Virus record (IMG/VR): IMGVR_UViG_2802429351_000001
Coordinates: 14,591 to 78,590 of that record
DNA length: 64,000 bases
From: a virus
Lineage: Duplodnaviria; Caudoviricetes
Reading direction: 5' to 3' (one strand)
In this document: piece after piece, positions 1 through 64,000 of the stretch
Layout of the letters: every line of letters starts with the position of its first letter
Position numbering within the stretch: position 1 is the first letter of the stretch
Program-made: the position numbers and the translations under genes
Notes under the pieces: generated by a model
What the model saw: only the letters and a program-made list of their open reading frames with translations
What the model was told of the DNA's origin: nothing
The model's database searches: none

Positions 1-1
1 A

Positions 2-706
2 GATAGCTTAGGTAACCCCCCAGATGTATTTAAAGATACCGAAATATACAGGAATTTACTACAATACATAGTTACTTTTTATAAAATTAAAGGCACTATC
101 AAATCATACAAATTATTTTTTGCTATATTAGGGTTTGATGTAGAAGTAGAAGAATTACCACACCAAGATGATGATGTTTTCTATGATTCTGGGGCAATAT
201 ATGATACTGGCCAAGAATGGCATACCTATGATAGAAATTCATGTCTTATATGTTATAATTATAATATTAATATATGGCCCTCTAATAATAGGGATTTAAT
301 AATATCTTCCGATACTTTAGAAAAATTAAGAGAAGTTATAAAATTTAATGAACCACTAAATGCTCGGTTAGGAACATTTACTTCTACAATAACACTAAAC
401 TACAGTATAAATGTAATTAGTCCCAATACTATGGAGAACATAAAAGGTTCAATTAATACAATTAGGGTTAAGGGTAATTTTACTACTTTTGATGCAGAGG
501 TTGAATCAAGGTATGACAATGAAAAAGAAACTATATATTTTACCAGTATTCTAAAAGATGATGATTTTAGTGGTACTATAAATATATTAGAATTAAGAAA
601 CCCAGATATAGGGTACTTATTAGATAGTAAATCAGGATTAAATATATTAAAAGACTCGGAATCCCGGGTTAGAATAAATTGGGCAGTTAAATTAAACTTC
701 AATTAA
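2..706 (+). CDS. 5'-truncated baseplate wedge/tail protein
   Basis: Frame is open from base 2 (DSLGNPPDVF...YKIKGTIKSYKLFFAILG...) and runs into the 431..706 ORF of the track. The KGT motif is typical of P2 gpI-like wedge proteins. Confidence 0.55.
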   Translation, partial: DSLGNPPDVFKDTEIYRNLLQYIVTFYKIKGTIKSYKLFFAILGFDVEVEELPHQDDDVFYDSGAIYDTGQEWHTYDRNSCLICYNYNINIWPSNNRDLIISSDTLEKLREVIKFNEPLNARLGTFTSTITLNYSINVISPNTMENIKGSINTIRVKGNFTTFDAEVESRYDNEKETIYFTSILKDDDFSGTINILELRNPDIGYLLDSKSGLNILKDSESRVRINWAVKLNFN

Positions 707-707
707 G

Positions 708-1769
708 ATGGCACAAAAAAGATTTACAACTTACCGGGCAGCGGTTGAATCATTTCCTTTAGGTGAACAACACATAGGTATATTAATACCAGCTAGATAT
801 AAAGGTTATGACTCAATGACTACACCCGATAATAAAGATATAATAATATCACATTCAGATATTATACGTAAAACCGATAACCAAGGTGAAACAGTAGATA
901 ATTATGGGGTACTATTAATGCCAACAGGGATAGTAATACATGAAGAGGGTAGTATAAGTATTACTATGCCAAACGATACACAACCAGGGCCCACAGATTC
1001 AAAAATTAAAAAATTTCTATTGGTATGCGAACATAATTACCAACAAGTTGTTGGGGGGGTAGAGGCTAGTTATTTCTTTATAGCCTCTAACTCATTTGGG
1101 GAGAGTGTACCAAATTTATCAGATAATACTAAACAAATAGCTGTAGGTATAATAACTAAAAATTATACAGAAAATTCCTTAAGTTATGAACCAATTAAGA
1201 CACCTCTAATAGGTGATACCACTAACCAAGATTTATATAATAGAATAAAAGATTTTATAAATATACCAGATGTACCTGAGATACCTAATATAGGCGAAAT
1301 AGTTAAAAATATAATACAAAAAAATAGGAGTAGGATAATTGTAAGTCCCATTTTTGATATAGGGGAAGCAAGTAGCTTAAATACTTGGACAAGTATACCT
1401 TATTTATCAGAACCTGTATTAAATACTTCTACCGGGCATAATATACCAAAACATGATGTCTATATAAGGCACACAGTTATTGGGGATAATAAGGCTTATG
1501 TTGATGTAGAAATAACAAGGCAAGGTAGTATAACTAGTAGTGATATAGTATGGGATTGGGATTATGCAGATCTGATATCAATAAGTCTTATAAATTCCCC
1601 GGATAAAGGCAATGCTTTATGGACACCAATTGAGATATTAGGAGGAAATATAAGTGGTAAAAGGAATACAAATTCTGTGGTTAAAAGGTTCCAATTATAT
1701 GAAGGTGGGAACTTTGTCCAAGATTTAAGAATAAGGTTAGTTATACAAAATAAGATTATATCAACCTAA
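708..1769 (+). CDS. Tail/baseplate-associated structural protein (353 aa)
   Basis: Directly follows the wedge-like gene as last gene of the module; beta-rich composition; no catalytic motif seen. Confidence 0.4.
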   Translation: MAQKRFTTYRAAVESFPLGEQHIGILIPARYKGYDSMTTPDNKDIIISHSDIIRKTDNQGETVDNYGVLLMPTGIVIHEEGSISITMPNDTQPGPTDSKIKKFLLVCEHNYQQVVGGVEASYFFIASNSFGESVPNLSDNTKQIAVGIITKNYTENSLSYEPIKTPLIGDTTNQDLYNRIKDFINIPDVPEIPNIGEIVKNIIQKNRSRIIVSPIFDIGEASSLNTWTSIPYLSEPVLNTSTGHNIPKHDVYIRHTVIGDNKAYVDVEITRQGSITSSDIVWDWDYADLISISLINSPDKGNALWTPIEILGGNISGKRNTNSVVKRFQLYEGGNFVQDLRIRLVIQNKIIST

Positions 1770-1770
1770 T

Positions 1771-1805
1771 AAAAAAGCCCGGGACTCCCGGGCTTAGTTG
1801 TGTTT
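1771..1805. terminator. Bidirectional intrinsic terminator
   Basis: A6-AAGCCCGGG-ACT-CCCGGGCTT hairpin between convergent genes. Confidence 0.8.
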
Positions 1806-1813
1806 ATTGTTTT

Positions 1814-2482
1814 CTAAGAAAGTGAAAAGTTAGATAAAGGGTCTTTACCTTTAAAAAATTCTTGGGCTAATTCCGTGGTATCTTTAATTTCCTTTTTAAG
1901 TTTTTTGATATACCTATCTGTTTTACGTTTAGAACCTAAATCCAATCCCAAGTATTCACATAGTAAATTATTAGGTATCCTAGAATTATAATTGTTTATT
2001 CTTTCAATTATATAAGGTGGTGGGTTTAATTGTACTTGTAATAATAGATAAGCATTATCGGATAATTGTTTTTCCATAAAACTTAGGGCTAGACTATAAA
2101 AGATTTCTTTTACATCACTTGAATTATCTTTACTGGGTATTATATTGATTAATTCATTATCCCCTTCTAGATCAACAGTAGAATTATAAAATTCCCCTTC
2201 TTGTCCATAGGCTTTTCTTAAGATTCTATATTTGAAAGTTTTTAAAGAATTAATTATAAAACCTTTTAAAACGTCTTGGTCTTTATTGTCAAAATGTTTA
2301 TTAAAAACAAATATAAACTTATCATCAAACCAAGATTCAACAATATCAGGTGTAACCCCATACCTTCTACTATCAATTTGCCTAGCCAAACTCTTTCTTA
2401 AATTACTGGTTTCTTTGTAAAGTCTATTAAATAATTCTGGAGAATAATCAGATTTCATGGGTTTTAAGCGGTGAATTTCCAT
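1814..2482 (-). CDS. Putative phage sigma factor (ECF/sigma70-like)
   Basis: Region-2-like LFNRLYKETSNLRKSLARQI...ESWFDDKFIFVFNKHFD...KGFIINSLKTFKYRILRK and region-4-like QLSDNAYLLL...LLCEYLGLD...IKKLKKEIK; 222 aa. Confidence 0.6.
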   Translation of the reverse strand: MEIHRLKPMKSDYSPELFNRLYKETSNLRKSLARQIDSRRYGVTPDIVESWFDDKFIFVFNKHFDNKDQDVLKGFIINSLKTFKYRILRKAYGQEGEFYNSTVDLEGDNELINIIPSKDNSSDVKEIFYSLALSFMEKQLSDNAYLLLQVQLNPPPYIIERINNYNSRIPNNLLCEYLGLDLGSKRKTDRYIKKLKKEIKDTTELAQEFFKGKDPLSNFSLS

Positions 2483-2516
2483 ATAGTTAACATTTTATTA
2501 ATTAGCGTTTGAAATT

Positions 2517-2524
2517 CAAATATA
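2517..2524 (-). promoter_or_regulatory. -7 box (TATATTTG) upstream of the sigma-like gene
   Basis: CAAATATA on + strand, 34 nt upstream of the 2482 start; matches Bacteroidota TAnnTTTG; no GGTG element at the usual spacing. Confidence 0.45.
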
Positions 2525-2607
2525 ATATAAATTTTTGAATAATAAAAAGAGTGGGTTAAAAAAAGTCAAAGTACTATTGTATAATACATTTAAAACAAAG
2601 CAATTAG

Positions 2608-4041
2608 ATGATAAAACCGAAGAATAAGTTTGTTTTTACTGAGGAGTATCAATGGGATTTATTAAGGTTTACCGTCCAAGATAAATATGGGGAGAAAGCA
2701 TTAAATAAATATTCTGATGATTATTTCACATTAGTAGAACATCAGGTATTAGCCTATGCATTGAAAACCTATTATAAAAGGGAAAGTAAATTACCAGGTG
2801 AAACCATATTACGGGAAAGGGTACTAAGATTATTAAATTCTAAAGAGTATGCTTCTGTAGTAACAAAAGATGAACAAAAAGATATAATAGAATTAATAAA
2901 ACCTTTATATCACAAGCCAGTTAAAGATGGTAATGAGATATATACTATGTGTAAAGATTTTTCTAATTATATTAGATTAAAATCCGTTTTAGAAAACATT
3001 GATATACATGATTATTCACATTATAACCAATTTGCTAATCAAGTACAAAATGCTATAATTGATGAGGATGAAAAAGAAGAATTAGAAACATCATTCTTAT
3101 TAGGTAATATAAAGGAAAGACAATTTAAAAGACAACAAAATAGTTCTATATTCCCAACACCTATCAAACAATTAAATGCATTAACCAACGCTGGGGGCTA
3201 TGAAAAAGCCTCCATTCTAGTTTTACTAGATAAACAGAAAAAAGGTAAAACAATGGCTTTGGTTAATATAGCTAGGGGTTATCTTAAAATGAAAAAGAAA
3301 ATACTTATTATAGATTTAGAAAATGGTAAAGAAAATTATTTTTCAAGGTTAGAACAAAGTGTTATGAGATTAACTAAGAAAGAAATACTTTCCGGTGATT
3401 TCGATAATAAAGTTCAAAAAAGATTTAGGAAATACCATAGATTAGGTGGGGAGGTTGTTGTTGAAAGGATGCAACCACTTGTTACAACTACTAATGATAT
3501 AAGGTCTAAAATGGATACCCTTTATAAAGAATACGGTTTTAGACCTGATGTATTAATTATAGACTATGCTGCTAAGATGGGTTCTATATCCGGAAAAGAT
3601 GACGAAAGAAGCCGTATATCAGATGTATACCTTGATCTAGATGGTTTAGCTGTAGAATATGACATAGAACACATTTGGTCTGCTAACCACGTTACTAGAG
3701 AAGGTGCTAAGGCTAGGCAAAAAACTAAATACCAAGGGGAAGATATTGCTTTAGCTATAGATATTGTCAGGCATGCCCAGGCCATAATAGGTTTAAATAG
3801 ATCACCTATAGAAGAGGAAGCTGGAATATTAAGGATGGAGATTGTAGACCAAAGGGATGGACAACCAAATGGTAGAGCAGTATTTGATGTGGATATGGCA
3901 ACACAAAGGATGGATGAATTAAATAAAACAAGTAGAAAAACCTATGATGATGAAATATTTCCACAAATTATGTCTGGAGATGAAGATGATACTAAAACTG
4001 TAACCAAGAAAAAAGAAAGAAAAAGTGATTTCTCTAAATAA
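2608..4041 (+). CDS. dnaB: Replicative DnaB-like helicase
   Basis: Variant Walker A DKQKKGKT, LIIDLENG, Walker B VLIIDY, H3 HIWSANH, H4 IVDQRDGQPNG. Confidence 0.85.
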   Translation: MIKPKNKFVFTEEYQWDLLRFTVQDKYGEKALNKYSDDYFTLVEHQVLAYALKTYYKRESKLPGETILRERVLRLLNSKEYASVVTKDEQKDIIELIKPLYHKPVKDGNEIYTMCKDFSNYIRLKSVLENIDIHDYSHYNQFANQVQNAIIDEDEKEELETSFLLGNIKERQFKRQQNSSIFPTPIKQLNALTNAGGYEKASILVLLDKQKKGKTMALVNIARGYLKMKKKILIIDLENGKENYFSRLEQSVMRLTKKEILSGDFDNKVQKRFRKYHRLGGEVVVERMQPLVTTTNDIRSKMDTLYKEYGFRPDVLIIDYAAKMGSISGKDDERSRISDVYLDLDGLAVEYDIEHIWSANHVTREGAKARQKTKYQGEDIALAIDIVRHAQAIIGLNRSPIEEEAGILRMEIVDQRDGQPNGRAVFDVDMATQRMDELNKTSRKTYDDEIFPQIMSGDEDDTKTVTKKKERKSDFSK

Positions 4042-4975
4042 AAATATTAAAAAGAAATTACACCAATACCTAAAACAAAGATTAGGTATGTATGATTATA
4101 GAAGGGGGTGGTTAAAAGGCAATTGTCCATATTGTGGGGCCCATAAATTTGGGGTTAACCTAGGACAATCCCGTTCTAATTGTTTTAAGTGTGAAAATCA
4201 CCCCTCTCTATTCCAACTGGTAATGGACTTAGAATACCTATCAACCATACCTGAGGTATTAACTTACCTTAATACATTTGAAGGTGTAGATTTTTATGAA
4301 GAACTAGTTGAACCCCATGAACTAAAAAAGGATATAACTTTACCTGAAGGTTATCGTAATATTAAAAGGGGAAATAACACCTTAGCTAGAGCGGCAAGGA
4401 ACTATGTTAAAAATAGGGGTTTTGATATAGATTTTGTCTCATTAAAAGGGTGGGGTTATTGTGATAGGGGTAAATATTTTGGTTATCTAATTATGCCTTT
4501 TTACATGAAAGGCAAAGTTTGTTATTTTAATGCTAGATTATTTTTAGGTAATGGGCCTAAGTTTAATAACCCATTGGTAGAAGATTTCGGATTGGGTAAA
4601 AGTATGTTAATATATAATATAGATGCACTGTTTTTATATAAAACCATTTATGCTTTTGAGTCGGTTACTAATGCTACAACTATTGGTGATAATGCTATCG
4701 GTTTAGGAGGTAAAAAAATATCTACATGGCAAAAGAATATTATAATAAAATCACCCTGTGAAAAGGTTATTATAGGTTTAGATGATGATGCTATTGATGA
4801 TGCTATAAAATTAGCTTTTGAATTAGTTGATTATAAGAAAGTAAAAATATTAGAATTTCCTTATAAAAAAGATGCTAATGATATGGGTCGTAAAAAAACA
4901 TTAAAACTATCACACACATCTAGGTATTTAAAATATGGGGATATAATTACTTTAAAAAATAATATGTATAATTAA
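4025..4975 (+). CDS. dnaG: DNA primase (Zn finger + TOPRIM)
   Basis: CPYC...CFKC zinc finger, KFNNP, TOPRIM FES...A and IGLDDDA, KDAND. Confidence 0.85.
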   Translation: MISLNKNIKKKLHQYLKQRLGMYDYRRGWLKGNCPYCGAHKFGVNLGQSRSNCFKCENHPSLFQLVMDLEYLSTIPEVLTYLNTFEGVDFYEELVEPHELKKDITLPEGYRNIKRGNNTLARAARNYVKNRGFDIDFVSLKGWGYCDRGKYFGYLIMPFYMKGKVCYFNARLFLGNGPKFNNPLVEDFGLGKSMLIYNIDALFLYKTIYAFESVTNATTIGDNAIGLGGKKISTWQKNIIIKSPCEKVIIGLDDDAIDDAIKLAFELVDYKKVKILEFPYKKDANDMGRKKTLKLSHTSRYLKYGDIITLKNNMYN

Positions 4976-5844
4976 TGAGGGAACCAAGTCTACATATTCG
5001 GGAAAAAGAACTAGCACTAGTATTAAAAGATATAAAGAAATTCTATGATATAAATAAAATATCTACAGAAAAACTAGCTACCATTATATTAAATAAATCT
5101 AAAGGTAAATCTTGCAATAATAGGTTAGTGATTATTAGTAATGAAAAATTAAACAGGAAAACAAATCAGGTGCTTAAATCTAAAAAAGAAGATGCATCTT
5201 TGTTATCCAGTTTAATATATATGTTAAGGCAAAAGAAAAAACATAGGGGTATAACCCGGATAGACCAGGACCATAGGGATTGGCCCAAATTAAAAAAATT
5301 AGCTTTGGTTTGTTTGGATTTTTGTAATGATAACAATTTAGATAAAAAAGCTGGTTTCATTAGGTATCTACAAATAGGCTTAGATAAAATCACTTCATAT
5401 CGTAACTATATTGGTAAGTTATTGGATATGGCAGAAAGTATTAACCAGGAATACGAACTTTTACTCCAAATTCAAGATGACACTAATAAACCCGAGACCC
5501 AGGAAATACATGATTACTATGTTTCAAAAATATCCAAGAATACTGGGTTAAGTGAAAACTATAAAAATAAACCTAATAAATATATTAGTTTTATAAAGGT
5601 TAGGGAATTAACCGATGAATTAGATATACCCTTCGATATTTATATAGATGCCCAATTTGAGGCATTAGCCTGGGCTAATAGTTTCCCAGACCCTAATCAA
5701 TTAGTAGGTGATAAGGCTATGGAAAGGCTAAATAAATACCTGTATGAAAACAAAATCAGGAAAAAAGGCAAGAAAGAAATTAAAACCAATGATGAACTAA
5801 AAGATGCATTATTAAAACTAAAACTTAAAACCCGTAAGAAATGA
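4975..5844 (+). CDS. Hypothetical protein in replication operon
   Basis: 289 aa ORF translationally coupled between primase and SF2 helicase. Confidence 0.7.
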   Translation: MREPSLHIREKELALVLKDIKKFYDINKISTEKLATIILNKSKGKSCNNRLVIISNEKLNRKTNQVLKSKKEDASLLSSLIYMLRQKKKHRGITRIDQDHRDWPKLKKLALVCLDFCNDNNLDKKAGFIRYLQIGLDKITSYRNYIGKLLDMAESINQEYELLLQIQDDTNKPETQEIHDYYVSKISKNTGLSENYKNKPNKYISFIKVRELTDELDIPFDIYIDAQFEALAWANSFPDPNQLVGDKAMERLNKYLYENKIRKKGKKEIKTNDELKDALLKLKLKTRKK

Positions 5845-7295
5845 TACAGATACATATAGGTAATAATAATAAGGGTAAACTCATAGGACCCATAAAGAAA
5901 ATAGAAAAGATAAAGAAAAAATTCAAAGTTAGGAATCCTAATGCTTATTTTATTAGATTAAAGGGTAATGTTGATCCAGGTTGGGATGGGATGATAAACT
6001 ATATAACAGATTCAGATTATTTTAAAATAGGCCTTCTACCTTCGATTTATAATTATATAAAGGATAATTTAAATACCAAGGTTGAGATAGTAGATGATAG
6101 GCCGGGTTTTAGTAATATCAAACCGAAATATCCAAATAAAATAGGTGATCTAAAACCAAGACCCTACCAAGAGAATGCTATTAAAAAAGTTATATTTAAT
6201 AAAATAGAAGGGGTGAATTTCCCAATAGGGGTTTTAAATATGGCTACTAATGCAGGTAAGACTATGATTATGGCTGGTATCTACTTATCATATAAAAGAA
6301 AGATACCAGCCGTAGTGTTGATAAATGATGGGGATCTATTTGAACAATTTAAAAGGGAGATACCAGAATTACTTGGAGAAAAGGTTGGTTTCGTAAGAGG
6401 TAAAGAACAAAACTGGGAGAACTTTACGGTTATCATGGTTCAAACGGTTTCCCGGAATATATCAAAATATAGAAAAAAATTACACAATTTTGGTATGGTA
6501 TTAGTGGATGAAGCGGATTTAGGTACAAGTAAATCCTATACATCTATATTAAATAATTGTTATAATGCCCAAATAAGAATAGGTCTATCAGGTACAATCT
6601 ACATGAGTAAACTCAAAAAACATTTACCTAAACAACAAAACCTTAGAAGTTATTTTGGTGATGAATTATATAAGATATCTAAAAAAGAAATGCAGGATAG
6701 AGGTTATTCTACTAGGATAATTATTAGACTAGTGAGAGGTAATACGAAAGTACTACCAGGCCTCAAGGACAATAGGGATTGGAAACATGAATACGATAAA
6801 TTAATAACTTATAATGAGGATAGGATATTAACTATAGTTGATAGAATTAGGTGGAATGCAAAGATAGACAGGATACCAATTTTAGTTATAGGTCAATTCC
6901 ATGCCCATATAGAACTTATGTATTCTGTTATAAATAAAAATTTAGGAAAGAAGTATAGAATAGCATATGTACATGGGGGGGTAAATTCTAAAACCAGAAT
7001 TAAAATTCTCGAAAATTTTAGGGTAGGTAAGATTGATATATTAATATCCTCATTTATTATTAAAAGGGGTAAGAACCTACCACTAACAAAATTATTAATA
7101 AACGGGGCTGGTTCAGATTCACAGGCAACCGTGTTACAGTTAATGGGTAGGATAGAGAGAAAGGATAAAACTAAAAATAAGGCTTATATGGAGGATCTAA
7201 TGGATCAAGGTAAATATATATCCAGGCATTCAAAACATAGGGCTATGTACTATAAAAAGGAAGGTTTAAAAGTAATAGAAAATTATAAAAGGTAG
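5841..7295 (+). CDS. Superfamily 2 helicase (UvsW-like)
   Basis: ATNAGKT, DEAD, LSGT, HGGV, KRGKNL, QLMGRIER motifs. Confidence 0.9.
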   Translation: MIQIHIGNNNKGKLIGPIKKIEKIKKKFKVRNPNAYFIRLKGNVDPGWDGMINYITDSDYFKIGLLPSIYNYIKDNLNTKVEIVDDRPGFSNIKPKYPNKIGDLKPRPYQENAIKKVIFNKIEGVNFPIGVLNMATNAGKTMIMAGIYLSYKRKIPAVVLINDGDLFEQFKREIPELLGEKVGFVRGKEQNWENFTVIMVQTVSRNISKYRKKLHNFGMVLVDEADLGTSKSYTSILNNCYNAQIRIGLSGTIYMSKLKKHLPKQQNLRSYFGDELYKISKKEMQDRGYSTRIIIRLVRGNTKVLPGLKDNRDWKHEYDKLITYNEDRILTIVDRIRWNAKIDRIPILVIGQFHAHIELMYSVINKNLGKKYRIAYVHGGVNSKTRIKILENFRVGKIDILISSFIIKRGKNLPLTKLLINGAGSDSQATVLQLMGRIERKDKTKNKAYMEDLMDQGKYISRHSKHRAMYYKKEGLKVIENYKR

Positions 7296-7322
7296 TACTA
7301 TTAACAATATAAATAACTAGTA

Positions 7323-7712
7323 ATGGCTAAAAAGAAAAGAAAACCTAGAAAAGCTACTAAAGGAGTTGATATACTTAAACCCATAGATATCAACAAGTTT
7401 GGGACAAAAGATGATCCTTGTTTTGGTAAGGAATATGATCTTAGTACAGATGAGTGTTCTAGATGCGGTGATTCAGAATTATGTGCAGCAGTATTTGGGC
7501 AAACCACATTAAAGAAAACCCGAGATAAAGTAGAATCAAAAAATAGGTTTAAAGATAAAGAATTATTTGAAGATGATAAAAACCCGGCATTAACCAAATG
7601 GGTTAGGGATAAAAAAGAGGAGGGTTTAAAAAGGTCTGAGATTATAAAAAAGGCCAAGGCAACATTTGGAAGCACTCGGGAGGAGATAAAGAAAATTTAT
7701 AAAAATTTATAA
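7323..7712 (+). CDS. Basic Cys-rich hypothetical protein (possible Zn binding)
   Basis: CFGKEY...CSRCGDSELC cluster; Lys-rich termini. Confidence 0.6.
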   Translation: MAKKKRKPRKATKGVDILKPIDINKFGTKDDPCFGKEYDLSTDECSRCGDSELCAAVFGQTTLKKTRDKVESKNRFKDKELFEDDKNPALTKWVRDKKEEGLKRSEIIKKAKATFGSTREEIKKIYKNL

Positions 7713-7713
7713 T

Positions 7714-8370
7714 ATGGATTTTGAAAAAATAGGGAAGTTAGATCTAACCTTAGCCCAAATGGTAAAAGGTTATAAAGAAAATATCTTATGGTGTATTAAT
7801 GAATACCAGGAGTTATACAAAGAAATATTCTCATCTAGGGATGGTATAAAAAACAGTGAGAATTTTTTTACTGATCTAACCATAAAAAATATATACAAAC
7901 ATTATGGTTTATCTACCATATACCTAGCCAACATAATAGAGAGTACTGCATTAAGTATAGATAGCGACCTAATTCAGTATGTCTATAATTATGGTAATGC
8001 AAATAATCTCACACTACCTTCCAAAAACCAGGGTGTATTTATAGTGTTGGGGGATTATATGAATCAGATAAAGTTACTTAAACAAGAAGTTTTCCCTAAT
8101 TCCGGGTATAGTATAAATAGCCGAAAATATAAACCCATAAATATTACACAGGATAGAGTAGATTTTTGTAAGATCAAAGTAGTTGATAACCTTATATTCT
8201 TAGAAATGTTTTTTAAAGATTTAAAAAGAACCGAAAACAAGGATATCCATTACGATTATTTAATAGAAAGTTTATTACTATTAATATACATTGCAGATAT
8301 CATTAATATAGACAAAGAAATAGCACTAGATGAAACCCACGATAACCAACAATTACTGTTTGAATTTTAA
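7714..8370 (+). CDS. All-alpha protein, possibly a degenerate dimeric dUTPase/MazG-fold NTP pyrophosphatase
   Basis: Helical character (WCINEYQELYKE; LIESLLLLIYIAD) and position directly before two TS-fold genes. Fold assignment is weak. Confidence 0.3.
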   Translation: MDFEKIGKLDLTLAQMVKGYKENILWCINEYQELYKEIFSSRDGIKNSENFFTDLTIKNIYKHYGLSTIYLANIIESTALSIDSDLIQYVYNYGNANNLTLPSKNQGVFIVLGDYMNQIKLLKQEVFPNSGYSINSRKYKPINITQDRVDFCKIKVVDNLIFLEMFFKDLKRTENKDIHYDYLIESLLLLIYIADIINIDKEIALDETHDNQQLLFEF

Positions 8371-9130
8371 AACAAGCCAAGAAGCTTGGGAAGGATTAAA
8401 TGCTTTCTTTTTAAACAAATCCGAATTTATATTCAATAAAGGTTTAGGTGCTTTCGTTAGTGGCCAAGTTGTAATGTATGATGTAGATGTAAAAATTGAA
8501 GAACCAAAAGTATCCCCCGATTTTGATTTTGGTAATACTTTTGGATACCGTAAACAAAAATGGTCGGGGCTGGTAAATAATTACCTAGACCAAGAATCAC
8601 TTGGGAATTTTATAGGTAGGGTATTAGAAGCTGAGAATATTAAAAAACAAAAGAATTATAATATCTCTATGGCTTTCTCAAATAATCACGACCATGGTAA
8701 AAATTGTTTATTAAGTCTTACAGCTATACGTAGAAATATGTATGAACTACCTATCTTAAATTTTACACTAAGATCATCTGAGATTACCAAAAGACTATTA
8801 ATGGACCTATTACTTATACAAAGAATAGGGGAAGAGATATATCCAAACTTTACCATTAATATGAAGGTAATTAATATGTACCAGGACCCAGAAGCATTCT
8901 GTATGTTCGACAGTTTCAAACCTATAAAATCAATCTTAGAAATAGAATGTAAGAAAACACATTACCAAAAGAAAATAACCCGGATATTAAGAAAATTTAA
9001 AACAGTTGATATAAAAGAAATAAAATACAAGGTCCACAAAAGATGTGTAAGGCAATTACAAAGACCAAATGGAATACCCTTATCAGGTGATAGACCAATG
9101 TATGCAAAAGAATTAAAACTACCTAAATAA
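8330..9130 (+). CDS. Divergent thymidylate-synthase-fold protein A
   Basis: KNCLLSL (catalytic Cys position), RSSE in place of RSxD, Asp 11 residues after the Arg, no clear HxY motif. Confidence 0.6.
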   Translation: MKPTITNNYCLNFKTSQEAWEGLNAFFLNKSEFIFNKGLGAFVSGQVVMYDVDVKIEEPKVSPDFDFGNTFGYRKQKWSGLVNNYLDQESLGNFIGRVLEAENIKKQKNYNISMAFSNNHDHGKNCLLSLTAIRRNMYELPILNFTLRSSEITKRLLMDLLLIQRIGEEIYPNFTINMKVINMYQDPEAFCMFDSFKPIKSILEIECKKTHYQKKITRILRKFKTVDIKEIKYKVHKRCVRQLQRPNGIPLSGDRPMYAKELKLPK

Positions 9131-9942
9131 TGAAAACAAGGACAGTACAAATACAATTGTATAATACTATAGATTTTTTAGTAAAGTATGGGAATGAGGT
9201 AAAATCAGGTACATGGCAAGCCAATAAAGATTTCTCTAATGAGATCATGTTGGTTCAAAGAAATTTACAAATGGTTGTACCTTGTGGTGATGGATTAGAC
9301 CTTAATAAAATATGGGCTGATCAACCATGGGCAGAGGACCATTTTAATGAAAGGGTTGGGGGTATACCTACTAACCCTGGGGAGACATATAAATATTGGC
9401 CATACGCTAATTTCAAAGAGGGTGATGATCCCTACCAAGATGGCAAGGTATTTAGTCATACCTATCAAGAAAGGTTTTGGCCAAGGATTAGTAAAATTTT
9501 CCAATATCAATTAGAACCCCCAAAATTTGGTAGTGAATTGGTAAAACCAAAAGGTATAAGATATAAATATGGCGATTTACAAGATGTAATAAACCAACTA
9601 AAGGAAAACCCATTAACCAGGCAAGCTTATTTACCCATCTTTTTTCCAGAGGATACTGGGGCTGTTCATAAACAAAGGGTACCATGTACTTTAGGTTATT
9701 ATTTTTGGATAGAAAATAATAAACTATACATGAATTACATTATTAGAAGCTGCGATGCTCTTAGACACTTTAGAAATGACGTATATCTAACAATTAGACT
9801 ATTACAATATGTAGCAGAGAAATTAAATATTGGTTTAGGTGATACTACTTTTTATATCTTTAATTTCCATGTTTTCAAGAATGATTTATATGCTTTAAAT
9901 AAAAGAGAAAAAAAGATATGTCAAGAACTAACAATAGGATAA
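9130..9942 (+). CDS. Thymidylate-synthase-fold protein B, likely dCMP (hydroxy)methylase type
   Basis: TRQAYLPIF, RVPCTLGYYF, RSCDALRHFRNDVY, NFHVF. FRND matches T4 gp42 rather than ThyA LPFN. Confidence 0.8.
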   Translation: MKTRTVQIQLYNTIDFLVKYGNEVKSGTWQANKDFSNEIMLVQRNLQMVVPCGDGLDLNKIWADQPWAEDHFNERVGGIPTNPGETYKYWPYANFKEGDDPYQDGKVFSHTYQERFWPRISKIFQYQLEPPKFGSELVKPKGIRYKYGDLQDVINQLKENPLTRQAYLPIFFPEDTGAVHKQRVPCTLGYYFWIENNKLYMNYIIRSCDALRHFRNDVYLTIRLLQYVAEKLNIGLGDTTFYIFNFHVFKNDLYALNKREKKICQELTIG

Positions 9943-10346
9943 GTAGGGAAAATATGTTTATAGAGATCCTACAAACAATATCTAAAAGATCTACATGCCC
10001 CAGAAAACAAGTTGGGGCTATTTTAGTTAAAGAGAACAGGGTTATAGCTATGGGTTATAATGGGGTATTACCCGGGGTAAAGCCCGAAGAGGGTATAGAC
10101 CATATAACTGGTGTTAGTAAAACCGTACATGCCGAGGCCAATATAATTTCATTTTGTGCTAAACATGGAATAGCAACCGCAGATTCAGAATTATACATAA
10201 CCTTATCACCTTGCGTAAAATGTGCTGAGTTAATAGTTCAAGCCGGTATAAATAAGGTAAATTATATAGAACAGTATAGGGATACTTCTGGCCTAGAATT
10301 ATTAACTAAACAAAATATACAAATATGCCAAGTAAGTTTAAAATAA
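9918..10346 (+). CDS. dCMP deaminase
   Basis: RSTCPRKQVGA, MGYNG, HAEAN, LSPCVKCAELIVQAGI. Confidence 0.92.
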   Translation: MSRTNNRISRENMFIEILQTISKRSTCPRKQVGAILVKENRVIAMGYNGVLPGVKPEEGIDHITGVSKTVHAEANIISFCAKHGIATADSELYITLSPCVKCAELIVQAGINKVNYIEQYRDTSGLELLTKQNIQICQVSLK

Positions 10347-12568
10347 TAAGAACTAAATCTACATTAAAAAGGGTTATTAGATATTGTAAACAAACTGGTT
10401 ATGCTTGTGTCGATTTTGAAACCAATGCTTTACCTATAAACCATCCTTTATTTTACCCAACCGTACTCGGTATCACTTTTCAACCTGGTTCTTCATATGT
10501 ATTACCGCTAGCACACTTTGATTCACCTTTTAAAAAATCTTGGCCAAAACTATTTAAATTATTTTGTAAGGAGGTAATAGAAAATCCTGAAATTATAAAG
10601 GTAGCCCAAAATGCTAAATTTGAATATAAAATATTCTTAAAATATGGTTATGAGATAAAAGGTAGGATATTTGATACCATGTTAGCTAAATATCTTTTAG
10701 ATGAAGAAAAACCAATGGGTTTAAAACCTATGGTAAACAATTTTATACCAGAATACGCAGGATATGAGGAAGATTATGATGGTGCTAAATTACCTTGGGA
10801 TCAAAAACCCTTAAAAGGTTTATCAGAATATTGTGGGTTAGATACTGACCTTACTTTAAGATTAATGTTTTTCTATGAGGATAAACTTATAAAAAATAAT
10901 CTATATTCTTTATTCCGTAATATGTTGATGATGGGTGTTAGGGTATTAGGTGATTCTGAATACGGAGGTATGGATGTAGATATACCTTACCTAGATAACC
11001 TTATTATAGAATATGAGAATTACCTAGAGGAAAATGATAAAAAAATTAGGAATACTAAAACCCTTAATAAATTCCAAAAATGGTTAGATCAAAGCAGGAT
11101 TAATAAATTAATGGACAAGGTTGTTCAGGAAATAGAAGAGGTAGAAGAAGAGGTAGAAGAAATCAAGGCCGAAATAAAAAGGCTAAAGAAAAAGGTTAAG
11201 AAGAAAAAACATAAAGGGGCTTTAGAATTAATACATAAAAATGAGGTTGTATTAAGACGTAAAGAAAAATCTATAAGAACCAGAGAAGATAAAATAGATA
11301 GGTATAGGGCTAGGGAGATGTCTACTAAAACAGAGGTTAAATGTTTAGAACCTATAAACTTTAATTCCTCAAACCAAATGGTGGATTTATTCTTTACATC
11401 ACCCCAAGGTTTTCAATTTGATATTATAAAATACACAGTTGATAAGAAAACTAAAAAAGAAAGTGATAGACCTTCTACAGATGAAGAGGTACTAGAACAA
11501 TTAAAACCTTTAGATAAATCTGGTTTTGTAGAAGGTTTATTAAGACATAGGGAATTAAGTAAACTATATTCTACTTATATAAAAGGTATTCGTGATAAAT
11601 GCATTGATGGTAAAGTACATGCTAGGTTCTTATTAGAGGGGACGGTTACAGGTAGATTAAGTAGTCAAAACCCCAATTTACAAAATATACCTAGGGATAC
11701 AACTGCTAAGGATATAAAGAAAATGTTTGTACCTCCAAAGGGTTATTATCTATTACAATTGGATTATTCACAGGCCGAATTAAGGGTAATGGCTGCACAG
11801 GCCGGGGAAGAAACCATGATCCGGTGGTTTAAAGAAGGAAAAGATATTCACCTTACCACCGCCTTAAAAATGTATAGGCAAGAAGAAAGGTATGATGAAA
11901 TATTTGAGGTATTAGAAAAAGAAGATAAAAAGGACCCAAGGTATACTGAGTGGAAGGTTAGAAGGAAATATGCTAAAACTATTAACTTTGGTATAATATA
12001 TGGACAGGGGGTTCCTAAATTGGCTAACTCATTAGGCTGGACTATAGAGGAGGCTCAAACATTCTTAAATGAATATTTTGATACTTTCCCAAAAATTAGA
12101 GAATTTATCAAGCAACAACATAAAATTGCACACCGGGATGCTTTTGTAAGAAATGTATTTGGTAGAAAACGTAGATTACCTAAAATTGATTCATATGAGA
12201 AATGGGAAGTTGCCGAAGCTGAAAGACAATCGGTGAACGCACCAATCCAAGGGGCTGCTTCAGACTACACCCTATTCTCTTCAATTATAATTTGGGAAGA
12301 AGTAAGGAAAAAAAATATACCTATATATAAACCACAGGTATATACAGTACATGATTCCTTGGGTTATTATGTTAGGGCCGAAGATATACATGATGTAGTT
12401 CCTAAATTAGAAAAGATTTGTGCAAACCCTGAAACTATGGAATGGTTCAATTTTCAAATTGACGATGTTACTATGAAAGTAGATTTTGAGCTAAGTAGTA
12501 TCAGTTGGCAAGCTTTAAAAACTTATGATCCAAAGATTGACTATACTAAACAAATTGGACTATTATAA
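10325..12568 (+). CDS. polA: DNA polymerase family A with 3'-5' exonuclease
   Basis: Exo motifs DFET, QNAKFE, YCGLD; TGRLSSQNPNLQNIP, DYSQAELRV, RKYAKTINFGIIYG (Phe at the 762-equivalent), VNAPIQG, VHDS. Confidence 0.95.
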   Translation: MPSKFKIIRTKSTLKRVIRYCKQTGYACVDFETNALPINHPLFYPTVLGITFQPGSSYVLPLAHFDSPFKKSWPKLFKLFCKEVIENPEIIKVAQNAKFEYKIFLKYGYEIKGRIFDTMLAKYLLDEEKPMGLKPMVNNFIPEYAGYEEDYDGAKLPWDQKPLKGLSEYCGLDTDLTLRLMFFYEDKLIKNNLYSLFRNMLMMGVRVLGDSEYGGMDVDIPYLDNLIIEYENYLEENDKKIRNTKTLNKFQKWLDQSRINKLMDKVVQEIEEVEEEVEEIKAEIKRLKKKVKKKKHKGALELIHKNEVVLRRKEKSIRTREDKIDRYRAREMSTKTEVKCLEPINFNSSNQMVDLFFTSPQGFQFDIIKYTVDKKTKKESDRPSTDEEVLEQLKPLDKSGFVEGLLRHRELSKLYSTYIKGIRDKCIDGKVHARFLLEGTVTGRLSSQNPNLQNIPRDTTAKDIKKMFVPPKGYYLLQLDYSQAELRVMAAQAGEETMIRWFKEGKDIHLTTALKMYRQEERYDEIFEVLEKEDKKDPRYTEWKVRRKYAKTINFGIIYGQGVPKLANSLGWTIEEAQTFLNEYFDTFPKIREFIKQQHKIAHRDAFVRNVFGRKRRLPKIDSYEKWEVAEAERQSVNAPIQGAASDYTLFSSIIIWEEVRKKNIPIYKPQVYTVHDSLGYYVRAEDIHDVVPKLEKICANPETMEWFNFQIDDVTMKVDFELSSISWQALKTYDPKIDYTKQIGLL

Positions 12569-12582
12569 ATCAAATTAAGACA

Positions 12583-13053
12583 ATGAGGAAAAAACTTGAT
12601 AAGTATATTAAAAAATCCGATTTAATGAATATATCATTAAAAGTGGGAGGGGAAAAATTTGCATTTAATCTATATGATGAATTAAGGATAGATGTAAATA
12701 GGATGACCGAAGAAATAAAAGAACAACCAAGTTATTATTCATTCCTTTGTTTATTATTAGTTAAACTAGAAACCTTAGAAGATGATAGGGAGATGGAATT
12801 TGAAAAGGTTAAAGCTGAATTAACCATAAAATACAAAGAGGAGACTGACCCCTTAACACATAAACCCTATAATAATGATGTGGCTAAGGCTAAGGTTATT
12901 GCCAACCCTAAATATAAAGCATACTTTAAAAAATATTCAAAAGCTAAAACCAATAAAGGTATAGTAAAATCTGCGGTAAAAGCTTTTGAACATAGGCAAG
13001 GTTTACTACAAACACTTTCCGCTAATGTTAGAAATGAAAGAAATAACATTTAA
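12583..13053 (+). CDS. uvsY: UvsY-like recombination mediator
   Basis: Coiled-coil protein with AKVIANPKY...KAFEHRQGLLQTLSANVRNE pattern; lies near SSB and RecA genes. Confidence 0.6.
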   Translation: MRKKLDKYIKKSDLMNISLKVGGEKFAFNLYDELRIDVNRMTEEIKEQPSYYSFLCLLLVKLETLEDDREMEFEKVKAELTIKYKEETDPLTHKPYNNDVAKAKVIANPKYKAYFKKYSKAKTNKGIVKSAVKAFEHRQGLLQTLSANVRNERNNI

Positions 13054-13064
13054 AATTCAATATT

Positions 13065-13439
13065 ATGAGAAAAATGGAAATAATGCTTAAAGATGATTTT
13101 GAGGTAGTTGAAGATGGTGCTACTTATATAGTACCTATTTATAAGGCTACCTCAGAAGGTTTAAAAGAGGTTATGGATACCGGTAAAAAGGATGACCCTT
13201 TTCAAAACCAAATTATTAATTTTGTTAGGGCAGAAAATAACCTTAACTCTGCTAACGTAGGTACATTACATGAACACCTTTTAAAGGTTATGATTTATGA
13301 TCTTAAAATAAAGAATCAACATGTAAGGTCAAGGGAAACATATATAGCTATTACCAAAATGGAAGAAGCTTATAATGTTTTGCTTCAAAGGCAAATAGAT
13401 AGGACTGATAGAGAAGTAATAGGAACAACAGAAGAATAA
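13065..13439 (+). CDS. tad1: Tad1-like anti-defence signal sponge
   Basis: C-terminal EHLLKVMIYDL...RETYIAITKMEEAYNVLLQRQIDRTDREVIGT matches the Tad1 pattern as recalled (EDLL...REN.LAITK.EEAL.WL..R...RE.R.V.GT). Confidence 0.7.
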   Translation: MRKMEIMLKDDFEVVEDGATYIVPIYKATSEGLKEVMDTGKKDDPFQNQIINFVRAENNLNSANVGTLHEHLLKVMIYDLKIKNQHVRSRETYIAITKMEEAYNVLLQRQIDRTDREVIGTTEE

Positions 13440-13451
13440 ATATAAATTATT

Positions 13452-14264
13452 ATGGCAGTAAAGAAAAAAAAGAAAGCTACCGTTAAAAGTAAAAAAGGGT
13501 CAGCTAAATCTACAACCAAAAAATCTTTAAGACAAAGGTTAAAAGAAAAAAAGGAAGACCTTAAAAAAAGAGGTCAACATAGTATAATCTTTAGACAAAA
13601 GGATGAAGGTACTTTAAGGGTAAGAATATTACCGGTTGGTGAAGATAACGAATTTGTTCAAGAAGTTATGCAATTCTGGCTAAACAAAGAAGGTTCGGTT
13701 ACTTCACCAGCTTCATTTGGTGAACCTTGTGCTATCTATGAAAAATATCAAGAACTAAAAGATTCCAAAGATGAGGCTGATTTAGAAATTGCTAAAAAAT
13801 TACAACCTAGGAATAAATTCTTAATGCCGGTTCTAGTATATGAAGATCAAAAAGGTAAAAAAGTAGATACCACTAATAGTGGTAAATTACTACAAATTAC
13901 CGGGGGTCTTTACCAGGAGATATTAGATCTTTATTTAGATGAAGATGAATGGGGGGATATGACCGACCCATTAAAAGGGTATGACCTTAAAATAACCAGA
14001 GAAGGTAAAGGTAAAAATGACACCAGCTACACTGTTCAACCTTGTAAGAATAGTAAACTTCCAAAGGAATACCGTAAGGAAATAGATTTAAGAAAATTGG
14101 TAGAAGAAGAAATGGATTCCTATGAAGATACCGAGAAAAAACTTAATTCTTTTATGGGGGCAGCCTTCGATGATGATGATGATGATGACGATGATAAACC
14201 TAAAAAGAAGAAAGGTAAAAAATCCAAAAAGGTAAAAAAGAAAAAAAGAGGTAAAGACATATAA
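13452..14264 (+). CDS. Single-stranded DNA-binding protein (gp32-like)
   Basis: LRVRILP, PASFGEPCAIYE, DMTDPLKGYDLKITREGKGKNDTSYTV; acidic tail followed by a Lys-rich end. Confidence 0.8.
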   Translation: MAVKKKKKATVKSKKGSAKSTTKKSLRQRLKEKKEDLKKRGQHSIIFRQKDEGTLRVRILPVGEDNEFVQEVMQFWLNKEGSVTSPASFGEPCAIYEKYQELKDSKDEADLEIAKKLQPRNKFLMPVLVYEDQKGKKVDTTNSGKLLQITGGLYQEILDLYLDEDEWGDMTDPLKGYDLKITREGKGKNDTSYTVQPCKNSKLPKEYRKEIDLRKLVEEEMDSYEDTEKKLNSFMGAAFDDDDDDDDDKPKKKKGKKSKKVKKKKRGKDI

Positions 14265-14267
14265 TAT

Positions 14268-15401
14268 ATGGCAAAGAAGAAAAAGAAATTAAAGGTATCA
14301 TCTAGATCGGCCCTACGTAAAAAATACGTGGGGTCTGATACCGCTTCTAATATTGTAGTAGCGGCGGAAGATATGCTATGGTTACCAAGTAGGTTTATTG
14401 CCTTAAATGATTTATTGGGTGGGGGGATACCATTCGGTAAAATACTTGAAATATTCGGTGAAGAATCGTCAGGTAAATCCTTATTAGCTTATGATTTTGC
14501 ATATTGTTGCCAAAGGTTAGGGGGTGTAGTAATGTGGAATGATGCTGAACATGCTTTCACTGAATCTTGGGCTTTACAGAATGGTTTGGATTTAGATATG
14601 GTAGAATTGTATACCAATAAATCTATTGAAAACCTAGCTGACTGGGCTATGGATATGGCTATATCAATTAGGCAGGAACTAGTAAATAATGAACCTATAC
14701 TTTTGGTTGTAGATTCTATTGCTGCCATGGATTGTCTTGAGAATTTAGAATCACACCATATTGATGCAAAAGCTGAAATGGGAAATAGAGCTAAGGCTTT
14801 CGATAAATTATTTAGAACCCGAAATAATATTTGGGAAAAATTAGGGGTAGCAGTATTAGCTATCAACCAATTAAGGTCTAAGATAGGGGCATCCCAATTC
14901 CAAGATCCTGATACAACCCCCGGGGGGAAAGCTACAAAGTTCTATGCTTCTCAAAGATTAGGCGTTTATGGTGGTAAACAAATTAAAGGTAAAGTAAGGG
15001 GTCAAGAAGATAGGGTTGGTAGAGAGACTTCTATTAGGGTTAAGAAAAATAAAGTAGCCCCACCTAAACCTACTATCAAAGGAGCTCAGGTTTATTTCAA
15101 CCCAGATTATAAGGAACCCATTGGTTTTAGTAAATATTATGGTTTACCTGATATATTATTAAGGCATGAGGTTTTAACCAAAGCTAAGGGGGCTTCTAAA
15201 TATATGATGGGTGATAAAATGGTAGCTAGAGGAGAACCGAGTTTATTGAAAAAACTTCAAACTGATGATAAGTTTAGAAGTAAAATGATTCGTAAATCTG
15301 GTGTTAATACTATTAGTAGAACAAGGAATAAGATGAAAAAATTAGGGCGTGATATGTTCGATGTTTCAAATTTAACTAAAGAAGATTTACAAAAAGATTA
15401 G
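14268..15401 (+). CDS. recA: RecA/UvsX recombinase
   Basis: LLGGGIPFGKILEIFGEESSGKS, VVDSIAA, INQLRSKIG, TPGGKATKFYASQRL, KNKVAPP. Confidence 0.95.
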   Translation: MAKKKKKLKVSSRSALRKKYVGSDTASNIVVAAEDMLWLPSRFIALNDLLGGGIPFGKILEIFGEESSGKSLLAYDFAYCCQRLGGVVMWNDAEHAFTESWALQNGLDLDMVELYTNKSIENLADWAMDMAISIRQELVNNEPILLVVDSIAAMDCLENLESHHIDAKAEMGNRAKAFDKLFRTRNNIWEKLGVAVLAINQLRSKIGASQFQDPDTTPGGKATKFYASQRLGVYGGKQIKGKVRGQEDRVGRETSIRVKKNKVAPPKPTIKGAQVYFNPDYKEPIGFSKYYGLPDILLRHEVLTKAKGASKYMMGDKMVARGEPSLLKKLQTDDKFRSKMIRKSGVNTISRTRNKMKKLGRDMFDVSNLTKEDLQKD

Positions 15402-15402
15402 T

Positions 15403-16293
15403 ATGGAAAAAAAGAAGTTATTAATTATAGATGGTAATAACCTTTTACATCGTGCTTATCATAAATTTAAGAAATTAAAAAGTAAATCCGGTACCAAAAG
15501 CTCAATGGCTTTTGGTTTTCCGCATATATTAAAATCTCTTATACACCAACAAAAACCAACAGATGTGCTTGTGGTATTTGATGGGGGTAGGCATAAAGAA
15601 AGGTTAAAGGTATTACCTGGATATAAAGATAGGGATAAGAATAGGAAAGATTTCGATATAGATGATTTTGTATCACAACAAAAAGATGTAAAGGAAATTC
15701 TTACTTGTTTAGGTATACCTTATGTATCAAAAAAAGGTTTAGAAGCCGATGATATAATATGGTTATATGCTAGAAAATATAAAAGAAAAGGCTCTGTAGT
15801 TATAGTTTCTACTGATAAGGATTTTAACCAATTACTTTCAAATAGGGTTTCTATCTGGCACCCCTGGAAAAATAAAAGGATAACCCATAAAAACCTAGAA
15901 AAAGAATATGGTTATACACCTGATCAATGTGTAGATTATCTTTCACTGGTTGGTGATGATTCAGATAAAATTCCAGGAGCAAAGGGAATTGGTCATAAAA
16001 CAGCTATAAAATTTATAGAAGAATATGGTTCAATTAATGCTTATAGGTTAGGTAAAGGTGATGAAATGAAAAAATTCACACGTAAACAATCTGAGGAACT
16101 ATTCTACCGAAACCGGACTTTAATAGATATACGCTTTTTTTGTAGGCGTTATTTAAAATTAAAAGAAATCCCTTTAAAATCACCTAAAGGTAAAAATATT
16201 AACAAAAAAGGTTTGTCATTGATTTGTAGGAAATATTCTATCACTACATTCATAGAACCTGCTTTTTTAAAACCCTTTAAACAATTATTATGA
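15403..16293 (+). CDS. 5'-3' exonuclease / flap endonuclease (T4 RNase H-like)
   Basis: IIDGNNLLHRAY, VVFDGG, GLEADDII, STDKDFNQL, LVGDDSDKIPGAKGIGHKTA. Confidence 0.92.
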   Translation: MEKKKLLIIDGNNLLHRAYHKFKKLKSKSGTKSSMAFGFPHILKSLIHQQKPTDVLVVFDGGRHKERLKVLPGYKDRDKNRKDFDIDDFVSQQKDVKEILTCLGIPYVSKKGLEADDIIWLYARKYKRKGSVVIVSTDKDFNQLLSNRVSIWHPWKNKRITHKNLEKEYGYTPDQCVDYLSLVGDDSDKIPGAKGIGHKTAIKFIEEYGSINAYRLGKGDEMKKFTRKQSEELFYRNRTLIDIRFFCRRYLKLKEIPLKSPKGKNINKKGLSLICRKYSITTFIEPAFLKPFKQLL

Positions 16294-16754
16294 AAAAAAT
16301 CTTAAATTACATTTTCACTACAAAGTATTTTGTACAATTTAAAGATAAAAAATTTGTTGTACTGGATTTACTTTATTATTGTTTCTTGGTAGCCATAGCT
16401 ATTGGGGAATATGGGCTAATTCATGCTGTCAAGTATGGATTCCAATATACTTTATTTGAATTTATATACTTTATACCTTTTGTATTTCTAGCCGGTTATT
16501 TTATATTCGTATTTTATATCCCGGGGGTTAAATGGAATAAAGTACCTGAAGCATGGTCTCAATTATATTACTTAAGCAAAATACCCGAGAGCATGAGGAA
16601 TAAAGAAATGGACTTCGAATATGATTTCCTTGCATCAGATTTTGAATACACTTATAAAGTTGCCTGGGATAATAGAAAATTTAAATGGTATAATAGCCTA
16701 CAACCTATTATTATATTAATAGAAGTATTAATAATTTACCTTATATTTAAATAA
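16290..16754 (+). CDS. Hypothetical membrane protein
   Basis: Three hydrophobic segments. Confidence 0.6.
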   Translation: MKKILNYIFTTKYFVQFKDKKFVVLDLLYYCFLVAIAIGEYGLIHAVKYGFQYTLFEFIYFIPFVFLAGYFIFVFYIPGVKWNKVPEAWSQLYYLSKIPESMRNKEMDFEYDFLASDFEYTYKVAWDNRKFKWYNSLQPIIILIEVLIIYLIFK

Positions 16755-16755
16755 T

Positions 16756-17055
16756 ATGGTAATACAGTGGCCTTGGTTATTTAGGAAAATATTACCTAAA
16801 TGGGGTGGTTTTATGATTTTAGGCATAATTTTCTTAGATGATAAAAATAATAAGAAAAGAATAAATCATGAGATGATACATGTACACCAAATGTTGGATA
16901 CATTTATAATACCTTTTTATATTTGGTATTTAATAGAACTAATAACAAAAGGTTATAGACAAATTATATTTGAAAGGGAAGCTTACCAAAGACAAAGTTT
17001 TGAAGATTATCTAGAAAATAGAAAACCTTGGGATTTTATGAAATTTAAACAATAG
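16756..17055 (+). CDS. Small HExxH zinc-metallopeptidase-like protein
   Basis: INHEMIHVHQ motif and downstream FEREAY. Confidence 0.55.
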   Translation: MVIQWPWLFRKILPKWGGFMILGIIFLDDKNNKKRINHEMIHVHQMLDTFIIPFYIWYLIELITKGYRQIIFEREAYQRQSFEDYLENRKPWDFMKFKQ

Positions 17056-17057
17056 TT

Positions 17058-17372
17058 ATGGCAGTAATAAAATTAGAAGAATTTAGTGATGGTTCTACTA
17101 GGGCAATTTTTGAATGTCCTGGTTGTGGGGAAAAACATTACCCAACAATAGCTTTTCAGGGGGGTTGGAAAGGCCCTAAATGGGGATTTAATAATGATCT
17201 GGATAAACCAACCCTAGAACCTTCAATCCTTGTATCAGGTAGAGAAGGTAGAAAGAAAACATTATGTCATTCATATGTCAGGGATGGTGAAATACAATTC
17301 CTAAAAGATTCAACACATAAACTTAGGGGTAAAAAAGTAAAATTAGAAACCATTGAAAATGAAGAAAATTAA
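17058..17372 (+). CDS. DUF6527-like Cys/His metal-binding protein
   Basis: CPGCGEKH, WGFNNDLDKPTLEPSIL, CHSYVRDGEIQFLKDSTH. Confidence 0.6.
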   Translation: MAVIKLEEFSDGSTRAIFECPGCGEKHYPTIAFQGGWKGPKWGFNNDLDKPTLEPSILVSGREGRKKTLCHSYVRDGEIQFLKDSTHKLRGKKVKLETIENEEN

Positions 17373-17374
17373 CT

Positions 17375-18007
17375 ATGAAGAGTAAACAAATATTTATAGC
17401 CGGGCCCTCTGGGTCCGGTAAAACAACTTTGGCCAATTATATTTCTATCCGATATAGAATACCTTTCATAGAAGGTTCTTCAAAACCAATTTGGCCAGAG
17501 TTTAATATAACTTCACACCTAGATATAATAAATAGAAGTGCTAAAGATAAAGATTTTGCGGTAGAGTTTCAAGAAAGGTTATTATATTACAGAACAGAAA
17601 AACTTGAAGGTGTAAAAGAATTTGTAACAGATAGGAGTTTTATAGACAATCTGGTTTATTTTACATTACAGGCTGGACCCCACCTAAACACGGAATCCCA
17701 TAATATTTACATTGAAATGTGTAGGGAATCTATAGAAAAATATGACCCCACTATTTTATTCTTGGATATCAATGATTTAAATATAAATCTGGAAAATGAT
17801 AATATGAGAGTAAATAACCGTTGGTTTCAAGAGGCTACAGGTTCTTTATTTAGAGATTATATTAATAGGAATATAATTTGTAGTAAAGAGTTGATAGTAC
17901 CTATAAATGAATGGGATTGGGAAACTCGTATAAATACTATAGATAAACTTTTTGACCAAACAAAAGAGAACAAATGGAAAAGCATAATAAAAAAGTTAAA
18001 TATATAG
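17375..18007 (+). CDS. P-loop nucleotide (dNMP) kinase-like protein
   Basis: IFIAGPSGSGKTT and FVTDRSFIDNLVY (thymidylate-kinase/AAA_28-like DRS motif). Confidence 0.7.
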   Translation: MKSKQIFIAGPSGSGKTTLANYISIRYRIPFIEGSSKPIWPEFNITSHLDIINRSAKDKDFAVEFQERLLYYRTEKLEGVKEFVTDRSFIDNLVYFTLQAGPHLNTESHNIYIEMCRESIEKYDPTILFLDINDLNINLENDNMRVNNRWFQEATGSLFRDYINRNIICSKELIVPINEWDWETRINTIDKLFDQTKENKWKSIIKKLNI

Positions 18008-18966
18008 CATATTCTGATGTTCACCTAGCTATGTGGAAACAATTCAATGAAGGCTTAAGAAGAACTAAGAATGGTATAGACGTAATAAAAAGAATCAAGG
18101 GCATCGCTAAAGTATTAAAGGCTGATGTCCTTTTTCTTGGTGATTTATTTGATAAAGAAAAAATGATCACAAATCCCCTAATGCATGAAACCTTTCCACA
18201 ATTAAAAAAATACCTGGATTCTAAGGTAATAACCACTTACGCTATAAGTGGTAACCATGACCAAAGTGAAAGCAATACATTTGATAACCATTCACCTAAC
18301 TACATAAACACCTTATCAAAAATTTTTAAGGGATTAAAATGTCTTGATTATAAGGTACAAAAATTTGATGACCATGCGTTGTATGGAATCCCCTACATAA
18401 CACATGATTTGGGTATGGTGGAGTATATTGAAAACTTAAAGATAGATAATTCTAAAGTAAATATACTTATGTTGCATACTACTATGCCTAATGTAAGGGA
18501 TACAGATGGTAGGAAAATGGATAGTTTTATGGATACTAATGATTTTGAAAAAGCTATAGGTAGGTTTGATATAGTTTTGTCGGGACATATACATAAACCT
18601 ATGAGTTTCAAAATAGGTAAAACCCAAGTAGTTCAAATTGGAGCACCTCAACAACAAAGGTTTACAGATAGGAATTGTGATATGGGTTATTGGGTAATTT
18701 ATGAGGATTTTGAAGTTAAATTTATACCTTTTACTAATTACCCAAAGTTTGTTGAAGTAGAACCAGGCCAGGAGAAACCTAAAGGTAAGGATTTTTATGT
18801 TATTGCTAAAAAGAAAAAGGAGGATAAAGAAGTAGATGCAGAAAAGGAAAACTTTGATATAAATCTAAATGGTAGAAAATTGGCAATAAATTATTGTAAG
18901 GAAAAGGGTATCAAGGATAAGAAAAAGAAAATAGCATTAAAGAACGTTCTAAAGAATCTAACATGA
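17974..18966 (+). CDS. sbcD: SbcD/Mre11-like nuclease (gp47-like)
   Basis: SDVHL, LGDLFD, SGNHD, MLH, SGHIHKP metallophosphoesterase motifs. Confidence 0.85.
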   Translation: MEKHNKKVKYIAYSDVHLAMWKQFNEGLRRTKNGIDVIKRIKGIAKVLKADVLFLGDLFDKEKMITNPLMHETFPQLKKYLDSKVITTYAISGNHDQSESNTFDNHSPNYINTLSKIFKGLKCLDYKVQKFDDHALYGIPYITHDLGMVEYIENLKIDNSKVNILMLHTTMPNVRDTDGRKMDSFMDTNDFEKAIGRFDIVLSGHIHKPMSFKIGKTQVVQIGAPQQQRFTDRNCDMGYWVIYEDFEVKFIPFTNYPKFVEVEPGQEKPKGKDFYVIAKKKKEDKEVDAEKENFDINLNGRKLAINYCKEKGIKDKKKKIALKNVLKNLT

Positions 18967-20792
18967 TAAATTTCACATATATATTTGGGGAAGGTTTTGG
19001 TAGTATGATAAAACCCTTTAATATAAAAATAGAAAGACCTGGGTTGAACATAATAACCGGTAAAGTTGGTTCAGGTAAAACAACTATACCTTCTGTTATA
19101 AGTTGGACTTTGTTTGGTAAAACCCTAAAAGAAAATTCCAGTGTAAGCACCTGGGAGGAGAAAAGGCCTAAAAACTATAAAGGTACAAAAACGGGGATAA
19201 TATTTTATAAAGACAAAAAACAAATTATTATCATCAGGTGTAAAGATTATAAAGGTAAAATAGAGGTAGATAATAAGAAACTAAAAGGGGGTAATAACAT
19301 ATTTATCTTTATCGATGGTAAACACTACACTAAAGCCCGTAATAAATCCGATAAGAAAGAATTTATTGAAAAACTATTAGGGTACTCCTTTGATCTATTT
19401 AAAACCTCTATAGTTTTTGGGCAGAAAATGAAAAAAATAATAGAGGAAACTGGCCCACATAAAAAGAAAGTATTCGAAGAAGCCTTTGAAGTTGATTTTG
19501 TAGAGATAGCTAAAACAAATACAGAAAACCAATTATCAAAATTAACCGAGGCTCTAACAGATTATGAGTATGATAAAGAATCTAAAGAGGATAAAATAGA
19601 GGAGCTAAGGATATTTTACTCAGAAGCCAAAAAAGATGAGGCTAATTTTGAAAAGGATAAGAAAGAATCCTTAAAAGAAATAGACAATGATATTAAAGAA
19701 TTGAATGAAGAGTTGATATCGCTTAATAAAACCCAGGCTTCTTTAGTTGATATAAAACCTTTAGAGAAAAAATTGGATAAACTAAAAACCCAGTACGAAA
19801 AAGAAAATGATAAATGGTTATTACATGAGGACCTAGAATCATCAATAGAAACCATAGAAGAACATGATATTAAGAAATTAAAAAAGAAATATAAAAAAGA
19901 TAAAGTAAATTATTGTAATGAGTGTGGGGGAAAACTTAGTGATAAAGATACTAAGTTGTATAATAAGAATCTTGACTTAGAGATAAGGGAATTAGTTAAA
20001 AAATCTGCTGAATTAAAAAAAGAGTTAGGAACCCTACAAACCAAGGATACAACTAAACTGAAAAAGGATATTAAGAAATTAAAAACAAAAATATCCAAAA
20101 AGGAAAATAAAAACGCACGAGCAAAGGGTGTTTTAAAACGACTTCCGAAAGTAAAAGAGAAAATATCGGATTTAACTAAGCGTAGGGAAAAACTTAGTAA
20201 TAAAAAGCTTAAAATTAAAAGTACTAAGTATAAATCTAAAATAGATAAACTAGAGAAAAAGATAACGGGCCTAAATAAGAACATTAGGAAACTTGAGAAG
20301 GAGATAGAAATACAAAAATGGTTAATCAAGGACCCTTTATCTAATAATGGTTTAAAAGCCTATATGTTTAACAGCTTACTTACCAAGGTTAATGATAAGC
20401 TTATAGATTATAGTAGAATATTAGGTTTTCAGGTTGAGTTTGGTATAGATCTAAGCACTGCACGTAAGGATTTCTATCAGGCCGTTTTATTTGAAGATGT
20501 GGTAACACCTTATGAAGATCTATCTGGTGGTCAAAAACAATTAGTTGATACTTCTGTGGCATTCGCTATACATGATGTAATAAGTGAGATAAGGCCTACC
20601 AACCTATTATTTTTAGATGAACCATTTGAAAGCTTGGGTGTTGATGAAATAGAAATTATAGAAGAACTAGTAGAAGAAAAAGCCAAAAATAAATCCCTAT
20701 ACTTAATAACACACCAGCAAGGGTTTAGTCCAAGGAATGCCAACAAGATACATGTTAAAAGGAATAATAAGGGACAAACTATTTTGTCTTAA
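18963..20792 (+). CDS. sbcC: SbcC/Rad50-like ATPase (gp46-like)
   Basis: GKVGSGKTT, coiled coil with CNEC zinc hook, LSGGQ signature, FLDEPF. Confidence 0.9.
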   Translation: MINFTYIFGEGFGSMIKPFNIKIERPGLNIITGKVGSGKTTIPSVISWTLFGKTLKENSSVSTWEEKRPKNYKGTKTGIIFYKDKKQIIIIRCKDYKGKIEVDNKKLKGGNNIFIFIDGKHYTKARNKSDKKEFIEKLLGYSFDLFKTSIVFGQKMKKIIEETGPHKKKVFEEAFEVDFVEIAKTNTENQLSKLTEALTDYEYDKESKEDKIEELRIFYSEAKKDEANFEKDKKESLKEIDNDIKELNEELISLNKTQASLVDIKPLEKKLDKLKTQYEKENDKWLLHEDLESSIETIEEHDIKKLKKKYKKDKVNYCNECGGKLSDKDTKLYNKNLDLEIRELVKKSAELKKELGTLQTKDTTKLKKDIKKLKTKISKKENKNARAKGVLKRLPKVKEKISDLTKRREKLSNKKLKIKSTKYKSKIDKLEKKITGLNKNIRKLEKEIEIQKWLIKDPLSNNGLKAYMFNSLLTKVNDKLIDYSRILGFQVEFGIDLSTARKDFYQAVLFEDVVTPYEDLSGGQKQLVDTSVAFAIHDVISEIRPTNLLFLDEPFESLGVDEIEIIEELVEEKAKNKSLYLITHQQGFSPRNANKIHVKRNNKGQTILS

Positions 20793-20844
20793 GGCCCTGC
20801 TTTTCTAGTCTTATATATACTATTCATAATAAAGATCAAACAAG

Positions 20845-21384
20845 ATGGCAAATTCAAAGGGAAAAGGAAGTAAAAACGAAAGAGAACTATGTAAGTGGTG
20901 GGAGGGATGGTCGGGCCTAGAGTTTAATAGAGTACCGGCTTCTGGGGGGCTTCGGTGGAAAAAAACAGATAATATTAGTTCAGATATAATTTGTACAGAT
21001 GATAGATATTCTAGAAGGTTTCCTTTTAGTATAGAAACTAAATTCTATAAAGATATAAACTTTGAACACCTTATACTGGGCAATAAGAAACAAAGAATCA
21101 TAGAATTTTGGGAGCAAGTTATAGAAGATGCAGATAGAGCTAATAAAATACCTTTATTATTCATGCGGTATAATGGGATGCCCAAAAAAACTTGGTTTGT
21201 AGCTTTAGAAAATATAATATATAATAAAGCTAAAAAATGTGGTTTAGTAAAAACCGATAAGGCTATATTTAAGGTTGAGACTGGGGAATACAAATTCATT
21301 ATTATCAATTCGAATGATTTATTAAACATAGATTTTAAAAAATTTTCAATAACCTGCAAAAAATACAGAAGAAAATGGGATTAA
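20845..21384 (+). CDS. Holliday junction resolvase (PD-(D/E)xK)
   Basis: KGKGSKNEREL, SGG, DII...SIETK, IPLLFMR. Confidence 0.75.
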   Translation: MANSKGKGSKNERELCKWWEGWSGLEFNRVPASGGLRWKKTDNISSDIICTDDRYSRRFPFSIETKFYKDINFEHLILGNKKQRIIEFWEQVIEDADRANKIPLLFMRYNGMPKKTWFVALENIIYNKAKKCGLVKTDKAIFKVETGEYKFIIINSNDLLNIDFKKFSITCKKYRRKWD

Positions 21385-22094
21385 AAACTGACCACATATG
21401 GGTGATTGCTTATATCAATAGAAATCATATACCTTTAGTGAAAGATGAACTAAGCATATGGGAATATGATAATGTAGAGGCCTACATACCTACTATAAAA
21501 CTTTTAAAGAAAAAATTTAAAGGTAAGGATATGTTTGAAATGGTGCCTTTATTATTTAACTACGGTTTTTTCAAAATGCCTTATGAAAAAGCCTGTGATC
21601 CTTCATTCTTAATGACACTTAGGCATAGGATAACATGTATATATGGTTGGGTAAAAGATCCTGCTAAAGCTACCAAGGAAGTGGATCTTAGTTTAGACAA
21701 TGGCATAATTAGAAATGCTTTACCTAAAGCAGCAATGGCTACTGATGAAGAAGTAGCAAAAATGACCCAGGTATCTAAGGAATTATCAATCTATGACCAG
21801 GATAACATTGATAAATTAAAAGAAGGGGATTATATAAAACTTGAAGGTTATCCTTTTGAAGGTATGATGGCCCAGATTATAGATATAAATCCCCGTAACC
21901 ATAAAGTAAAAGTAAAACTACACTTAGAGGAGATAGTTAAAGAGGTAACTGTATCATTTGAAAATGTTTTTTATACCATATATAAAAACTTTAATGAAAA
22001 TACCCGGGAAAAAAGTACTGATGAAATGATAGAAAAACATGGTAGTAATATATTCGATAGTATTACTTTTAAAAACAATCAATATGAACAGTAG
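21375..22094 (+). CDS. nusG: NusG-family (NGN+KOW) transcription elongation/antitermination factor
   Basis: NGN-like AYIPT...VPLLFNYGFF and KOW-like KEGDYIKLEGYPFEGMMAQIIDIN...VKVKL...VTVSFENV. Confidence 0.8.
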   Translation: MGLKTDHIWVIAYINRNHIPLVKDELSIWEYDNVEAYIPTIKLLKKKFKGKDMFEMVPLLFNYGFFKMPYEKACDPSFLMTLRHRITCIYGWVKDPAKATKEVDLSLDNGIIRNALPKAAMATDEEVAKMTQVSKELSIYDQDNIDKLKEGDYIKLEGYPFEGMMAQIIDINPRNHKVKVKLHLEEIVKEVTVSFENVFYTIYKNFNENTREKSTDEMIEKHGSNIFDSITFKNNQYEQ

Positions 22095-23091
22095 AGCATG
22101 GGATATACTAACACCAGAAGAAAAATCAGCTTTAAGCCTTTCAACTAATTATGGTAAAAGTAGTTGGGAGGCAGGGGAAATACTAAATAAACCCCATTAT
22201 AAATATTTGGAGATACAGGCCAGGGCTAAAACCTTCTTCAAGATATTTACTATCTATTTTGAAAAAACACAAGGTAATATAATCCCTATAAATTCTGACA
22301 TGACTTGGGATTTACAAGAATTTATTTTATGCACTATACAGAATAGAAAAGGTTATAGAGAAACATTGAAAATAATAGGTAAAGAAAGCCCTTTATCACA
22401 TAAGAAAGCATCACAAAGATTATTAGCTTTAGAAAAACACTTAGATTTCCTAGAAAATCACCCTGATCGTATACATAGGGATTTACATGATCTCATTAAG
22501 GAATTTGACAGGTGGAATAATTTTAGGATATTACCCCCAGAACTCCAGGAACCTTCAGCTTTCAAAAGGCGTAATAAAACCAGGTTATTAAAACATCTTA
22601 AAAATCTTAAAGAGCTTAATCCCTTTGATATAGATAGGTTGATGTTTAAATTTTCTGCTAAAGATAAGTACAAAGGTAGAAAACTATACTTACCATTGGT
22701 ATCAGATAATTTCCCAGATGGATATCAAGTAATAATAATAAAAGGTACATCTAAAATTGTTAATTATATTTCAGTTAACCTTAACCTCTACATTTTCAAA
22801 GACAAATTAGAAGCGGATGACTATGGGTTTCTAGTGGAAGACTATCTTAATAAAGGAAAGAAAAATTGTAAACAAGGTCAAAAGTTTTGGCCACAATTCC
22901 GGTTAAAGGTAGGTAAAGCCTATAATTATGCCCAAGTTAATAATATAATACCTAGAAGGGTAAACCTAGAAACAGCTTTCCGGGATTTAGATAAGTTAAC
23001 AGTAAATAAGATCAAAACCAAAGAAGCCAATGGTATAAATATAGGAGACCCACAGAAATCTGCTAAACAGAGTAAATTCTGGGAAATATAG
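22084..23091 (+). CDS. Protein with N-terminal sigma-region-4-like HTH (probable start 22084, not 22039)
   Basis: LTPEEKSALSLS...GKSSWEAGEILNKPHYKYLEIQARAK resembles a sigma70 r4/LuxR-type HTH. Confidence 0.5.
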   Translation: MNSRAWDILTPEEKSALSLSTNYGKSSWEAGEILNKPHYKYLEIQARAKTFFKIFTIYFEKTQGNIIPINSDMTWDLQEFILCTIQNRKGYRETLKIIGKESPLSHKKASQRLLALEKHLDFLENHPDRIHRDLHDLIKEFDRWNNFRILPPELQEPSAFKRRNKTRLLKHLKNLKELNPFDIDRLMFKFSAKDKYKGRKLYLPLVSDNFPDGYQVIIIKGTSKIVNYISVNLNLYIFKDKLEADDYGFLVEDYLNKGKKNCKQGQKFWPQFRLKVGKAYNYAQVNNIIPRRVNLETAFRDLDKLTVNKIKTKEANGINIGDPQKSAKQSKFWEI

Positions 23092-23115
23092 GTGTTCTAT
23101 TTATTTTTATATTTG
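23091..23115 (+). promoter_or_regulatory. GGTG-N13-TATATTTG promoter (copy 1)
   Basis: GGTG ttctatttatttt TATATTTG before 23144. Confidence 0.8.
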
Positions 23116-23143
23116 AACAAATAAATAAAAATACATATTAAAT

Positions 23144-23665
23144 ATGAAAACTAAAAAAAGAAAGGTTAATAATTATGAACAGGTTATGAAGCAGGCTTCG
23201 CACATGACTTTGAATGATTTAAAAAGACACTGTATATCAAGGGGGATGGATTTTCAAGAACTTATTGATGGTACTGTTATATCTTTACAAAATTGGTATC
23301 ATAGAAATTCCAATAATGATATAGATCTTTCTAGGATAGCTAAATTTGATGATTGGTTAGAAAAAATATTAAGGGATAGGGGTAAAGAAGAATTAATCCA
23401 CCCTCAATTACGCTTAAGCTATATAAGTGAAAATCAGAGTGATGATAAACCTAAAAAGGAAAAACCTAAAAAAGAAAAGAAAAAACCCCGGGAAAAAAAC
23501 AAACATGGTATATTCAAAGGCACTAAAAAAGCTTATACCTTTGAATTACAACAAAAGGGTAAAACCCTAACACAGGTCATTAAGAAGGTAACTAGAAAGT
23601 TTCCAGATGCTTCAGATAAATCTATTAAAATCTGGTATAAAAAAGCGGCTAGACTTAATGGGTAG
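23144..23665 (+). CDS. Basic hypothetical protein
   Basis: Lys-rich linker; HTH-like C-terminus. Confidence 0.65.
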   Translation: MKTKKRKVNNYEQVMKQASHMTLNDLKRHCISRGMDFQELIDGTVISLQNWYHRNSNNDIDLSRIAKFDDWLEKILRDRGKEELIHPQLRLSYISENQSDDKPKKEKPKKEKKKPREKNKHGIFKGTKKAYTFELQQKGKTLTQVIKKVTRKFPDASDKSIKIWYKKAARLNG

Positions 23666-24014
23666 TATTAAAAAAGATAGGTGGTATATAGTTGACCTAA
23701 GGAATAAAACCCAAGATAAAAAAAGCTATTGGTTATTAAGGGTTAACTTTAGAACCAAAGAAGAGGCAAGGAAAGTACTGAATAAAAATTTAGGTGATAA
23801 AATATTATTCTTTGATATAGTTAAAGGTGTTACAGCTATAGAGTTTGGTTTTAGGTATCCTAAAAATACCAAAGGCCCATCATACCTGGGTTATCTTAGG
23901 AAATATGATTATCCACCTGAACTTGAAACCATACAACAAAGAAAATCATATCGTACAAAATTCAGAAGATGGAAAAGGAATTACAAAGAAGAATTAAAAA
24001 GAAGTTGGGTATGA
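23658..24014 (+). CDS. Hypothetical protein with KYDYP...RKxYR motif (probable start 23658)
   Basis: ATG overlaps the upstream gene end; motif shared with 27890 and 32541. Confidence 0.6.
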   Translation: MGSIKKDRWYIVDLRNKTQDKKSYWLLRVNFRTKEEARKVLNKNLGDKILFFDIVKGVTAIEFGFRYPKNTKGPSYLGYLRKYDYPPELETIQQRKSYRTKFRRWKRNYKEELKRSWV

Positions 24015-24182
24015 AATTAGGTTTTATCATATTTTGGACATTAATAGCCTTATTCCTAATATTTTCACCCGTTTTACTATTGGAAGATGATTCTAAGATA
24101 GATGAGCTATGTATAATTGTAGGCATCTATATCTTAGTTATATTACTTGAATATACTATCAAAATATTGAAAAAGTAATCAT

Positions 24183-24959
24183 ATGGCTAGGAAAAAAAGA
24201 AACCGTAAAAAAAGGGATAAAAAACCTGGTTTATCAAAAGAATTTAGAAAAGAGATAGGTTTAAAACGTAAGAAAAATAAAAAGATAATTGACCCACCTA
24301 TCACCGAGTTACCTAAAGATAGGGAATATATTGAAGCTGAGAAAGAACAAGTAATTGAGGATATATTTGAAGGTAACCTTAATAGATTTATGAGAAAGTA
24401 TTATAGGGTATCAGAAAGGAACCTTATGACATTTTCTAAAGTAGTACCTAAATTACAAAAAGAAAGATCATCAAAAAGGGCTATAAGATGGTTATATAAA
24501 AAATGTAGGTGGCCAAGACACAGGCAAGAAATAATAAATATTCTATTAACCTTGGATAAATATTATGATGTAGAGTTTAGTAGGCCCAATATGGAGGTAG
24601 CTTTTGAGATATGGGAATTATTTTCAGATTACGAATTTTCTACATTTTTTAATAAAGCCTATGGTAAAACACTTGATAAAAAAGGTTTTGCTGGTATAAA
24701 AAGATTAAATAGTAAACAGGCTTTAAAAGAACAAAAAGCTATTGGTTACGTAAAAATAAAGAAATTTGAAGAACTAGATAAAAATTTTGCTCATGTGTAT
24801 TCCAATATAAAAGAGAATTTTATATACCCCTTTAATTTTTACCATGGTTTATATAAAGGGCCTAAAAAACATGAGCAAGTACAAATATATATTGGGCACC
24901 GATTATGTAATGGTTTTCGTAGTGGGTTCTCAAGAGTTGATACTGGAATTAAAATGTAA
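24183..24959 (+). CDS. Basic hypothetical protein (258 aa)
   Basis: Long ORF tiled in the + strand operon. Confidence 0.65.
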   Translation: MARKKRNRKKRDKKPGLSKEFRKEIGLKRKKNKKIIDPPITELPKDREYIEAEKEQVIEDIFEGNLNRFMRKYYRVSERNLMTFSKVVPKLQKERSSKRAIRWLYKKCRWPRHRQEIINILLTLDKYYDVEFSRPNMEVAFEIWELFSDYEFSTFFNKAYGKTLDKKGFAGIKRLNSKQALKEQKAIGYVKIKKFEELDKNFAHVYSNIKENFIYPFNFYHGLYKGPKKHEQVQIYIGHRLCNGFRSGFSRVDTGIKM

Positions 24960-24990
24960 TACTATTACACATTAACCAAATAATATTAAG

Positions 24991-25257
24991 ATGGCGATAA
25001 AAAGAGAGGTAGTAATAAGAACTTTAAAAATACCTATAGAAAGAAAAGGTGATAAGGTAATTGAAAAAAACGTAGATTCTAAGGAGATTGAGAAATTGGG
25101 TGAAGAACCAAGGACCTTGGAAAATTCGATAGTTGATTTACCTGAGTTAACCCGGGAAATAAAAAACTTTAACCAAAGACAATTCAAGTATGCGGAAGAT
25201 GATTCTAGCATGGACTATATCTTAAAGAAAATAATTAGTAGTAAAAGTAAATCATAA
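24991..25257 (+). CDS. Hypothetical protein
   Basis: Tiled + strand ORF preceded by TACTATT. Confidence 0.55.
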   Translation: MAIKREVVIRTLKIPIERKGDKVIEKNVDSKEIEKLGEEPRTLENSIVDLPELTREIKNFNQRQFKYAEDDSSMDYILKKIISSKSKS

Positions 25258-25277
25258 ATTCTATAAATAAATTAATT

Positions 25278-25754
25278 ATGACAAAGTTAAAAGGAAAAGA
25301 AATAGTAGACAGTTACAACCTAGGAGGTGGAATGGTACTTATTAAATTTGCCGATGGGACATTCATTACTGTATATTCTGTATCAGATGTTTTAGAACCT
25401 TCTCAATTTGGTTTTGATGAGGAAGCCACAGAAGAGGAGGATGAAGATCCCGATGAAGAGGAGGAAGAAGAAGACGAAGACCCCGAAGAGGAAGAAGAAG
25501 AAGATGAGGATGAAGACCCCGAAGAGGAAGAAGAAGAAGATGAGGATGATGAATTAACCGCTGAAGATCTTAAGGAAATGGACTTCGATGATCTAGAGGA
25601 TGTGGTTGATGACAATGAACTCGATATAGAGGTGGATGAATATGAAGATGATGAGGAATCCCTACGATACGAAGTAGCAAAAGCCCTAGGTATCAAATTA
25701 CCAAAACCTAAAAAATCCAAAGGTAAAGGTAAGAAAAAAGGTAAAAAGAAATAA
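25278..25754 (+). CDS. Highly acidic protein with tandem DEDPEEEEEE repeats and basic tail
   Basis: Three acidic repeats and a Lys-rich C-terminus. Confidence 0.7.
   Translation: MTKLKGKEIVDSYNLGGGMVLIKFADGTFITVYSVSDVLEPSQFGFDEEATEEEDEDPDEEEEEEDEDPEEEEEEDEDEDPEEEEEEDEDDELTAEDLKEMDFDDLEDVVDDNELDIEVDEYEDDEESLRYEVAKALGIKLPKPKKSKGKGKKKGKKK
25476..25547 (+). repeat. Exact 36-nt tandem duplication within the acidic ORF
   Basis: GAAGACCCCGAAGAGGAAGAAGAAGAAGATGAGGAT twice, plus a degenerate upstream copy. Confidence 0.85.
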
Positions 25755-25762
25755 ACCCGGTA

Positions 25763-25790
25763 GCCCCCTTTAATTAGGGGGTTCATTTTA
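25763..25790 (+). terminator. Intrinsic terminator
   Basis: CCCCCT-TTAATT-AGGGGG followed by TTCATTTT. Confidence 0.6.
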
Positions 25791-25835
25791 TTTAACAAGT
25801 AAATTTTTAATAATCATTTTTTAATAAATTTTATT

Positions 25836-26159
25836 ATGGCAAAAGCAAAAGCAGCCGCTAAGACGACTAAGAAAAAAGAAAAGAAAGAATCTTTTCTAAA
25901 AGATAACTATGAAGCAGTTATCAATGATTACAATGGTATCAGAACAGATGTTATGCATATCCGAGGCTACGGATGTATAGTAAGGGATGTTAACAAGGAA
26001 ACTGGGGCTATGACATCCGTATTTGTACCTGGGGTAAAACCTAAGAAGAAAAAGGATTACAGATACCTTATCGTAGACAAAGGGCCTAAACCTAAAAAAG
26101 ATAAAGGAACTAAGGCTGCCAAAAGTAAAAAATCTAAAACAGAATCCAGTGAAGATTAA
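25836..26159 (+). CDS. Lys/Ala-rich basic protein
   Basis: Histone-like termini around a small globular core. Confidence 0.65.
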   Translation: MAKAKAAAKTTKKKEKKESFLKDNYEAVINDYNGIRTDVMHIRGYGCIVRDVNKETGAMTSVFVPGVKPKKKKDYRYLIVDKGPKPKKDKGTKAAKSKKSKTESSED

Positions 26160-26304
26160 TCTGGATAATTATAAAGATTCTGAAAAGGCTGGTAAAATTA
26201 TCAGCCTTTTTTCTGAGCTTAGTCCCGAGGACCAATCAAGGTTAAAGGGGGATTTGGTGGCAAACTCTAGGTTAGGTGGTAATGATATGACCATAAGCAC
26301 ATGA
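26149..26304 (+). CDS. Unannotated 51-aa ORF (GTG start)
   Basis: Open frame (M)KINLDNYKDSEKAGKIISLF...; overlaps both neighbours, its TGA overlapping the ATG at 26301. Confidence 0.45.
   Translation: MKINLDNYKDSEKAGKIISLFSELSPEDQSRLKGDLVANSRLGGNDMTIST
26183..26212 (+). terminator. Intrinsic terminator-like hairpin
   Basis: AAAAGGCTG-N10-CAGCCTTTT-TT. Confidence 0.65.
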
Positions 26305-27258
26305 GATTAGATATAGAAGATAAGGATGAATTGGTAGTCTTAGAGGCATCACTATTAAAAATGGTAGATGAGATAATAGTTTCTAAGACTACCATTGAAG
26401 TCCTTATAGAGAATAATGGTAAAGAAGGTTATCCCCCTTATAATAAAGATGACCTAGAAATTTTGGATCAAGAACTAAAAGATGCCAAGAAAACTACTAT
26501 CTATTTAAAAGGCCTTATAGAAAAGGTCAATATTTTAAAGAAGGTAAATGGATAAGAAATTTTACATAAGGTATAGGATTTATTCTCAGAAAGCAGAAAA
26601 CGCGGATAGAAATTATCCTAAAAGATTATGTAAAAGTTTAACTAGACTACACCAGAATATAAAAGATGATAATCTTTTTTGGGAAAGAGAGTTCTCTAAA
26701 GAAAAACTTTATATCAGAACTTTTATACCCAAAAATCTGGAACACATTAATTGCCAATACTATAAACTAATAAAATATATCACCCAATACTTCGGGTGTT
26801 ATGCGATATGGCAAACCAAACTTATACCCGGGGCTATTAAACCTATAAATACTTTTGCTATTTCAGGTTATGGCCAAGACTTCTTACTAGCTTATCACTA
26901 CACTACAAAGATAATAGATAACCTTAATGATATGAGGTTCAATATGACTGCTGAGTTTCGTAGGTTAAAAATAAATAAAAGGAGAAGGGGAGAAAGCACC
27001 ATACATGATGAGAACTCCCAAATTAAATCAAGTACATTTTTCTATGAAAGCCTAAAGGAAATAGAAAAAGTATTACTAGAAAACCTAGAGCAAAGGCCTA
27101 CTTATGTAGCTGTAAGACTGAAAGAAGTATATACTGAGAAATATCTAAGAAGGTTAAGAGTATTACATTTTAGGCAGTATAACTATAAAGGTTTGCCTAA
27201 AATAGAAAATGCTTTTTCCCGGGAAAATAAATTCCAAAATCGCAGGATAATCAGGTGA
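26301..27258 (+). other. Two hypothetical CDSs (26301..26555, 26548..27258)
   Basis: Overlapping tiled + strand ORFs; no motif recognised. Confidence 0.6.
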
Positions 27259-27278
27259 TCTTTTATATTTTATATTTG
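27254..27278 (+). promoter_or_regulatory. GGTG-N13-TATATTTG promoter (copy 2)
   Basis: Exact spacing; precedes the ORF at 27300. Confidence 0.8.
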
Positions 27279-27299
27279 TATCAAATAATTAATTAAAAT

Positions 27300-27470
27300 A
27301 TGAAAATAAAATCAATAACTACCTATGTAGAAGATTCTAGCGATAATGAAGATCATGATACAACCGTTAATAATTTTATAACTAGTGTAATACCTATAAA
27401 ATTAACACATAAAGCTTTTGCCCAAGGTTGTATGGTTTTAACCACTATAATAGAATATAACGAGATATGA
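27300..27470 (+). CDS. Unannotated 56-aa ORF, paralog of 44180..44371
   Basis: MKIKSITTYVEDSSDNEDHDTTVNNFITSVIP...LTTIIEY; downstream of a promoter. Confidence 0.6.
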   Translation: MKIKSITTYVEDSSDNEDHDTTVNNFITSVIPIKLTHKAFAQGCMVLTTIIEYNEI

Positions 27471-27838
27471 AAAATCTAAAATTCCATTTTGATAAAATAG
27501 ACTTCAGTGTTCAGGCTTTAGAAAATCTAAATAATGAATACCAAGGTAAAAAAACGGGAGAAGTTTACACTAAAAGGTTTCATTACCTACATGGTAAAAT
27601 CAAATATCACACTAATAAGATTTTAAACTATGGTAAGGGTTTAATAGATAAATGGGATATTAAAACCGTAGATGATAAAAATATTATCCACCAATATTCT
27701 ATTTATTTACCCCATGAATTAACCATTGACCAGGTAACAAGGCTGGTAATGATCAAAACAGGACATTCATATGTCTATCAAATTACTATAGGCGATACCA
27801 TTGAAACCGGAAGTTTAATTAAAAACTCGAGTTCCTAA
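27467..27838 (+). CDS. Hypothetical protein
   Basis: Coupled to the 27300 ORF. Confidence 0.6.
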   Translation: MKNLKFHFDKIDFSVQALENLNNEYQGKKTGEVYTKRFHYLHGKIKYHTNKILNYGKGLIDKWDIKTVDDKNIIHQYSIYLPHELTIDQVTRLVMIKTGHSYVYQITIGDTIETGSLIKNSSS

Positions 27839-27889
27839 GAATTAGGTACTATATATAAATCACTAAGTATAATTAAAATCGCTAAAATT

Positions 27890-28435
27890 ATGGCAACAAA
27901 AATTAAAACCCTTGATGAGGCTAAAGAAGCCGTTAAAACTGAGAAAGGTAATGTGAAAGAAGCTAAAAAGGCTTTAACAGATTACTATAAAGAAAACAAA
28001 TTAAAGAAAACAGGAGATTATTCCGGGGACAAAAAACATTCTAAAAAAATAGCTAAATTGGAAAAAGAGGTAGAAAAAGCTTCAACCAATTTAACCAAGG
28101 CACAGGAAGCAGTTAAAGAACTTAAGCCGGCAGCCAGCAGTCGAACCAAATACGATTACCCGGATGATGTTGATACCCCGGAAAAACGTAAGAAGTATCG
28201 ACAAAAAATGAGAGCCGAAGCCAATGGTGATAAACCAAAGAAAAAGAAAGCTTCAAAGGCTAAAGCCAAAAAAGAGGAAAGTCCAGAAGATACCGGATCA
28301 AATAAAAAATCTTCTACTAAAAAGACCTCCTCTAAAAAGAAGCCGGCTAAGAAAAAGGTAACAAAGAAAAAAGTTACCAAAAAGAAAACCACTAAAGCTA
28401 AGGGTAAAAAGAAATCCACCCCCAAGGATGACTAA
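27890..28435 (+). CDS. Histone-like basic protein with KYDYP motif
   Basis: KKVTKKK-type repeats; KYDYPDDVDTPEKRKKYRQKMR. Confidence 0.7.
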   Translation: MATKIKTLDEAKEAVKTEKGNVKEAKKALTDYYKENKLKKTGDYSGDKKHSKKIAKLEKEVEKASTNLTKAQEAVKELKPAASSRTKYDYPDDVDTPEKRKKYRQKMRAEANGDKPKKKKASKAKAKKEESPEDTGSNKKSSTKKTSSKKKPAKKKVTKKKVTKKKTTKAKGKKKSTPKDD

Positions 28436-28471
28436 TTACCCCTAACTGGTGGGATACTTTAACTAACCTGT

Positions 28472-28505
28472 AAAGGGCATATCTTTAAATAGTATGCCCT
28501 TTTTC
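28472..28505 (+). terminator. Intrinsic terminator
   Basis: AAAGGGCATA...TATGCCCTTT-TTC. Confidence 0.75.
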
Positions 28506-28524
28506 AATTTTAATACTTTTCAAG

Positions 28525-29350
28525 ATGGCTAAACAAGAGAAACATAAAAAAATATTTGGACTAAATAAATTACCCGCTAAGGGTTATATCAAAGCCCTGG
28601 AAGAACAGGTAAAGGAACTCAAGGTAGAAAGGGGTAAGGACCAATCATACATTGAAGAGTTAGAGGATAGGTTAAGGGTTATAAAAGAATTAACGCCTGA
28701 AGAACTAGAGTGTATTAAGAAAAATAATGAAGTGATTCGATTAAGAAGTATAAAGAATAAACTAGAAAAGGACCTAAAGAAGTCCAGGGACGAATATAAA
28801 GAATTATTAACTAAACATATACAACTTAAATTAAAATACGATGAAGAAACATCAAAATAGGTCAGCAAACCGTAGAAACCAAAGAAAAGCAAATGCTTTC
28901 AATAAAAAATTAAATTCTGGGTTCATTAAATTAACCGAGGAATTTGCATCAAAGTACTTTGAAATTGCTATGGATACAGATATCCCAAAACAAGAAAAAG
29001 AGGATAAATACTTTGTAGAGCTTTTTAATAATTTTGATAAAAGATGGAGATATTATGTAAGATACCTTTTACATAATAATCGTAAGGATATAACCCTAGA
29101 AGTTGATAAAAGACAATCAGTCTTAAATAGTTTTAATGAATTTGCTTTAGAGTATATGGAGAAAACCGAAAAAAGAGATACTCCAGAAAATGTTATAGAA
29201 AGATATGGCATAGAAAAGGTATCACTTGTACTTAATTCAATGGGTGTAAATACCCAGGCTAAAACCAAAGCAGGTTTACAAAAAAGAGTTGATGCTTTAA
29301 AACCCGATGATGTGACGGTTCTAATAAAGGGTTTACATGGTGAATTTTAA
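28525..29350 (+). other. Two hypothetical CDSs (28525..28860 coiled coil; 28841..29350)
   Basis: Tiled + strand ORFs. Confidence 0.6.
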
Positions 29351-29363
29351 TTTATTATATTTG
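29339..29363 (+). promoter_or_regulatory. GGTG-N13-TATATTTG promoter (copy 3)
   Basis: Exact spacing; precedes 29386. Confidence 0.8.
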
Positions 29364-29385
29364 AATAAATTAATAAATAGAAATT

Positions 29386-29661
29386 ATGATTAAAGAATTT
29401 ATTAGATATTTAGGTTATGGTGCTGTTACCTTATTCTATTTTACTAGTATATATGGCATGGTGCTATTTGTATTAGAGGTTAAAAATAAGGTTAATCTTT
29501 TAATGGTTTTAATAGGTATATTAATGTTATTAATACTTATAATCTCTATCATATTTATAGGTTATTGTATACTAGGTATAGTTGAATCCTCTTTAAATAT
29601 ATTTGATAAGGATGGTAAATTACCTATAGAAAAAATAAAAGATAAAATTCTTAATAAATAA
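29386..29661 (+). CDS. Small two-TM membrane protein
   Basis: Two hydrophobic helices. Confidence 0.6.
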   Translation: MIKEFIRYLGYGAVTLFYFTSIYGMVLFVLEVKNKVNLLMVLIGILMLLILIISIIFIGYCILGIVESSLNIFDKDGKLPIEKIKDKILNK

Positions 29662-29666
29662 CAATC

Positions 29667-30032
29667 ATGACCAGAATTAATTGTGGGATACCTCCAGCCG
29701 AATTAACAGACAAACACCTATTAGCTGAGCATAGGGAGATAAAACGTATACCTAATACTATAAAATCGGGTAAAGCTAAGGTGGAAAACATACCCAGAGT
29801 ATTTACATTAGGTAAGGGGCACGTTAAATTCTTCTATGATAAGCTTTATTATTTACATATAAGGTATGTATTATTATATACTGAATGCATAAAGAGGGGT
29901 TTTAAAGTTACCTTTTATGGGGGTGCATTTGAAGGTTTACCTGACCACTTATATAGGGATTATTGTCCAACAACAGAAGATGAAAGAATCATCAGAGAGA
30001 GGATTAAATTGAGATTATCCGGTGTAAAATAA
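29667..30032 (+). CDS. denV: Pyrimidine-dimer DNA glycosylase (T4 endonuclease V family)
   Basis: MTRIN...LTDKHLLAEHREIKRI...FTLGKGHVKFFYDKL...KRGF. Confidence 0.92.
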   Translation: MTRINCGIPPAELTDKHLLAEHREIKRIPNTIKSGKAKVENIPRVFTLGKGHVKFFYDKLYYLHIRYVLLYTECIKRGFKVTFYGGAFEGLPDHLYRDYCPTTEDERIIRERIKLRLSGVK

Positions 30033-30045
30033 TAATTTATATTTG
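30021..30045 (+). promoter_or_regulatory. GGTG-N13-TATATTTG promoter (copy 4)
   Basis: Exact spacing; precedes 30069. Confidence 0.8.
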
Positions 30046-30068
30046 TATAAATTAAATAAAAAATAAGA

Positions 30069-30452
30069 ATGGTATTATTTGATAAATTAAGCCCAGCGCA
30101 AAAACAAATAATTGTTGATATATCCCGTATTCAATTATCCTCATTACGTAGAATATATAATAATGAGCATTTAACCGATGATGACCTGGTAATGTTATTT
30201 ATTTATAATGATATTACTAAGGAGGATTTTATAGCCGAACTTGATATTAAAATCGCAAAAATAAATAATTTTATCAAGGACCCGGATTCTATTCAAAAAA
30301 TGGATAAATACGAGCTATCAATATATAAGCATATACTTTTTCAAATCGAGGATAATTATAAGGATAGGTATCCTCAGGCACTATCCTCTATATGGGAAAG
30401 GTTATTTATTTTAACTGATTTTAAAATTGATTGGCCAATGGCCTTAAATTAA
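30069..30452 (+). CDS. Hypothetical protein
   Basis: ORF behind a promoter. Confidence 0.65.
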   Translation: MVLFDKLSPAQKQIIVDISRIQLSSLRRIYNNEHLTDDDLVMLFIYNDITKEDFIAELDIKIAKINNFIKDPDSIQKMDKYELSIYKHILFQIEDNYKDRYPQALSSIWERLFILTDFKIDWPMALN

Positions 30453-30458
30453 ATTATT

Positions 30459-30680
30459 ATGAAAAAAGGTGAGTGGGTAAAAACGGTATCCTCAAATATT
30501 AACCGTGTAAAGTATGACCAAGATAAACAGATATTATCTGTAGAATTTTTTAATCATATTATATATCATTATCATGATGTACCTGAAACAGAATATGCTA
30601 TGCTTTTAGCAGCAGATTCAATTGGTTCTTATTTCGCAAGGAATATTAAAGACCAATTTGAATATACTAAAGAGGACTAA
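30459..30680 (+). CDS. KTSC domain protein
   Basis: VSSNINRVKYD...LSVEF...YHYHDVP...LLAADSIGSYFARNIK. Confidence 0.85.
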   Translation: MKKGEWVKTVSSNINRVKYDQDKQILSVEFFNHIIYHYHDVPETEYAMLLAADSIGSYFARNIKDQFEYTKED

Positions 30681-30721
30681 GCGATTTTTTCTGTATTTTT
30701 ATTTATTAGTTAATTACACCT

Positions 30722-30750
30722 GAAAGACCCCAATAATATGGGGTCTTTCT
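30722..30750 (+). terminator. Intrinsic terminator
   Basis: GAAAGACCCCA-N6-TGGGGTCTTTC. Confidence 0.75.
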
Positions 30751-30760
30751 CTGTTTATAT

Positions 30761-30785
30761 GGTGTTCTTTTAATTATTATATTTG
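30761..30785 (+). promoter_or_regulatory. GGTG-N13-TATATTTG promoter (copy 5)
   Basis: Exact spacing; precedes 30814. Confidence 0.8.
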
Positions 30786-30813
30786 AATAAATTAATAAAT
30801 AAAATAAATAGTT

Positions 30814-31074
30814 ATGGCAAACATGAGTTATTGTAGATTCGAAAATACCCTATCTGATTTAAGGGATTGTTTAGAAGCATTCAAGGATATTAAACTTGAT
30901 CCAGAATGCGAAGAAAATCAATTAAGTACAAGAGAATTAGGATCTCTTGTAGAGATGATAGATATCATGAGAGAATTCTCTGAGGAACTCATTGAAATAG
31001 ATTTAGATCTAGAAGATGATATAACTAAAGAAGATTTAATAAAAGCATTACCTGGCATAGATGGAAAATATTAA
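30814..31074 (+). CDS. Conserved phage hypothetical protein (MSYCRFENT family)
   Basis: N-terminal NMSYCRFENTLSDLRDC, recalled as recurrent in phages. Confidence 0.6.
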   Translation: MANMSYCRFENTLSDLRDCLEAFKDIKLDPECEENQLSTRELGSLVEMIDIMREFSEELIEIDLDLEDDITKEDLIKALPGIDGKY

Positions 31075-31783
31075 AAAGAAAATAGCAGCTTTATTCAAGA
31101 AAGCAGAATCAGCAAAAGAGATAGATTCATTAGAAGAAGCCCAGGCCTTTATGGCTAAGGCCCAGGATTTACTAGCCAAATATAATCTAGAAAAATCCCA
31201 ATTAGATTTAGATGATGAAACTATTAAAATAGAGCATGATGTATTCAACATGAGGGATAAATTTAAATGGCAAAAAACAGATGGTAATTGGTTAATTAGC
31301 CTTTATCATACTGTATCCATATTTAACTTTGGTAAAATTGTAAAACATAACATGTATGAATTTACTATCATCGGTGAGCAGGCCAATATAGATATGATAG
31401 ATTATATGTGTAGCAATATAATCCCAAAAATAAAGGAGTTAAGATTAAAGGCTTGGAAAGAATATAATGGGCCAGATAAATCCAATGCTTTTAAAAGGGG
31501 TTATTATAAAGGGGCTGTTAGTGGTATCTATTTTAAACTAAGGGAAATAAGAGAACAGGCCAAAAAGGAATACTCGGGTATGTCATCTCTGGTTATATCA
31601 CATAATAGAGCTATATCAGAAGAAGCTAGTAAACTATTTAATACCATAAGAACGGGTAAAGCCCGAAGTTATTCATCTGAATCCGGTAGAGAATTAGGTT
31701 TTAGGGATGGTAAAAACCTAAACCTAAATAAAGGGGTCTCGGGTAAAAGTAAAACAAGTAGAACTTTAAAATTAGGACAATGA
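31061..31783 (+). CDS. DUF2786-domain protein
   Basis: KKKIAALFKKAES...EEAQAFMAKAQDLLAKYNL N-terminus. Confidence 0.75.
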   Translation: MENIKKKIAALFKKAESAKEIDSLEEAQAFMAKAQDLLAKYNLEKSQLDLDDETIKIEHDVFNMRDKFKWQKTDGNWLISLYHTVSIFNFGKIVKHNMYEFTIIGEQANIDMIDYMCSNIIPKIKELRLKAWKEYNGPDKSNAFKRGYYKGAVSGIYFKLREIREQAKKEYSGMSSLVISHNRAISEEASKLFNTIRTGKARSYSSESGRELGFRDGKNLNLNKGVSGKSKTSRTLKLGQ

Positions 31784-32443
31784 GAAAGGTATTAGCTTGG
31801 TTAGCAATAACCAGTATAATAAGTTCAGGATATTTATTACAAAGGAATAGTTCTAGAGCTAGGCAGAAAGAATTAGAAGAGAATACAGTAGGACCCCCTA
31901 AACAAGAAACTACCTATCAAGAAATCAGGGGCTACAACTATAATGAAGGGGATGGTTATAAATCCTACTCTGACGAGGAGATAAGGATGTTAAGAGAAAA
32001 ACAGTCCTTTAAAAGTGAAGGTAGTTATATTTATACACCTGGTAGGCATGTACCTACCAGAGAAGAGGAAATTGAAAGATACCTAGAAGATAACCCAGAT
32101 TTAATAGAAGAGATTTATGAAAAATACCGAGACTAGTGATTGGGAGTTAAGATATTACTATAACTTTGGTAGAGATTATGATGTACTGGGTAATTATGGA
32201 AATAATAAGACTTTAGCATTTGGTATGCGTAAGGTAAAAGCTAGGGAATCAAATTTCCCCCTACAAAGCCTAAAAGTAATTGATAAGGGGAAAGAACAGA
32301 AGAAAATAAAAAAGTTTGGATTGGTATTATCCCGATTAGACATAACACCTATTAGGAAAAGATTTTATAAGGATCTTAATAAGAAGCCTAAGAAAAAGAA
32401 AAAGCCTAAAAAGGTTAATAATGGGCAATTAAGGCTATTCTAG
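31780..32443 (+). other. Two hypothetical CDSs (31780..32136 with N-terminal signal/TM; 32117..32443 basic)
   Basis: Tiled ORFs. Confidence 0.55.
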
Positions 32444-32471
32444 TTCAAATTAGTTGTCAAACGGCTATTAC

Positions 32472-32496
32472 GGTGAATTATTATAAAATATATTTG
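32472..32496 (+). promoter_or_regulatory. GGTG-N13-TATATTTG promoter (copy 6)
   Basis: Exact spacing; precedes 32541. Confidence 0.8.
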
Positions 32497-32540
32497 TATT
32501 ATCAAATTAAAATAAATTATTAATTAAAACCATTTAGATT

Positions 32541-32891
32541 ATGGCAACTGTTAAAAAAGTAAGTAGTAAAGCTAAAACGTCCAAAAGTACAAAAGCTAAA
32601 GTAGGTAATACCAAAAAGGTAACCAGAAAAAAGGTAAACAAAAAAGACCTTGATCAAAAGAATATCAAGGATACCGTTACCAAGGTAGTAGAGACCAAAA
32701 GGGAATTGAAATATGATTACCCAAACGAAATGAAGGATACTCTTAAAAGGAAAAAATTTCGCCAAAAAGTTAGAAATAAAATCAATTCCTTCCAATTGCA
32801 TTTACTTAAATTGGATGAAAAATCCAAAGAATATAAAAAATTGGATAGGGAATATAAATCTTATAGGAAAGAGGTATTATTGGTACCTTAA
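32541..32891 (+). CDS. Basic protein with KYDYP motif
   Basis: KYDYPNEMKDTLKRKKFRQKVR. Confidence 0.7.
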   Translation: MATVKKVSSKAKTSKSTKAKVGNTKKVTRKKVNKKDLDQKNIKDTVTKVVETKRELKYDYPNEMKDTLKRKKFRQKVRNKINSFQLHLLKLDEKSKEYKKLDREYKSYRKEVLLVP

Positions 32892-32912
32892 TCATATGGA
32901 AACTGTATTAGT

Positions 32913-32950
32913 ATAAGGGGGTTGTATTTAATGGTATAATCCCCTTATTA
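32913..32950 (+). terminator. Terminator-like hairpin
   Basis: ATAAGGGG...CCCCTTAT. Confidence 0.5.
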
Positions 32951-32962
32951 ATGTGTTATACC

Positions 32963-32987
32963 GGTGTTCTTTAATTTATTATATTTG
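32963..32987 (+). promoter_or_regulatory. GGTG-N13-TATATTTG promoter (copy 7)
   Basis: Exact spacing; precedes 33022. Confidence 0.8.
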
Positions 32988-33021
32988 AATAACTAATAAA
33001 ATAAAAAAAAATATAGAAACT

Positions 33022-34361
33022 ATGAGTAATTTAAATCACGGGGAAATTAAAGATTCCAACCTATTACAAGAACATAGGGATTTAGTTGAATCATATCTTA
33101 ATAATGAAACTAAATTAGAACTAGAAGCTAAAAATAAGATACTAAAACTTTATGACCATTATTTACATAAAGATAATATCCGGTATTATATTAACCAACA
33201 TGTTAAAGTACTTATAGTACATATAGCCCAAGGTCAAGTAAAGAAAGCTGCTAAATACTTTCCTAAAGGATACCTAGAGGATGAGAATACTATTTAATCT
33301 AAAACACATATAAAATGGAAAATCAAACTAATTCTTTAAATCAAAAAGCTACATTATTCTATGCAAGATATGCATTTAAAACACAAGGCCTTAAAAAAGT
33401 TAAGGTTCACTATGAGGGATTAATTGATAAATGCCCTGGTGATTTAAAACAAGGCTTAAAAGGTTTAGAGAATTTTAAATACATAAGGATATGGCAGAAG
33501 GCAATTTAAATTGGGATTATGAAGGTTCGCCAAGTGGGCTTAAAAATAAAGCTCAAGAAATATTAAACCTTGCAAAGAAAAAAGAACTAAATATACCTAA
33601 AGGGTATAAAGCTATATGGGTTGATGGTCCCCTTAGAGCCAAAATAAGGAAAATAGTAAAAGAATAATATGGAAAGTCTTGGCGAATATAAGAATGATAT
33701 TTATATATTAGCCCAAAGGGTTAATGAATTTAGGGATTGGTGGGATAATAAAGTTAAATCACCAAATCGGATATCAGAAAGTCAATATGTTTCACTTTTA
33801 ACTAAAATGGATTATTAATGGTGATACATGATGCTAACTATATAGATAGGAAAGAGTTCTTAAGTATGGGCTATAATCATAATATTATGTTTTTGTTTAT
33901 ATTCTATAATAATGAAATCCTAAATAAAAAACCATTCAATTTAGGCCCAGAATTAAATAGGGATTGGTTATATTCTAAAGAGTTTGAGGATAGGATAGAC
34001 AACCTAGTAAAAAGGGGTTATATTAAAAAGGTATTCAAACCTTTCAAAAACCAATCTTACAAACTTTACTCAATTACACCTTATGGTTTAAAACAAGCAG
34101 AAAATGGCCTCAAAAATAAAATTTCAACCACAGCCTAAATTAGGGCCTCAACAACAGGTACTTTCCTTTATAGAGAAAAATTATAAAGGCCCTAAAAGAA
34201 CACATCTCATTAACTATTATAAAAACAACCCTATATCATGAAAGATTTAAAACCCTGGGAAATTATAGGCTTAATATATATTGCCTATGCTATATTTTTA
34301 TTTATGATAGCCTGGGCCTTAAGTAAGGATAAAAAACCTAAAAAAGGTGATAAAAGGTGAA
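33022..34361 (+). other. Run of small hypothetical CDSs (33022..33297, 33315..33509, 33818..34138 wHTH-like, plus several <60-aa ORFs)
   Basis: Tiled + strand ORFs; 33818 has a winged-helix-like LYSKEFEDRIDNLVKRGYI...YSITPYG. Confidence 0.5.
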
Positions 34362-34380
34362 TTATTAATTTCTATATTTG
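34356..34380 (+). promoter_or_regulatory. GGTG-N13-TATATTTG promoter (copy 8)
   Basis: Exact spacing; precedes 34413. Confidence 0.8.
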
Positions 34381-34412
34381 AATAAATTAATAATAAATAA
34401 AAATAAGTAATT

Positions 34413-35668
34413 ATGGAAAATTCAATTAAAACACCCTTTTGTTATCAAATCACCCAAGATATTATTTGGGAGTACATTGAACTGAAATATGGTATCTTAA
34501 CCGTAGAAAATTCTTTAGGTATAAGCGATATATTTGATCTAGCCAAAAACCTGGAAGAAGATGTACCTCAAAATGATAGGGTTAAACGTAATATATTAAT
34601 CCTTGCTTTATTTGAAAATCCTTGTAATGATTTAAAACTTAACGAGGTAATAATTGATTTAAGGAAACCAATAAATGATCAAATAAGTTGGAGTATAGCA
34701 TCATATGAAAAAATTCTTTGGTTAAACTATATAAGTCAACCAGAAGGTTATTATGGGGAATTTAGCATTGAATTTCAGGAAACCGATATAAATCCCAGTA
34801 TATTTGAAGAGGCCTTAGAAAAAGGTTTGATTAAACCGGGACCTAATTATTTAGATAAATATTGGGAAATAATGGAATGGTTCTTAAAACCAGTGTCATT
34901 TATAGATTGGGAATCTATAGAAAAAAGTAAAGGTGATACTTTCCTAGATGATGATCAGGTCATAGATATAGTTAAGCAATTAGACTTAGATAGGAAAACC
35001 TTAAGTACCCATAAATTAAATCAAATTAGAGTACAACTTATAAAAACATTATTATAATGGAACTAGAAAATTTTAAATTCAGAATTACAAGAGAAGCAAT
35101 AAGAGATCTAAATGGTTTATTAGGGAGTCTAAGTGATTTAAGTGATACACTTGGCCTTACCGGAAATGAGGATATAATGGTAGAATTTAGAGATCGCCGG
35201 GGATTTAATGAAAGGCCTATTGTTATTATTTATGACCTATATGCAGGGTTAAGTGATTTCCCAACTGGAGAAGAAGCGGCCGGTATAAGGGATTACAGTT
35301 ATGAGGACCTAATAGATGCTGGTATAGAAGATGGTAAGGCCATAAGGAAATTGATAGAAAAAGATTATATCGAGAAAGTAGACCCTGATGGGGAATTCCT
35401 GTTAGCGGTAAACGGTATATTCACCTTCCAAGATAAACCTAGCCCTAAATATATTTTAATTAGGGATAAAATACCTATGGATTCTTTACCCGGTATAGGT
35501 GAACAATGGGAACCTGTTTTAAGGTTATTGGATAAAGAGTTTAAGTATTCAATTATAAAAAATTATAAAGAGATTTGTCATAAAAATGAGGATCACTGTA
35601 AGACCAATCTAGAATTTGGATTTAAGGGATTAAGAACCCTAATATTTAAAAAATTGGGGATTTTATAA
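34413..35668 (+). other. Two acidic hypothetical CDSs (34413..35057, 35057..35668)
   Basis: Coupled ORFs between a promoter and a terminator. Confidence 0.65.
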
Positions 35669-35693
35669 TAATCCCTAAAAATTATAATATATT

Positions 35694-35725
35694 ACAAAGG
35701 CTCTACACTAAGGGCCTTTGTTTGT
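35694..35725 (+). terminator. Intrinsic terminator
   Basis: ACAAAGGC...GCCTTTGT-TTG. Confidence 0.55.
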
Positions 35726-35829
35726 TTATAGGCCTTAAACCCTTACAAATAAAGGCCTTATAATATATTATATTAAATCAAATCCTTTGGGCTTCCTAGA
35801 GCTCGACAAAAGAAGACAGTTGTTTATAT

Positions 35830-35854
35830 AGTGAATTATTAATTACTATATTTG
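35830..35854 (+). promoter_or_regulatory. AGTG-N13-TATATTTG promoter (copy 9)
   Basis: Exact spacing; precedes 35879. Confidence 0.75.
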
Positions 35855-35878
35855 AATATAATTAATAAATAAAATAAA

Positions 35879-36591
35879 ATGGAAAAACACCTAACATCTA
35901 ATGAAATAAAATTAATAGGCTTATTAGTTCACTCTTCACAAAACCATGAGCTTATAGAAGAGCTTATCGAAGACTCTTGGGATGAAATGGAAATGGATAT
36001 TCCCAAGGATTTTGATTACGTAGAAGAACTAGAACAACTTAAAAGGTTATTCCCAGACCCTGAAGAGAATGTGTTAGAATATTTAACTATAAAAAACAAA
36101 TAATGGAAAACTCAAATTACACCTTCGAAGATTTCGAAAAAGAAAGAGAACACCTATTACAATATATTGAGGTAGTAGGTAAGAAAGCCCCCAGTAAAGA
36201 ATTTTGTCAAATGTTCTTTAATAGAATTACTAAAGGCTGGGAATTATCCCAGGAAAAATGGAGGGGTGATTTAATAGATTACCATGCTTGGGGTTATGCT
36301 TTTTATGGTGATATAGATTATAATGGTGAAATCATAGCAAATTCCCTAAATATATGGCATTGGTTATCAGTTTATGGTATAAATGGAACTGACCCAGAGG
36401 AAGGTGTTTCTATAGAGATTACTTATAACCAGTATAGTTTCCTTTGGGATTTATTACAAAAGAACAAAACCTTTAATCAAGGGGTTATAGATAAGGCTCA
36501 TACTATAAATAGGAATACTTCTGGATTAGAGAAAAAAGCCCAGGATAATATAGATATGATTAATAAATTGTTAGATTCATTAACCGAGTAA
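35879..36591 (+). other. Two hypothetical CDSs (35879..36103, 36103..36591)
   Basis: Coupled ORFs. Confidence 0.6.
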
Positions 36592-36593
36592 TT

Positions 36594-36998
36594 ATGAGAA
36601 AGTTATTTATATTAATGGTAGGCCTATTATTTATATCATGTGAGTATATTGGCCCTGGGGAAACAGAAAGGGGTTTTACTACTTATGTATGGTTTAACCC
36701 CGATAACCTTGAAAAAATAGATATATCTGCTTACCCGGATAGGGAGATATATACGGTAGAAAATGGTAATATGTTTAAAATAGGCTGGGAAATACAAGGA
36801 ATAGATTACCATTTAAGGGTAGAATTTCCTGATGGTATTATAGATAAAGTAAACTTTACTGGTACCGATATAAGAAAAGGAGAAGAATATCCCAATGATT
36901 CAACATTTACCCAGGTACAACCTCAGGTAAATTTATTGGATACACAGGATGGTAAATATCTATTAATAATATATACAGATTGTTATAAATGTCAATAG
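36594..36998 (+). CDS. Predicted lipoprotein
   Basis: MRKLFILMVGLLFIS-C lipoprotein signal. Confidence 0.65.
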   Translation: MRKLFILMVGLLFISCEYIGPGETERGFTTYVWFNPDNLEKIDISAYPDREIYTVENGNMFKIGWEIQGIDYHLRVEFPDGIIDKVNFTGTDIRKGEEYPNDSTFTQVQPQVNLLDTQDGKYLLIIYTDCYKCQ

Positions 36999-37644
36999 AG
37001 ATATATCAAATATTCGGCGGATTAGAGATTTTAATAATCCTAGTTTTATTATTAATGTTTTTAAAAGAATATCCAAAACTGAGATGAGAAAGAATACACT
37101 AGAACCTAATAAAAAAGCTATAAAATTATTAAACCATTATAGTAAGAAAAATGCTCTAGCTAAGGCTATATCTAAAAGAAAAGAGATGCCAAAAGGAACT
37201 ATTGGGTACTTCTACTGGAAAGATGTAATTAAAATTATAAAAAAATGATTAGTAATATAAGTCCAGAAATAGAAGCAAAAGTATTATCCTGTGTAGATAA
37301 TATAAAAAGAAAGAATATACCTAAAGTATTAGGTGTAACAACAGCTTTGGTTAACTATATATTTGCTAAACATAAGATCAAGAGAAAGCCTAATAAGTAT
37401 GATAAATATGGTAGGCTAAAAGAAACACATAAAACAATATACCATTATGACAAAGATTAAGATGATCACAGTATTTGATCCACTATCAGGTAAAGATATT
37501 AATCTACCTTTACCAACTACTAAGTATGAATTGGTAAAGGCTACTATAAACGATATGAAAAAGGCTAACCCGGGTAAGGATATCAAAATAACCAGGGTTC
37601 AAGATGAGTTAATTTATGAGCCCGTGGACCCTAAAAATGAGTAA
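36989..37644 (+). other. Small hypothetical CDSs (36989..37087 TM peptide, 37084..37248, 37245..37460 HTH-like, 37447..37644)
   Basis: Overlapping tiled ORFs read by hand and from the track. Confidence 0.5.
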
Positions 37645-37648
37645 TACC

Positions 37649-37673
37649 AGTGTTTTTTAATTTCTTATATTTG
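37649..37673 (+). promoter_or_regulatory. AGTG-N13-TATATTTG promoter (copy 10)
   Basis: Exact spacing; precedes 37698. Confidence 0.75.
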
Positions 37674-37697
37674 AATATAATTAATAAATAAAAAATA

Positions 37698-38795
37698 ATG
37701 GAAAATTTTATTGTAGGCAAAACAGTATTAAAAGGCATAGATAAACAAACCTTCCAAGACGCAAAGAATTGGTTAGACCAACAAAATGGCTGCCCTTATG
37801 ATATTGATGAACATGTATTAGATGCAGCTAATAATATATCACAAGAAACCGGTGAAACAGTAGTGGAAGTAATAGAATCATGGGCATATAGTTATAATGA
37901 CCTAATGGCAGAGAAAGGTTTAAAAGAATTAAATAAACAATAGTTATAGTTATGGATAAAGGGATACTAAATGCAAAGCTTCTCCAAGATGGGAGATCAT
38001 TCTGGACAACAGACAATGGGTTCACATTTAAAATGCAGGACCAAAAAGGTGAAATCTTAGAAGTAACAGAGGCTTATTATAAGAAAATGCTAACACTGTG
38101 GAGAAAGGAGCAAAAACAATATAAGAAGGCGGGTAAGATTTTGGATAAAACTCATAAAACTATCGAAAAAGGTTTTGAAAAAGCAGAGTCTGAAAGAGTT
38201 GAATTTGTAAAAGCTTTAAAGAAAGGTATACCAGTAAGACCCTTAGGGATAGGTTATGCACATACTGATTTACATGATAATGAGCTTAGGAGTATAGGTC
38301 ATAAGGCTTCTCATTATTTACCAAAGGATGAGATTACAATAAACCTAAGAGCACTAGATGAAGAAGCCTTGGATGACCTTAAGTTTATATTAGAAGATCA
38401 ACTAGGAATGAAACCAGATGACACCAACGAGAAGGCATTAGATGCTATTAATAACTATAAAGAACTATAAGATCATGAAACACATAAGAGTTAAACTAGC
38501 AGAGACAAAAACCCAGGTAAATATCCTAACAATAAAGGATAACAATAGTGTTTATCAAACTGTACTGGATAATCAAGAACTACAAAACCTAAAGGATGAG
38601 CTAAATATCAATAAGGCCGAATCAGAAGATAATCACCTATCACCTGTAAAAATTAGGGCCTTAGCAGAACTAAGAAAGGCATATAGACAATACGAAAACC
38701 ATAAAAACCTAAGATATCTAGAATTAAAGGATAACTACCTTAAGATAGGACTAATCACCCAAGCGGATATAACAGAACTACTCCTAAAACAATAA
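37698..38795 (+). other. Three hypothetical CDSs (37698..37943, 37952..38470, 38442..38795)
   Basis: Tiled ORFs. Confidence 0.6.
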
Positions 38796-38800
38796 TAACA

Positions 38801-39307
38801 ATGAAACAACCAGTAGAAATAAAGGTAATCAAAACCTTATACAAAGGTAACCAAAACCTAACACAAATAATGTTCACCAATCGCAATAAGGGAGGCATTA
38901 TAAGTAAACAATCCTTAATCACCTTAGATGAGAAAGAACTACAATCACTTAAAAGCCAATTAAACGATAACGGTAAATCTAATAGATTAAGTTATACACC
39001 TAACCCTTGTAAAGGTGAAGCAGATAAAGAAGTTAACCAATGGATAAGCGTGGAAGATAGATTGCCAAATGGTGACACAGAATCCAATGAAACTGAAGTT
39101 GAAGTAATTGGTTATAATGAAAATTGGGTTCATCCAGATTTTAACCCCAATGGAACTAGAGTTTGTTGCATGGATGATTTTGGTTGGTATTCCGCTAGGT
39201 GGAATAATGAACATACTTTTTACAAAGATGTTAGTCCAGAAGAAGAGGATAATCCAACACATTGGAGACCAATACCAAAATCACCTAATCACCCAAAACA
39301 CAAATAA
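38801..39307 (+). CDS. DUF551-domain protein
   Basis: QWISVEDRLP...THWRPIP. Confidence 0.7.
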   Translation: MKQPVEIKVIKTLYKGNQNLTQIMFTNRNKGGIISKQSLITLDEKELQSLKSQLNDNGKSNRLSYTPNPCKGEADKEVNQWISVEDRLPNGDTESNETEVEVIGYNENWVHPDFNPNGTRVCCMDDFGWYSARWNNEHTFYKDVSPEEEDNPTHWRPIPKSPNHPKHK

Positions 39308-39498
39308 CAATGAATACAATAGAATTAAAAACCAACACACCTATAATAGGTAATCACCAACTAATTATCACAGACGAATGTGATAATGAAACCACCCACA
39401 ACCTTAGTGACTATGAATTAGAACAACTAATCACCCAGGTATCAAACCTAACCAACAACCCAAAAACAAAAATAAATCTTTAAATAAATAAAACAATT

Positions 39499-40305
39499 AT
39501 GAGAACACCAAGGCCAATAGGAACAACAAACATAGGGGCATCAATAAATAATAATCAAGATAACAACCTATTACAATTACATATAATAGATTCATATATC
39601 AATAGCAATTTCACTTACTGTAATAAGGCCATGAGCATAGAAGTATTTGCAAGGTATATAGGAATAGACAGACAGATGATATTAGAAAGGATTACTAATA
39701 AGGGTAAAGATCTATATCAAATGGTAGACCCAGAACAACAAGGTGATCAACTCAGGGCACTAATTGGAATCACTCTAGGAAATGCACTGACTGACCGTAG
39801 CTTAGCTCTAGAGCAGCATAGTATACTAGCTTCTGAGCAAGGGGGTGTATACAAACCTTTCATTTCCGGAGAGGTCAATAAGGCCCTAAAGCTAGTTATG
39901 GAATCCACATCCGGAATCCTTAATATCGCCAAATCGCTAGGGGGCAACCAAGGCCTTAATATAACTCTGAACAACCACAATGGCGATAACAACCAAGAGA
40001 ACCATAATTACCTTACTGCCCATCAAGCATTAGAACTTATGCATCAGCAGGCTAAGTTAGAAGACGGCCCCTCGTTGCTGGAAGATCCATCCGCTAAGAA
40101 GGCCTTATTTGAAAAGTATAATATAGGGGCTACTCCTATTGTAAAGGCTAATGAACAACAAGGCCTTGATGATAGTCGAGAGGGCCTTAATTTTAAGGAT
40201 CTGGCACAGTTATCAGATAGCAAGGTAGACCGGCCAGCTAAGGCTACACATATAGATAGAAGGGCTAGGGAGATTGAGATAGATCCTGATGAGGATCAGA
40301 TATAG
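39499..40305 (+). CDS. Hypothetical protein, candidate terminase small subunit
   Basis: N-terminal HTH-like SIEVFARYIGIDRQMIL, helical core, NITLNN strand; adjacent to a repeat patch; no TerS-like gene next to TerL. Confidence 0.3.
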   Translation: MRTPRPIGTTNIGASINNNQDNNLLQLHIIDSYINSNFTYCNKAMSIEVFARYIGIDRQMILERITNKGKDLYQMVDPEQQGDQLRALIGITLGNALTDRSLALEQHSILASEQGGVYKPFISGEVNKALKLVMESTSGILNIAKSLGGNQGLNITLNNHNGDNNQENHNYLTAHQALELMHQQAKLEDGPSLLEDPSAKKALFEKYNIGATPIVKANEQQGLDDSREGLNFKDLAQLSDSKVDRPAKATHIDRRAREIEIDPDEDQI

Positions 40306-40503
40306 GGCCTTAAGTCCTTAATACATATTGAAAGTTTTGTTGGGGGTAAAGTACTCGTGGTAGGGCTCTGGGATTAATATCTTAGGGCCTTATTTATGTT
40401 GTTTTAGGGCCCCCAGCAAAGGTGCTTTACTTACGATCTTAGGGCCTTCAATGGTAGGGCCTTATTGTTGAGGTGATTTAGGGCCTTAATAGACTAGGGC
40501 CTT
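40303..40503 (+). repeat. Cluster of TAGGGCCTT direct repeats
   Basis: Exact copies at 40303, 40383, 40440, 40455, 40479, 40495; variants at 40361 and 40405. Confidence 0.85.
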
Positions 40504-40513
40504 TAAGCAGTCT

Positions 40514-40558
40514 ACGGCCGTAAAGGATAATCTGGTGTTTTATTAATTATTATATTTG
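40514..40558 (+). promoter_or_regulatory. ACGGCCGT-N12-GGTG-N13-TATATTTG promoter (copy 11)
   Basis: Palindrome 40514..40521, GGTG 40534, TATATTTG 40551. Confidence 0.8.
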
Positions 40559-40591
40559 TATTATAAATAAATAATTAAATAAATAGAAATT

Positions 40592-40996
40592 ATGAAATCA
40601 ATTACAGCAGATCAAATCCTTAAAAACACCTACACATTAGGCAAAGCATTTAGGGAATTACCAACTAACCTTATAAGTAAACTTTTATCAGATGACCTTA
40701 AAACACCTAGGGATTTAAATTCATTTAACCCCTGGAAAAACTATTTACCAAAAAGGACCTTTTTTCAAACAGAGGGTGATTTAAATGAGCTCTACCTTAT
40801 GGCCATAAGGGATATGTTATCACCTTATGATTTGATTAATCCCAGGGTACCAGGTTTTATTAATCTGGTGGATTTTGCAATGGCATCCAGTGATATTATG
40901 GGTTATGAGGAATTTGAGAAACTAGAGGTAGTTCAGGATTGGAAACATGAATACCCTAATATGTTCAAGACACTATTGGTATGGGCTTGGGGTTAA
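40592..40996 (+). CDS. Hypothetical protein
   Basis: Monocistronic unit between a promoter and a terminator. Confidence 0.7.
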   Translation: MKSITADQILKNTYTLGKAFRELPTNLISKLLSDDLKTPRDLNSFNPWKNYLPKRTFFQTEGDLNELYLMAIRDMLSPYDLINPRVPGFINLVDFAMASSDIMGYEEFEKLEVVQDWKHEYPNMFKTLLVWAWG

Positions 40997-41003
40997 TTTA
41001 TAT

Positions 41004-41035
41004 AAGGCCTAGGATTATATCCTGGGCTTTGTTGT
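41004..41035 (+). terminator. Intrinsic terminator
   Basis: AAGGCCTAGGA-N5-TCCTGGGCTTT-GTTG. Confidence 0.65.
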
Positions 41036-41131
41036 GTAAGGATACTGTGTTAGGGCCCAGGAGCAATGGGTGTATGTATATGGCTTGAGGGCCTTATAGA
41101 GGATTAACCTAAAGGCCTTAATACTCCTTCG

Positions 41132-41176
41132 ACGGCCGTGGTAGTATTACTGGTGAACTTTAATAAATTATATTTG
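41132..41176 (+). promoter_or_regulatory. ACGGCCGT-N12-GGTG-N13-TATATTTG promoter (copy 12)
   Basis: Palindrome 41132..41139, GGTG 41152, TATATTTG 41169. Confidence 0.8.
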
Positions 41177-41200
41177 TATAAATAAATAAATAATTATATT

Positions 41201-42015
41201 ATGGAAAATAAAAAAACACCTTATCATTATGCTTCAACCAAAACATATCCAAATGCCAAAGTGGGGGATATATTACATGCATCCTCTGGAGCACCAGGTT
41301 TTGGTAGAACAGAAAATAAAGTTACTGAAATAAAAGGTAATGAGATTTGGGCTATAGAGATATTTAATAATATCCAAATAATGGATCCAGATGACTGTTA
41401 TTAACCAACACAATTAAATAAATAAATTATGTTAAGATTAAATAAGATACCAACTAACGTTATTATCATAGCCCTAGTCCTAATCGATTTATTAATCACA
41501 TACATAATCATATTTGGAATCCCTACATTCTAAATATAACCTGGGCCCTTATCCCTACATAGGGCCCTCTTATAAAACATTACTATGGAAACATTATATA
41601 AGGTTACACTAATACTAAGACAATTACAATTCCGATCAATATTCCTAAAGGATTTAGATGATGAATTTGAGGATTTAAATGAAAACCTTTTAGATTTCGA
41701 CATGAGTGTGTCAGATAGGGTAAAACATTTAGATAATTTCCATGATAAGTATTACAGGGATTACCTTGTATACCTACACAGTATGGACTTTAATGAGCAG
41801 GATATAGAAAATCTTAGATCATGAGAAAGGTATTTTACACGGAATCCGGCATAGGGCTAACATTGCTTAATATAGATTCCATTATCAGGCAAAGGATTAT
41901 AAATAGGGACTACTACCCAAGATGTTTTTCAGAGATGGACAAAGAAGTCTTTAATAAGAAATATGTAGTTCCATATAAGACTACACTAGATAAATTAAAA
42001 GGTACACAAGGTTAG
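41201..42015 (+). other. Small hypothetical CDSs (41201..41404, short TM peptide at about 41429, 41585..41824, 41821..42015)
   Basis: Tiled ORFs. Confidence 0.55.
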
Positions 42016-42301
42016 ATTTCTATTGTTTATTTATTTGTTAGAGAAGGGGACCTTTTTGCTGGGGGCCCTTTTTTTGTGTTTTCCCACGAGCTAAGGCATT
42101 ATTGAAAAGTTACCTAGAAGGCCCTATTACACAATAACCATAAAGCCTTTGAAGGCCTTCTGGCGCTTATAGCGAATCCCACCAGCTAAGGCGCTTTTAG
42201 CAAGTTCCTGACGGCACCCTAAAGGAGAAAAAGGGATAAATTTCTTAATAAATTTTATCTATGAAAATATTTTTTTCTATAAGAAAATGAAATAAAAAAT
42301 A

Positions 42302-42333
42302 TTTGTATGTAATACTAAAAGGACATATATTTG
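42302..42333 (+). promoter_or_regulatory. Canonical Bacteroidota housekeeping-sigma promoter (-33/-7)
   Basis: TTTG (42302) - 20 nt - TATATTTG (42326), matching TTTG-N19-21-TAnnTTTG. Confidence 0.75.
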
Positions 42334-42373
42334 TAATGTAATTAATTAATAAACAAATAAATATTTTAACATT

Positions 42374-42853
42374 ATGAAAAATTCAGTAAAAAATTCAGCA
42401 AAAAAAGTTTCTAATAAAAAAGAAACTGTAAAAGAAATTGACGTTACAAAATTAAGTAATGAACAATTATTAAATATAGATTTAGATAAAGTAAATCTAT
42501 ACGACTTATTAGAAAATAATCCCGATCTAAAACCAAAATTAAAAGGGAATAAAGGCAGTAAAGAAAAAATGTATAAAGATACTGCTAAAAAAGAAAATGA
42601 AAGCGACAAAAATTTTCGCAGACGTATAAGAAATACAAGAAATACTTTTGTAGAAAATATTCTTTTATTGTTTCAAAATAAAAATGATAAAGAATTAAAA
42701 GAACAAATAAATTCTTTTGAAGATTTTTATTTTGAAACATATACAAAGAACGATTTTAGTTTAGAATCAATTTGTAGATTAAATTCTGATGAAGCAACCA
42801 AAGCAAAAATAAAATTATTCTTTCATATATTAAAAATGAATAAGACTAAATAA
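42374..42853 (+). CDS. Basic hypothetical protein, candidate immediate-early gene
   Basis: Own canonical promoter and terminator; largely lacks the GG/CC runs seen elsewhere. Confidence 0.7.
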   Translation: MKNSVKNSAKKVSNKKETVKEIDVTKLSNEQLLNIDLDKVNLYDLLENNPDLKPKLKGNKGSKEKMYKDTAKKENESDKNFRRRIRNTRNTFVENILLLFQNKNDKELKEQINSFEDFYFETYTKNDFSLESICRLNSDEATKAKIKLFFHILKMNKTK

Positions 42854-42860
42854 TTTTAGA

Positions 42861-42900
42861 GGGGGGCAATTAATTTTGTCCCCCATCTTTTTTTATCTTT
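42861..42900 (+). terminator. Intrinsic terminator
   Basis: GGGGGGCAA-N6-TTGTCCCCC followed by a long T tract. Confidence 0.75.
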
Positions 42901-42993
42901 TTTTTATATTATTACATACCGAGTGCCCGTTTTACTACCACAACTTTTTACGCATGAGATAAGGGGAGTTAGGGCCCTAAACACACAACAACA

Positions 42994-45727
42994 ATGACAA
43001 CACAACAAATACAACAACGTATATATAGACTACATGATAAAGCTTGGGACTTATATGATAAAAGGCACCAAGACCTTTTTTGGTCTATACCCTGGAGAAG
43101 ATATTGGGTAGTAATTGAATACTATCAAGGAAAAATAAGAGAGCGATATAAACACTTAAGATAACACATCATGAAAAAAGAACAAATTGAAAGTTTAGCC
43201 ATCGAAGAATTAGAAGATGATGGAAATGTATCCGGACTAGATATAGATATATGGGTAAAAGGATTCGAAAAAGCCCAGGGGATATATAATGTAGAGTGGG
43301 CTAAAAGAATAACAAGGCAAAGAGTTTTAGTATCTACTTTATCACAACTTTGTACTAAGGCCCCAGACTTACCTACTTTTGCTTCCCATAATAAGGTTAT
43401 AAAACAAACACTTAAAAAGGCAGCCAGAACTTATGAGAAAATCAAAGCTGACCCCCTTTATATACCTAGGCAGGGTGATACAGTGCCTAATAAAGGGTTA
43501 TATGAATTTATAAATAAGTATTCATTCTGGGTTTACAGAGAAGAAAAAAGAAAATAAGTATGGGAAAGAAACCAACTAAATTTAGTTTTAAGAAACATGC
43601 CCCAACTGGTAGGTACCGAAGTTTTGAAAACAGCTACTGGGATATAAAGATAAAAGGTAGACAAGTAGGAAATATATGGGAAAAGGATTATGGGACTTAT
43701 TTTAGGATAGGACTAATGGTTAAGAAAGGTGATGGTTTTAAATTTATCTATCTTAAAGCCAAACCTAAAACCATAGAAAAGGCTAAGGATTTCCTTAATA
43801 GAAATTTCGATAGGATATTAGAAAGATACGACTTACATTACCAACCTAAAGAATAAAAAAATAACATTATGATAACATTTTCAACAGACCTAATATGGTC
43901 ACAACCAAATCCCTACCCGGGTAAGAATATAGATAAGACTCCACCAATGCCTAAACAAAGTAAAAAGGAATCTAAAGAGGAACTTGAGAAAAAATTATTT
44001 ATTACCTGTAAGTATGCGGTGGATATTTCTAAGAAAGTATCTGAGCCTATAACTATGGAAGTTTCCCATAGATATATTGATTATATTACTATCATTGTAT
44101 ACCCTAATCAAAGGCCAGAGGATTTACATAAGATAATATTACTAACCAGGGAAATAAAAGAACTTAAAAATGAAAAATTATGAAAATTAAAACTATTACA
44201 TCACTACTTTGGGCTAATGATGGTAGTGAAGATTATCACGATAAAAAGGTTAATCGGTTCATAGGTTCACTTAACCCCCATGCTATAGAGAATATAAATA
44301 CAACCACAACTGGGGCCGGAACTTCCCACAATATTAGATTTTTAATCACAACAACAATAACTTACAGATAACCATGGAAGAAGGAGTAAATTACCTAATC
44401 ACAACAGATGATTGGTTTATGGGCCCAAATGGGAAACAATACAAAGCAGTATGGGGCCCAGTAGAAATATTACAGGATAATGAAATTCTGGGTATTAAAA
44501 CCAATGCTCGTAGTAGTAATTGGTATGCAAAAGTGGGTTACTTTAATGACCATATTATAGTAGCTGGTTGTCAGATACACTATGCTGCTAGATGTAACCA
44601 AGAACCTAAATTGGAAAACGATAATAATTGGGAATTTCACCAAGGGCAGAAAATAGATTTTGAAATCAAGAATAAGGTATATATTACCCAAAATAAAAAC
44701 TTTTAATTATGGACTTATTAAAAAAAGGGGAAAACCCAAAAGATATAACATTTATTACCACCTGTGGTTGTGGTACTAAGTTTAAATATAATAACAAAGA
44801 GATAATCTCTGACCAAAGGGATGGGGATTATATTATATGCCCCTTATGTAAATCTGGTATAATACATAAGGAAGAAAACAAGGTAATCAAAAAACCCATT
44901 TGGTCGCCAGCATTGAGCACATTACCACCCAAGCTTTTTATAGATGGTATTAGTGAAAATGATAAAGAACATTTTAGGGAGATGTACTTTGGGAATTTTA
45001 AACCCATTAAAGATGTTCCCTTTATTGTAAGTTGTTACGATCCTACTAGCCCTAATGAAAAAGATTATAGTGTTATGCAAATAACCCATAGAGGTGAAAA
45101 TGGTAAAGTATTCCATTTAGGCGAGTACCGAACCCAAGATAGAAAAGATTTTAAGGAGGTGGTGGATAACTTAAAAAAATTCTTTACACCACTTAATTCA
45201 AAATGGTTAACCGAAAAATAATATATTATGAAAATAGTAATTAGGGTTTTATTAACTTTAATAGGCATGGCCTTAATAGGGTTAATTATAGCCTTTATGG
45301 GTTGGCTTACAAATAATCATGGAGAACTAGTTGGACAAATAATGATTACTATCGTAGTGCTTATAGTGTTCAGTGTATTCTTTTATTTAATATATAGTTT
45401 AATAAAAAAAATATTTTAATTATGAAAACAAGTTTAGGAATTATCGAGATTTTAGGGATTGCATTTGTTATACTAAAACTAATGGGTTATATAGATTGGT
45501 CCTGGTGGTTAGTAACCCTTCCCTTATATGGGCCCTTAGCCTTATTATTTATTGTAACCATACTGGTACCTTTAATAGCTTATCCTTTTAGGCGTAAGAA
45601 GATAAAGGAATTAGAGAAAAGGATGGCTGAGTATAATGAAAGAAGGTCCCAATCTCCAAGGTTTAAATCCAGGTTTCAGAAGAGATTGGAGGAATTAGAA
45701 AGAGAAAGAAACCTTAAAAATAAATAA
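42994..45727 (+). other. Run of small hypothetical CDSs (42994..43164, 43171, 43560, 43869, 44180, 44374, 44709 Zn-finger, 45228 TM, 45422 TM)
   Basis: Tightly tiled + strand ORFs; 44709 has CGCG...CPLC. Confidence 0.6.
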
Positions 45728-45814
45728 CCATGCATACCATACAAATAGTAATCATATGTTTATTTGGTATGCTTATATTGTGGAAAATATTTGAACCACC
45801 AACACATTAATATT

Positions 45815-46333
45815 ATGAAAATAGAAGATTTAGAACCAGAGGTATTAAATTTTGCATTAGCCATGCAAAATGAATTAAATAATAATAAACAAAATAAAGG
45901 AGAAGGCTGGCGAGAGTGGAAAGATATAAACGCTATGTGGGCAGAAATAATATACCATCAAGGTAAATTAATTAAGGCCATGATAGATGGGGATAAGAAA
46001 TTAATAATAGAGCACATAGCCGACTGTGCTAATTTCTATATGTTCATAGGGAATGCTTTAGAGGTATATACTCGTAAAATTTATATTGAGGGAGTATTGG
46101 ATTTAAAATCTATATTAAGGGATAATCCTAATAAAGGTATCAGATTTAGTAAAAAGGGGGTTAATTATGATAATTATATTACTTTTTTACTTACAGAAAA
46201 AGATGGAAAAATATATTTACATTATGAAGGTACTCCCTACTTTATTCATAAAACCAGGGGTTTTAGTAATACTGATGTAGATGGTATTTGTAGGGCTATA
46301 TATGAACCCGGTTTATATTATTTAAAAACCTAA
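45815..46333 (+). CDS. Protein with MazG-like helical N-terminal domain (probable start 45815)
   Basis: FALAMQNELNNN...W...IIEHIADCANFYMFI resembles the ExADVANF family; weak. Confidence 0.35.
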   Translation: MKIEDLEPEVLNFALAMQNELNNNKQNKGEGWREWKDINAMWAEIIYHQGKLIKAMIDGDKKLIIEHIADCANFYMFIGNALEVYTRKIYIEGVLDLKSILRDNPNKGIRFSKKGVNYDNYITFLLTEKDGKIYLHYEGTPYFIHKTRGFSNTDVDGICRAIYEPGLYYLKT

Positions 46334-46337
46334 TAAA

Positions 46338-47516
46338 TTGAGAAAGTATAAAATCACATTGGACTCAGGGTCTATTTTTATAAAGTACAAAGAGTATAAA
46401 AATAATAAACGGGTGGTATATTATATACCCGAGTTAATTAAAGCTAGAGATTTATATAAACTTACCCCACGTTTAAATAATATTATTCATGGTAGTAATT
46501 TTTGGCCGATGACCCGTAAAGAGTTTGGTGATTTTAGGAAACATGTAAAAGCTAAAACCCTATATATAACACAGGTATGAAACATAAGATAGTAAAACTT
46601 AATACTGGTACCAGATTCCTTAAAATAAAAAGGATTCATAATCCTAAAAAAAGCCCGCCTAAGTATTTCTACCAATTAATTACTATAACCCCAAAAGACA
46701 GGAGTAAACTAAATATTGGTGAATTAAGGGAAATTACAGATATTGATGATCCTATAAGCGAGAAAAGATTTAATCATATAGTTGAAAGACTTAAAGCAAA
46801 TATAAAAGATGTTGAGTAATAAGGAATTTATTATAGAACTTGAGAGTGGTTCTATATTTACAAGGAAAAATGTAAATGGCGAAAATATTTACCGTATGAT
46901 AAGTATTACCGCTAATGATTTAGCTAAGTTAAACCAGTATAATAAAGAGGTTATTATGCGGGACAGTATAAGCTATAATCAATTTGATAACCTTAAGAAA
47001 AGATTAGGTACAAAAAATAAGAAAATAGAAACCTTTAGGTCAGAACTTGAATTTGGTAATTATAAACCCTGGTCTATAGCCGAGGTATTCTTACTTGGTA
47101 ATGTATTTAATGATAGCGTATATGCTAAAGGTTTTAATGAGAAATATCGAGCATTTGAACATTTGCATAGAAAATATTTCCCAAATATAGCTAGGACAAA
47201 TGAACAAGTTAGAGAAAAAATTAAACTAATAAATAAAAATATAGGTAAACCAAGTGATAATAGTAAATCTGGTTATAACCTACCTTTAATGGATATTATA
47301 GAAACGCTTAGAGAAAATAATTTAATCGGTTTTCATATAACCCGGGATAGATATGAAAAGGGTGTTTTACATATAGAAGTAGAAGGGGTTATTAAAAAAT
47401 GTAGAATAAGGGTTACCGATATTATTTTAGAAATAAATAATAAAATAATAACGAATATTGCTATTAATAATAATATTAGGGAAATAATCGAAGAAATTAA
47501 AGACTATGAAAAATAA
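46338..47516 (+). other. Three tandem CDSs sharing an N-terminal domain (46338..46580, 46577..46819, 46809..47516)
   Basis: L(D/N/E)(S/T)G(S/T)xF...Y..I.I.A/P.DL.KL...I/M(S/T)..F......(L/V)K pattern in all three. Confidence 0.6.
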
Positions 47517-47966
47517 TATTGTAAATCAGTTGCATCCAATAGATGCCGAGCCAGTAGAATTAAAAGATATAGATATATCATACCCAATATTAAGTAGGTA
47601 TAAACTTAAAGAAGCTATTGCTGAGATTAATAGGAAGGATTGGGATATTAATTCAGAAAATCAGGCTATAAAATATAGAAAAATGATGGGGGCTATATTT
47701 AACACTTTTAAAAGAAAACCACGGGTTTTTGATAATAGGGATTTTTATTTACCAGAAATTAAATTCAAACACAAGGTAAAATGGTAAAGAAGGAAAATAT
47801 CATGACATTAACTTTTAAAGGGTCACAAATAAAAACCTTTAATAGCTTAATTAATAAACTATCTAATAAAACAGTTGGCTTTAATAAAATAACAACACTA
47901 ACTGATACTGAAGAATCATTATTAGATAAAATTAATAAAGAACTTAATAAAAAGAAAGATGACTAA
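47506..47966 (+). other. Two small hypothetical CDSs (47506..47787, 47781..47966)
   Basis: Tiled ORFs. Confidence 0.55.
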
Positions 47967-48999
47967 AACTAGAAGGCGTAAATTAAAAATATTAGGCGTA
48001 TGTGGGGGTAATGGGGTAATTCTCCACCCCCTACGTAGGTACGTCATAGGAAATATAGAAGATAGGGGGGTATTTAAAACCCCCAAGAATTTACAATGGT
48101 ACACTAATTTCAAGGTACCATTTGTTGATGATGTAATGGTTGCTGGTTTTTTATTTAAAAAGGTAGACATAGTAATAGGGGCACCCAATTGTGGTAGTTC
48201 TTCTATACTGGGTTTTACTGGTAATAAGAAAAGAAAAAACCCTACTGATGATCCATCCATGAAGATGTATTTTGAAACAGTTTTGAAATATAATCCTAAG
48301 ATATGGATAATGGAAAACCTACCAGCTTTGTTAAACCATATAACCATGCAGGACTTTAAGGAAAAATTTCCAGATTATCTTTTCGTTTTTCATACAATGA
48401 GTATGGCTGAATTAGGTAATTCCCAGAAAACCCGTAAAAGGTTAGTGATTGTAGCTTTACATAAATCACTACCAGCAGAAGTATATATGGCCTTTTCACA
48501 GGTAGAACCCCAGGCTGAGCCTAAAAGGATTAAGGATTTAATTGGCGATTTGGAAAAGGATAATCCTAAGTTAGCAAATGTAAGAGAACCTGGTAAGTAT
48601 AAAATTAAAATGGGTAAGAAAGCTTATTCTATGAACGATATAAAGGTTACATGGGATGAAAATCTTAAAGGTAAGAAATATTGGCCCATGGATTTTGAAA
48701 AGAAGGATTCACCTTATATACCAGGAGTTTATAGGTTGTTACCGGAAAATTTCCCACAAACAGTTAGGCAAGATGCTAGGCAATTTAGACCAGATGGAAA
48801 ACCTATGTCCCCAAGGGAATTAGCCAGGATTCAAGGTATACCAGATAAATTTAAATTATATGTACCAGAAGAAGTTACCCATGGTAAAAAACCTAGTTAT
48901 TATATAAATAGAGCTAGGATAACAGTAGCTAAGGGAGCTCCGTATGAATTAGGTTTATGGGTTAAAGAAAAGATAAAGGTTGCTAGAAAATTTCTTTAA
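47959..48999 (+). CDS. Divergent DNA (cytosine-5) methyltransferase
   Basis: Motif I-like VCGGNG, IV-like GAPNC, VI MENL, VIII SQKTRKRLVIV, IX/X MSPRELARIQGIPDKF...KGAP. Confidence 0.75.
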   Translation: MTKTRRRKLKILGVCGGNGVILHPLRRYVIGNIEDRGVFKTPKNLQWYTNFKVPFVDDVMVAGFLFKKVDIVIGAPNCGSSSILGFTGNKKRKNPTDDPSMKMYFETVLKYNPKIWIMENLPALLNHITMQDFKEKFPDYLFVFHTMSMAELGNSQKTRKRLVIVALHKSLPAEVYMAFSQVEPQAEPKRIKDLIGDLEKDNPKLANVREPGKYKIKMGKKAYSMNDIKVTWDENLKGKKYWPMDFEKKDSPYIPGVYRLLPENFPQTVRQDARQFRPDGKPMSPRELARIQGIPDKFKLYVPEEVTHGKKPSYYINRARITVAKGAPYELGLWVKEKIKVARKFL

Positions 49000-49006
49000 T
49001 GACCAT

Positions 49007-49040
49007 AAAAAAGCCCGGTAGTCCCGGGCTTAATTGTGTT
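49007..49040. terminator. Bidirectional intrinsic terminator
   Basis: A6-GCCCGG-TAGTC-CCGGGCTT between convergent units; near copy of the 1771 terminator. Confidence 0.8.
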
Positions 49041-49399
49041 TATACCCTATGAAAGGATATTTTGTAATTATCTATAATATTAATATTAACGGGTGTTGGC
49101 CCATTTTTCCGAGGATTAATTATGGGTTCTATAATTAATAAATACTCAGGTATAACTTCACCCTCTTTTACTTTATCAAATTCCATTGATAAACAGTGGT
49201 ACTCTCTATTATCAAAAACATTAAAACCATATTCTGGGTTTATATCTATAGGTATTATCTTACTAAATATAATACTGAGTAATTCTGGTGGGCTAGTCTT
49301 TATAAAAGAATTTGATATAATAACTTTCCCTCTATTGAAATTAAAGAAATCTGTTTGACCTTTAATATTAAAATTTTTAATAAATTCTGATTGCTCCAT
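49040..49399 (-). CDS. Hypothetical protein
   Basis: Last gene of the three-gene minus-strand unit. Confidence 0.6.
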   Translation of the reverse strand: MEQSEFIKNFNIKGQTDFFNFNRGKVIISNSFIKTSPPELLSIIFSKIIPIDINPEYGFNVFDNREYHCLSMEFDKVKEGEVIPEYLLIIEPIINPRKNGPTPVNINIIDNYKISFHRV

Positions 49400-49411
49400 A
49401 ATAATTAATTT

Positions 49412-49645
49412 TTAATGTGTATCTTCTAAATCACCAATATCCCCACGGCTATCATTATATTCTTTTTCCCAATCCTTATAATGATAGTTAAGTAAAGCCA
49501 ACGCACCAGATTCCCAACTAGTAAGTTTCTTTTTATTGTTTAACATTAGCCTAAACCATAATAAATAATCTATAGGTATATCTTGGAATCTTTCCCCTGA
49601 ATGTTTGCCATATTTCATAAAACTTTTAAGTGTAACCTTTTCCAT
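49412..49645 (-). CDS. DUF3820 / ExoX-C-terminal-like small domain protein
   Basis: MKYGKHSGERFQDIPIDYLLW matches MPFGKYKG...DIP..YL.W. Confidence 0.65.
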   Translation of the reverse strand: MEKVTLKSFMKYGKHSGERFQDIPIDYLLWFRLMLNNKKKLTSWESGALALLNYHYKDWEKEYNDSRGDIGDLEDTH

Positions 49646-49715
49646 AATAACATAAATAAAAGGCCCCTTAATTAAAAGAGGCCTTGACTTAAAAATAAAC
49701 CTAACCTAAAGATGA

Positions 49716-50174
49716 TTAATAACCATCTTTAATCCTTCTATAATTTTCTTCGTTCTTAGCCATATAAGCATTAGCAATATCTGAACCAGTGAATCCAGCT
49801 GATACAACAAAATTCATAAAGAAATGAAAAGCATCGACCATTTCCATAAGTAATTCTTGTCTATCTCCCTTTGATAAATCTAATGGGCTCATAGTTATAG
49901 CTTCTTCATTTTTTGTTTTCCAAGGTTTCCATGCTGCATTACCTATACCATCTTTGATTCCTCCTAATGCATCAAACATTTCTGAAAATTCATCCTCAAT
50001 AGCATGTTTATTCATGAACCAGAATTTAGCTATATCCTGTATAGACATATCTTTGAATTTATAACCATAACCCGATTCTTGTAACTCTTTTTGCATTTGG
50101 AAGATCTTATCGAATTGGTCATATTTATTTTGATCAATCTTTAAGTCTTTACAACTATTATCTGTGTTTGCCAT
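49716..50174 (-). CDS. Dimeric dCTPase/dUTPase (T4 gp56-like)
   Basis: IEDEFSEMFDALG, AAWKPWK, EMVDAFHFFMN, YMAKNEENYRRIKDGY parallel gp56 as recalled (IDDEFRELL, AVWKKWK, ELVDIFHF, YYLKNKHNFERQDNGY). Confidence 0.85.
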   Translation of the reverse strand: MANTDNSCKDLKIDQNKYDQFDKIFQMQKELQESGYGYKFKDMSIQDIAKFWFMNKHAIEDEFSEMFDALGGIKDGIGNAAWKPWKTKNEEAITMSPLDLSKGDRQELLMEMVDAFHFFMNFVVSAGFTGSDIANAYMAKNEENYRRIKDGY

Positions 50175-50492
50175 AATATATTTGTTTGATAACTAATAGT
50201 ATACAAAAGAAATGGGATACCCGTCCATTGGTACCCCATCTTTTTCAATACTAATCAAAGTTTGTTAGCTATAAGACAACTTCATTTATTAATAGTATAT
50301 TCCTTTAGGTCACTCACAGTGACCAGTGATAACTTTGATATTAAGGATATAATGATAAATTGTTAGATTAACATATTGATGGGTCTAGTGATATAAACCA
50401 GATATAGTATACCACAGGTACTATTTTAAATTGCTTACAATATTTAAGCTATTGTTGGGAATTTAAAATAACCCTCTAATACCTTTAACCTT

Positions 50493-51200
50493 ATGACAAA
50501 AATTAATACATACCTTTTGGTGATAATAGGTATATTATTATTAATATTATCTTTCGAAACCTGTAATAGGGAAAAGGCAACCCCAGAAAATATTTATAAT
50601 ACCTACCAAACAGATACATCTTATATTGATGAAAAATATTCTGGTATAGAAAAAAGGATTGATAAGATTATAAAAGACCTTAAAAAAACACCTCCTAAAG
50701 AAATATATTACTATCAAACACCAAACCCAGAAAAAGTGGTAATTGAAAAAATACCAGACTCATTATTAGTATACATAGATAGTTTAGAAAACCTGGTAAA
50801 AATATCAGATAAATATATTAAGAATTATCCAACAGCAGATAAATTAATAGATTTTGAACTTAATAAAAACCTATTAGATATAACATCATTAAATATTGAA
50901 GGTAATACCAAAAGGCAGAAATACCCTTTGGATTTAAATAAATTTAATTATTACTGGTACAATAATACCTTGAATTATGAGATCAGAGACAAACCTTATG
51001 TGGAGCCTACTAAAAATATATGGAATCAGTTATATATTAATGGTGGCTTTGACCTATTAAATCAGGCTCCTAAAGCTGGTTTAGATTATTCATTACGTCT
51101 TAAAAGGTTTAGAATCCAAACTGAAGCTTCAACACTATTTTTACCAACCGGTGCTAAATTATATGGTGAAGTAACATTAGGGTACAGACTATTAAGATAA
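50493..51200 (+). CDS. Membrane-anchored protein (possible spanin/lysis accessory)
   Basis: N-terminal TM helix, coiled/periplasmic body, beta-rich C-terminus; first gene of the late operon. Confidence 0.35.
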   Translation: MTKINTYLLVIIGILLLILSFETCNREKATPENIYNTYQTDTSYIDEKYSGIEKRIDKIIKDLKKTPPKEIYYYQTPNPEKVVIEKIPDSLLVYIDSLENLVKISDKYIKNYPTADKLIDFELNKNLLDITSLNIEGNTKRQKYPLDLNKFNYYWYNNTLNYEIRDKPYVEPTKNIWNQLYINGGFDLLNQAPKAGLDYSLRLKRFRIQTEASTLFLPTGAKLYGEVTLGYRLLR

Positions 51201-51211
51201 AAGGGATATAA

Positions 51212-52714
51212 ATGGCTAAGAAAGTAGAAGATAATCTAGATAGGCCTTTAACAACTAAAGAATTTGAGGAATTAAGAAAGGCTAAAATAGATCCTTTCTT
51301 TTTTTCTTTGTTTATATACGTTATACACCCGTTAAAGGGTAAGGTTAAATTCTTACTCTATGAATACCAAAAAAGGGTACTATACCACTTCTTAAACGAT
51401 CAATTCAATATAATCCTTAAGTTCAGACAAGCTGGGATTACAGAGTTGATATCCATGTACTGTTTATGGTTAGCAATGTTCCACCCTAATAAGAACATTG
51501 TAATTATATCAATTAAGGATAGGGTAGCTAAAAAGGTACTAAGGAAGATTAAGTACATGTACAAAAACCTACCAGATCACCTTAAAATTCCGGTAGTAAA
51601 TGGGCGTACTGGTGAATATGGTACAGCTACAGATATGGAATTTTCCAATGGTTCCATAATATCATCAGTACCTACTACAGAAGACGCCGGTCGTTCAGAA
51701 GCTGTAACATTATTAGTAATTGATGAAGCTGCAATAGTTAGATGGGCTAACCAAATATGGGCAGCGGCTTTTCCTACTTTATCAACGGGGGGTTCAGCTA
51801 TAGTAAATTCTACCCCATATGGTATTGGTAATTGGTATCATAGCCAATGGGTAGATGCAGTGGCTAATGGTAATAATTTTAATGCTATACGTTTAAAATG
51901 GCATATGCATCCCGAAAGGGATATTAATTGGTATACTAAGATGGCTAATTCCTTGGGTAAACGTAGAACAGCCCAGGAAATAGATGGTGACTTTTTAAGT
52001 TCTGGATTTAATGTATTTGATTTAGATGATATTAAGGCTATTGAGGATTTATTAATTGAGCAAAGGGTAGTAGAGACAAGATTCAATGGTCAACTTAAAA
52101 TATTTGAGAAGGCTAAGAAAGGTACATACTATTATATTGGGGCCGATATAGCTACGGGGAGATCACAAGATTACTCAGCCTTTAGTATAATGGATAGATT
52201 CGGTGATGAAGTAGCTTGTTTTAAAGGTAAAATATCTGTTGATAGATTTGCTGACCTCCTGGTTGAAATGGGTAAAAAATATAATAATGCTATTTTAGCC
52301 CCAGAAGGAAATGATATAGGTTTAGCTGTAATTAGTTTAATACAAAAACAAAATTATAAAAACCTTTACTATAGTACTAAGATTTTAAGGAAAAAAGGAA
52401 AGAAAAGACCTGAAACTGAAGAAATACCAGGTTGGTTAACCACTAGTAAAAATAGGCCAGTGATTATAGATGAACTTGAACAGGATATAAGGAATGAGGA
52501 TGTTTATATAAAAGACCCATATTTTGTTCAAGAAGCCTACACCTTTATTTATGATGCATCAAATAGGCCTGTTGCTTTAGGTAAGGGTAGGAAAGGAAAA
52601 GGTGATGAAGACCCAGATGCACAAGTTTTCCATGATGATTCTATTATGGCTAAGGCTATAACCAACTTTATTAGAAAAGGTAAACATAAATCAATAATGG
52701 TAGCACCACAATAA
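51212..52714 (+). CDS. terL: Terminase large subunit
   Basis: LKFRQAGITE Walker A, LLVIDEAA Walker B, STPYG, nuclease GADIATGRSQDYS, DDSIMA. Confidence 0.93.
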   Translation: MAKKVEDNLDRPLTTKEFEELRKAKIDPFFFSLFIYVIHPLKGKVKFLLYEYQKRVLYHFLNDQFNIILKFRQAGITELISMYCLWLAMFHPNKNIVIISIKDRVAKKVLRKIKYMYKNLPDHLKIPVVNGRTGEYGTATDMEFSNGSIISSVPTTEDAGRSEAVTLLVIDEAAIVRWANQIWAAAFPTLSTGGSAIVNSTPYGIGNWYHSQWVDAVANGNNFNAIRLKWHMHPERDINWYTKMANSLGKRRTAQEIDGDFLSSGFNVFDLDDIKAIEDLLIEQRVVETRFNGQLKIFEKAKKGTYYYIGADIATGRSQDYSAFSIMDRFGDEVACFKGKISVDRFADLLVEMGKKYNNAILAPEGNDIGLAVISLIQKQNYKNLYYSTKILRKKGKKRPETEEIPGWLTTSKNRPVIIDELEQDIRNEDVYIKDPYFVQEAYTFIYDASNRPVALGKGRKGKGDEDPDAQVFHDDSIMAKAITNFIRKGKHKSIMVAPQ

Positions 52715-52715
52715 T

Positions 52716-54200
52716 ATGAAATTCAATTTATTTGGGAGTAAATTAAGAACACCCCGGGAAAAACCAATACCATCTAAGAGTAAACCAGAAGATGCTACTA
52801 AGGATAATACTAAAGTAGCACCACCTGGTAGGATATCATCACCTAATGATGGTACTGATTTTAATAATATTTTTTATCAATTTAAAAATAAGAAAATATT
52901 AAGCCCTTTAAAGTACTTAGAATTAGTACCACATATAAGGTCAGCATACAAGGTCAATGAGGACCTTGGTTCTGTGTTATTTGATTTAGTTCAATTAACA
53001 AATACTGGCCATAAAATATCTTTCGACCAGGATGTCAACCCAAAGTTAGCAGACAAGATGCGTGACCATTTAAAAGCAAGGTCAAAAGAATGGGGTTATG
53101 GCACAGCCGGTATGGAAGGTATTATAAATAAATGGATAGCCCAAATATGGGTAGGTGGAGCTTTATCATTTGAATCAGCACCTGACAGAAGATTAACAAA
53201 GGTTGAATCAGTTTTTATGGTTAACCCAGAAACTATCAGGTTTGGGCGTAATAATAAAGGTCAATATGAAACCTACCAAAAAGTAAATGGTTGGAAAAAA
53301 CCAGGTGATGAATTAATTAAACTAAACACTAACACCTTTACCTATGTTGGTTTATGGGGCGATGAGGATTTACCATATGGAATACCCCCTTTAATTACTG
53401 CTTTAAGTTCTTTAGCAACTCAAGCTGACATGAAAACTAATATAAACCATATATTAAAACAATTAGGTTTATTGGGTTACTTAGAAGTTATGTTAGATAA
53501 ACCTGACCAATTAGCTAATGAAAGTGAAAGTAAATATAAAGATAGATTAAATGGGTTATTAATTGAGGCTAAGAAAAATACCAAAGCAGGTTTCTTGGAT
53601 GGTGTAGTAGTTGGTTACCGAGAAGATCATGAATTTAACTTTAACTCAACTACTAAAAATCTTGCAGGTGTAAATGATGTATTCAACCTTAATGAAAATC
53701 AATTAGCTAATGGTTTGAAAAGTCCAGCTGCATTCCTAGGTTTAGACCAAAAAGGTGGTGAAGGCCAACTAGGTATAGTATTTACCAAAATGTTATCCCA
53801 ATTAAAAAATGTACAACAAATATTATCATTTGGGTTAGCCAGGTTATACCAATTAGAACTTGATCTAGCGGGTTATAATTATAATGGTAATATTATGGTA
53901 GAGTTTAAAACTTCTACTATATCTGATGATCTTAAACTATGGCAGGGTAGGGAAATTAAACAAAGGGTATTACATGCTTTATGGGTTGACCGTATTATTT
54001 CATCTGAGAAATATGCTGAAGAGATGGATCAACAAAAACCCCATAAAGTTATTGAGCCACCAGAACCTGGTCAAACTGCAGGAGCTGATTCTGTTAAAAA
54101 AGAAGAAAGGGAAAAGAAAAAAGATGAATCAGATAGAAGATCAAGGGATAAATCAAACCCACAACCAAAAAGAAAAGATAGATCAACTAAAACCCGTTAA
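52716..54200 (+). CDS. Portal protein
   Basis: 494 aa after TerL; YGIPPLITAL, helical profile, charged C-terminal tail. Confidence 0.8.
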   Translation: MKFNLFGSKLRTPREKPIPSKSKPEDATKDNTKVAPPGRISSPNDGTDFNNIFYQFKNKKILSPLKYLELVPHIRSAYKVNEDLGSVLFDLVQLTNTGHKISFDQDVNPKLADKMRDHLKARSKEWGYGTAGMEGIINKWIAQIWVGGALSFESAPDRRLTKVESVFMVNPETIRFGRNNKGQYETYQKVNGWKKPGDELIKLNTNTFTYVGLWGDEDLPYGIPPLITALSSLATQADMKTNINHILKQLGLLGYLEVMLDKPDQLANESESKYKDRLNGLLIEAKKNTKAGFLDGVVVGYREDHEFNFNSTTKNLAGVNDVFNLNENQLANGLKSPAAFLGLDQKGGEGQLGIVFTKMLSQLKNVQQILSFGLARLYQLELDLAGYNYNGNIMVEFKTSTISDDLKLWQGREIKQRVLHALWVDRIISSEKYAEEMDQQKPHKVIEPPEPGQTAGADSVKKEEREKKKDESDRRSRDKSNPQPKRKDRSTKTR

Positions 54201-54202
54201 AT

Positions 54203-55702
54203 ATGAAAATAGATAAACAAAATTTAACTGGGGAAATAACCCTTAATGCTGGGCATTCAATAATAGTGGGGCATAAACCTATTGATGTACCTACAGAAAG
54301 CTTTAAAGAAAGGATAGAAAATAAACCAAATATAGATATACTTAGTTTTGGTTTATTTGAAACGGCTAGTCCTAATTATACTACCTATTATCCTGAAGTT
54401 ACTGCTGATGATTTAGACCCAAAAGAAGAGGAATTTATTTACCCAATATTTAGAATGCTTTCTGAAACAATAGTTTCTAAGGGTGCTCCAATTGATTTTT
54501 CAAAGAAAAATGTACTAAAGAAATCAATGGGTATGTTATTAGGTCAAACTATAAATATTGATCATGAGTTTGCAGTTGGTAATGCTATTGGTGCAGTAAA
54601 AGAAGTATTTTGGCAAAAATCTTATAAAGATGGTGATATAGTAGTACCTGCTGGGATAAATGCTGTAATGATGATAGATGGTAAATCTAATCCCCGTATA
54701 GCTAGGGGTATAAACATGAATCCACCTTCTATTCATTCTAATAGCGTAACTGTTAGATTCAAATGGGAACCCTCACATGAATTTGAGGATCAAAATGAAT
54801 TTTATTGGAAAGTTGGTACTTACGATGAGGATGGTAAATTAATAAGATTGATAGTAACAGAAATAACCTCATACCATGAAACTTCTTTGGTATCACATGG
54901 GGCTGATGCCTTTGCCCAAAAAATTGGTGAAGATGGTAAGATAGTAAACCCCAAATATGCTAGTAAAGTATATAGCTTTGCTGTTGATAAACCTATAACA
55001 GGTATATTCCAATTAGATTATAAAAGCCAAAACTTAAATTTCATGGCTGATTCAATACCTGATAGTATTAATAATAACCATAATAAAAACAATAACCTTG
55101 AAAATATGGATAAAATCTTAGATGAGTTAAACTCACAGTTTGGTTTTGAAGGTGACAAAAAACTTACCAAAGAAAATTTGGTATCTTCTTTAAAAACCAA
55201 TTTTGACACTGTACAGGGCCAAAAAGATAAATTGGAAACCGAGGTACAAACACTTAAGGATGAAAAAGCTGATTTACAAAATAGCTTAGATGATTCTGAA
55301 AAAGAAGTTGAAAAACTTAAGGGTTATAAAGATCAGTCAGATAAAATTGACAAGCTTACTTCAGATGTAAGAGCAGAAGCACTTAAACATTATAAATTAG
55401 CTAAAGGTAAAGATGCAGATGAGGGTATCATTAACCTTATTAATACTGCTAACCTAGAAACTGCTAAATCATTACTTAATGATTACAGTAAAGAAAGTGA
55501 TTCTAAATTTGCGGCTACATGTAACAAATGCGGTTCAGATGACGTAAGCCGGGCATCAGCTAAGACTACATCAAATACTGGTGGTGATGAAGGTGATGAT
55601 ACACCTGTATCTGGTGGTAAGGATTCTGAAGTTAAGAAATCTCTTACCATGAAAAAAAGAAGAAAAAGCCGATTTTATTTAGGTGAATCTGATAATAATT
55701 AA
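54203..55702 (+). CDS. Prohead protease/scaffold fusion
   Basis: INIDHE, HSNSV, ETSLVSHGAD protease-like N-half; coiled-coil C-half. Confidence 0.7.
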   Translation: MKIDKQNLTGEITLNAGHSIIVGHKPIDVPTESFKERIENKPNIDILSFGLFETASPNYTTYYPEVTADDLDPKEEEFIYPIFRMLSETIVSKGAPIDFSKKNVLKKSMGMLLGQTINIDHEFAVGNAIGAVKEVFWQKSYKDGDIVVPAGINAVMMIDGKSNPRIARGINMNPPSIHSNSVTVRFKWEPSHEFEDQNEFYWKVGTYDEDGKLIRLIVTEITSYHETSLVSHGADAFAQKIGEDGKIVNPKYASKVYSFAVDKPITGIFQLDYKSQNLNFMADSIPDSINNNHNKNNNLENMDKILDELNSQFGFEGDKKLTKENLVSSLKTNFDTVQGQKDKLETEVQTLKDEKADLQNSLDDSEKEVEKLKGYKDQSDKIDKLTSDVRAEALKHYKLAKGKDADEGIINLINTANLETAKSLLNDYSKESDSKFAATCNKCGSDDVSRASAKTTSNTGGDEGDDTPVSGGKDSEVKKSLTMKKRRKSRFYLGESDNN

Positions 55703-55728
55703 TACTAATCATAAACTAGGATATAAAG

Positions 55729-56157
55729 ATGGCATTTGATCAATTCGGGGAAACTACTAAAACCCTATTATTAAAAACTCAATCCCATAAGCTTTCACAT
55801 GCTTTTGATGTAGCAGCTGGGGCAGAAGTAAAAATTGGACAACCAGTTAAACTTAATACAACTGGTGATATTTTACCAGCAGCAGCTGGGGAATTAAGTA
55901 GAAACATCATAGGATACGCTATACAAAATGGTAAGGCTAATGATACCGTAACAATTGTTATGAAAGCACATGTTATAATCTTCGCTAAACCTAATGCTGC
56001 TTTAGCTTCCGGGCCAGTTGCATACGGTGGTACTAATGATGAAGAAGAAGCATACATGTCTTTTCAGGCTGGGGCTACAGATACTGAAGATATTGTTGGT
56101 TGGGCTTTAGATGCAGCCGGAGCTGGTGATGAGGAAATCAGAGTAGCATTATTATAA
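55729..56157 (+). CDS. Capsid decoration/cement protein
   Basis: 142 aa Gly/Ala-rich protein between scaffold and MCP. Confidence 0.65.
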   Translation: MAFDQFGETTKTLLLKTQSHKLSHAFDVAAGAEVKIGQPVKLNTTGDILPAAAGELSRNIIGYAIQNGKANDTVTIVMKAHVIIFAKPNAALASGPVAYGGTNDEEEAYMSFQAGATDTEDIVGWALDAAGAGDEEIRVALL

Positions 56158-56189
56158 AAACAAAGTATAACTATAATATAATTTAGACA

Positions 56190-57293
56190 ATGAACATTGA
56201 TAAATATTTAGAATCACAGTTCAGTGGTAAGGTTAAAGGCCTTACCAAGTTGGCTGAGAATATCAGAACTGATAAGGAATCTCCTCAAGATGTTACATTT
56301 GATGAGGTACTTAAAGAAAAATTTGATACTACATTAGAATCATTCTTGGATGATATAGGTATTGACCCAATGATAGATACTATCAGTAACATCATGTCAA
56401 CTCCTGATGATGATGTTAAATGGGTAGTACCAGAATTAATTAGGTCAGCAATAAGACTTGGTTTAAGAGATGCCCCAATTTGGCCAACTATAACTTCTTC
56501 TGAGCAAGATATCTCACAGAAATCCATTACAATGCCATATATAAATATGTCTGATGCCGCTCCTAGGAAAGTTAATGAAGGTGAAACTATCCCATTAGGG
56601 TCTATCAGTTATGGGGATAAATCAGTTAAAGCCTTCAAGATTGGTAGGGGTATTAAAATTACATACGAAGTAAGACAGTATGTTTCACTTGACGTAATTT
56701 CTATATTTTTCCAGGATTTTGGTATTAAACTAGGACAATCCCTTGATACATTGGCTATAGATGTACTTATCAATGGTGATCAAGCAGATGGGTCTGCTTC
56801 AGCTCCTGTAATTGGTGTAGGTACAGCTAATAGTAAAGAATACAAGGATTTACTTAAAGTTTGGATTAGAGCCGGTAGGTTGGGTAGAAATCTTACTACC
56901 TTGATTGGTGGGGAAGAAGCTGCCCTGGAAACACTCGATATGGATGAGTTCAAAAAGAGAGAGAGTGGTACTACTAAAGCCAACTTAAATCTTAGAACAC
57001 CAGTTCCTCGTAATGCTGATTACTTTGTACATGGTAATGTACCAGCTGATCAAGAAATTATGTTAGACCCTAGATTTGCTTTAGTAAAATATAATGTTCA
57101 ACCATTATTAATTGAATCAGATAAGATTGTATCTAACCAAACCGAGGAATTTTATGCATCATTAACTTTAGGTTTCGGTAAATTATTTAGGGATGCGGCT
57201 GTGGTATTAGATAAATCAGTAGCTTTTGCAGATAATGGTTTCCCAGCTTATATGGATAAAGACCCTTATCAAGACGTTAAAATTGAAGATTAA
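56190..57293 (+). CDS. Major capsid protein (HK97 fold)
   Basis: 367 aa; VNEGETIP, KIGRGIKITYE, LAIDVLING; followed by a terminator. Confidence 0.85.
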   Translation: MNIDKYLESQFSGKVKGLTKLAENIRTDKESPQDVTFDEVLKEKFDTTLESFLDDIGIDPMIDTISNIMSTPDDDVKWVVPELIRSAIRLGLRDAPIWPTITSSEQDISQKSITMPYINMSDAAPRKVNEGETIPLGSISYGDKSVKAFKIGRGIKITYEVRQYVSLDVISIFFQDFGIKLGQSLDTLAIDVLINGDQADGSASAPVIGVGTANSKEYKDLLKVWIRAGRLGRNLTTLIGGEEAALETLDMDEFKKRESGTTKANLNLRTPVPRNADYFVHGNVPADQEIMLDPRFALVKYNVQPLLIESDKIVSNQTEEFYASLTLGFGKLFRDAAVVLDKSVAFADNGFPAYMDKDPYQDVKIED

Positions 57294-57311
57294 TTTTATA
57301 TAGTTATACTT

Positions 57312-57350
57312 ATAAGCCATAGGAAAAATACTCTTATGGCTTATTTTGTT
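57312..57350 (+). terminator. Intrinsic terminator after MCP
   Basis: ATAAGCCATA...TATGGCTTAT-TTTG. Confidence 0.75.
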
Positions 57351-57389
57351 TAACTACTATTATCATATAACTATTTAAAAAACATTATT

Positions 57390-57839
57390 ATGGCAAACGA
57401 CAGATATTTTGCTTTAGGTAAAAAAGCTTCTTTATTTTATGACCCAAGTACGGGGTTAAAATTATTACCCGGTATGGCTGTTAAACAAACTGCTAAACTT
57501 AAGAGATCTAAAAAAATATCGGTGGCTTTAAAGGGAGGCCATTTAGAATATATCGATTCAGGTGAAAAAGAAAACTACAAAATTGTAAGTTTAGAAAATG
57601 AAACCAAAAAAGATGATTCTAAAAAAGAAAAAGAGGATGAACCAAAACCCGGGGAAGAAGGTTTTGATACCAAAGAACCTGAGGATGGTTGGGATAAAGA
57701 TTCTTTAGATAAACATTTAAAACCTCACTTATATAATCTTGCCATCCATTACGGTACAGAAGTAGAAGAGAAGGAATTAAAGAAATATTCTAAAGATGAA
57801 TTAGTAGAAGAAATCCTTGATATACTTGAAGAAGAGTAA
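57390..57839 (+). CDS. Hypothetical head-associated protein
   Basis: Position after MCP; small helical C-terminal domain. Confidence 0.55.
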   Translation: MANDRYFALGKKASLFYDPSTGLKLLPGMAVKQTAKLKRSKKISVALKGGHLEYIDSGEKENYKIVSLENETKKDDSKKEKEDEPKPGEEGFDTKEPEDGWDKDSLDKHLKPHLYNLAIHYGTEVEEKELKKYSKDELVEEILDILEEE

Positions 57840-57860
57840 TAATTAAAAAAAACCAATTCC

Positions 57861-58706
57861 ATGGCGAAACCAATAGCATACTTTGGTTATTCCAGGGAAG
57901 GTAAAACAATTACTTTCAACAACCTATCTTACAATGCTCCCACCTCATTCAGGTGGGAGTTTGGTGATGGGACACCTGGAATAAACGAAAAAAATCCAGT
58001 AAAAACATTTAATGAAGATGGTTTTTACAAAATAAGTTTAATAGCTTCTAATGATGAAGGGGATTCTGAACCCTTATCTATCGTAATAAATATTAGTGAT
58101 CAAAATACATTAGGACAACCTATAATGGAATTGATAAATAATATATTACCACCAGTTATTAGCGATGATTCTAGTAATGATTCCCGATTAAATAGTATAA
58201 ACTATTGGCAGAGTTATCTACAACCACTTGTAGAAGACCCAGTGCCAGTTAGTTTAGAAGATACACATAATGAAGCTAAGTGGCCTACATTAGTTAATAA
58301 TTTAATTGCTAATTTAGTAGCTAGAGATTTAATTTTAAAAGGTTCTATGAAATTCCTAAGTCAAATAGGTGAAGGTACACAATCTTCTAATGATGAAAAT
58401 ATTAAAGCGCAAGTAAAATCTATAGAGACTGGGCCAGGTAAAACTGAATGGTATGAAAAAGGTTCTGGTAGAGCTTTAAGTGAACAAATGAAGGATTTAG
58501 CTAATGCCTATAAAATAATGATGGGCGATGGGGGTATTTATGATGCTTTAATTAAAGACATATGTTTATTAGCTAATAGGGTAAGGATATTTTTACCAAT
58601 ATGCGAAAACCCAAACAGTATATCACCAGGATTTGTAGTAACAAAAAATAACTGTAAAACTGGGCATAATGCTAATCCTTTTGGTATAACTAAAAGAATG
58701 ATATAA
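57861..58706 (+). CDS. Head-tail adaptor-like protein with N-terminal PKD (Ig-like) domain
   Basis: FNNLS...SFRWEFGDG...NPVKTF...GFYKISLIASN PKD motif; IKSIETG in the C-terminal part. Confidence 0.6.
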   Translation: MAKPIAYFGYSREGKTITFNNLSYNAPTSFRWEFGDGTPGINEKNPVKTFNEDGFYKISLIASNDEGDSEPLSIVINISDQNTLGQPIMELINNILPPVISDDSSNDSRLNSINYWQSYLQPLVEDPVPVSLEDTHNEAKWPTLVNNLIANLVARDLILKGSMKFLSQIGEGTQSSNDENIKAQVKSIETGPGKTEWYEKGSGRALSEQMKDLANAYKIMMGDGGIYDALIKDICLLANRVRIFLPICENPNSISPGFVVTKNNCKTGHNANPFGITKRMI

Positions 58707-59260
58707 TGGGATACATGACACCAGAAGATTGGGCAGAATACCAAAAGGTTATGAATGAATGGCAAGAAGATGCCTTCCAACAAGAAATAATTTGGAAAAG
58801 AAACTATACACAAGATAGTAAGACTGGGGAAGGTAATAATATTAGGTATATGCCTATAAGTCTAAGATGTTTAGTACAATATAATTATTTTAGATCATGG
58901 CCAGTTAATCAAACAGAAGATTCTGGGGAAATTGATAAAAATTCAATAGTTATATACCTAAATATTGAATACCTTAGGAATTTAGGATATGTTAACAAGG
59001 ATAATCAATTTACATTTAATCCGGGTTATGATAGGTTTATATTAAATGGTTTAGAATATACTGCTTCTGGCGATACACATGTGGCACAAGCTTATGATAA
59101 ACCTTTATTCATGTTTATAGTTTTAAAAAGAGAGGAAATTAAAACTAGTGAAACAAAATACCCAGAAGATCAACCACAACCACAAGATTTATATGTAGAA
59201 GAATTTTATTGGTATGGGGGTTATATAGAAGAAAGTGATAACGGATATCTAGAAAATTAA
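58706..59260 (+). CDS. Head closure/stopper-like protein
   Basis: Beta-rich 184 aa ORF in neck position ([10 protein letters not shown]). Confidence 0.45.
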
Positions 59261-59262
59261 TT

Positions 59263-61755
59263 ATGGCTATAATAACAAGAAAACAAAAAGGTTCTCCACT
59301 TAGTTGGGAGGAAATAGATGAAAATTTCAAAACCCTACAAGATGTACAAGATAATTCCTACTTTAACTCATTACAAGAAGTTATAGACTTAGAGGAAAAA
59401 CCAACATTTGGTACATTCTTTGTTAATGATAACAATGATTCTAATAAGGGGGTTTACAGATGGGCCGGTAATGAACAAGGGTTTGAACAGACTTTATCAA
59501 AAGGTGATTTAGTTGGACCACAAGGCCCACAAGGAAACCAAGGCCCAGAAGGAGAATTAGGACCAGAAGGCCCACAAGGCCCACAAGGCCCACAAGGTCC
59601 CCAAGGAGAAAAAGGGGAACAAGGATCCCAAGGCCCTGCCGGACCTAAAGGAGACAAAGGAGAAGGTGGTGACTGGTATAAATCGTTCAACACCCACACT
59701 GCTGCAAAAAGTTTTTACGATGAAAATATACTAGGGACGCCAAATGAAATGTTGTTCGAAAATTCAGAACTAAAAATAGTAAACACTTCGGATTCAATTA
59801 ACTATCCTAATGCAAATTACAGATGGAAAGCTGCACAGACGGACAGAATAGAATTTTCATCTCCTTTAAGTGAAAAGTCAGGAAATTACATTTTTGCAAC
59901 AGGCGCGAGTCCTAATTCTACACTAATTCAAACGATTAGAAACATTAAGATAGTAGGCGCTTCCGAGGACACCGATCTAACTATTGCTGTTTTCAAGAGA
60001 ACTGACGGAGGTTTGTTTCAAATACGTGTATACAAATGGGTTAATAACGCTTTTGGTGACCTAGTTTGTGAATTCAACAATTCCAACTATACTCCCTCAA
60101 AAAACCTTGAATCGCTAAAATTAACAGAGGTTTCAGATAGTGGCATATCGGGTTATATTGATGTAGATTGGGGTAATTTCCCAAACGGTACGTCCTTAAC
60201 GAGTATGGGATATGCAGTTTCCGGAATATCTAAATTATATTATGCTGCTTCTAGCGCCTCACCATCTTCTAGCGTAGAAACGTCTTACACACCATTCAAT
60301 CAAGCTAATAACATTAACGTTCATTTGTTAGCGGCGGTTAAACAATTAACATTGTTTACGAGCGACATGTCAAAAAAATACGCAGTTACTTTTGTAAACG
60401 TTCAGAGTAATAGAAGGGCGTTTAAGGTTTTTGAGGACAAAGACGGCACATTAACAGAAGTTTGCTCAGTAGATAACTCTAATGCAGGTACCATAGGGGT
60501 AGAAGATTTGTTTATCCCGTCAGTAGGTTTAAGGTCTGAATATGCTTACGTAACAATTGATTGGGATTATTTGATTGCCAACCTGCCGAATCGGGTGCTA
60601 TCAGGTGCAAATTACTCGATAGCAGGTATAGATATTAATAACTTAAGAGTTATTCACGAAGAATCTAGCGGTAATAACTATAGTGGTATAAGTGTGCTTA
60701 AAGAGGGGTTTGCAAATACTTTAAACGTAAATTGGTCTGAAACAACAAGTGGCTATCAAACCACTTCCACAGGTGTGGCTAACTATTTTTTATTCAACAC
60801 TCAGTTTAATGTTGAGAAACGAACTACTTCTGTTAGATTCAAATTGAGCTCTAATGGAGTAGCTAATTTTCATTTTGTCGGGAAAGAAAACTATCCAGAT
60901 AGAAAATATTCAGAAGTTATAGTTAATTCGAATGGTACATTCTATCTAGGAGATAAGAATTTGAATAACACCGTTAATCCGAATTTAGCAGCAGTTAATT
61001 TCACCTTTAACGCTAGTGATGAATATCAGTTAGACATATATAGAGAGGGGCTTAGATACCTAGCTGTTTTGATTAATGTGAGAACAGCTAACAGGTGGGA
61101 ATTACAATTAATATCTACAAGTTATACCTACTTCACCGACAAAGATTCTCTTAAAGTTTTCTTGCAATCGGGGTCAAGCCTTGAAATAACTAAGTATAGA
61201 GTTAGTGTTCCTAGATCAGTTCTCGAAGTGATGGGAGACTCTATTACCGAAGGTGATAGGCTCACGAATAACGATCCAAATTCAGATATGCGTTGGTTTG
61301 ACTTTGTACAAACAAATTGCATAAGGGAAGCTAATGTTTCCGGTAGGTCGGCAGGGGTTGTACAGGGCGTTATAAACAAGATAGAAAGTGAGTTGAACAT
61401 CACACGTCCAGAGTGGTTAATGCTTACTATAGGAACTAATGCAGGAGGTACAGAGTCGCAGTATCGAACAATATTAGATTCGTTAATAGCAAAAGGTATA
61501 AAGCCGATTCTTAATGTAATTCCGCTGAAAGGGACAGAAACAAATCACAATAGTACACATAATGCTATTTTGAATATTGTCGAAGAGTACAAAATACCTT
61601 CAGTGCGATTCGACTTAGCCCTTGCATTAAACAACGATATAAGCCAAGGAAGGGATATTAATTTGTTTGAAGATGATTCTCATCCAAACGCAGCAGGAAG
61701 TATAGCTATGTACAATAGATGCTTATTGGATGTGCCTTTTTTATTCAAAAAGTAA
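59263..61755 (+). CDS. Collagen-repeat fibre/spike with C-terminal SGNH hydrolase
   Basis: G-P-Q collagen triplets; SGNH blocks GDSIT, G, GTNA, DDSHPN. Confidence 0.8.
59515..59665 (+). repeat. Collagen-like GXY repeat
   Basis: Repeated GGCCCACAA / GGACCAGAA triplets. Confidence 0.9.
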
Positions 61756-61900
61756 ATTATGATAAATCAAACCCTCATATAATGTAGACCGGTAAGAGAA
61801 GTTAATAATACCTTTTCTATTATTATACTGGAATTAGACAAGTATAAACGAATATACAGTACTCATATTCCTATTTGATATGAGGTTGAATTTTTATATT

Positions 61901-62458
61901 ATGGCAAATAAAAAGTTTTATAATCCTAAAATAAACATACAAAAATTTGGTGATTGGTATATTACTAAAAACCTCTTAATTCAATTAGAACCCGCTATAA
62001 AAAAGGGAAGTATAGCTGGCCAAAAAAGAGCAGCCCAAGAATTAAAGAGAATAGTAAGAAGAAATATTAGAGAGAATGGGGGTAAAATAGGTTGGCCCCC
62101 AGTTTCTGAGAAATATGCTAAATATAAAAGAAAAAAGGGTTTTGACCCAGAAAATCTATATGTGATGACTGGTTTATATTATCGTTCTATAAAAATATAT
62201 AGGGACGGAAACAATATATCAATAGGTTTAAAAAGGTATACTAGGCATCAAGGTAGGACAAATAATAATTTAACACTTATAAAAATAGCAAACATATTAG
62301 AAAATGGTAGTGCTGTAAGAAATATAAAAGCTAGACCTTTATGGAAACCATCTTATAAACAGTTTGGTGGTAGTAAAAGATTAAAAGGTTTTATATTATG
62401 GCATGTACGTAATGAGATTAAAAAAAGAACTGGTGTTACACCTAAATTAACTTATTAA
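61901..62458 (+). CDS. Neck/tail-completion protein (HK97 gp10-like; probable start 61901)
   Basis: IANILENGS...IKARPLWKPS motif. Confidence 0.6.
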   Translation: MANKKFYNPKINIQKFGDWYITKNLLIQLEPAIKKGSIAGQKRAAQELKRIVRRNIRENGGKIGWPPVSEKYAKYKRKKGFDPENLYVMTGLYYRSIKIYRDGNNISIGLKRYTRHQGRTNNNLTLIKIANILENGSAVRNIKARPLWKPSYKQFGGSKRLKGFILWHVRNEIKKRTGVTPKLTY

Positions 62459-63144
62459 TGGCTTTACCAATAACGCAACAATTGATTGAAAGATCTATAT
62501 TCAAGGCTATAAAAGAAATTATAGTTAAAGAAGGTTATTTTCCAGATGTAGATAATTATAGTATAGATAATCCAGAACCAGCTATAGCTGAATCTGAGCA
62601 AAAAAGGTTAAAACATGATGTTAAGATAATAGCAGCAGAAAAAGGTTATGCTGTAGAATTATTTAGTAATGGTACACAAGAAGACAGGGGTCAAATTAAA
62701 CCCCCCAGGATAGTCATAGAATCAGAGTCATTCCTACCGGGTGAATTAGGTATAGATACTACTAAAACTTTTGAAAAAAAAGAAAACGGTAATTATAAAG
62801 CTATAGATAATTCATTTCTGACCCAATTATCAGATTATTATTTTTACATAAGACTTATATCAAATAGTGTAGAACAAGAAAGAGTATTAAATTCTATAAT
62901 AATATCATCTATACCCAGGAGGGGTTATTTGAAATGGGCAGATCAAGCAATACTAAACCCTCATTCTAATATAATGATACAATACCTTTCACATACAGAA
63001 ACCAATTGGGATCAAGGCATAAAGGAAAAAAGTTTTAGGTATGAAATTAAGGATATAATGGAAATAGGGCCAAAAGAGATACCCGGGGAAATACCTGCAA
63101 TAAAGAATCTATCTATTAATGATTTAGAAATTGAAATAAAATGA
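62458..63144 (+). CDS. Tail terminator-like protein
   Basis: Position and size; PPRIVIE segment. Confidence 0.4.
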   Translation: MALPITQQLIERSIFKAIKEIIVKEGYFPDVDNYSIDNPEPAIAESEQKRLKHDVKIIAAEKGYAVELFSNGTQEDRGQIKPPRIVIESESFLPGELGIDTTKTFEKKENGNYKAIDNSFLTQLSDYYFYIRLISNSVEQERVLNSIIISSIPRRGYLKWADQAILNPHSNIMIQYLSHTETNWDQGIKEKSFRYEIKDIMEIGPKEIPGEIPAIKNLSINDLEIEIK

Positions 63145-64000
63145 ATATCCAGGATTTAATTGATGAAATCTTCTCTAAATTACCAGATAATAACCGTTTA
63201 AAGGTTAAGGTATTCAGAGAAGTTTTTCAGCGTATAATAAATGAATTAGGCACCGATGAAAATGATGGTGGTGATACAGTTTCAGAAAATAGTTTACAAG
63301 CTATATTAAACAACTCCTCACAGGCTACCATTAATAAGATATTAAAATTAGTAGCTACTAATTTCGAGATAACTGAAAACGGTATACTCAAAATAAAAGA
63401 TAATTCCAACCTACTTTTACAAAATGGTTCTAGGATTAATTTAGGTAATTCTAGTTTAGACTTACTAGATACTGTTATAGATATAAATGATTTAGATGCT
63501 TTAATTCAAACTACATCGCTATTATTTGATAATTTATACCTAAATTTAGTTAATTCAAACTTAGACTTAGAATCTATTGATATCATAGGAGATAACGAGA
63601 AAATCTCTGTAGGATTAACTGATAACCTACCAACCTATAATTTTTATCATAGCGGCGATAATAAGGGTATATTTTCTATAAATAATGATAATAATATAAC
63701 TTATGTAAAAGCGGATGATGGGAAAATATTATGGTCTTCTAATTTAATTGGTCCCTGGAATACCAATATTGAAAGAAGTGGTGAAAGTACAGAACCTTTT
63801 ACATCTATAGCTTTTATAACATTAGAGGAATATGAAAACTTAGTAGACCCAACACCCGGTATTTATTATTTACCAACAGAATTACCAAGTGGTCCACAAG
63901 GCCCAACAGGACCCATAGGACCGCAAGGTCCAGAAGGCCCAGAAGGACCCCAAGGAGAAATAGGACCAGAAGGTCCCCAAGGCCCACAAGGTGAACAAGG
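63141..64000 (+). CDS. 3'-truncated collagen-repeat fibre protein (absent from ORF track)
   Basis: ATG overlaps the upstream stop; open to the window end; [18 protein letters not shown]...[16 protein letters not shown]. Confidence 0.8.

Follow-up and report, generated by a model that had tools for sequence, protein, structure and literature searches.

Members of a thymidylate synthase (TS)-fold family, undescribed so far, are the new element of a phage gene module encoded directly upstream of a family A DNA polymerase (PolA). The representative of this family, gene A, is translationally coupled to gene B, a TS homologue whose residues point, with high probability, to dCMP-specific transfer of a one-carbon unit to C5. 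Nearly all known pre-replicative pyrimidine modifications of phage DNA (5mC, 5hmC, 5hmU, and 5hoC) start with TS-fold enzymes, and each new TS-fold branch has so far yielded a new base or enzyme chemistry, together with tools for epigenetic sequencing. Both genes are located in a window of 64,000 nucleotides (the whole stretch of DNA analyzed, positions 14,591 to 78,590 of IMGVR_UViG_2802429351_000001), which belongs to a complete genome of 78.6 kb with DTR. We slightly favor a scheme in which this conserved module would rework deoxycytidine nucleotides before replication, with B performing a one-carbon transfer and A acting as a second catalytic enzyme. The original prediction described the locus as a candidate new pathway; the neighborhood of an Asp177 TS and a deaminase, and the corresponding route, have already been published, and the part comprising B and the deaminase is a published kind of pathway. 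Only the partner, A, is new.

Organization and Conservation of the Module

The module comprises orf218 (7714–8370), gene A (8330–9130), gene B (9130–9942), and a zinc deaminase of the dCMP-deaminase family (9918–10346), followed by the PolA gene (10325–12568), which matches annotated DNA polymerase I and whose product is the consumer of the dNTP pool; all are encoded on the + strand. A tandem TS-fold pair and a deaminase had been predicted just before the polymerase, and the coordinates of the four ORFs, their order, and their strand are all as claimed. The ATG at 8330 as the start of A is backed by an N-terminus conserved among homologues, and the A/B junction is TAATG, in which the TAA stop codon of A shares one base with the ATG of B.

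In 76 of 78 metagenomic loci, B follows A at a distance of no more than 1 kb, and the two genes overlap or abut in 44. The order NTP pyrophosphatase, A, B, (deaminase), and PolA is also found in the cultured phages Gordonia GTE2, Streptomyces KimJongPhill, Brevundimonas Strzyga, and Curtobacterium Shrew, and the module order recurs on an unrelated phage contig with a RepB primase; in every related locus, PolA comes after B or the deaminase. A and B are translationally coupled, and their synteny extends to very distant phages. A without B is found in two loci (L007 and L066), of which L007 carries A and a deaminase, and the ORFs in the place of B at these loci have no family match. Furthermore, A is located beside a dUTPase_2 gene with no nearby TS, e.g., in L087, and two copies of A are present in L080, L082, and L084. 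The occurrence of A without B, or with dUTPase_2 only, suggests an activity of A's own.

Farther downstream, a P-loop kinase gene (17375–18007, + strand) encodes a candidate (modified) dNMP kinase. Profile searches gave an AAA_28 match and weak dNK matches, and the protein matched the PHROG thymidylate kinase and dNMP kinase families with E values of 1e-10 to 1e-4. A kinase gene adjoins the module in cultured relatives.

Gene B, a Cytosine-Type Thymidylate Synthase Homologue

Gene B encodes a folate-type TS homologue that is a member of PF00303 (41.9 bits, E 8.6e-11; gathering threshold 24.3 bits) and matches phrog_160 (E 2.5e-31). The best PDB match of the B-family profile is the N229D mutant of L. 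casei TS. In the profile alignment, D217 of B falls on L. casei Asn229 (equivalent to E. coli Asn177), the catalytic Cys is matched by C186, and the R-S-x-D motif by R206-S-C-D209. In E. coli numbering, B retains Cys146, Arg166, Ser167, Asp169, and His207, which agrees with the earlier view of B as catalytically complete, although the protein is non-canonical at Leu143 (Arg), His147 (Thr), Arg127 (Gln), and Tyr209 (Phe), besides the Asn177 to Asp replacement. The five retained residues, N177D, and L143R (Arg183 of B) are present in 85 of 85 B-type proteins, which were taken from sampled loci and nearly all adjoin an A gene; the Arg127 position of B-type proteins is Gln or Lys. As a control, the same residue mapping recovered the published signature of RB69 gp48 (L143E/D169N/N177D). 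With homologues beyond its own clade, B can be aligned in the C-terminal core alone, at approximately 30% identity, and transfer of a product from characterized enzymes is therefore unjustified. PF00303 has no match in the complete genome besides B, and neither ThyX nor DHFR was found there, in agreement with the reported lack of a canonical ThyA or ThyX.

The published specificity rules for TS homologues concern N177D, L143, and D169N (PMC13326640; PMC8670742). The Asp at the E. coli Asn177 position, which marks dCMP-specific enzymes, is present in B (D217) and, by alignment, in A (D159), as had been proposed for both proteins. Based on these residues, dCMP is highly likely to be the substrate of B, for which transfer of a methyl or hydroxymethyl group to C5 is predicted. 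Enzymes of the T4 gp42/MilA type combine Asp177 with Asp or Glu at Leu143, where B carries Arg183, invariant in 85 of 85. This Arg is at odds with both the hydrophobic residue of the methylase class and the Asp/Glu of the hydroxymethylase class, and the rules therefore do not predict the product; we incline, by a small degree, toward 5-methyl-dCMP. The signature of 5-hydroxy-dCMP (5hodCMP) synthases, including AfhB and RB69 gp48, is D169N (PMC13326640), and the corresponding residue is Asp209 in B and Glu151 in A, whereas the RB69 gp48 control shows Asn in the same alignment. B was also considered as a 5-hydroxy-dCMP synthase, and this assignment was rejected on account of the retained Asp169; 5-hydroxy-C is thus an unlikely product.

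Gene A, an Undescribed Branch of the Thymidylate Synthase Fold

A has no match in Pfam and, by phmmer, none in the PDB, and 36 distant A relatives gave nothing relevant in Pfam. Since B is above the PF00303 threshold and A and these relatives have no match, A is outside the Pfam model. A is confidently predicted to have the TS superfamily fold, an alpha/beta fold that places the catalytic Cys in the central strand and an Arg-Ser phosphate loop approximately 20 residues later. The AF2 model (pLDDT 94) matched only TS-superfamily chains in Foldseek. Comparison with the dCMP hydroxylase AfhB of phage HY126 (9iqu) gave a VIA Z of 14.1 over 180 residues (rmsd 3.9 Å), and comparisons with MilA and TS gave VIA Z values of 10–13. 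Among solved structures, 9iqu is the nearest to family A and provides its sole PDB sequence match; a profile of distant members matched it at E 1e-5, with R148, E151, and D159 of A on R, N, and D of AfhB. Comparison of 79 A-family with 45 B-family sequences by hhalign (E 4e-5, probability 70%) paired C126 with C186, R148 with R206, E151 with D209, and D159 with D217, and this significance was reached only after distant members had been added, low-diversity alignments having given a probability of 0.9%. In two to three alignments, Cys126, Arg148, Glu151, and Asp159 fell on Cys146, Arg166, Asp169, and Asn177, with S149 on Ser167. The original reading that A keeps the Cys, has RSSE, and lacks HxY is borne out by Cys126 and Arg148-Ser-Ser-Glu151; neither HxY nor Arg126′/Arg127′ has a recognizable counterpart in A.

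K77, Y85, C126, R148, and D159 are invariant in the 36 distant relatives, down to approximately 20% identity. The invariance of C126, R148, and D159 is more in keeping with an active site than with a scaffold, and A is probably catalytic for this reason. Glu151 occupies the position at which folate-dependent enzymes carry Asp169; the residue is Glu in the Brevundimonas phage Strzyga and Tyr in the actinophage homologues (GTE2, KimJongPhill, and Shrew), and the three Tyr replacements imply that the position is not essential family-wide. The C-terminus of the family is a conserved helical extension of 70 residues. Homology searches totaled 340 A relatives and 2737 B-type TS relatives (proteins), and a search of the phage collection with A gave only three matches, all from uncultured gut phages. 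A literature search found no published description of family A. As a tentative idea, which we hold with much less confidence than catalysis itself, family A may be a new catalytic TS-fold branch with a reaction on a cytosine nucleotide so far unseen in the superfamily; the candidates are installation of a new C5 substituent with a non-folate cofactor and Cys-driven hydrolytic deamination of 5-methyl-dCMP. If so, hundreds of phages, including the cultured Gordonia, Streptomyces, Curtobacterium, and Brevundimonas phages, would carry an undescribed base or an undescribed two-enzyme thymidylate route.

Orf218 and the Zinc Deaminase

Orf218, at a position taken in relatives by a dUTPase_2-type NTP pyrophosphatase (dCTPase/dUTPase-like), encodes a highly divergent all-alpha protein. 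Of 75 testable related loci, 65 encode a protein of 260–300 amino acids directly upstream of A, and PF08761 was matched by each of the three representatives that were scanned. Orf218 itself has no Pfam or PHROG match, was not matched by an HMM of the upstream dUTPase_2-like family, and found only itself in a word-based homologue search. A positional group of four sequences including orf218 aligns to the PF08761-type upstream family (hhalign 95%, E 2e-8). The AF2 model (pLDDT 72) has no Foldseek match, and in an exhaustive VIA search the top two of 48,161 chains were dimeric dUTPases (5myd, Z 9.1; 1w2y, Z 8.2), values in the ambiguous range for helical proteins. There is thus weak evidence for a dimeric-dUTPase-like fold, and catalytic competence is doubtful: ExxE is present at E30 and E33, as read from the translation, and the second of the two acidic metal motifs, which reads NEExxD in the positional homologues, is missing. 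The suggestion of a helical NTP-pyrophosphatase-like protein has weak backing from the fold search and is weakened by the lack of a family match and of the second motif. A true dUTPase_2-family NTP pyrophosphatase is encoded elsewhere in the genome (49716–50174, − strand; PF08761, above the curated cut-off); this gene and a C5 DNA methyltransferase gene (47959–48999) had been overlooked in the original prediction.

The deaminase beside B, previously proposed as a dCMP deaminase, is upheld at the family level by PF00383 (78.7 bits, E 3e-22) and phrog_174 (E 1.7e-43). The zinc motifs VHAEAN and SPCVKC are present, and the best PDB relatives are the dCMP deaminases of S. mutans (E 1e-28), cyanophage S-TIM5, T4, and PBCV-1. 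A PF00383 gene is present in 18 of 80 related loci and absent from four complete related genomes carrying A and B.

Cytosine in Virion DNA

The C5 cytosine DNA methyltransferase (47959–48999, + strand; PF00145, E 5.7e-20) has probable PNC and ENL motifs, as read from the translation, and homologues in four of five complete related genomes. Furthermore, strong avoidance is seen for GATC (134 observed vs. 226 expected) and GAATTC (3 observed vs. 25 expected). The conserved methyltransferase would be left without a substrate in DNA with complete C5 substitution of cytosine, and the avoidance of the two sites resembles that of DNA still open to restriction; total replacement of C is uncertain for these reasons. 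Whether virion DNA carries C5-modified cytosine genome-wide is, in our judgment, evenly balanced. The proposal of a modified dCMP made before replication therefore stands in part: the residue mapping of B favors C5 transfer to dCMP, whereas 5-hydroxy-C is unlikely owing to Asp169, and replacement of all C is weakened by the methyltransferase and the site avoidance.

Proposed Scheme and Alternative Explanations

In the scheme that we favor, the module, in the order NTP-pyrophosphatase-fold ORF, A, B, dCMP-family deaminase, and PolA, would act on deoxycytidine nucleotides as follows. B would transfer a one-carbon unit onto C5 of dCMP, most likely giving 5-methyl-dCMP; 5-hydroxymethyl-dCMP is a possible product because Arg at Leu143 is a case outside the published rules. 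The deaminase would draw thymidine nucleotides from the dCMP or 5-methyl-dC pool, and the P-loop kinase and host NDP kinase would convert the products into triphosphates for PolA. A would be a second autonomous enzyme, with Cys attack at C6 of a cytosine nucleotide, and would probably depart from classical methylene-tetrahydrofolate transfer in its cofactor or chemistry, given that the flavin-dependent dCMP 5-hydroxylase AfhB is its nearest relative.

The most serious alternative, which we consider clearly less probable than this scheme, is a thymidylate bypass only: B and a deaminase of the phage or host would take dCMP via 5-methyl-dCMP to dTMP for the 69% A+T genome, with A assisting, and virion C would be ordinary, with some sites protected by the phage C5 methyltransferase. 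The complete genome without a dUMP-type TS or ThyX, the conservation of the methyltransferase, the avoidance of GATC and GAATTC, and the published role of in-cis deaminases in converting 5-methyl-dC to dT are all in line with such a bypass. However, the PF00383 gene is missing from four complete related A-B genomes and from most related loci, dCTPase-like and dNMP-kinase-like genes are typical of replacement pathways, and the published metaviromes place this gene combination overwhelmingly on contigs scored as C-modified.

Other explanations concern the role of A. In TS enzymes, which are obligate dimers, the active sites are shared, and A could, as originally suggested, be a non-catalytic or half-site partner that completes or regulates the active site of B in a TS-like heterodimer, an arrangement with which the A-B translational coupling here and in cultured phages, the missing Arg126′/127′ counterparts in A, and Gln or Lys at Arg127 in B are consistent. 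We regard this as improbable: A's own Cys, Arg, and Asp are invariant among distant relatives, B-type relatives far outnumber those of A, overlapping genes are common throughout the genome, and the loci with A and no B (L087 having dUTPase_2 only) or with A doubled disfavor an obligate heterodimer. A bolder and very unlikely possibility is that A is a Cys-dependent hydrolytic deaminase, in which Cys126 would add to C6 of (5-methyl-)dCMP, the 5,6-dihydro intermediate would shed its 4-amino group, and dTMP or dUMP would be freed, so that A and B form a two-enzyme converter of dCMP to dTMP without a zinc deaminase. The lability of 5,6-dihydrocytosine adducts, as in bisulfite treatment and in C5-methyltransferases without SAM, would provide a chemical basis for this idea. 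It would explain why Cys, Arg, and Asp are kept while the Asp169 position varies (E or Y), the tight A-B coupling, the dispensability of the zinc deaminase in most relatives, complete genomes included, and the coexistence with a C5 DNA methyltransferase. However, the idea is purely inferential, A and the zinc deaminase of the window would duplicate each other's role, L007 has A and a deaminase without B, and no TS-fold enzyme is known to deaminate via a Cys adduct.

Relationship to Known Systems

In a metavirome study, a neighborhood of an Asp177 TS, an in-cis dCMP-family deaminase, a PRA-PH/NTP pyrophosphatase, and PolA is described, C-modified contigs are strongly enriched in the combination of an Asp177 TS and an in-cis deaminase, and five of seven tested synthases made 5-methyl-dCMP (bioRxiv 10.1101/2024.12.05.627091). 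The route from dCMP via a 5m-dC nucleotide to dT by deamination was already proposed there, and the original prediction, in which it was called unusual, thus coincides with a published proposal. The MetaGPA neighborhoods (PMC8670742; 10.1101/2024.12.05.627091) resemble the present module in the Asp of B at Asn177, the PF00383 deaminase overlapping the end of B, PolA next, and an NTP-pyrophosphatase-fold gene upstream; by contrast, a C5 DNA methyltransferase is encoded in the present genome, and family A is unmentioned in the parts of these studies considered, because only Pfam domains were used and A has no Pfam model.

The 5mC module of Xp12 and Pamexvirus likewise clusters a pyrophosphatase, a TS homologue, and a deaminase in the replication region, and all C in Xp12 is 5mC. 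Of the features of an Xp12-type module (an Asp177 TS with a hydrophobic residue 143, a deaminase, an NTP pyrophosphatase, and DHFR), Asp177 and the deaminase are present here, whereas residue 143 is Arg, DHFR is absent, the pyrophosphatase-fold ORF is degenerate, and the true dUTPase_2 is located elsewhere. The AXL1 module (gp61–64) comprises an NTP pyrophosphohydrolase, a TS homologue, a dCMP deaminase, and DHFR, and the consecutive numbering of the TS (gp63) and pyrophosphohydrolase (gp64) implies that, unlike here, no A-like gene lies between them (PMC9206674). Among the matches listed (approximately 100 of 730 B-search records), none is from Xanthomonas, Stenotrophomonas, or Pseudomonas phages. 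The flavin-dependent 5-hydroxy-dCMP synthases of the AfhB/RB69 gp48 type (9iqu, 9iqc; PMC13326640) have the Cys, Arg-Ser, and cytosine-type Asp in common with A and differ in the diagnostic D169N (Glu in A, Tyr in actinophages, Asp in B), in an identity of approximately 11%, in the C-terminal extension of A, and in that no arabinosyl- or glycosyl-transferase cluster was seen beside the present module. The T4 pathway (gp56/gp42/cd/td/gp1) has the same logic: dCMP is supplied by a dCTPase/dUTPase and modified by a TS-fold enzyme, the dT branch relies on a dCMP deaminase together with another enzyme of the TS fold, and a dNMP kinase acts next; here, however, both TS-fold proteins have the cytosine-type Asp, B lacks the gp42-type Asp/Glu at Leu143, and no glucosyltransferase was identified.

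Family A is thus conserved, apparently catalytic from its invariant residues, missed by Pfam-based screens, and coupled to an Asp177 synthase clade in which Leu143 is Arg. If the phage DNA is canonical, the A-B pair would represent a phage thymidylate route bypassing dUMP. The pair occurs in cultured, easily grown actinophages, which makes the question experimentally accessible; in the cultured Gordonia, Streptomyces, Curtobacterium, and Brevundimonas phages, members of family A have gone unrecognized under the annotation "hypothetical protein."

Gene B and the Switch at Position 177

Gene B (9130–9942, + strand) matches PF00303 and the PHROG 'thymidylate synthase' families and is the sole PF00303 match of the complete genome, in which neither ThyX nor DHFR was found, in agreement with the original observation that the window shows no canonical ThyA or ThyX. 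The best solved relative of the B profile (41 homologues) is the N229D mutant of L. casei thymidylate synthase (TS), and residue correspondences were taken from that alignment. Cys146, Arg166-Ser167-x-Asp169, Asn177, and His207 of E. coli ThyA correspond to C186, R206-S-C-D209, D217, and H247 of B, respectively; Tyr209 is replaced by F249, Arg126/Arg127 by R164/Q165, Leu143 by R183, and His147 by T187. The procedure was controlled on RB69 gp48, where it recovered the published L143E/D169N/N177D signature (PMC13326640). Position 177 is an established dUMP/dCMP switch (PMC8670742; PMC13326640), and N177D together with L143R and a retained Asp169 is found in all 85 B-type proteins collected across the sampled loci, almost all of them neighbours of an A gene. 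Because N177D is accompanied by Asp169 throughout, B is, as judged from these residues, a cytosine-type, folate-type enzyme. On the same grounds it is not a 5-hydroxy-dCMP synthase, whose published signature includes D169N, and 5-hydroxy-C, one of the modifications originally considered, is unlikely for B. The published rule assigns a hydrophobic residue at 143 to methylases and an acidic one to hydroxymethylases; B, with Arg, fits neither class. Separately, the 'dCMP hydroxymethylase' of Acinetobacter phage Melin (locus L096:244–948) is probably misannotated, as it shows the L143E/D169N/N177D combination typical of 5-hydroxy-dCMP synthases.

Family A, a Further Branch of the TS Fold

Gene A (8330–9130, + strand) has no match in Pfam, PHROG function, or PDB sequences, although 340 homologues (210 clusters at 50% identity) were obtained by word search. 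An AlphaFold2 model from a 39-sequence alignment reached a pLDDT of 94 and a pTM of 0.91, and every significant Foldseek match of the model was a TS-superfamily chain, with the dCMP hydroxylase AfhB of phage HY126, MilA, and T4 dCMP hydroxymethylase at the top. VIA-align gave Z 14.1 against AfhB (180 residues, rmsd 3.9 Å) and about 10.5 against classical TS, and the ESM Atlas neighbours agree. On these four lines of structural prediction, A belongs to the TS fold. Furthermore, a profile made exclusively of distant A members matched AfhB (E 1e-5), placing R148-x-x-E151...D159 on R-S-Q-N...D of AfhB, and an hhalign comparison of the two families (79 A and 45 B sequences; E 4e-5, probability 70%) paired C126/C186, R148/R206, E151/D209, and D159/D217. 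Two consecutive TS-fold genes with a cytosine-type Asp on the Asn177 column (D159 in A, D217 in B) are thereby confirmed, and A was correctly described as keeping the Cys, with RSSE, an Asp 11 residues after the Arg, and no HxY. Among 36 A relatives at about 20% identity, K77, Y85, C126, R148, and D159 are the sole invariant residues and E151 is nearly invariant, which reads as an active-site pattern. Family A is mentioned in no paper found by the literature search, and Pfam-based screens would miss it.

Operon Setting and Flanking Genes

The complete 78,590-bp virus record (G+C 31%), of which the window covers positions 14591–78590, carries direct terminal repeats, and the A–B pair sits within a long + strand replication operon in the order DnaB-like helicase, Toprim protein, SF2 helicase, small Cys-rich ORF, orf218, A, B, deaminase, PolA (10325–12568), gp32-like SSB, RecA/UvsX-like protein, 5′-3′ exonuclease, P-loop kinase, Mre11/Rad50-like proteins, and PDDEXK nuclease. 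The deaminase (9918–10346, + strand) is a typical member of PF00383, has the HAE and PCxxC motifs, and is closest to dCMP deaminases of bacteria, cyanophage, T4, and PBCV-1, as had been predicted. The P-loop kinase (17375–18007, + strand) weakly resembles thymidylate kinases and dNMP kinases and is a candidate for phosphorylating a modified dNMP; in cultured relatives a kinase adjoins the TS module.

The helical, NTP-pyrophosphatase-like character assigned to orf218 (7714–8370, + strand) was borne out in part. It has no family match and no homologue by word search; of 75 related loci that could be tested, 65 have a protein of 260–300 aa directly upstream of A, and the three representatives scanned match dUTPase_2 (PF08761). 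A four-sequence positional group including orf218 aligns to this upstream family (hhalign 95%) with the NEExxD motif missing, and in an exhaustive structural search dimeric dUTPases ranked 1 and 2 of 48,161 chains (Z 9.1 and 8.2, a range ambiguous for helical proteins). From these three weak lines we read orf218 as a putative degenerate member of the dimeric-dUTPase fold. A true dUTPase_2-family NTP pyrophosphatase (PF08761; 49716–50174, − strand) lies far from the TS module.

Distribution of the A–B Pair

The A profile recovered 80 loci from IMG/VR, with the genes arranged as helicase, small ORF, (dUTPase_2-like), A, B, (deaminase), PolA, SSB, and RecA-like. Three loci have the A gene duplicated, in tandem or split: in human-gut phages two paralogues precede B (L080:4896–6729; L082:5998–7762), and in another locus they flank TS and deaminase (L084:1272–4410). 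Distant A members stand next to a dUTPase_2 gene, and no TS lies within 8 kb of them; a further one belongs to a dUTPase_2–A–TS–deaminase–UDG/PolA series in an otherwise unrelated phage. In L085, a single 851-aa product (10572–13127) with recorded PF03167 (uracil-DNA-glycosylase) and PF00476 (family A polymerase) domains directly follows a dUTPase_2–A–TS–deaminase module. Four cultured phages encode a family A member, annotated 'hypothetical protein', immediately ahead of the B-type synthase (A3 profile, E 1e-10 to 1e-26, 31–84 bits, only 15 proteins scored): orf39 of Gordonia phage GTE2, gp77 of Streptomyces phage KimJongPhill, 00470 of Brevundimonas phage Strzyga, and gp74 of Curtobacterium phage Shrew. 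All four have a pyrophosphatase upstream of A and a DNA polymerase downstream, and all except Strzyga a deaminase.

Proposed Pathway and Its Alternatives

The original interpretation is supported in part: the pathway proposed as new, including its 'unusual' deamination alternative, is of a known kind, because the combination of Asp177 TS, in-cis deaminase, PRA-PH, and PolA has already been described from metaviromes. There (10.1101/2024.12.05.627091), the combination is strongly enriched on contigs scored cytosine-modified, five of seven tested synthases made 5-methyl-dCMP, and the deaminases are proposed to convert 5-methyl-dC nucleotides to dT nucleotides. The Xp12/Pamexvirus module has pyrophosphohydrolase (gp64) and TS (gp63) as consecutive genes and includes DHFR (PMC9206674), which the present genome lacks. 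The interest lies in family A and the L143R clade of Asp177 synthases.

In the proposed mechanism, pyrophosphatase(s) would supply dCTP/dCMP, B would attach a one-carbon unit to dCMP at C5, a deaminase, in loci that have one, would channel part of the pool to dT, and kinases would deliver triphosphates to PolA; A is predicted to be a second Cys-dependent enzyme acting on a cytosine nucleotide. A rival reading pairs A with B in a heterodimer. Of the 78 loci with sufficient sequence, 76 have B no more than 1 kb downstream of A, and the genes overlap or abut in 44 loci (the junction here is TAATG); in two loci A is kept and an unrelated orphan ORF fills the B position (L007:3331–3903, which also keeps the deaminase; L066:2559–3068). 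Alternatively, A may be a cysteine-driven deaminase, or the module may serve solely as a thymidylate bypass. Only 18 of the 80 loci include a deaminase gene, and PF00383 is absent from four complete relatives without an adjacent one; in these, therefore, the product of B would not be merely a dT precursor.

Possible Modification of Virion Cytosine

Genome-wide C5 substitution of cytosine is given about an even chance. The published metavirome association, the dCTPase-like and kinase-like genes, and the deaminase-free complete relatives speak in its favour. A C5 cytosine DNA methyltransferase (47959–48999, + strand; PF00145, E 5.7e-20), with plausible catalytic motifs by our own reading of the translation and homologues in four of five complete relatives that have an A–B pair, is hard to reconcile with full substitution, because it would have no substrate if C5 were already occupied. 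Also counted against modification is the strong avoidance, in the whole genome, of GATC (134 observed vs. 226 expected, z −6.1) and GAATTC (3 vs. 25, z −4.4), which suggests that the phage still meets restriction. A slight excess of GGCC and CCGG in the whole genome makes these sites possible targets of the phage C5 methyltransferase.

What the first reader, a model, noticed from the sequence alone, without database searches (positions are those of the whole stretch)
23091..41176. Twelve copies of a rigid (G/A)GTG-N13-TATATTTG promoter
Seen: GGTG (10 copies) or AGTG (2 copies) exactly 13 nt upstream of TATATTTG at 23091, 27254, 29339, 30021, 30761, 32472, 32963, 34356, 35830, 37649, 40534 and 41152. 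Each lies about 20-35 nt before a start codon with an AT-only spacer bias. Established: TAnnTTTG is the Bacteroidota -7 box, whose normal partner is TTTG 19-21 nt upstream. Inference: a phage-specific hybrid promoter class, with the host -7 box plus a new upstream element read by a phage activator (analogous to T4 MotA-box middle promoters) or an unrecognised extended contact of the host sigma.
Basis: partly seen in the sequence, partly recalled or inferred. Interest (0 to 1): 0.8.

Follow-up and report, generated by a model that had tools for sequence, protein, structure and literature searches.

The report
Phage promoter class replacing host −33
Twelve near-identical promoters drive the early-gene block of an uncultured 78.6-kb phage of a Bacteroidota-type host; they keep the host's −7 box but replace the host's −33 box with a fixed GTG word seven bases closer, a design shared by one clade of related phages and not yet described.

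Summary
All 12 (G/A)GTG-N13-TATATTTG sites exist (expected 0.03) and are the only ones in the complete 78.6-kb genome. All lie on the + strand, 22-45 nt before start codons of unrelated small genes. Each belongs to a ~55-nt box (47-59 bits; next best 6.5).

Comparative data make them real promoters of a distinct class:
- In relatives whose syntenic 333-aa protein is at least 49% identical, 29 of 30 distinct strong TATATTTG boxes have GTG at exactly N13, and none has a −33 TTG.
- In more distant relatives, 89 of 180 have the canonical host TTG at N19-21.
- A separate clade has CAGG at N13.
- A second complete genome (G006) has 16 such boxes. Box presence matched at 17 of 17 orthologous genes.
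- Strict box-pattern hits: 12 singles in IMG/VR, 32 in 596 Gb of prokaryote genomes.

The core is NGTG, not (G/A)GTG. The geometry matches T4 MotA-box middle promoters, but there is no MotA or AsiA homologue. Two proposed activators are a probable ECF-like sigma and a sigma-region-4 protein. Both are family-wide and fit better with a second, family-wide TACTAT promoter class.

Who reads GTG is unresolved: a phage regulator is favoured over a host RNA polymerase contact. The scan earlier found only canonical TTG-N20 repeated promoters on other DNA.

The parts
23081..23143 (+). Box 1 (GGTG-N13-TATATTTG plus leader). It begins at the stop codon of the sigma4-like 333-aa gene and drives gene 23144-23665 and those downstream.
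   Evidence: It is syntenic in all near relatives, and the G006 orthologue also has a box.
27244..27299 (+). Box 2, before gene 27300-27470.
29329..29385 (+). Box 3, before gene 29386-29661.
30011..30068 (+). Box 4, before gene 30069-30452.
   Evidence: The G006 orthologue also has a box.
30751..30813 (+). Box 5, directly after an intrinsic terminator hairpin (30722-30749) and before gene 30814-31074.
32462..32540 (+). Box 6, before gene 32541-32891.
   Evidence: The G006 orthologue also has a box.
32953..33021 (+). Box 7, after a hairpin and before gene 33022-33297.
   Evidence: The G006 orthologue also has a box.
34346..34412 (+). Box 8, before gene 34413-35057.
35820..35878 (+). Box 9 (AGTG), downstream of terminator 35694-35721 and before gene 35879-36103.
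37639..37697 (+). Box 10 (AGTG), before gene 37698-37943.
40524..40591 (+). Box 11, at the end of a 286-nt gap rich in TAGGGCCTT repeats and before gene 40592-40996.
41142..41200 (+). Box 12, before gene 41201-41404.
42303..42333 (+). Comparator: the genome's only intergenic canonical host-type promoter, TTG-N20-TATATTTG (TTTG at −33), before gene 42374.
   Evidence: It is not conserved in G006.
2483..2524 (-). Comparator: promoter of the sigma-like gene. It has a perfect TATATTTG and an AT-rich upstream region, with neither GTG nor TTG.
   Evidence: G006 has the same design.
1814..2482 (-). 222-aa probable ECF-like sigma factor (sigma2, linker, sigma4-like helical domain). It is family-wide.
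22084..23091 (+). 333-335-aa protein with an N-terminal sigma-region-4 (−35-binding type) HTH domain and an unassigned C-terminal ~270 aa. It is family-wide, and its stop abuts box 1.

Best explanation
The 12 boxes are the promoters of the phage's early-gene block, giving twelve short operons of small, unrelated genes. Host RNA polymerase carrying the Bacteroidota primary sigma reads the perfect −7 box TATATTTG. It should start 4-5 nt downstream in the conserved (A/T)ATAA, giving A/T-only leaders of about 17-40 nt. The host's −33 TTG (normally 19-21 nt upstream) has been lost. In its place stands NGTG at −29 to −26, exactly 13 nt from the −7 box, followed by a T-rich spacer with a fixed A at −18. 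This element is a second, sequence-specific protein contact that marks the whole block as one regulon. The most likely reader is a phage-encoded regulator that docks there. The leading version is activation by substituting for the sigma region 4 / −33 contact, as T4 MotA does. The second version is timed shut-off by a repressor. Shown: sequence, rigid register, clade distribution, conservation at orthologous positions, replacement of −33.
For: 1. Discreteness: 12 sites against 0.03 expected, a discrete 55-nt family, all co-oriented with genes. The downstream genes are not paralogues.
2. Terminators or T-tracts directly precede several boxes here and in relatives.
3. Clade conservation: 29/30 strong boxes in relatives at 49% identity or more have GTG at exactly N13, none at N12 or N14, and none has TTG at N19-21. 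Among far relatives, 89/180 have TTG at N19-21.
4. The GTG state maps to one clade (support 99/95), and CAGG-N13 to another (100/100).
5. G006 has 16 boxes in the syntenic block. Four use TAAATTTG, so the −7 box varies within the host consensus. One is inverted together with its minus-strand gene.
6. Box presence or absence is concordant at 17/17 orthologous genes, at 23-59% protein identity.
7. The sigma-like gene has the same −7 box without GTG in both genomes, so GTG is class-specific and not needed for a −7 promoter as such.
8. The sequence at N13 is lineage-specific at a fixed register (GTG, CAGG, nnGG). It is extended to a CAC-N-GTG dyad in 8 of 29 relative boxes by my count of the listing, which suggests a co-evolving, possibly dimeric, binding protein.
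9. The strict box is absent as a repeated feature from 2.9 M viral contigs and 596 Gb of prokaryote genomes. The loose form is about 5 per Mb in five Bacteroidota genomes against about 150 per Mb here.
10. The geometry equals that of T4 middle promoters: a phage box at −35 to −26, 12±1 bp from −10, replacing −35, with a stringent need for an excellent −10 (PMC2988021). −28 and −18 are positions where F. johnsoniae promoters carry AT-rich motifs, and the TSS lies 4-5 nt after the −7 box (PMC6847099).
Against: No transcript data exist. No DNA-binding protein specific to the GTG clade could be identified: the clade-specific early proteins (258 aa, 236 aa) give no significant family or structure match. 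G006 has no intergenic canonical promoter, and the one in this genome is not conserved. An activator made de novo therefore has no obvious conserved first promoter, unless it is injected, is made from basal activity, or lies in the sigma-dependent wave. In far relatives the syntenic promoters are plain host promoters, which suggests that this block fires immediately on unmodified polymerase. In F. johnsoniae the −33 motif is weak anyway (PMC6847099), so loss of TTG need not call for a substitute.
Confidence: 0.45

Rival explanations
1. Host-only reading. These are immediate-early promoters recognised by unmodified host holoenzyme. GTG at −28 to −26 (with the A/T tract and A at −18) is a direct contact of the host polymerase (sigma region 4 in an alternative register, or alpha-CTD) that these phages have optimised. 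No phage factor is involved.
For: In far relatives the syntenic promoters are canonical host promoters. G006 has no other sigma-A-type promoters apart from the sigma gene's own. F. johnsoniae promoters show weak −33 and motifs at −18 and −28, on the same DNA face (PMC6847099). The −7 box varies only within TAnnTTTG.
Against: The host motif at −28 is AT-rich, not GTG (PMC6847099). The box is not recurrent in bacterial genomes. Related phage clades use different words (GTG or CAGG) at the same register, which is unexpected for a conserved host sigma. The sigma gene's promoter does without it.
Confidence: 0.28
2. Operator reading. The −7 box with its A/T-rich upstream is a self-sufficient early promoter. 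NGTG (a CAC-N-GTG dyad in some lineages) is the operator of a phage repressor that shuts off the whole early block together once the sigma-dependent phase begins.
For: Some lineages have canonical TTG at −33 and also GG at N13, so a complete promoter coexists with the extra site. There is dyad symmetry in 8 of 29 relative boxes (my count of the listing). The sigma gene, needed throughout, lacks the site. No conserved first promoter for an activator exists.
Against: It does not explain why −33 was lost in both clades that have a strong N13 word and no TTG. This genome's own boxes show no dyad. No repressor candidate was identified.
Confidence: 0.17
3. Phage-sigma reading. The whole box is the cognate promoter of the phage's own ECF-like sigma (gene 1814-2482), perhaps helped by the sigma4-like 333-aa protein, with GTG as its −35-like element.
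For: The genome encodes a probable two-domain sigma and a protein with a −35-binding-type domain whose gene ends at box 1. The recognition helix of the latter differs at 2-3 positions between promoter-type clades.
Against: Both proteins are family-wide, including in MT121964 and other clades with canonical host promoters at the syntenic sites. The −7 box is exactly the host consensus and varies within it. A 13-nt gap is about 5 nt shorter than the ECF −35/−10 spacing as I recall it (not checked here). A different family-wide word, TACTAT(T), lies 20-30 nt before replication and structural genes and is conserved at orthologous sites in 40/69 relatives; it is the more natural target of a family-wide sigma. 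The sigma gene's own promoter lacks GTG.
Confidence: 0.07
4. Not promoters. The boxes are repeats spread by recombination or gene conversion, such as recombination hotspots or packaging or replication signals, that only resemble a −7 box.
For: Within-genome homogeneity of non-core positions (the base before GTG, the leader) is compatible with concerted evolution.
Against: The boxes are strictly co-oriented with genes, 22-45 nt before starts, and invert together with the gene in G006. Positions are conserved at 17/17 orthologous genes. The core is invariant across about 50% protein divergence while the flanks drift. Terminators lie immediately upstream.
Confidence: 0.03

Closest known systems
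T4 middle promoters (MotA box with sigma70 −10; sigma appropriation by AsiA/MotA; Hinton 2010, PMC2988021)
   Same: Both have a host-type downstream element kept at near-perfect consensus. Both have a phage-specific upstream word replacing the −35/−33 box. The register is almost identical (MotA box at −35 to −26, 12±1 bp from −10; here NGTG ends at −26, 13 bp from the −7 box). Both occur as many copies in front of pre-replicative genes.
   Different: The host phylum and sigma differ (sigma-ABfr type, −7 TAnnTTTG). The word is different and much shorter. The spacing is absolutely rigid. There is no MotA or AsiA homologue. The block looks like the first-expressed region rather than a second wave. 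No canonical early promoter set is conserved in the clade.
Canonical Bacteroidota sigma-A promoters (−33 TTTG / −7 TAnnTTTG; Bayley 2000 and Chen 2007 as cited in PMC6847099) and repeated canonical early promoters of Bacteroidota phages (far relatives here; MT121964; earlier scan finding e1-1066393)
   Same: The −7 box is the same. Leader length and A/T-rich leader are the same. Both sit as many strong copies before small early genes. The positions are syntenic in the same phage family.
   Different: The −33 TTG at N19-21 is absent from all 12 boxes here and from 29/30 in the clade. It is replaced by GTG at N13.
T4 late promoters / gp55-type or ECF-sigma-dependent phage promoters
   Same: The genome does encode its own probable sigma and has a second, −10-only-looking class (TACTATT, 22-31 nt before starts).
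   Different: That description fits the TACTAT class, not the GTG boxes. The GTG boxes carry the host −7 consensus.

Membership tests
Bacteroidota primary-sigma (sigma-ABfr) promoter | −7 element TAnnTTTG (TAHHTTTG) about 4-5 nt upstream of the start | tested here: met
   All 12 boxes carry TATATTTG. G006 boxes use TATATTTG or TAAATTTG. The start site itself is not mapped.
Bacteroidota primary-sigma (sigma-ABfr) promoter | −33 element TTTG/TTG 19-21 nt upstream of the −7 element | tested here: not met
   0 of 12 boxes here and 0 of 29 in near relatives have it. Far relatives have it in 89 of 180 boxes, and it is present at the comparator promoter at window 42303-42333.
T4-type sigma appropriation (MotA/AsiA middle promoters) | Host −10-type element plus a phage box replacing −35, about 12-13 bp upstream | tested here: met
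   NGTG lies exactly 13 nt upstream of the −7 box and −33 is absent. The T4 geometry is taken from PMC2988021.
T4-type sigma appropriation (MotA/AsiA middle promoters) | MotA (PF09114, PF09158) and AsiA (PF09010) homologues encoded by the phage | tested here: not met
   No match at E<=1 in the six-frame search of the complete genome.
T4-type sigma appropriation (MotA/AsiA middle promoters) | Activity depends on phage early proteins (absent with chloramphenicol or in uninfected cells) | not testable with these tools
   This needs infection or reporter experiments.
Sigma70-family factor (gene 1814-2482) | Sigma2 and sigma4 helical domains joined by a linker | tested here: inconclusive
   The AF2 model has pLDDT 81. 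All top 50 Foldseek rows are sigma factors, but E>=0.018. VIA Z is 7-8.6; the N-domain (residues 11-92) aligns on sigma2 at rmsd 2.3-3.8 A. The atlas neighbour cluster carries Sigma70_r2 in 100% of members at score 0.96. There is no Pfam hit.
Sigma region 4 / −35-binding HTH (N-terminus of gene 22084-23091) | Three-to-four-helix HTH superposable on region 4 | tested here: met
   In the Foldseek-independent search the top 18 of 48,161 chains are sigma region 4, with Z 8.0-9.5 and rmsd 1.2-2.8 A over 53-63 residues. Foldseek gives rmsd 0.8-1.0 and target TM 0.72-0.80. This establishes fold only; DNA binding is untested.

The most novel reading that the evidence does not exclude
A clade of Bacteroidota phages has evolved its own way of capturing the host polymerase. 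That would be an independent, non-homologous reinvention of T4 sigma appropriation on the unusual sigma-ABfr. Sister clades use CAGG, or both elements, and would show the evolutionary path.
Probability: 0.3. Interest if true: 0.8.

Novelty: new variant of a known kind. Interest (0 to 1): 0.62.

Why it matters
Transcription control in phages of Bacteroidota is almost unexplored, and the phylum's primary sigma is atypical. This is a clean, testable case. One phage family has four promoter architectures at syntenic sites: TTG-N20; TTG plus GG; CAGG-N13; GTG-N13. These point to an upstream element that took over from the host −33 box. Finding its reader would either reveal a new phage transcription factor acting on sigma-ABfr polymerase or expose an unknown polymerase-DNA contact at −28. 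The boxes are also compact candidate promoters (untested) for genetic tools in Flavobacteriia.

Tried and rejected
- Megablast of the structural module against GenBank phages gave no match. The PolA and MCP protein searches found only distant relatives, at most 53% identical.
- The first loose collection pattern saturated with chance hits. L032 looked promising at 37.7 bits but is a 20% GC chance match. PolA-based relatives L125-L127 showed no box.
- The genome search 'relatives' is not available for virus records, and the L032 record is not held.
Relatives were reached instead with the search for related loci on an alignment.
- Pfam and PHROG scans of the genes behind the boxes and of the candidate regulators gave nothing usable. 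PDB sequence and profile searches for 1814, 22084, 42374 and the 258-aa and 236-aa families gave nothing significant. The word-indexed homologue search for the 258-aa protein found only one relative.
- Cassette duplication as the origin of the repeats is rejected, because the downstream genes are not paralogues.
- Sigma-54-type and ECF-type spacing were considered and rejected on geometry recalled from general knowledge.
- The idea that gene 42374 behind the canonical promoter is a conserved first-expressed activator is rejected as a clade-wide scheme.
- Literature searches for a described Bacteroidota phage promoter class or for sigma appropriation in Bacteroidetes found nothing.

Full report
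OBSERVATION

The pattern RGTG-N13-TATATTTG occurs 12 times in the window, at exactly the coordinates given. All copies are on the + strand, against 0.03 expected from shuffles.

The window is bases 14,591-78,590 of a complete 78,590-bp IMG/VR virus record with a 99-bp end repeat. These 12 are the only copies in the whole genome; there are none on the other strand and none for the reversed control.

TATATTTG itself is enriched (30 against 11.5 expected). Of the 18 TAnnTTTG boxes lying within 120 nt upstream of a same-strand start, 12 are this class and only one (window 42326) has a canonical TTG at 19-21 nt.

A PWM over 55 nt scores the 12 sites at 47-59 bits and the next best position in 128 kb of both strands at 6.5 bits, so the family is discrete with no degenerate members. 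Extra near-invariant positions are a G eight nt upstream of GGTG (11/12), T+7, T+9, A+11, and A/T just after the −7 box. Spacer and leader contain no G. Relaxing the −7 box adds only one site, in coding DNA.

GENOME CONTEXT

The window holds, in order:
- tail genes;
- a lone minus-strand gene (1814-2482);
- a 20-kb replication block with DnaB, primase, helicase, PolA, UvsX, SbcC, a PDDEXK nuclease, a weak NusG-like gene and a 333-aa gene;
- the 18-kb box-bearing block of about 60 small ORFs without family matches;
- 7 kb more of small ORFs ending in a C5 methylase;
- three minus-strand genes;
- terminase, portal, protease and major capsid genes.

Each box lies 22-45 nt before the first ATG of a short operon. 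Several boxes follow intrinsic terminators. The genes behind the boxes are not paralogues, so the repeats are not by-products of gene duplication.

RELATIVES

No close cultured relative exists.

The strict box pattern has only 12 single, chance-like hits in 2.9 million viral contigs. It has 32 scattered single hits in 596 Gb of prokaryote genomes, mostly in AT-rich non-Bacteroidota.

In five Bacteroidota genomes the loose form GGTG-N13-TAnnTTTG occurs 93 times in 17.3 Mb, against 54 for the reversed control. That is about 5 per Mb, against about 150 per Mb in the phage.

The 222-aa and 333-aa proteins turned out to be markers of a large family of 60-87-kb phages.

COMPARATIVE RESULT

In relatives whose 333-aa protein is at least 49% identical, 29 of 30 distinct strong TATATTTG boxes have GTG at exactly N13. 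None has it at N12 or N14, and none has TTG at N19-21.

In the remaining relatives (45% or less), 77 of 180 have TTG at N20 (plus 12 at N19 or N21) and only 5 have GTG at N13.

The base before GTG is lineage-specific: G here and in L259/L260, C in L253/L257, A or T in L169/L262-L264. The core is therefore NGTG.

Two related loci (L283, L287) have CAGG-N13-TATATTTG without TTG. Several lineages have TTGCA at −33, nnGG at N13 and TATATTTGCA.

On a maximum-likelihood tree of the 333-aa protein, the GTG loci form one clade with this genome (support 99/95) and the CAGG loci form another (100/100). Deeper branching is unresolved.

The first box is syntenic in all of them, directly after the stop of the 333-aa gene. 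The same promoter position therefore carries TTG..GTGG, CAGG, or NGTG in different clades.

A SECOND COMPLETE GENOME

G006 (77,888 bp; marker protein 50% identical) has 10 forward and 1 reverse GTG-N13-TATATTTG against 0 for the control.

Allowing TAAATTTG gives 15 forward NGTG boxes plus one ACTG variant. All lie in the 22 kb after the 333-aa gene. The reverse one sits 35 nt before a minus-strand gene.

Box positions track orthology. All 4 box-proximal genes with a G006 orthologue have a box there, and all 13 non-box genes with an orthologue have none, at 23-59% protein identity.

These points together make promoter function the only reasonable reading: conservation of position and of the GTG/−7 core while genes and flanks diverge, inversion together with the gene, and −7 variation only within the host consensus.

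HOW IT PROBABLY WORKS

By the F. johnsoniae numbering (T−12 ... G−5; TSS 4-5 nt after the box; PMC6847099):
- the spacer runs from −25 to −13;
- GTG is at −28 to −26;
- the fixed A is at −18;
- the conserved (A/T)ATAA holds the start;
- predicted leaders are 17-40 nt.

The same paper reports that −33 is weak in F. johnsoniae and that AT-rich motifs at −18 and −28 are more pronounced. The phage element therefore sits on a face of the DNA that the host polymerase already uses, but with a non-host word.

T4 middle promoters have the same logic and nearly the same register: a MotA box at −35 to −26, 12±1 bp from −10, replacing −35, with a stringent −10 (PMC2988021). However, MotA and AsiA families are absent from the genome.

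CANDIDATE READERS

Gene 1814-2482 is a probable ECF-like sigma:
- atlas neighbours include a cluster with Sigma70_r2 in all members;
- the AF2 model shows two helical domains with a linker;
- every top structural match is a sigma factor, with Z 7-8.6.

Gene 22084-23091 has an N-terminal domain that matches sigma region 4. The top 18 of 48,161 chains are region 4, with Z 8.0-9.5 and rmsd 1.2-2.8 A over 53-63 residues.

Both proteins are family-wide, including in MT121964, which uses canonical TTTG-N20 promoters. The recognition helix of the sigma4-like protein is nearly the same in all clades.

A different word, TACTAT(T), lies 22-31 nt before replication and structural genes here. It is enriched before starts and is conserved before the PDDEXK orthologue in 40 of 69 relatives from all clades. 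That class is the natural target of the family-wide sigma.

The sigma gene's own promoter has a perfect −7 box, an AT-rich upstream region and no GTG in both complete genomes. GTG is therefore a mark of one regulon, not a general requirement.

The canonical promoter before gene 42374 is not conserved in G006.

Early genes specific to the GTG clade exist (24183-24959 in 8 near loci; 26548-27258 in 5). They give no significant domain or structure match; the best is the wHTH of SlyA at E = 0.25.

VERDICT

It is a real promoter class, a new variant of the host-downstream-element plus phage-specific-upstream-element design.

Who reads NGTG remains open. The arguments for a phage regulator are:
- a lineage-specific word at a fixed register;
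- dyads of the form CAC-N-GTG in 8 of 29 relative boxes (my count of the listing);
- restriction to one regulon;
- no recurrent occurrence in the bacterial genomes searched.

The arguments for direct reading by host polymerase are the syntenic host-type promoters in relatives and the lack of any other conserved first promoter.

My odds:
- phage regulator as an activator, 0.45 (this also covers the general promoter statement);
- host-only contact, 0.28;
- repressor operator, 0.17;
- phage sigma, 0.07;
- not a promoter, 0.03.

Noticed in passing
window 2572, 7296, 20818, 24960, 33288, 50419, 57355; minus strand 50201; genome 5457: A second candidate promoter class: TACTATT lies 22-31 nt before same-strand starts of replication, head and tail genes (69 nt for the copy at 50419). 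Seven upstream windows hold it against 0.66 expected. TACTAT is conserved before the PDDEXK orthologue in 40/69 relatives of all clades. It is probably the target of the phage's own sigma-like protein.
   Followed up: partly
window 1814-2482 (−): The lone minus-strand 222-aa gene is a probable ECF-like sigma factor. It is 53-84% identical among the 120 best of 370 homologues, on 60-82-kb phage contigs, and has no Pfam hit. Its own promoter is a −7-only TATATTTG.
   Followed up: partly
window 22084-23091: A 333-335-aa family (the real start is probably 22084, not 22039). It has an N-terminal sigma-region-4 HTH and an unassigned ~270-aa C-terminal part with a small beta-hairpin and helices. The motif KS(T/S)W(E/Q)AGEI..H(Y/F)K.LEI is invariant. 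It is a useful marker gene: 386 IMG/VR and 421 metagenome loci.
   Followed up: partly
loci L283:5424-14825 and L287:5938-13941: A sister clade uses CAGG-N13-TATATTTG (9 of 12 boxes) with almost the same spacer (TTATATTAATATT), also without a −33 TTG.
   Followed up: partly
loci L176, L177, L209, L268, L289: Apparently intermediate promoters, TTGCA-nnnGG-N13-TATATTTGCA, carry both the host −33 and a G-rich word at the N13 register.
   Followed up: partly
window 35669-35878, 40306-40533, 40997-41151, 42016-42300: GC-rich TAGGGCCTT / AAGGCC words are clustered in the long non-coding gaps just upstream of boxes 9, 11 and 12 and of the canonical promoter. This is unexplained; they could be an origin, a pac site or regulator sites.
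   Followed up: no
genome 1-451 and 78492-78590: The 99-bp end repeat falls inside a collagen-like (Gly-X-Y-coding, GGNCCNGAAGG-rich) stretch. The repeat looks like an assembly overlap of a circularly closed contig rather than true physical ends.
   Followed up: no
MT121964.1 37671-38276 (−): In this canonical-promoter gut relative, the sigma-like gene's promoter reads GTTG-N13-TATATTTG. That is TTG at the N13 register instead of N20. It is a single case.
   Followed up: no
window 24183-24959 and 26548-27258: Early proteins of 258 and 236 aa are conserved only in the GTG clade (8 and 5 near loci), and the first has a very basic N-terminus. The family profile's best PDB match is the wHTH of SlyA at E=0.25, which is not significant. 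They are untested candidates for a clade-specific factor.
   Followed up: partly
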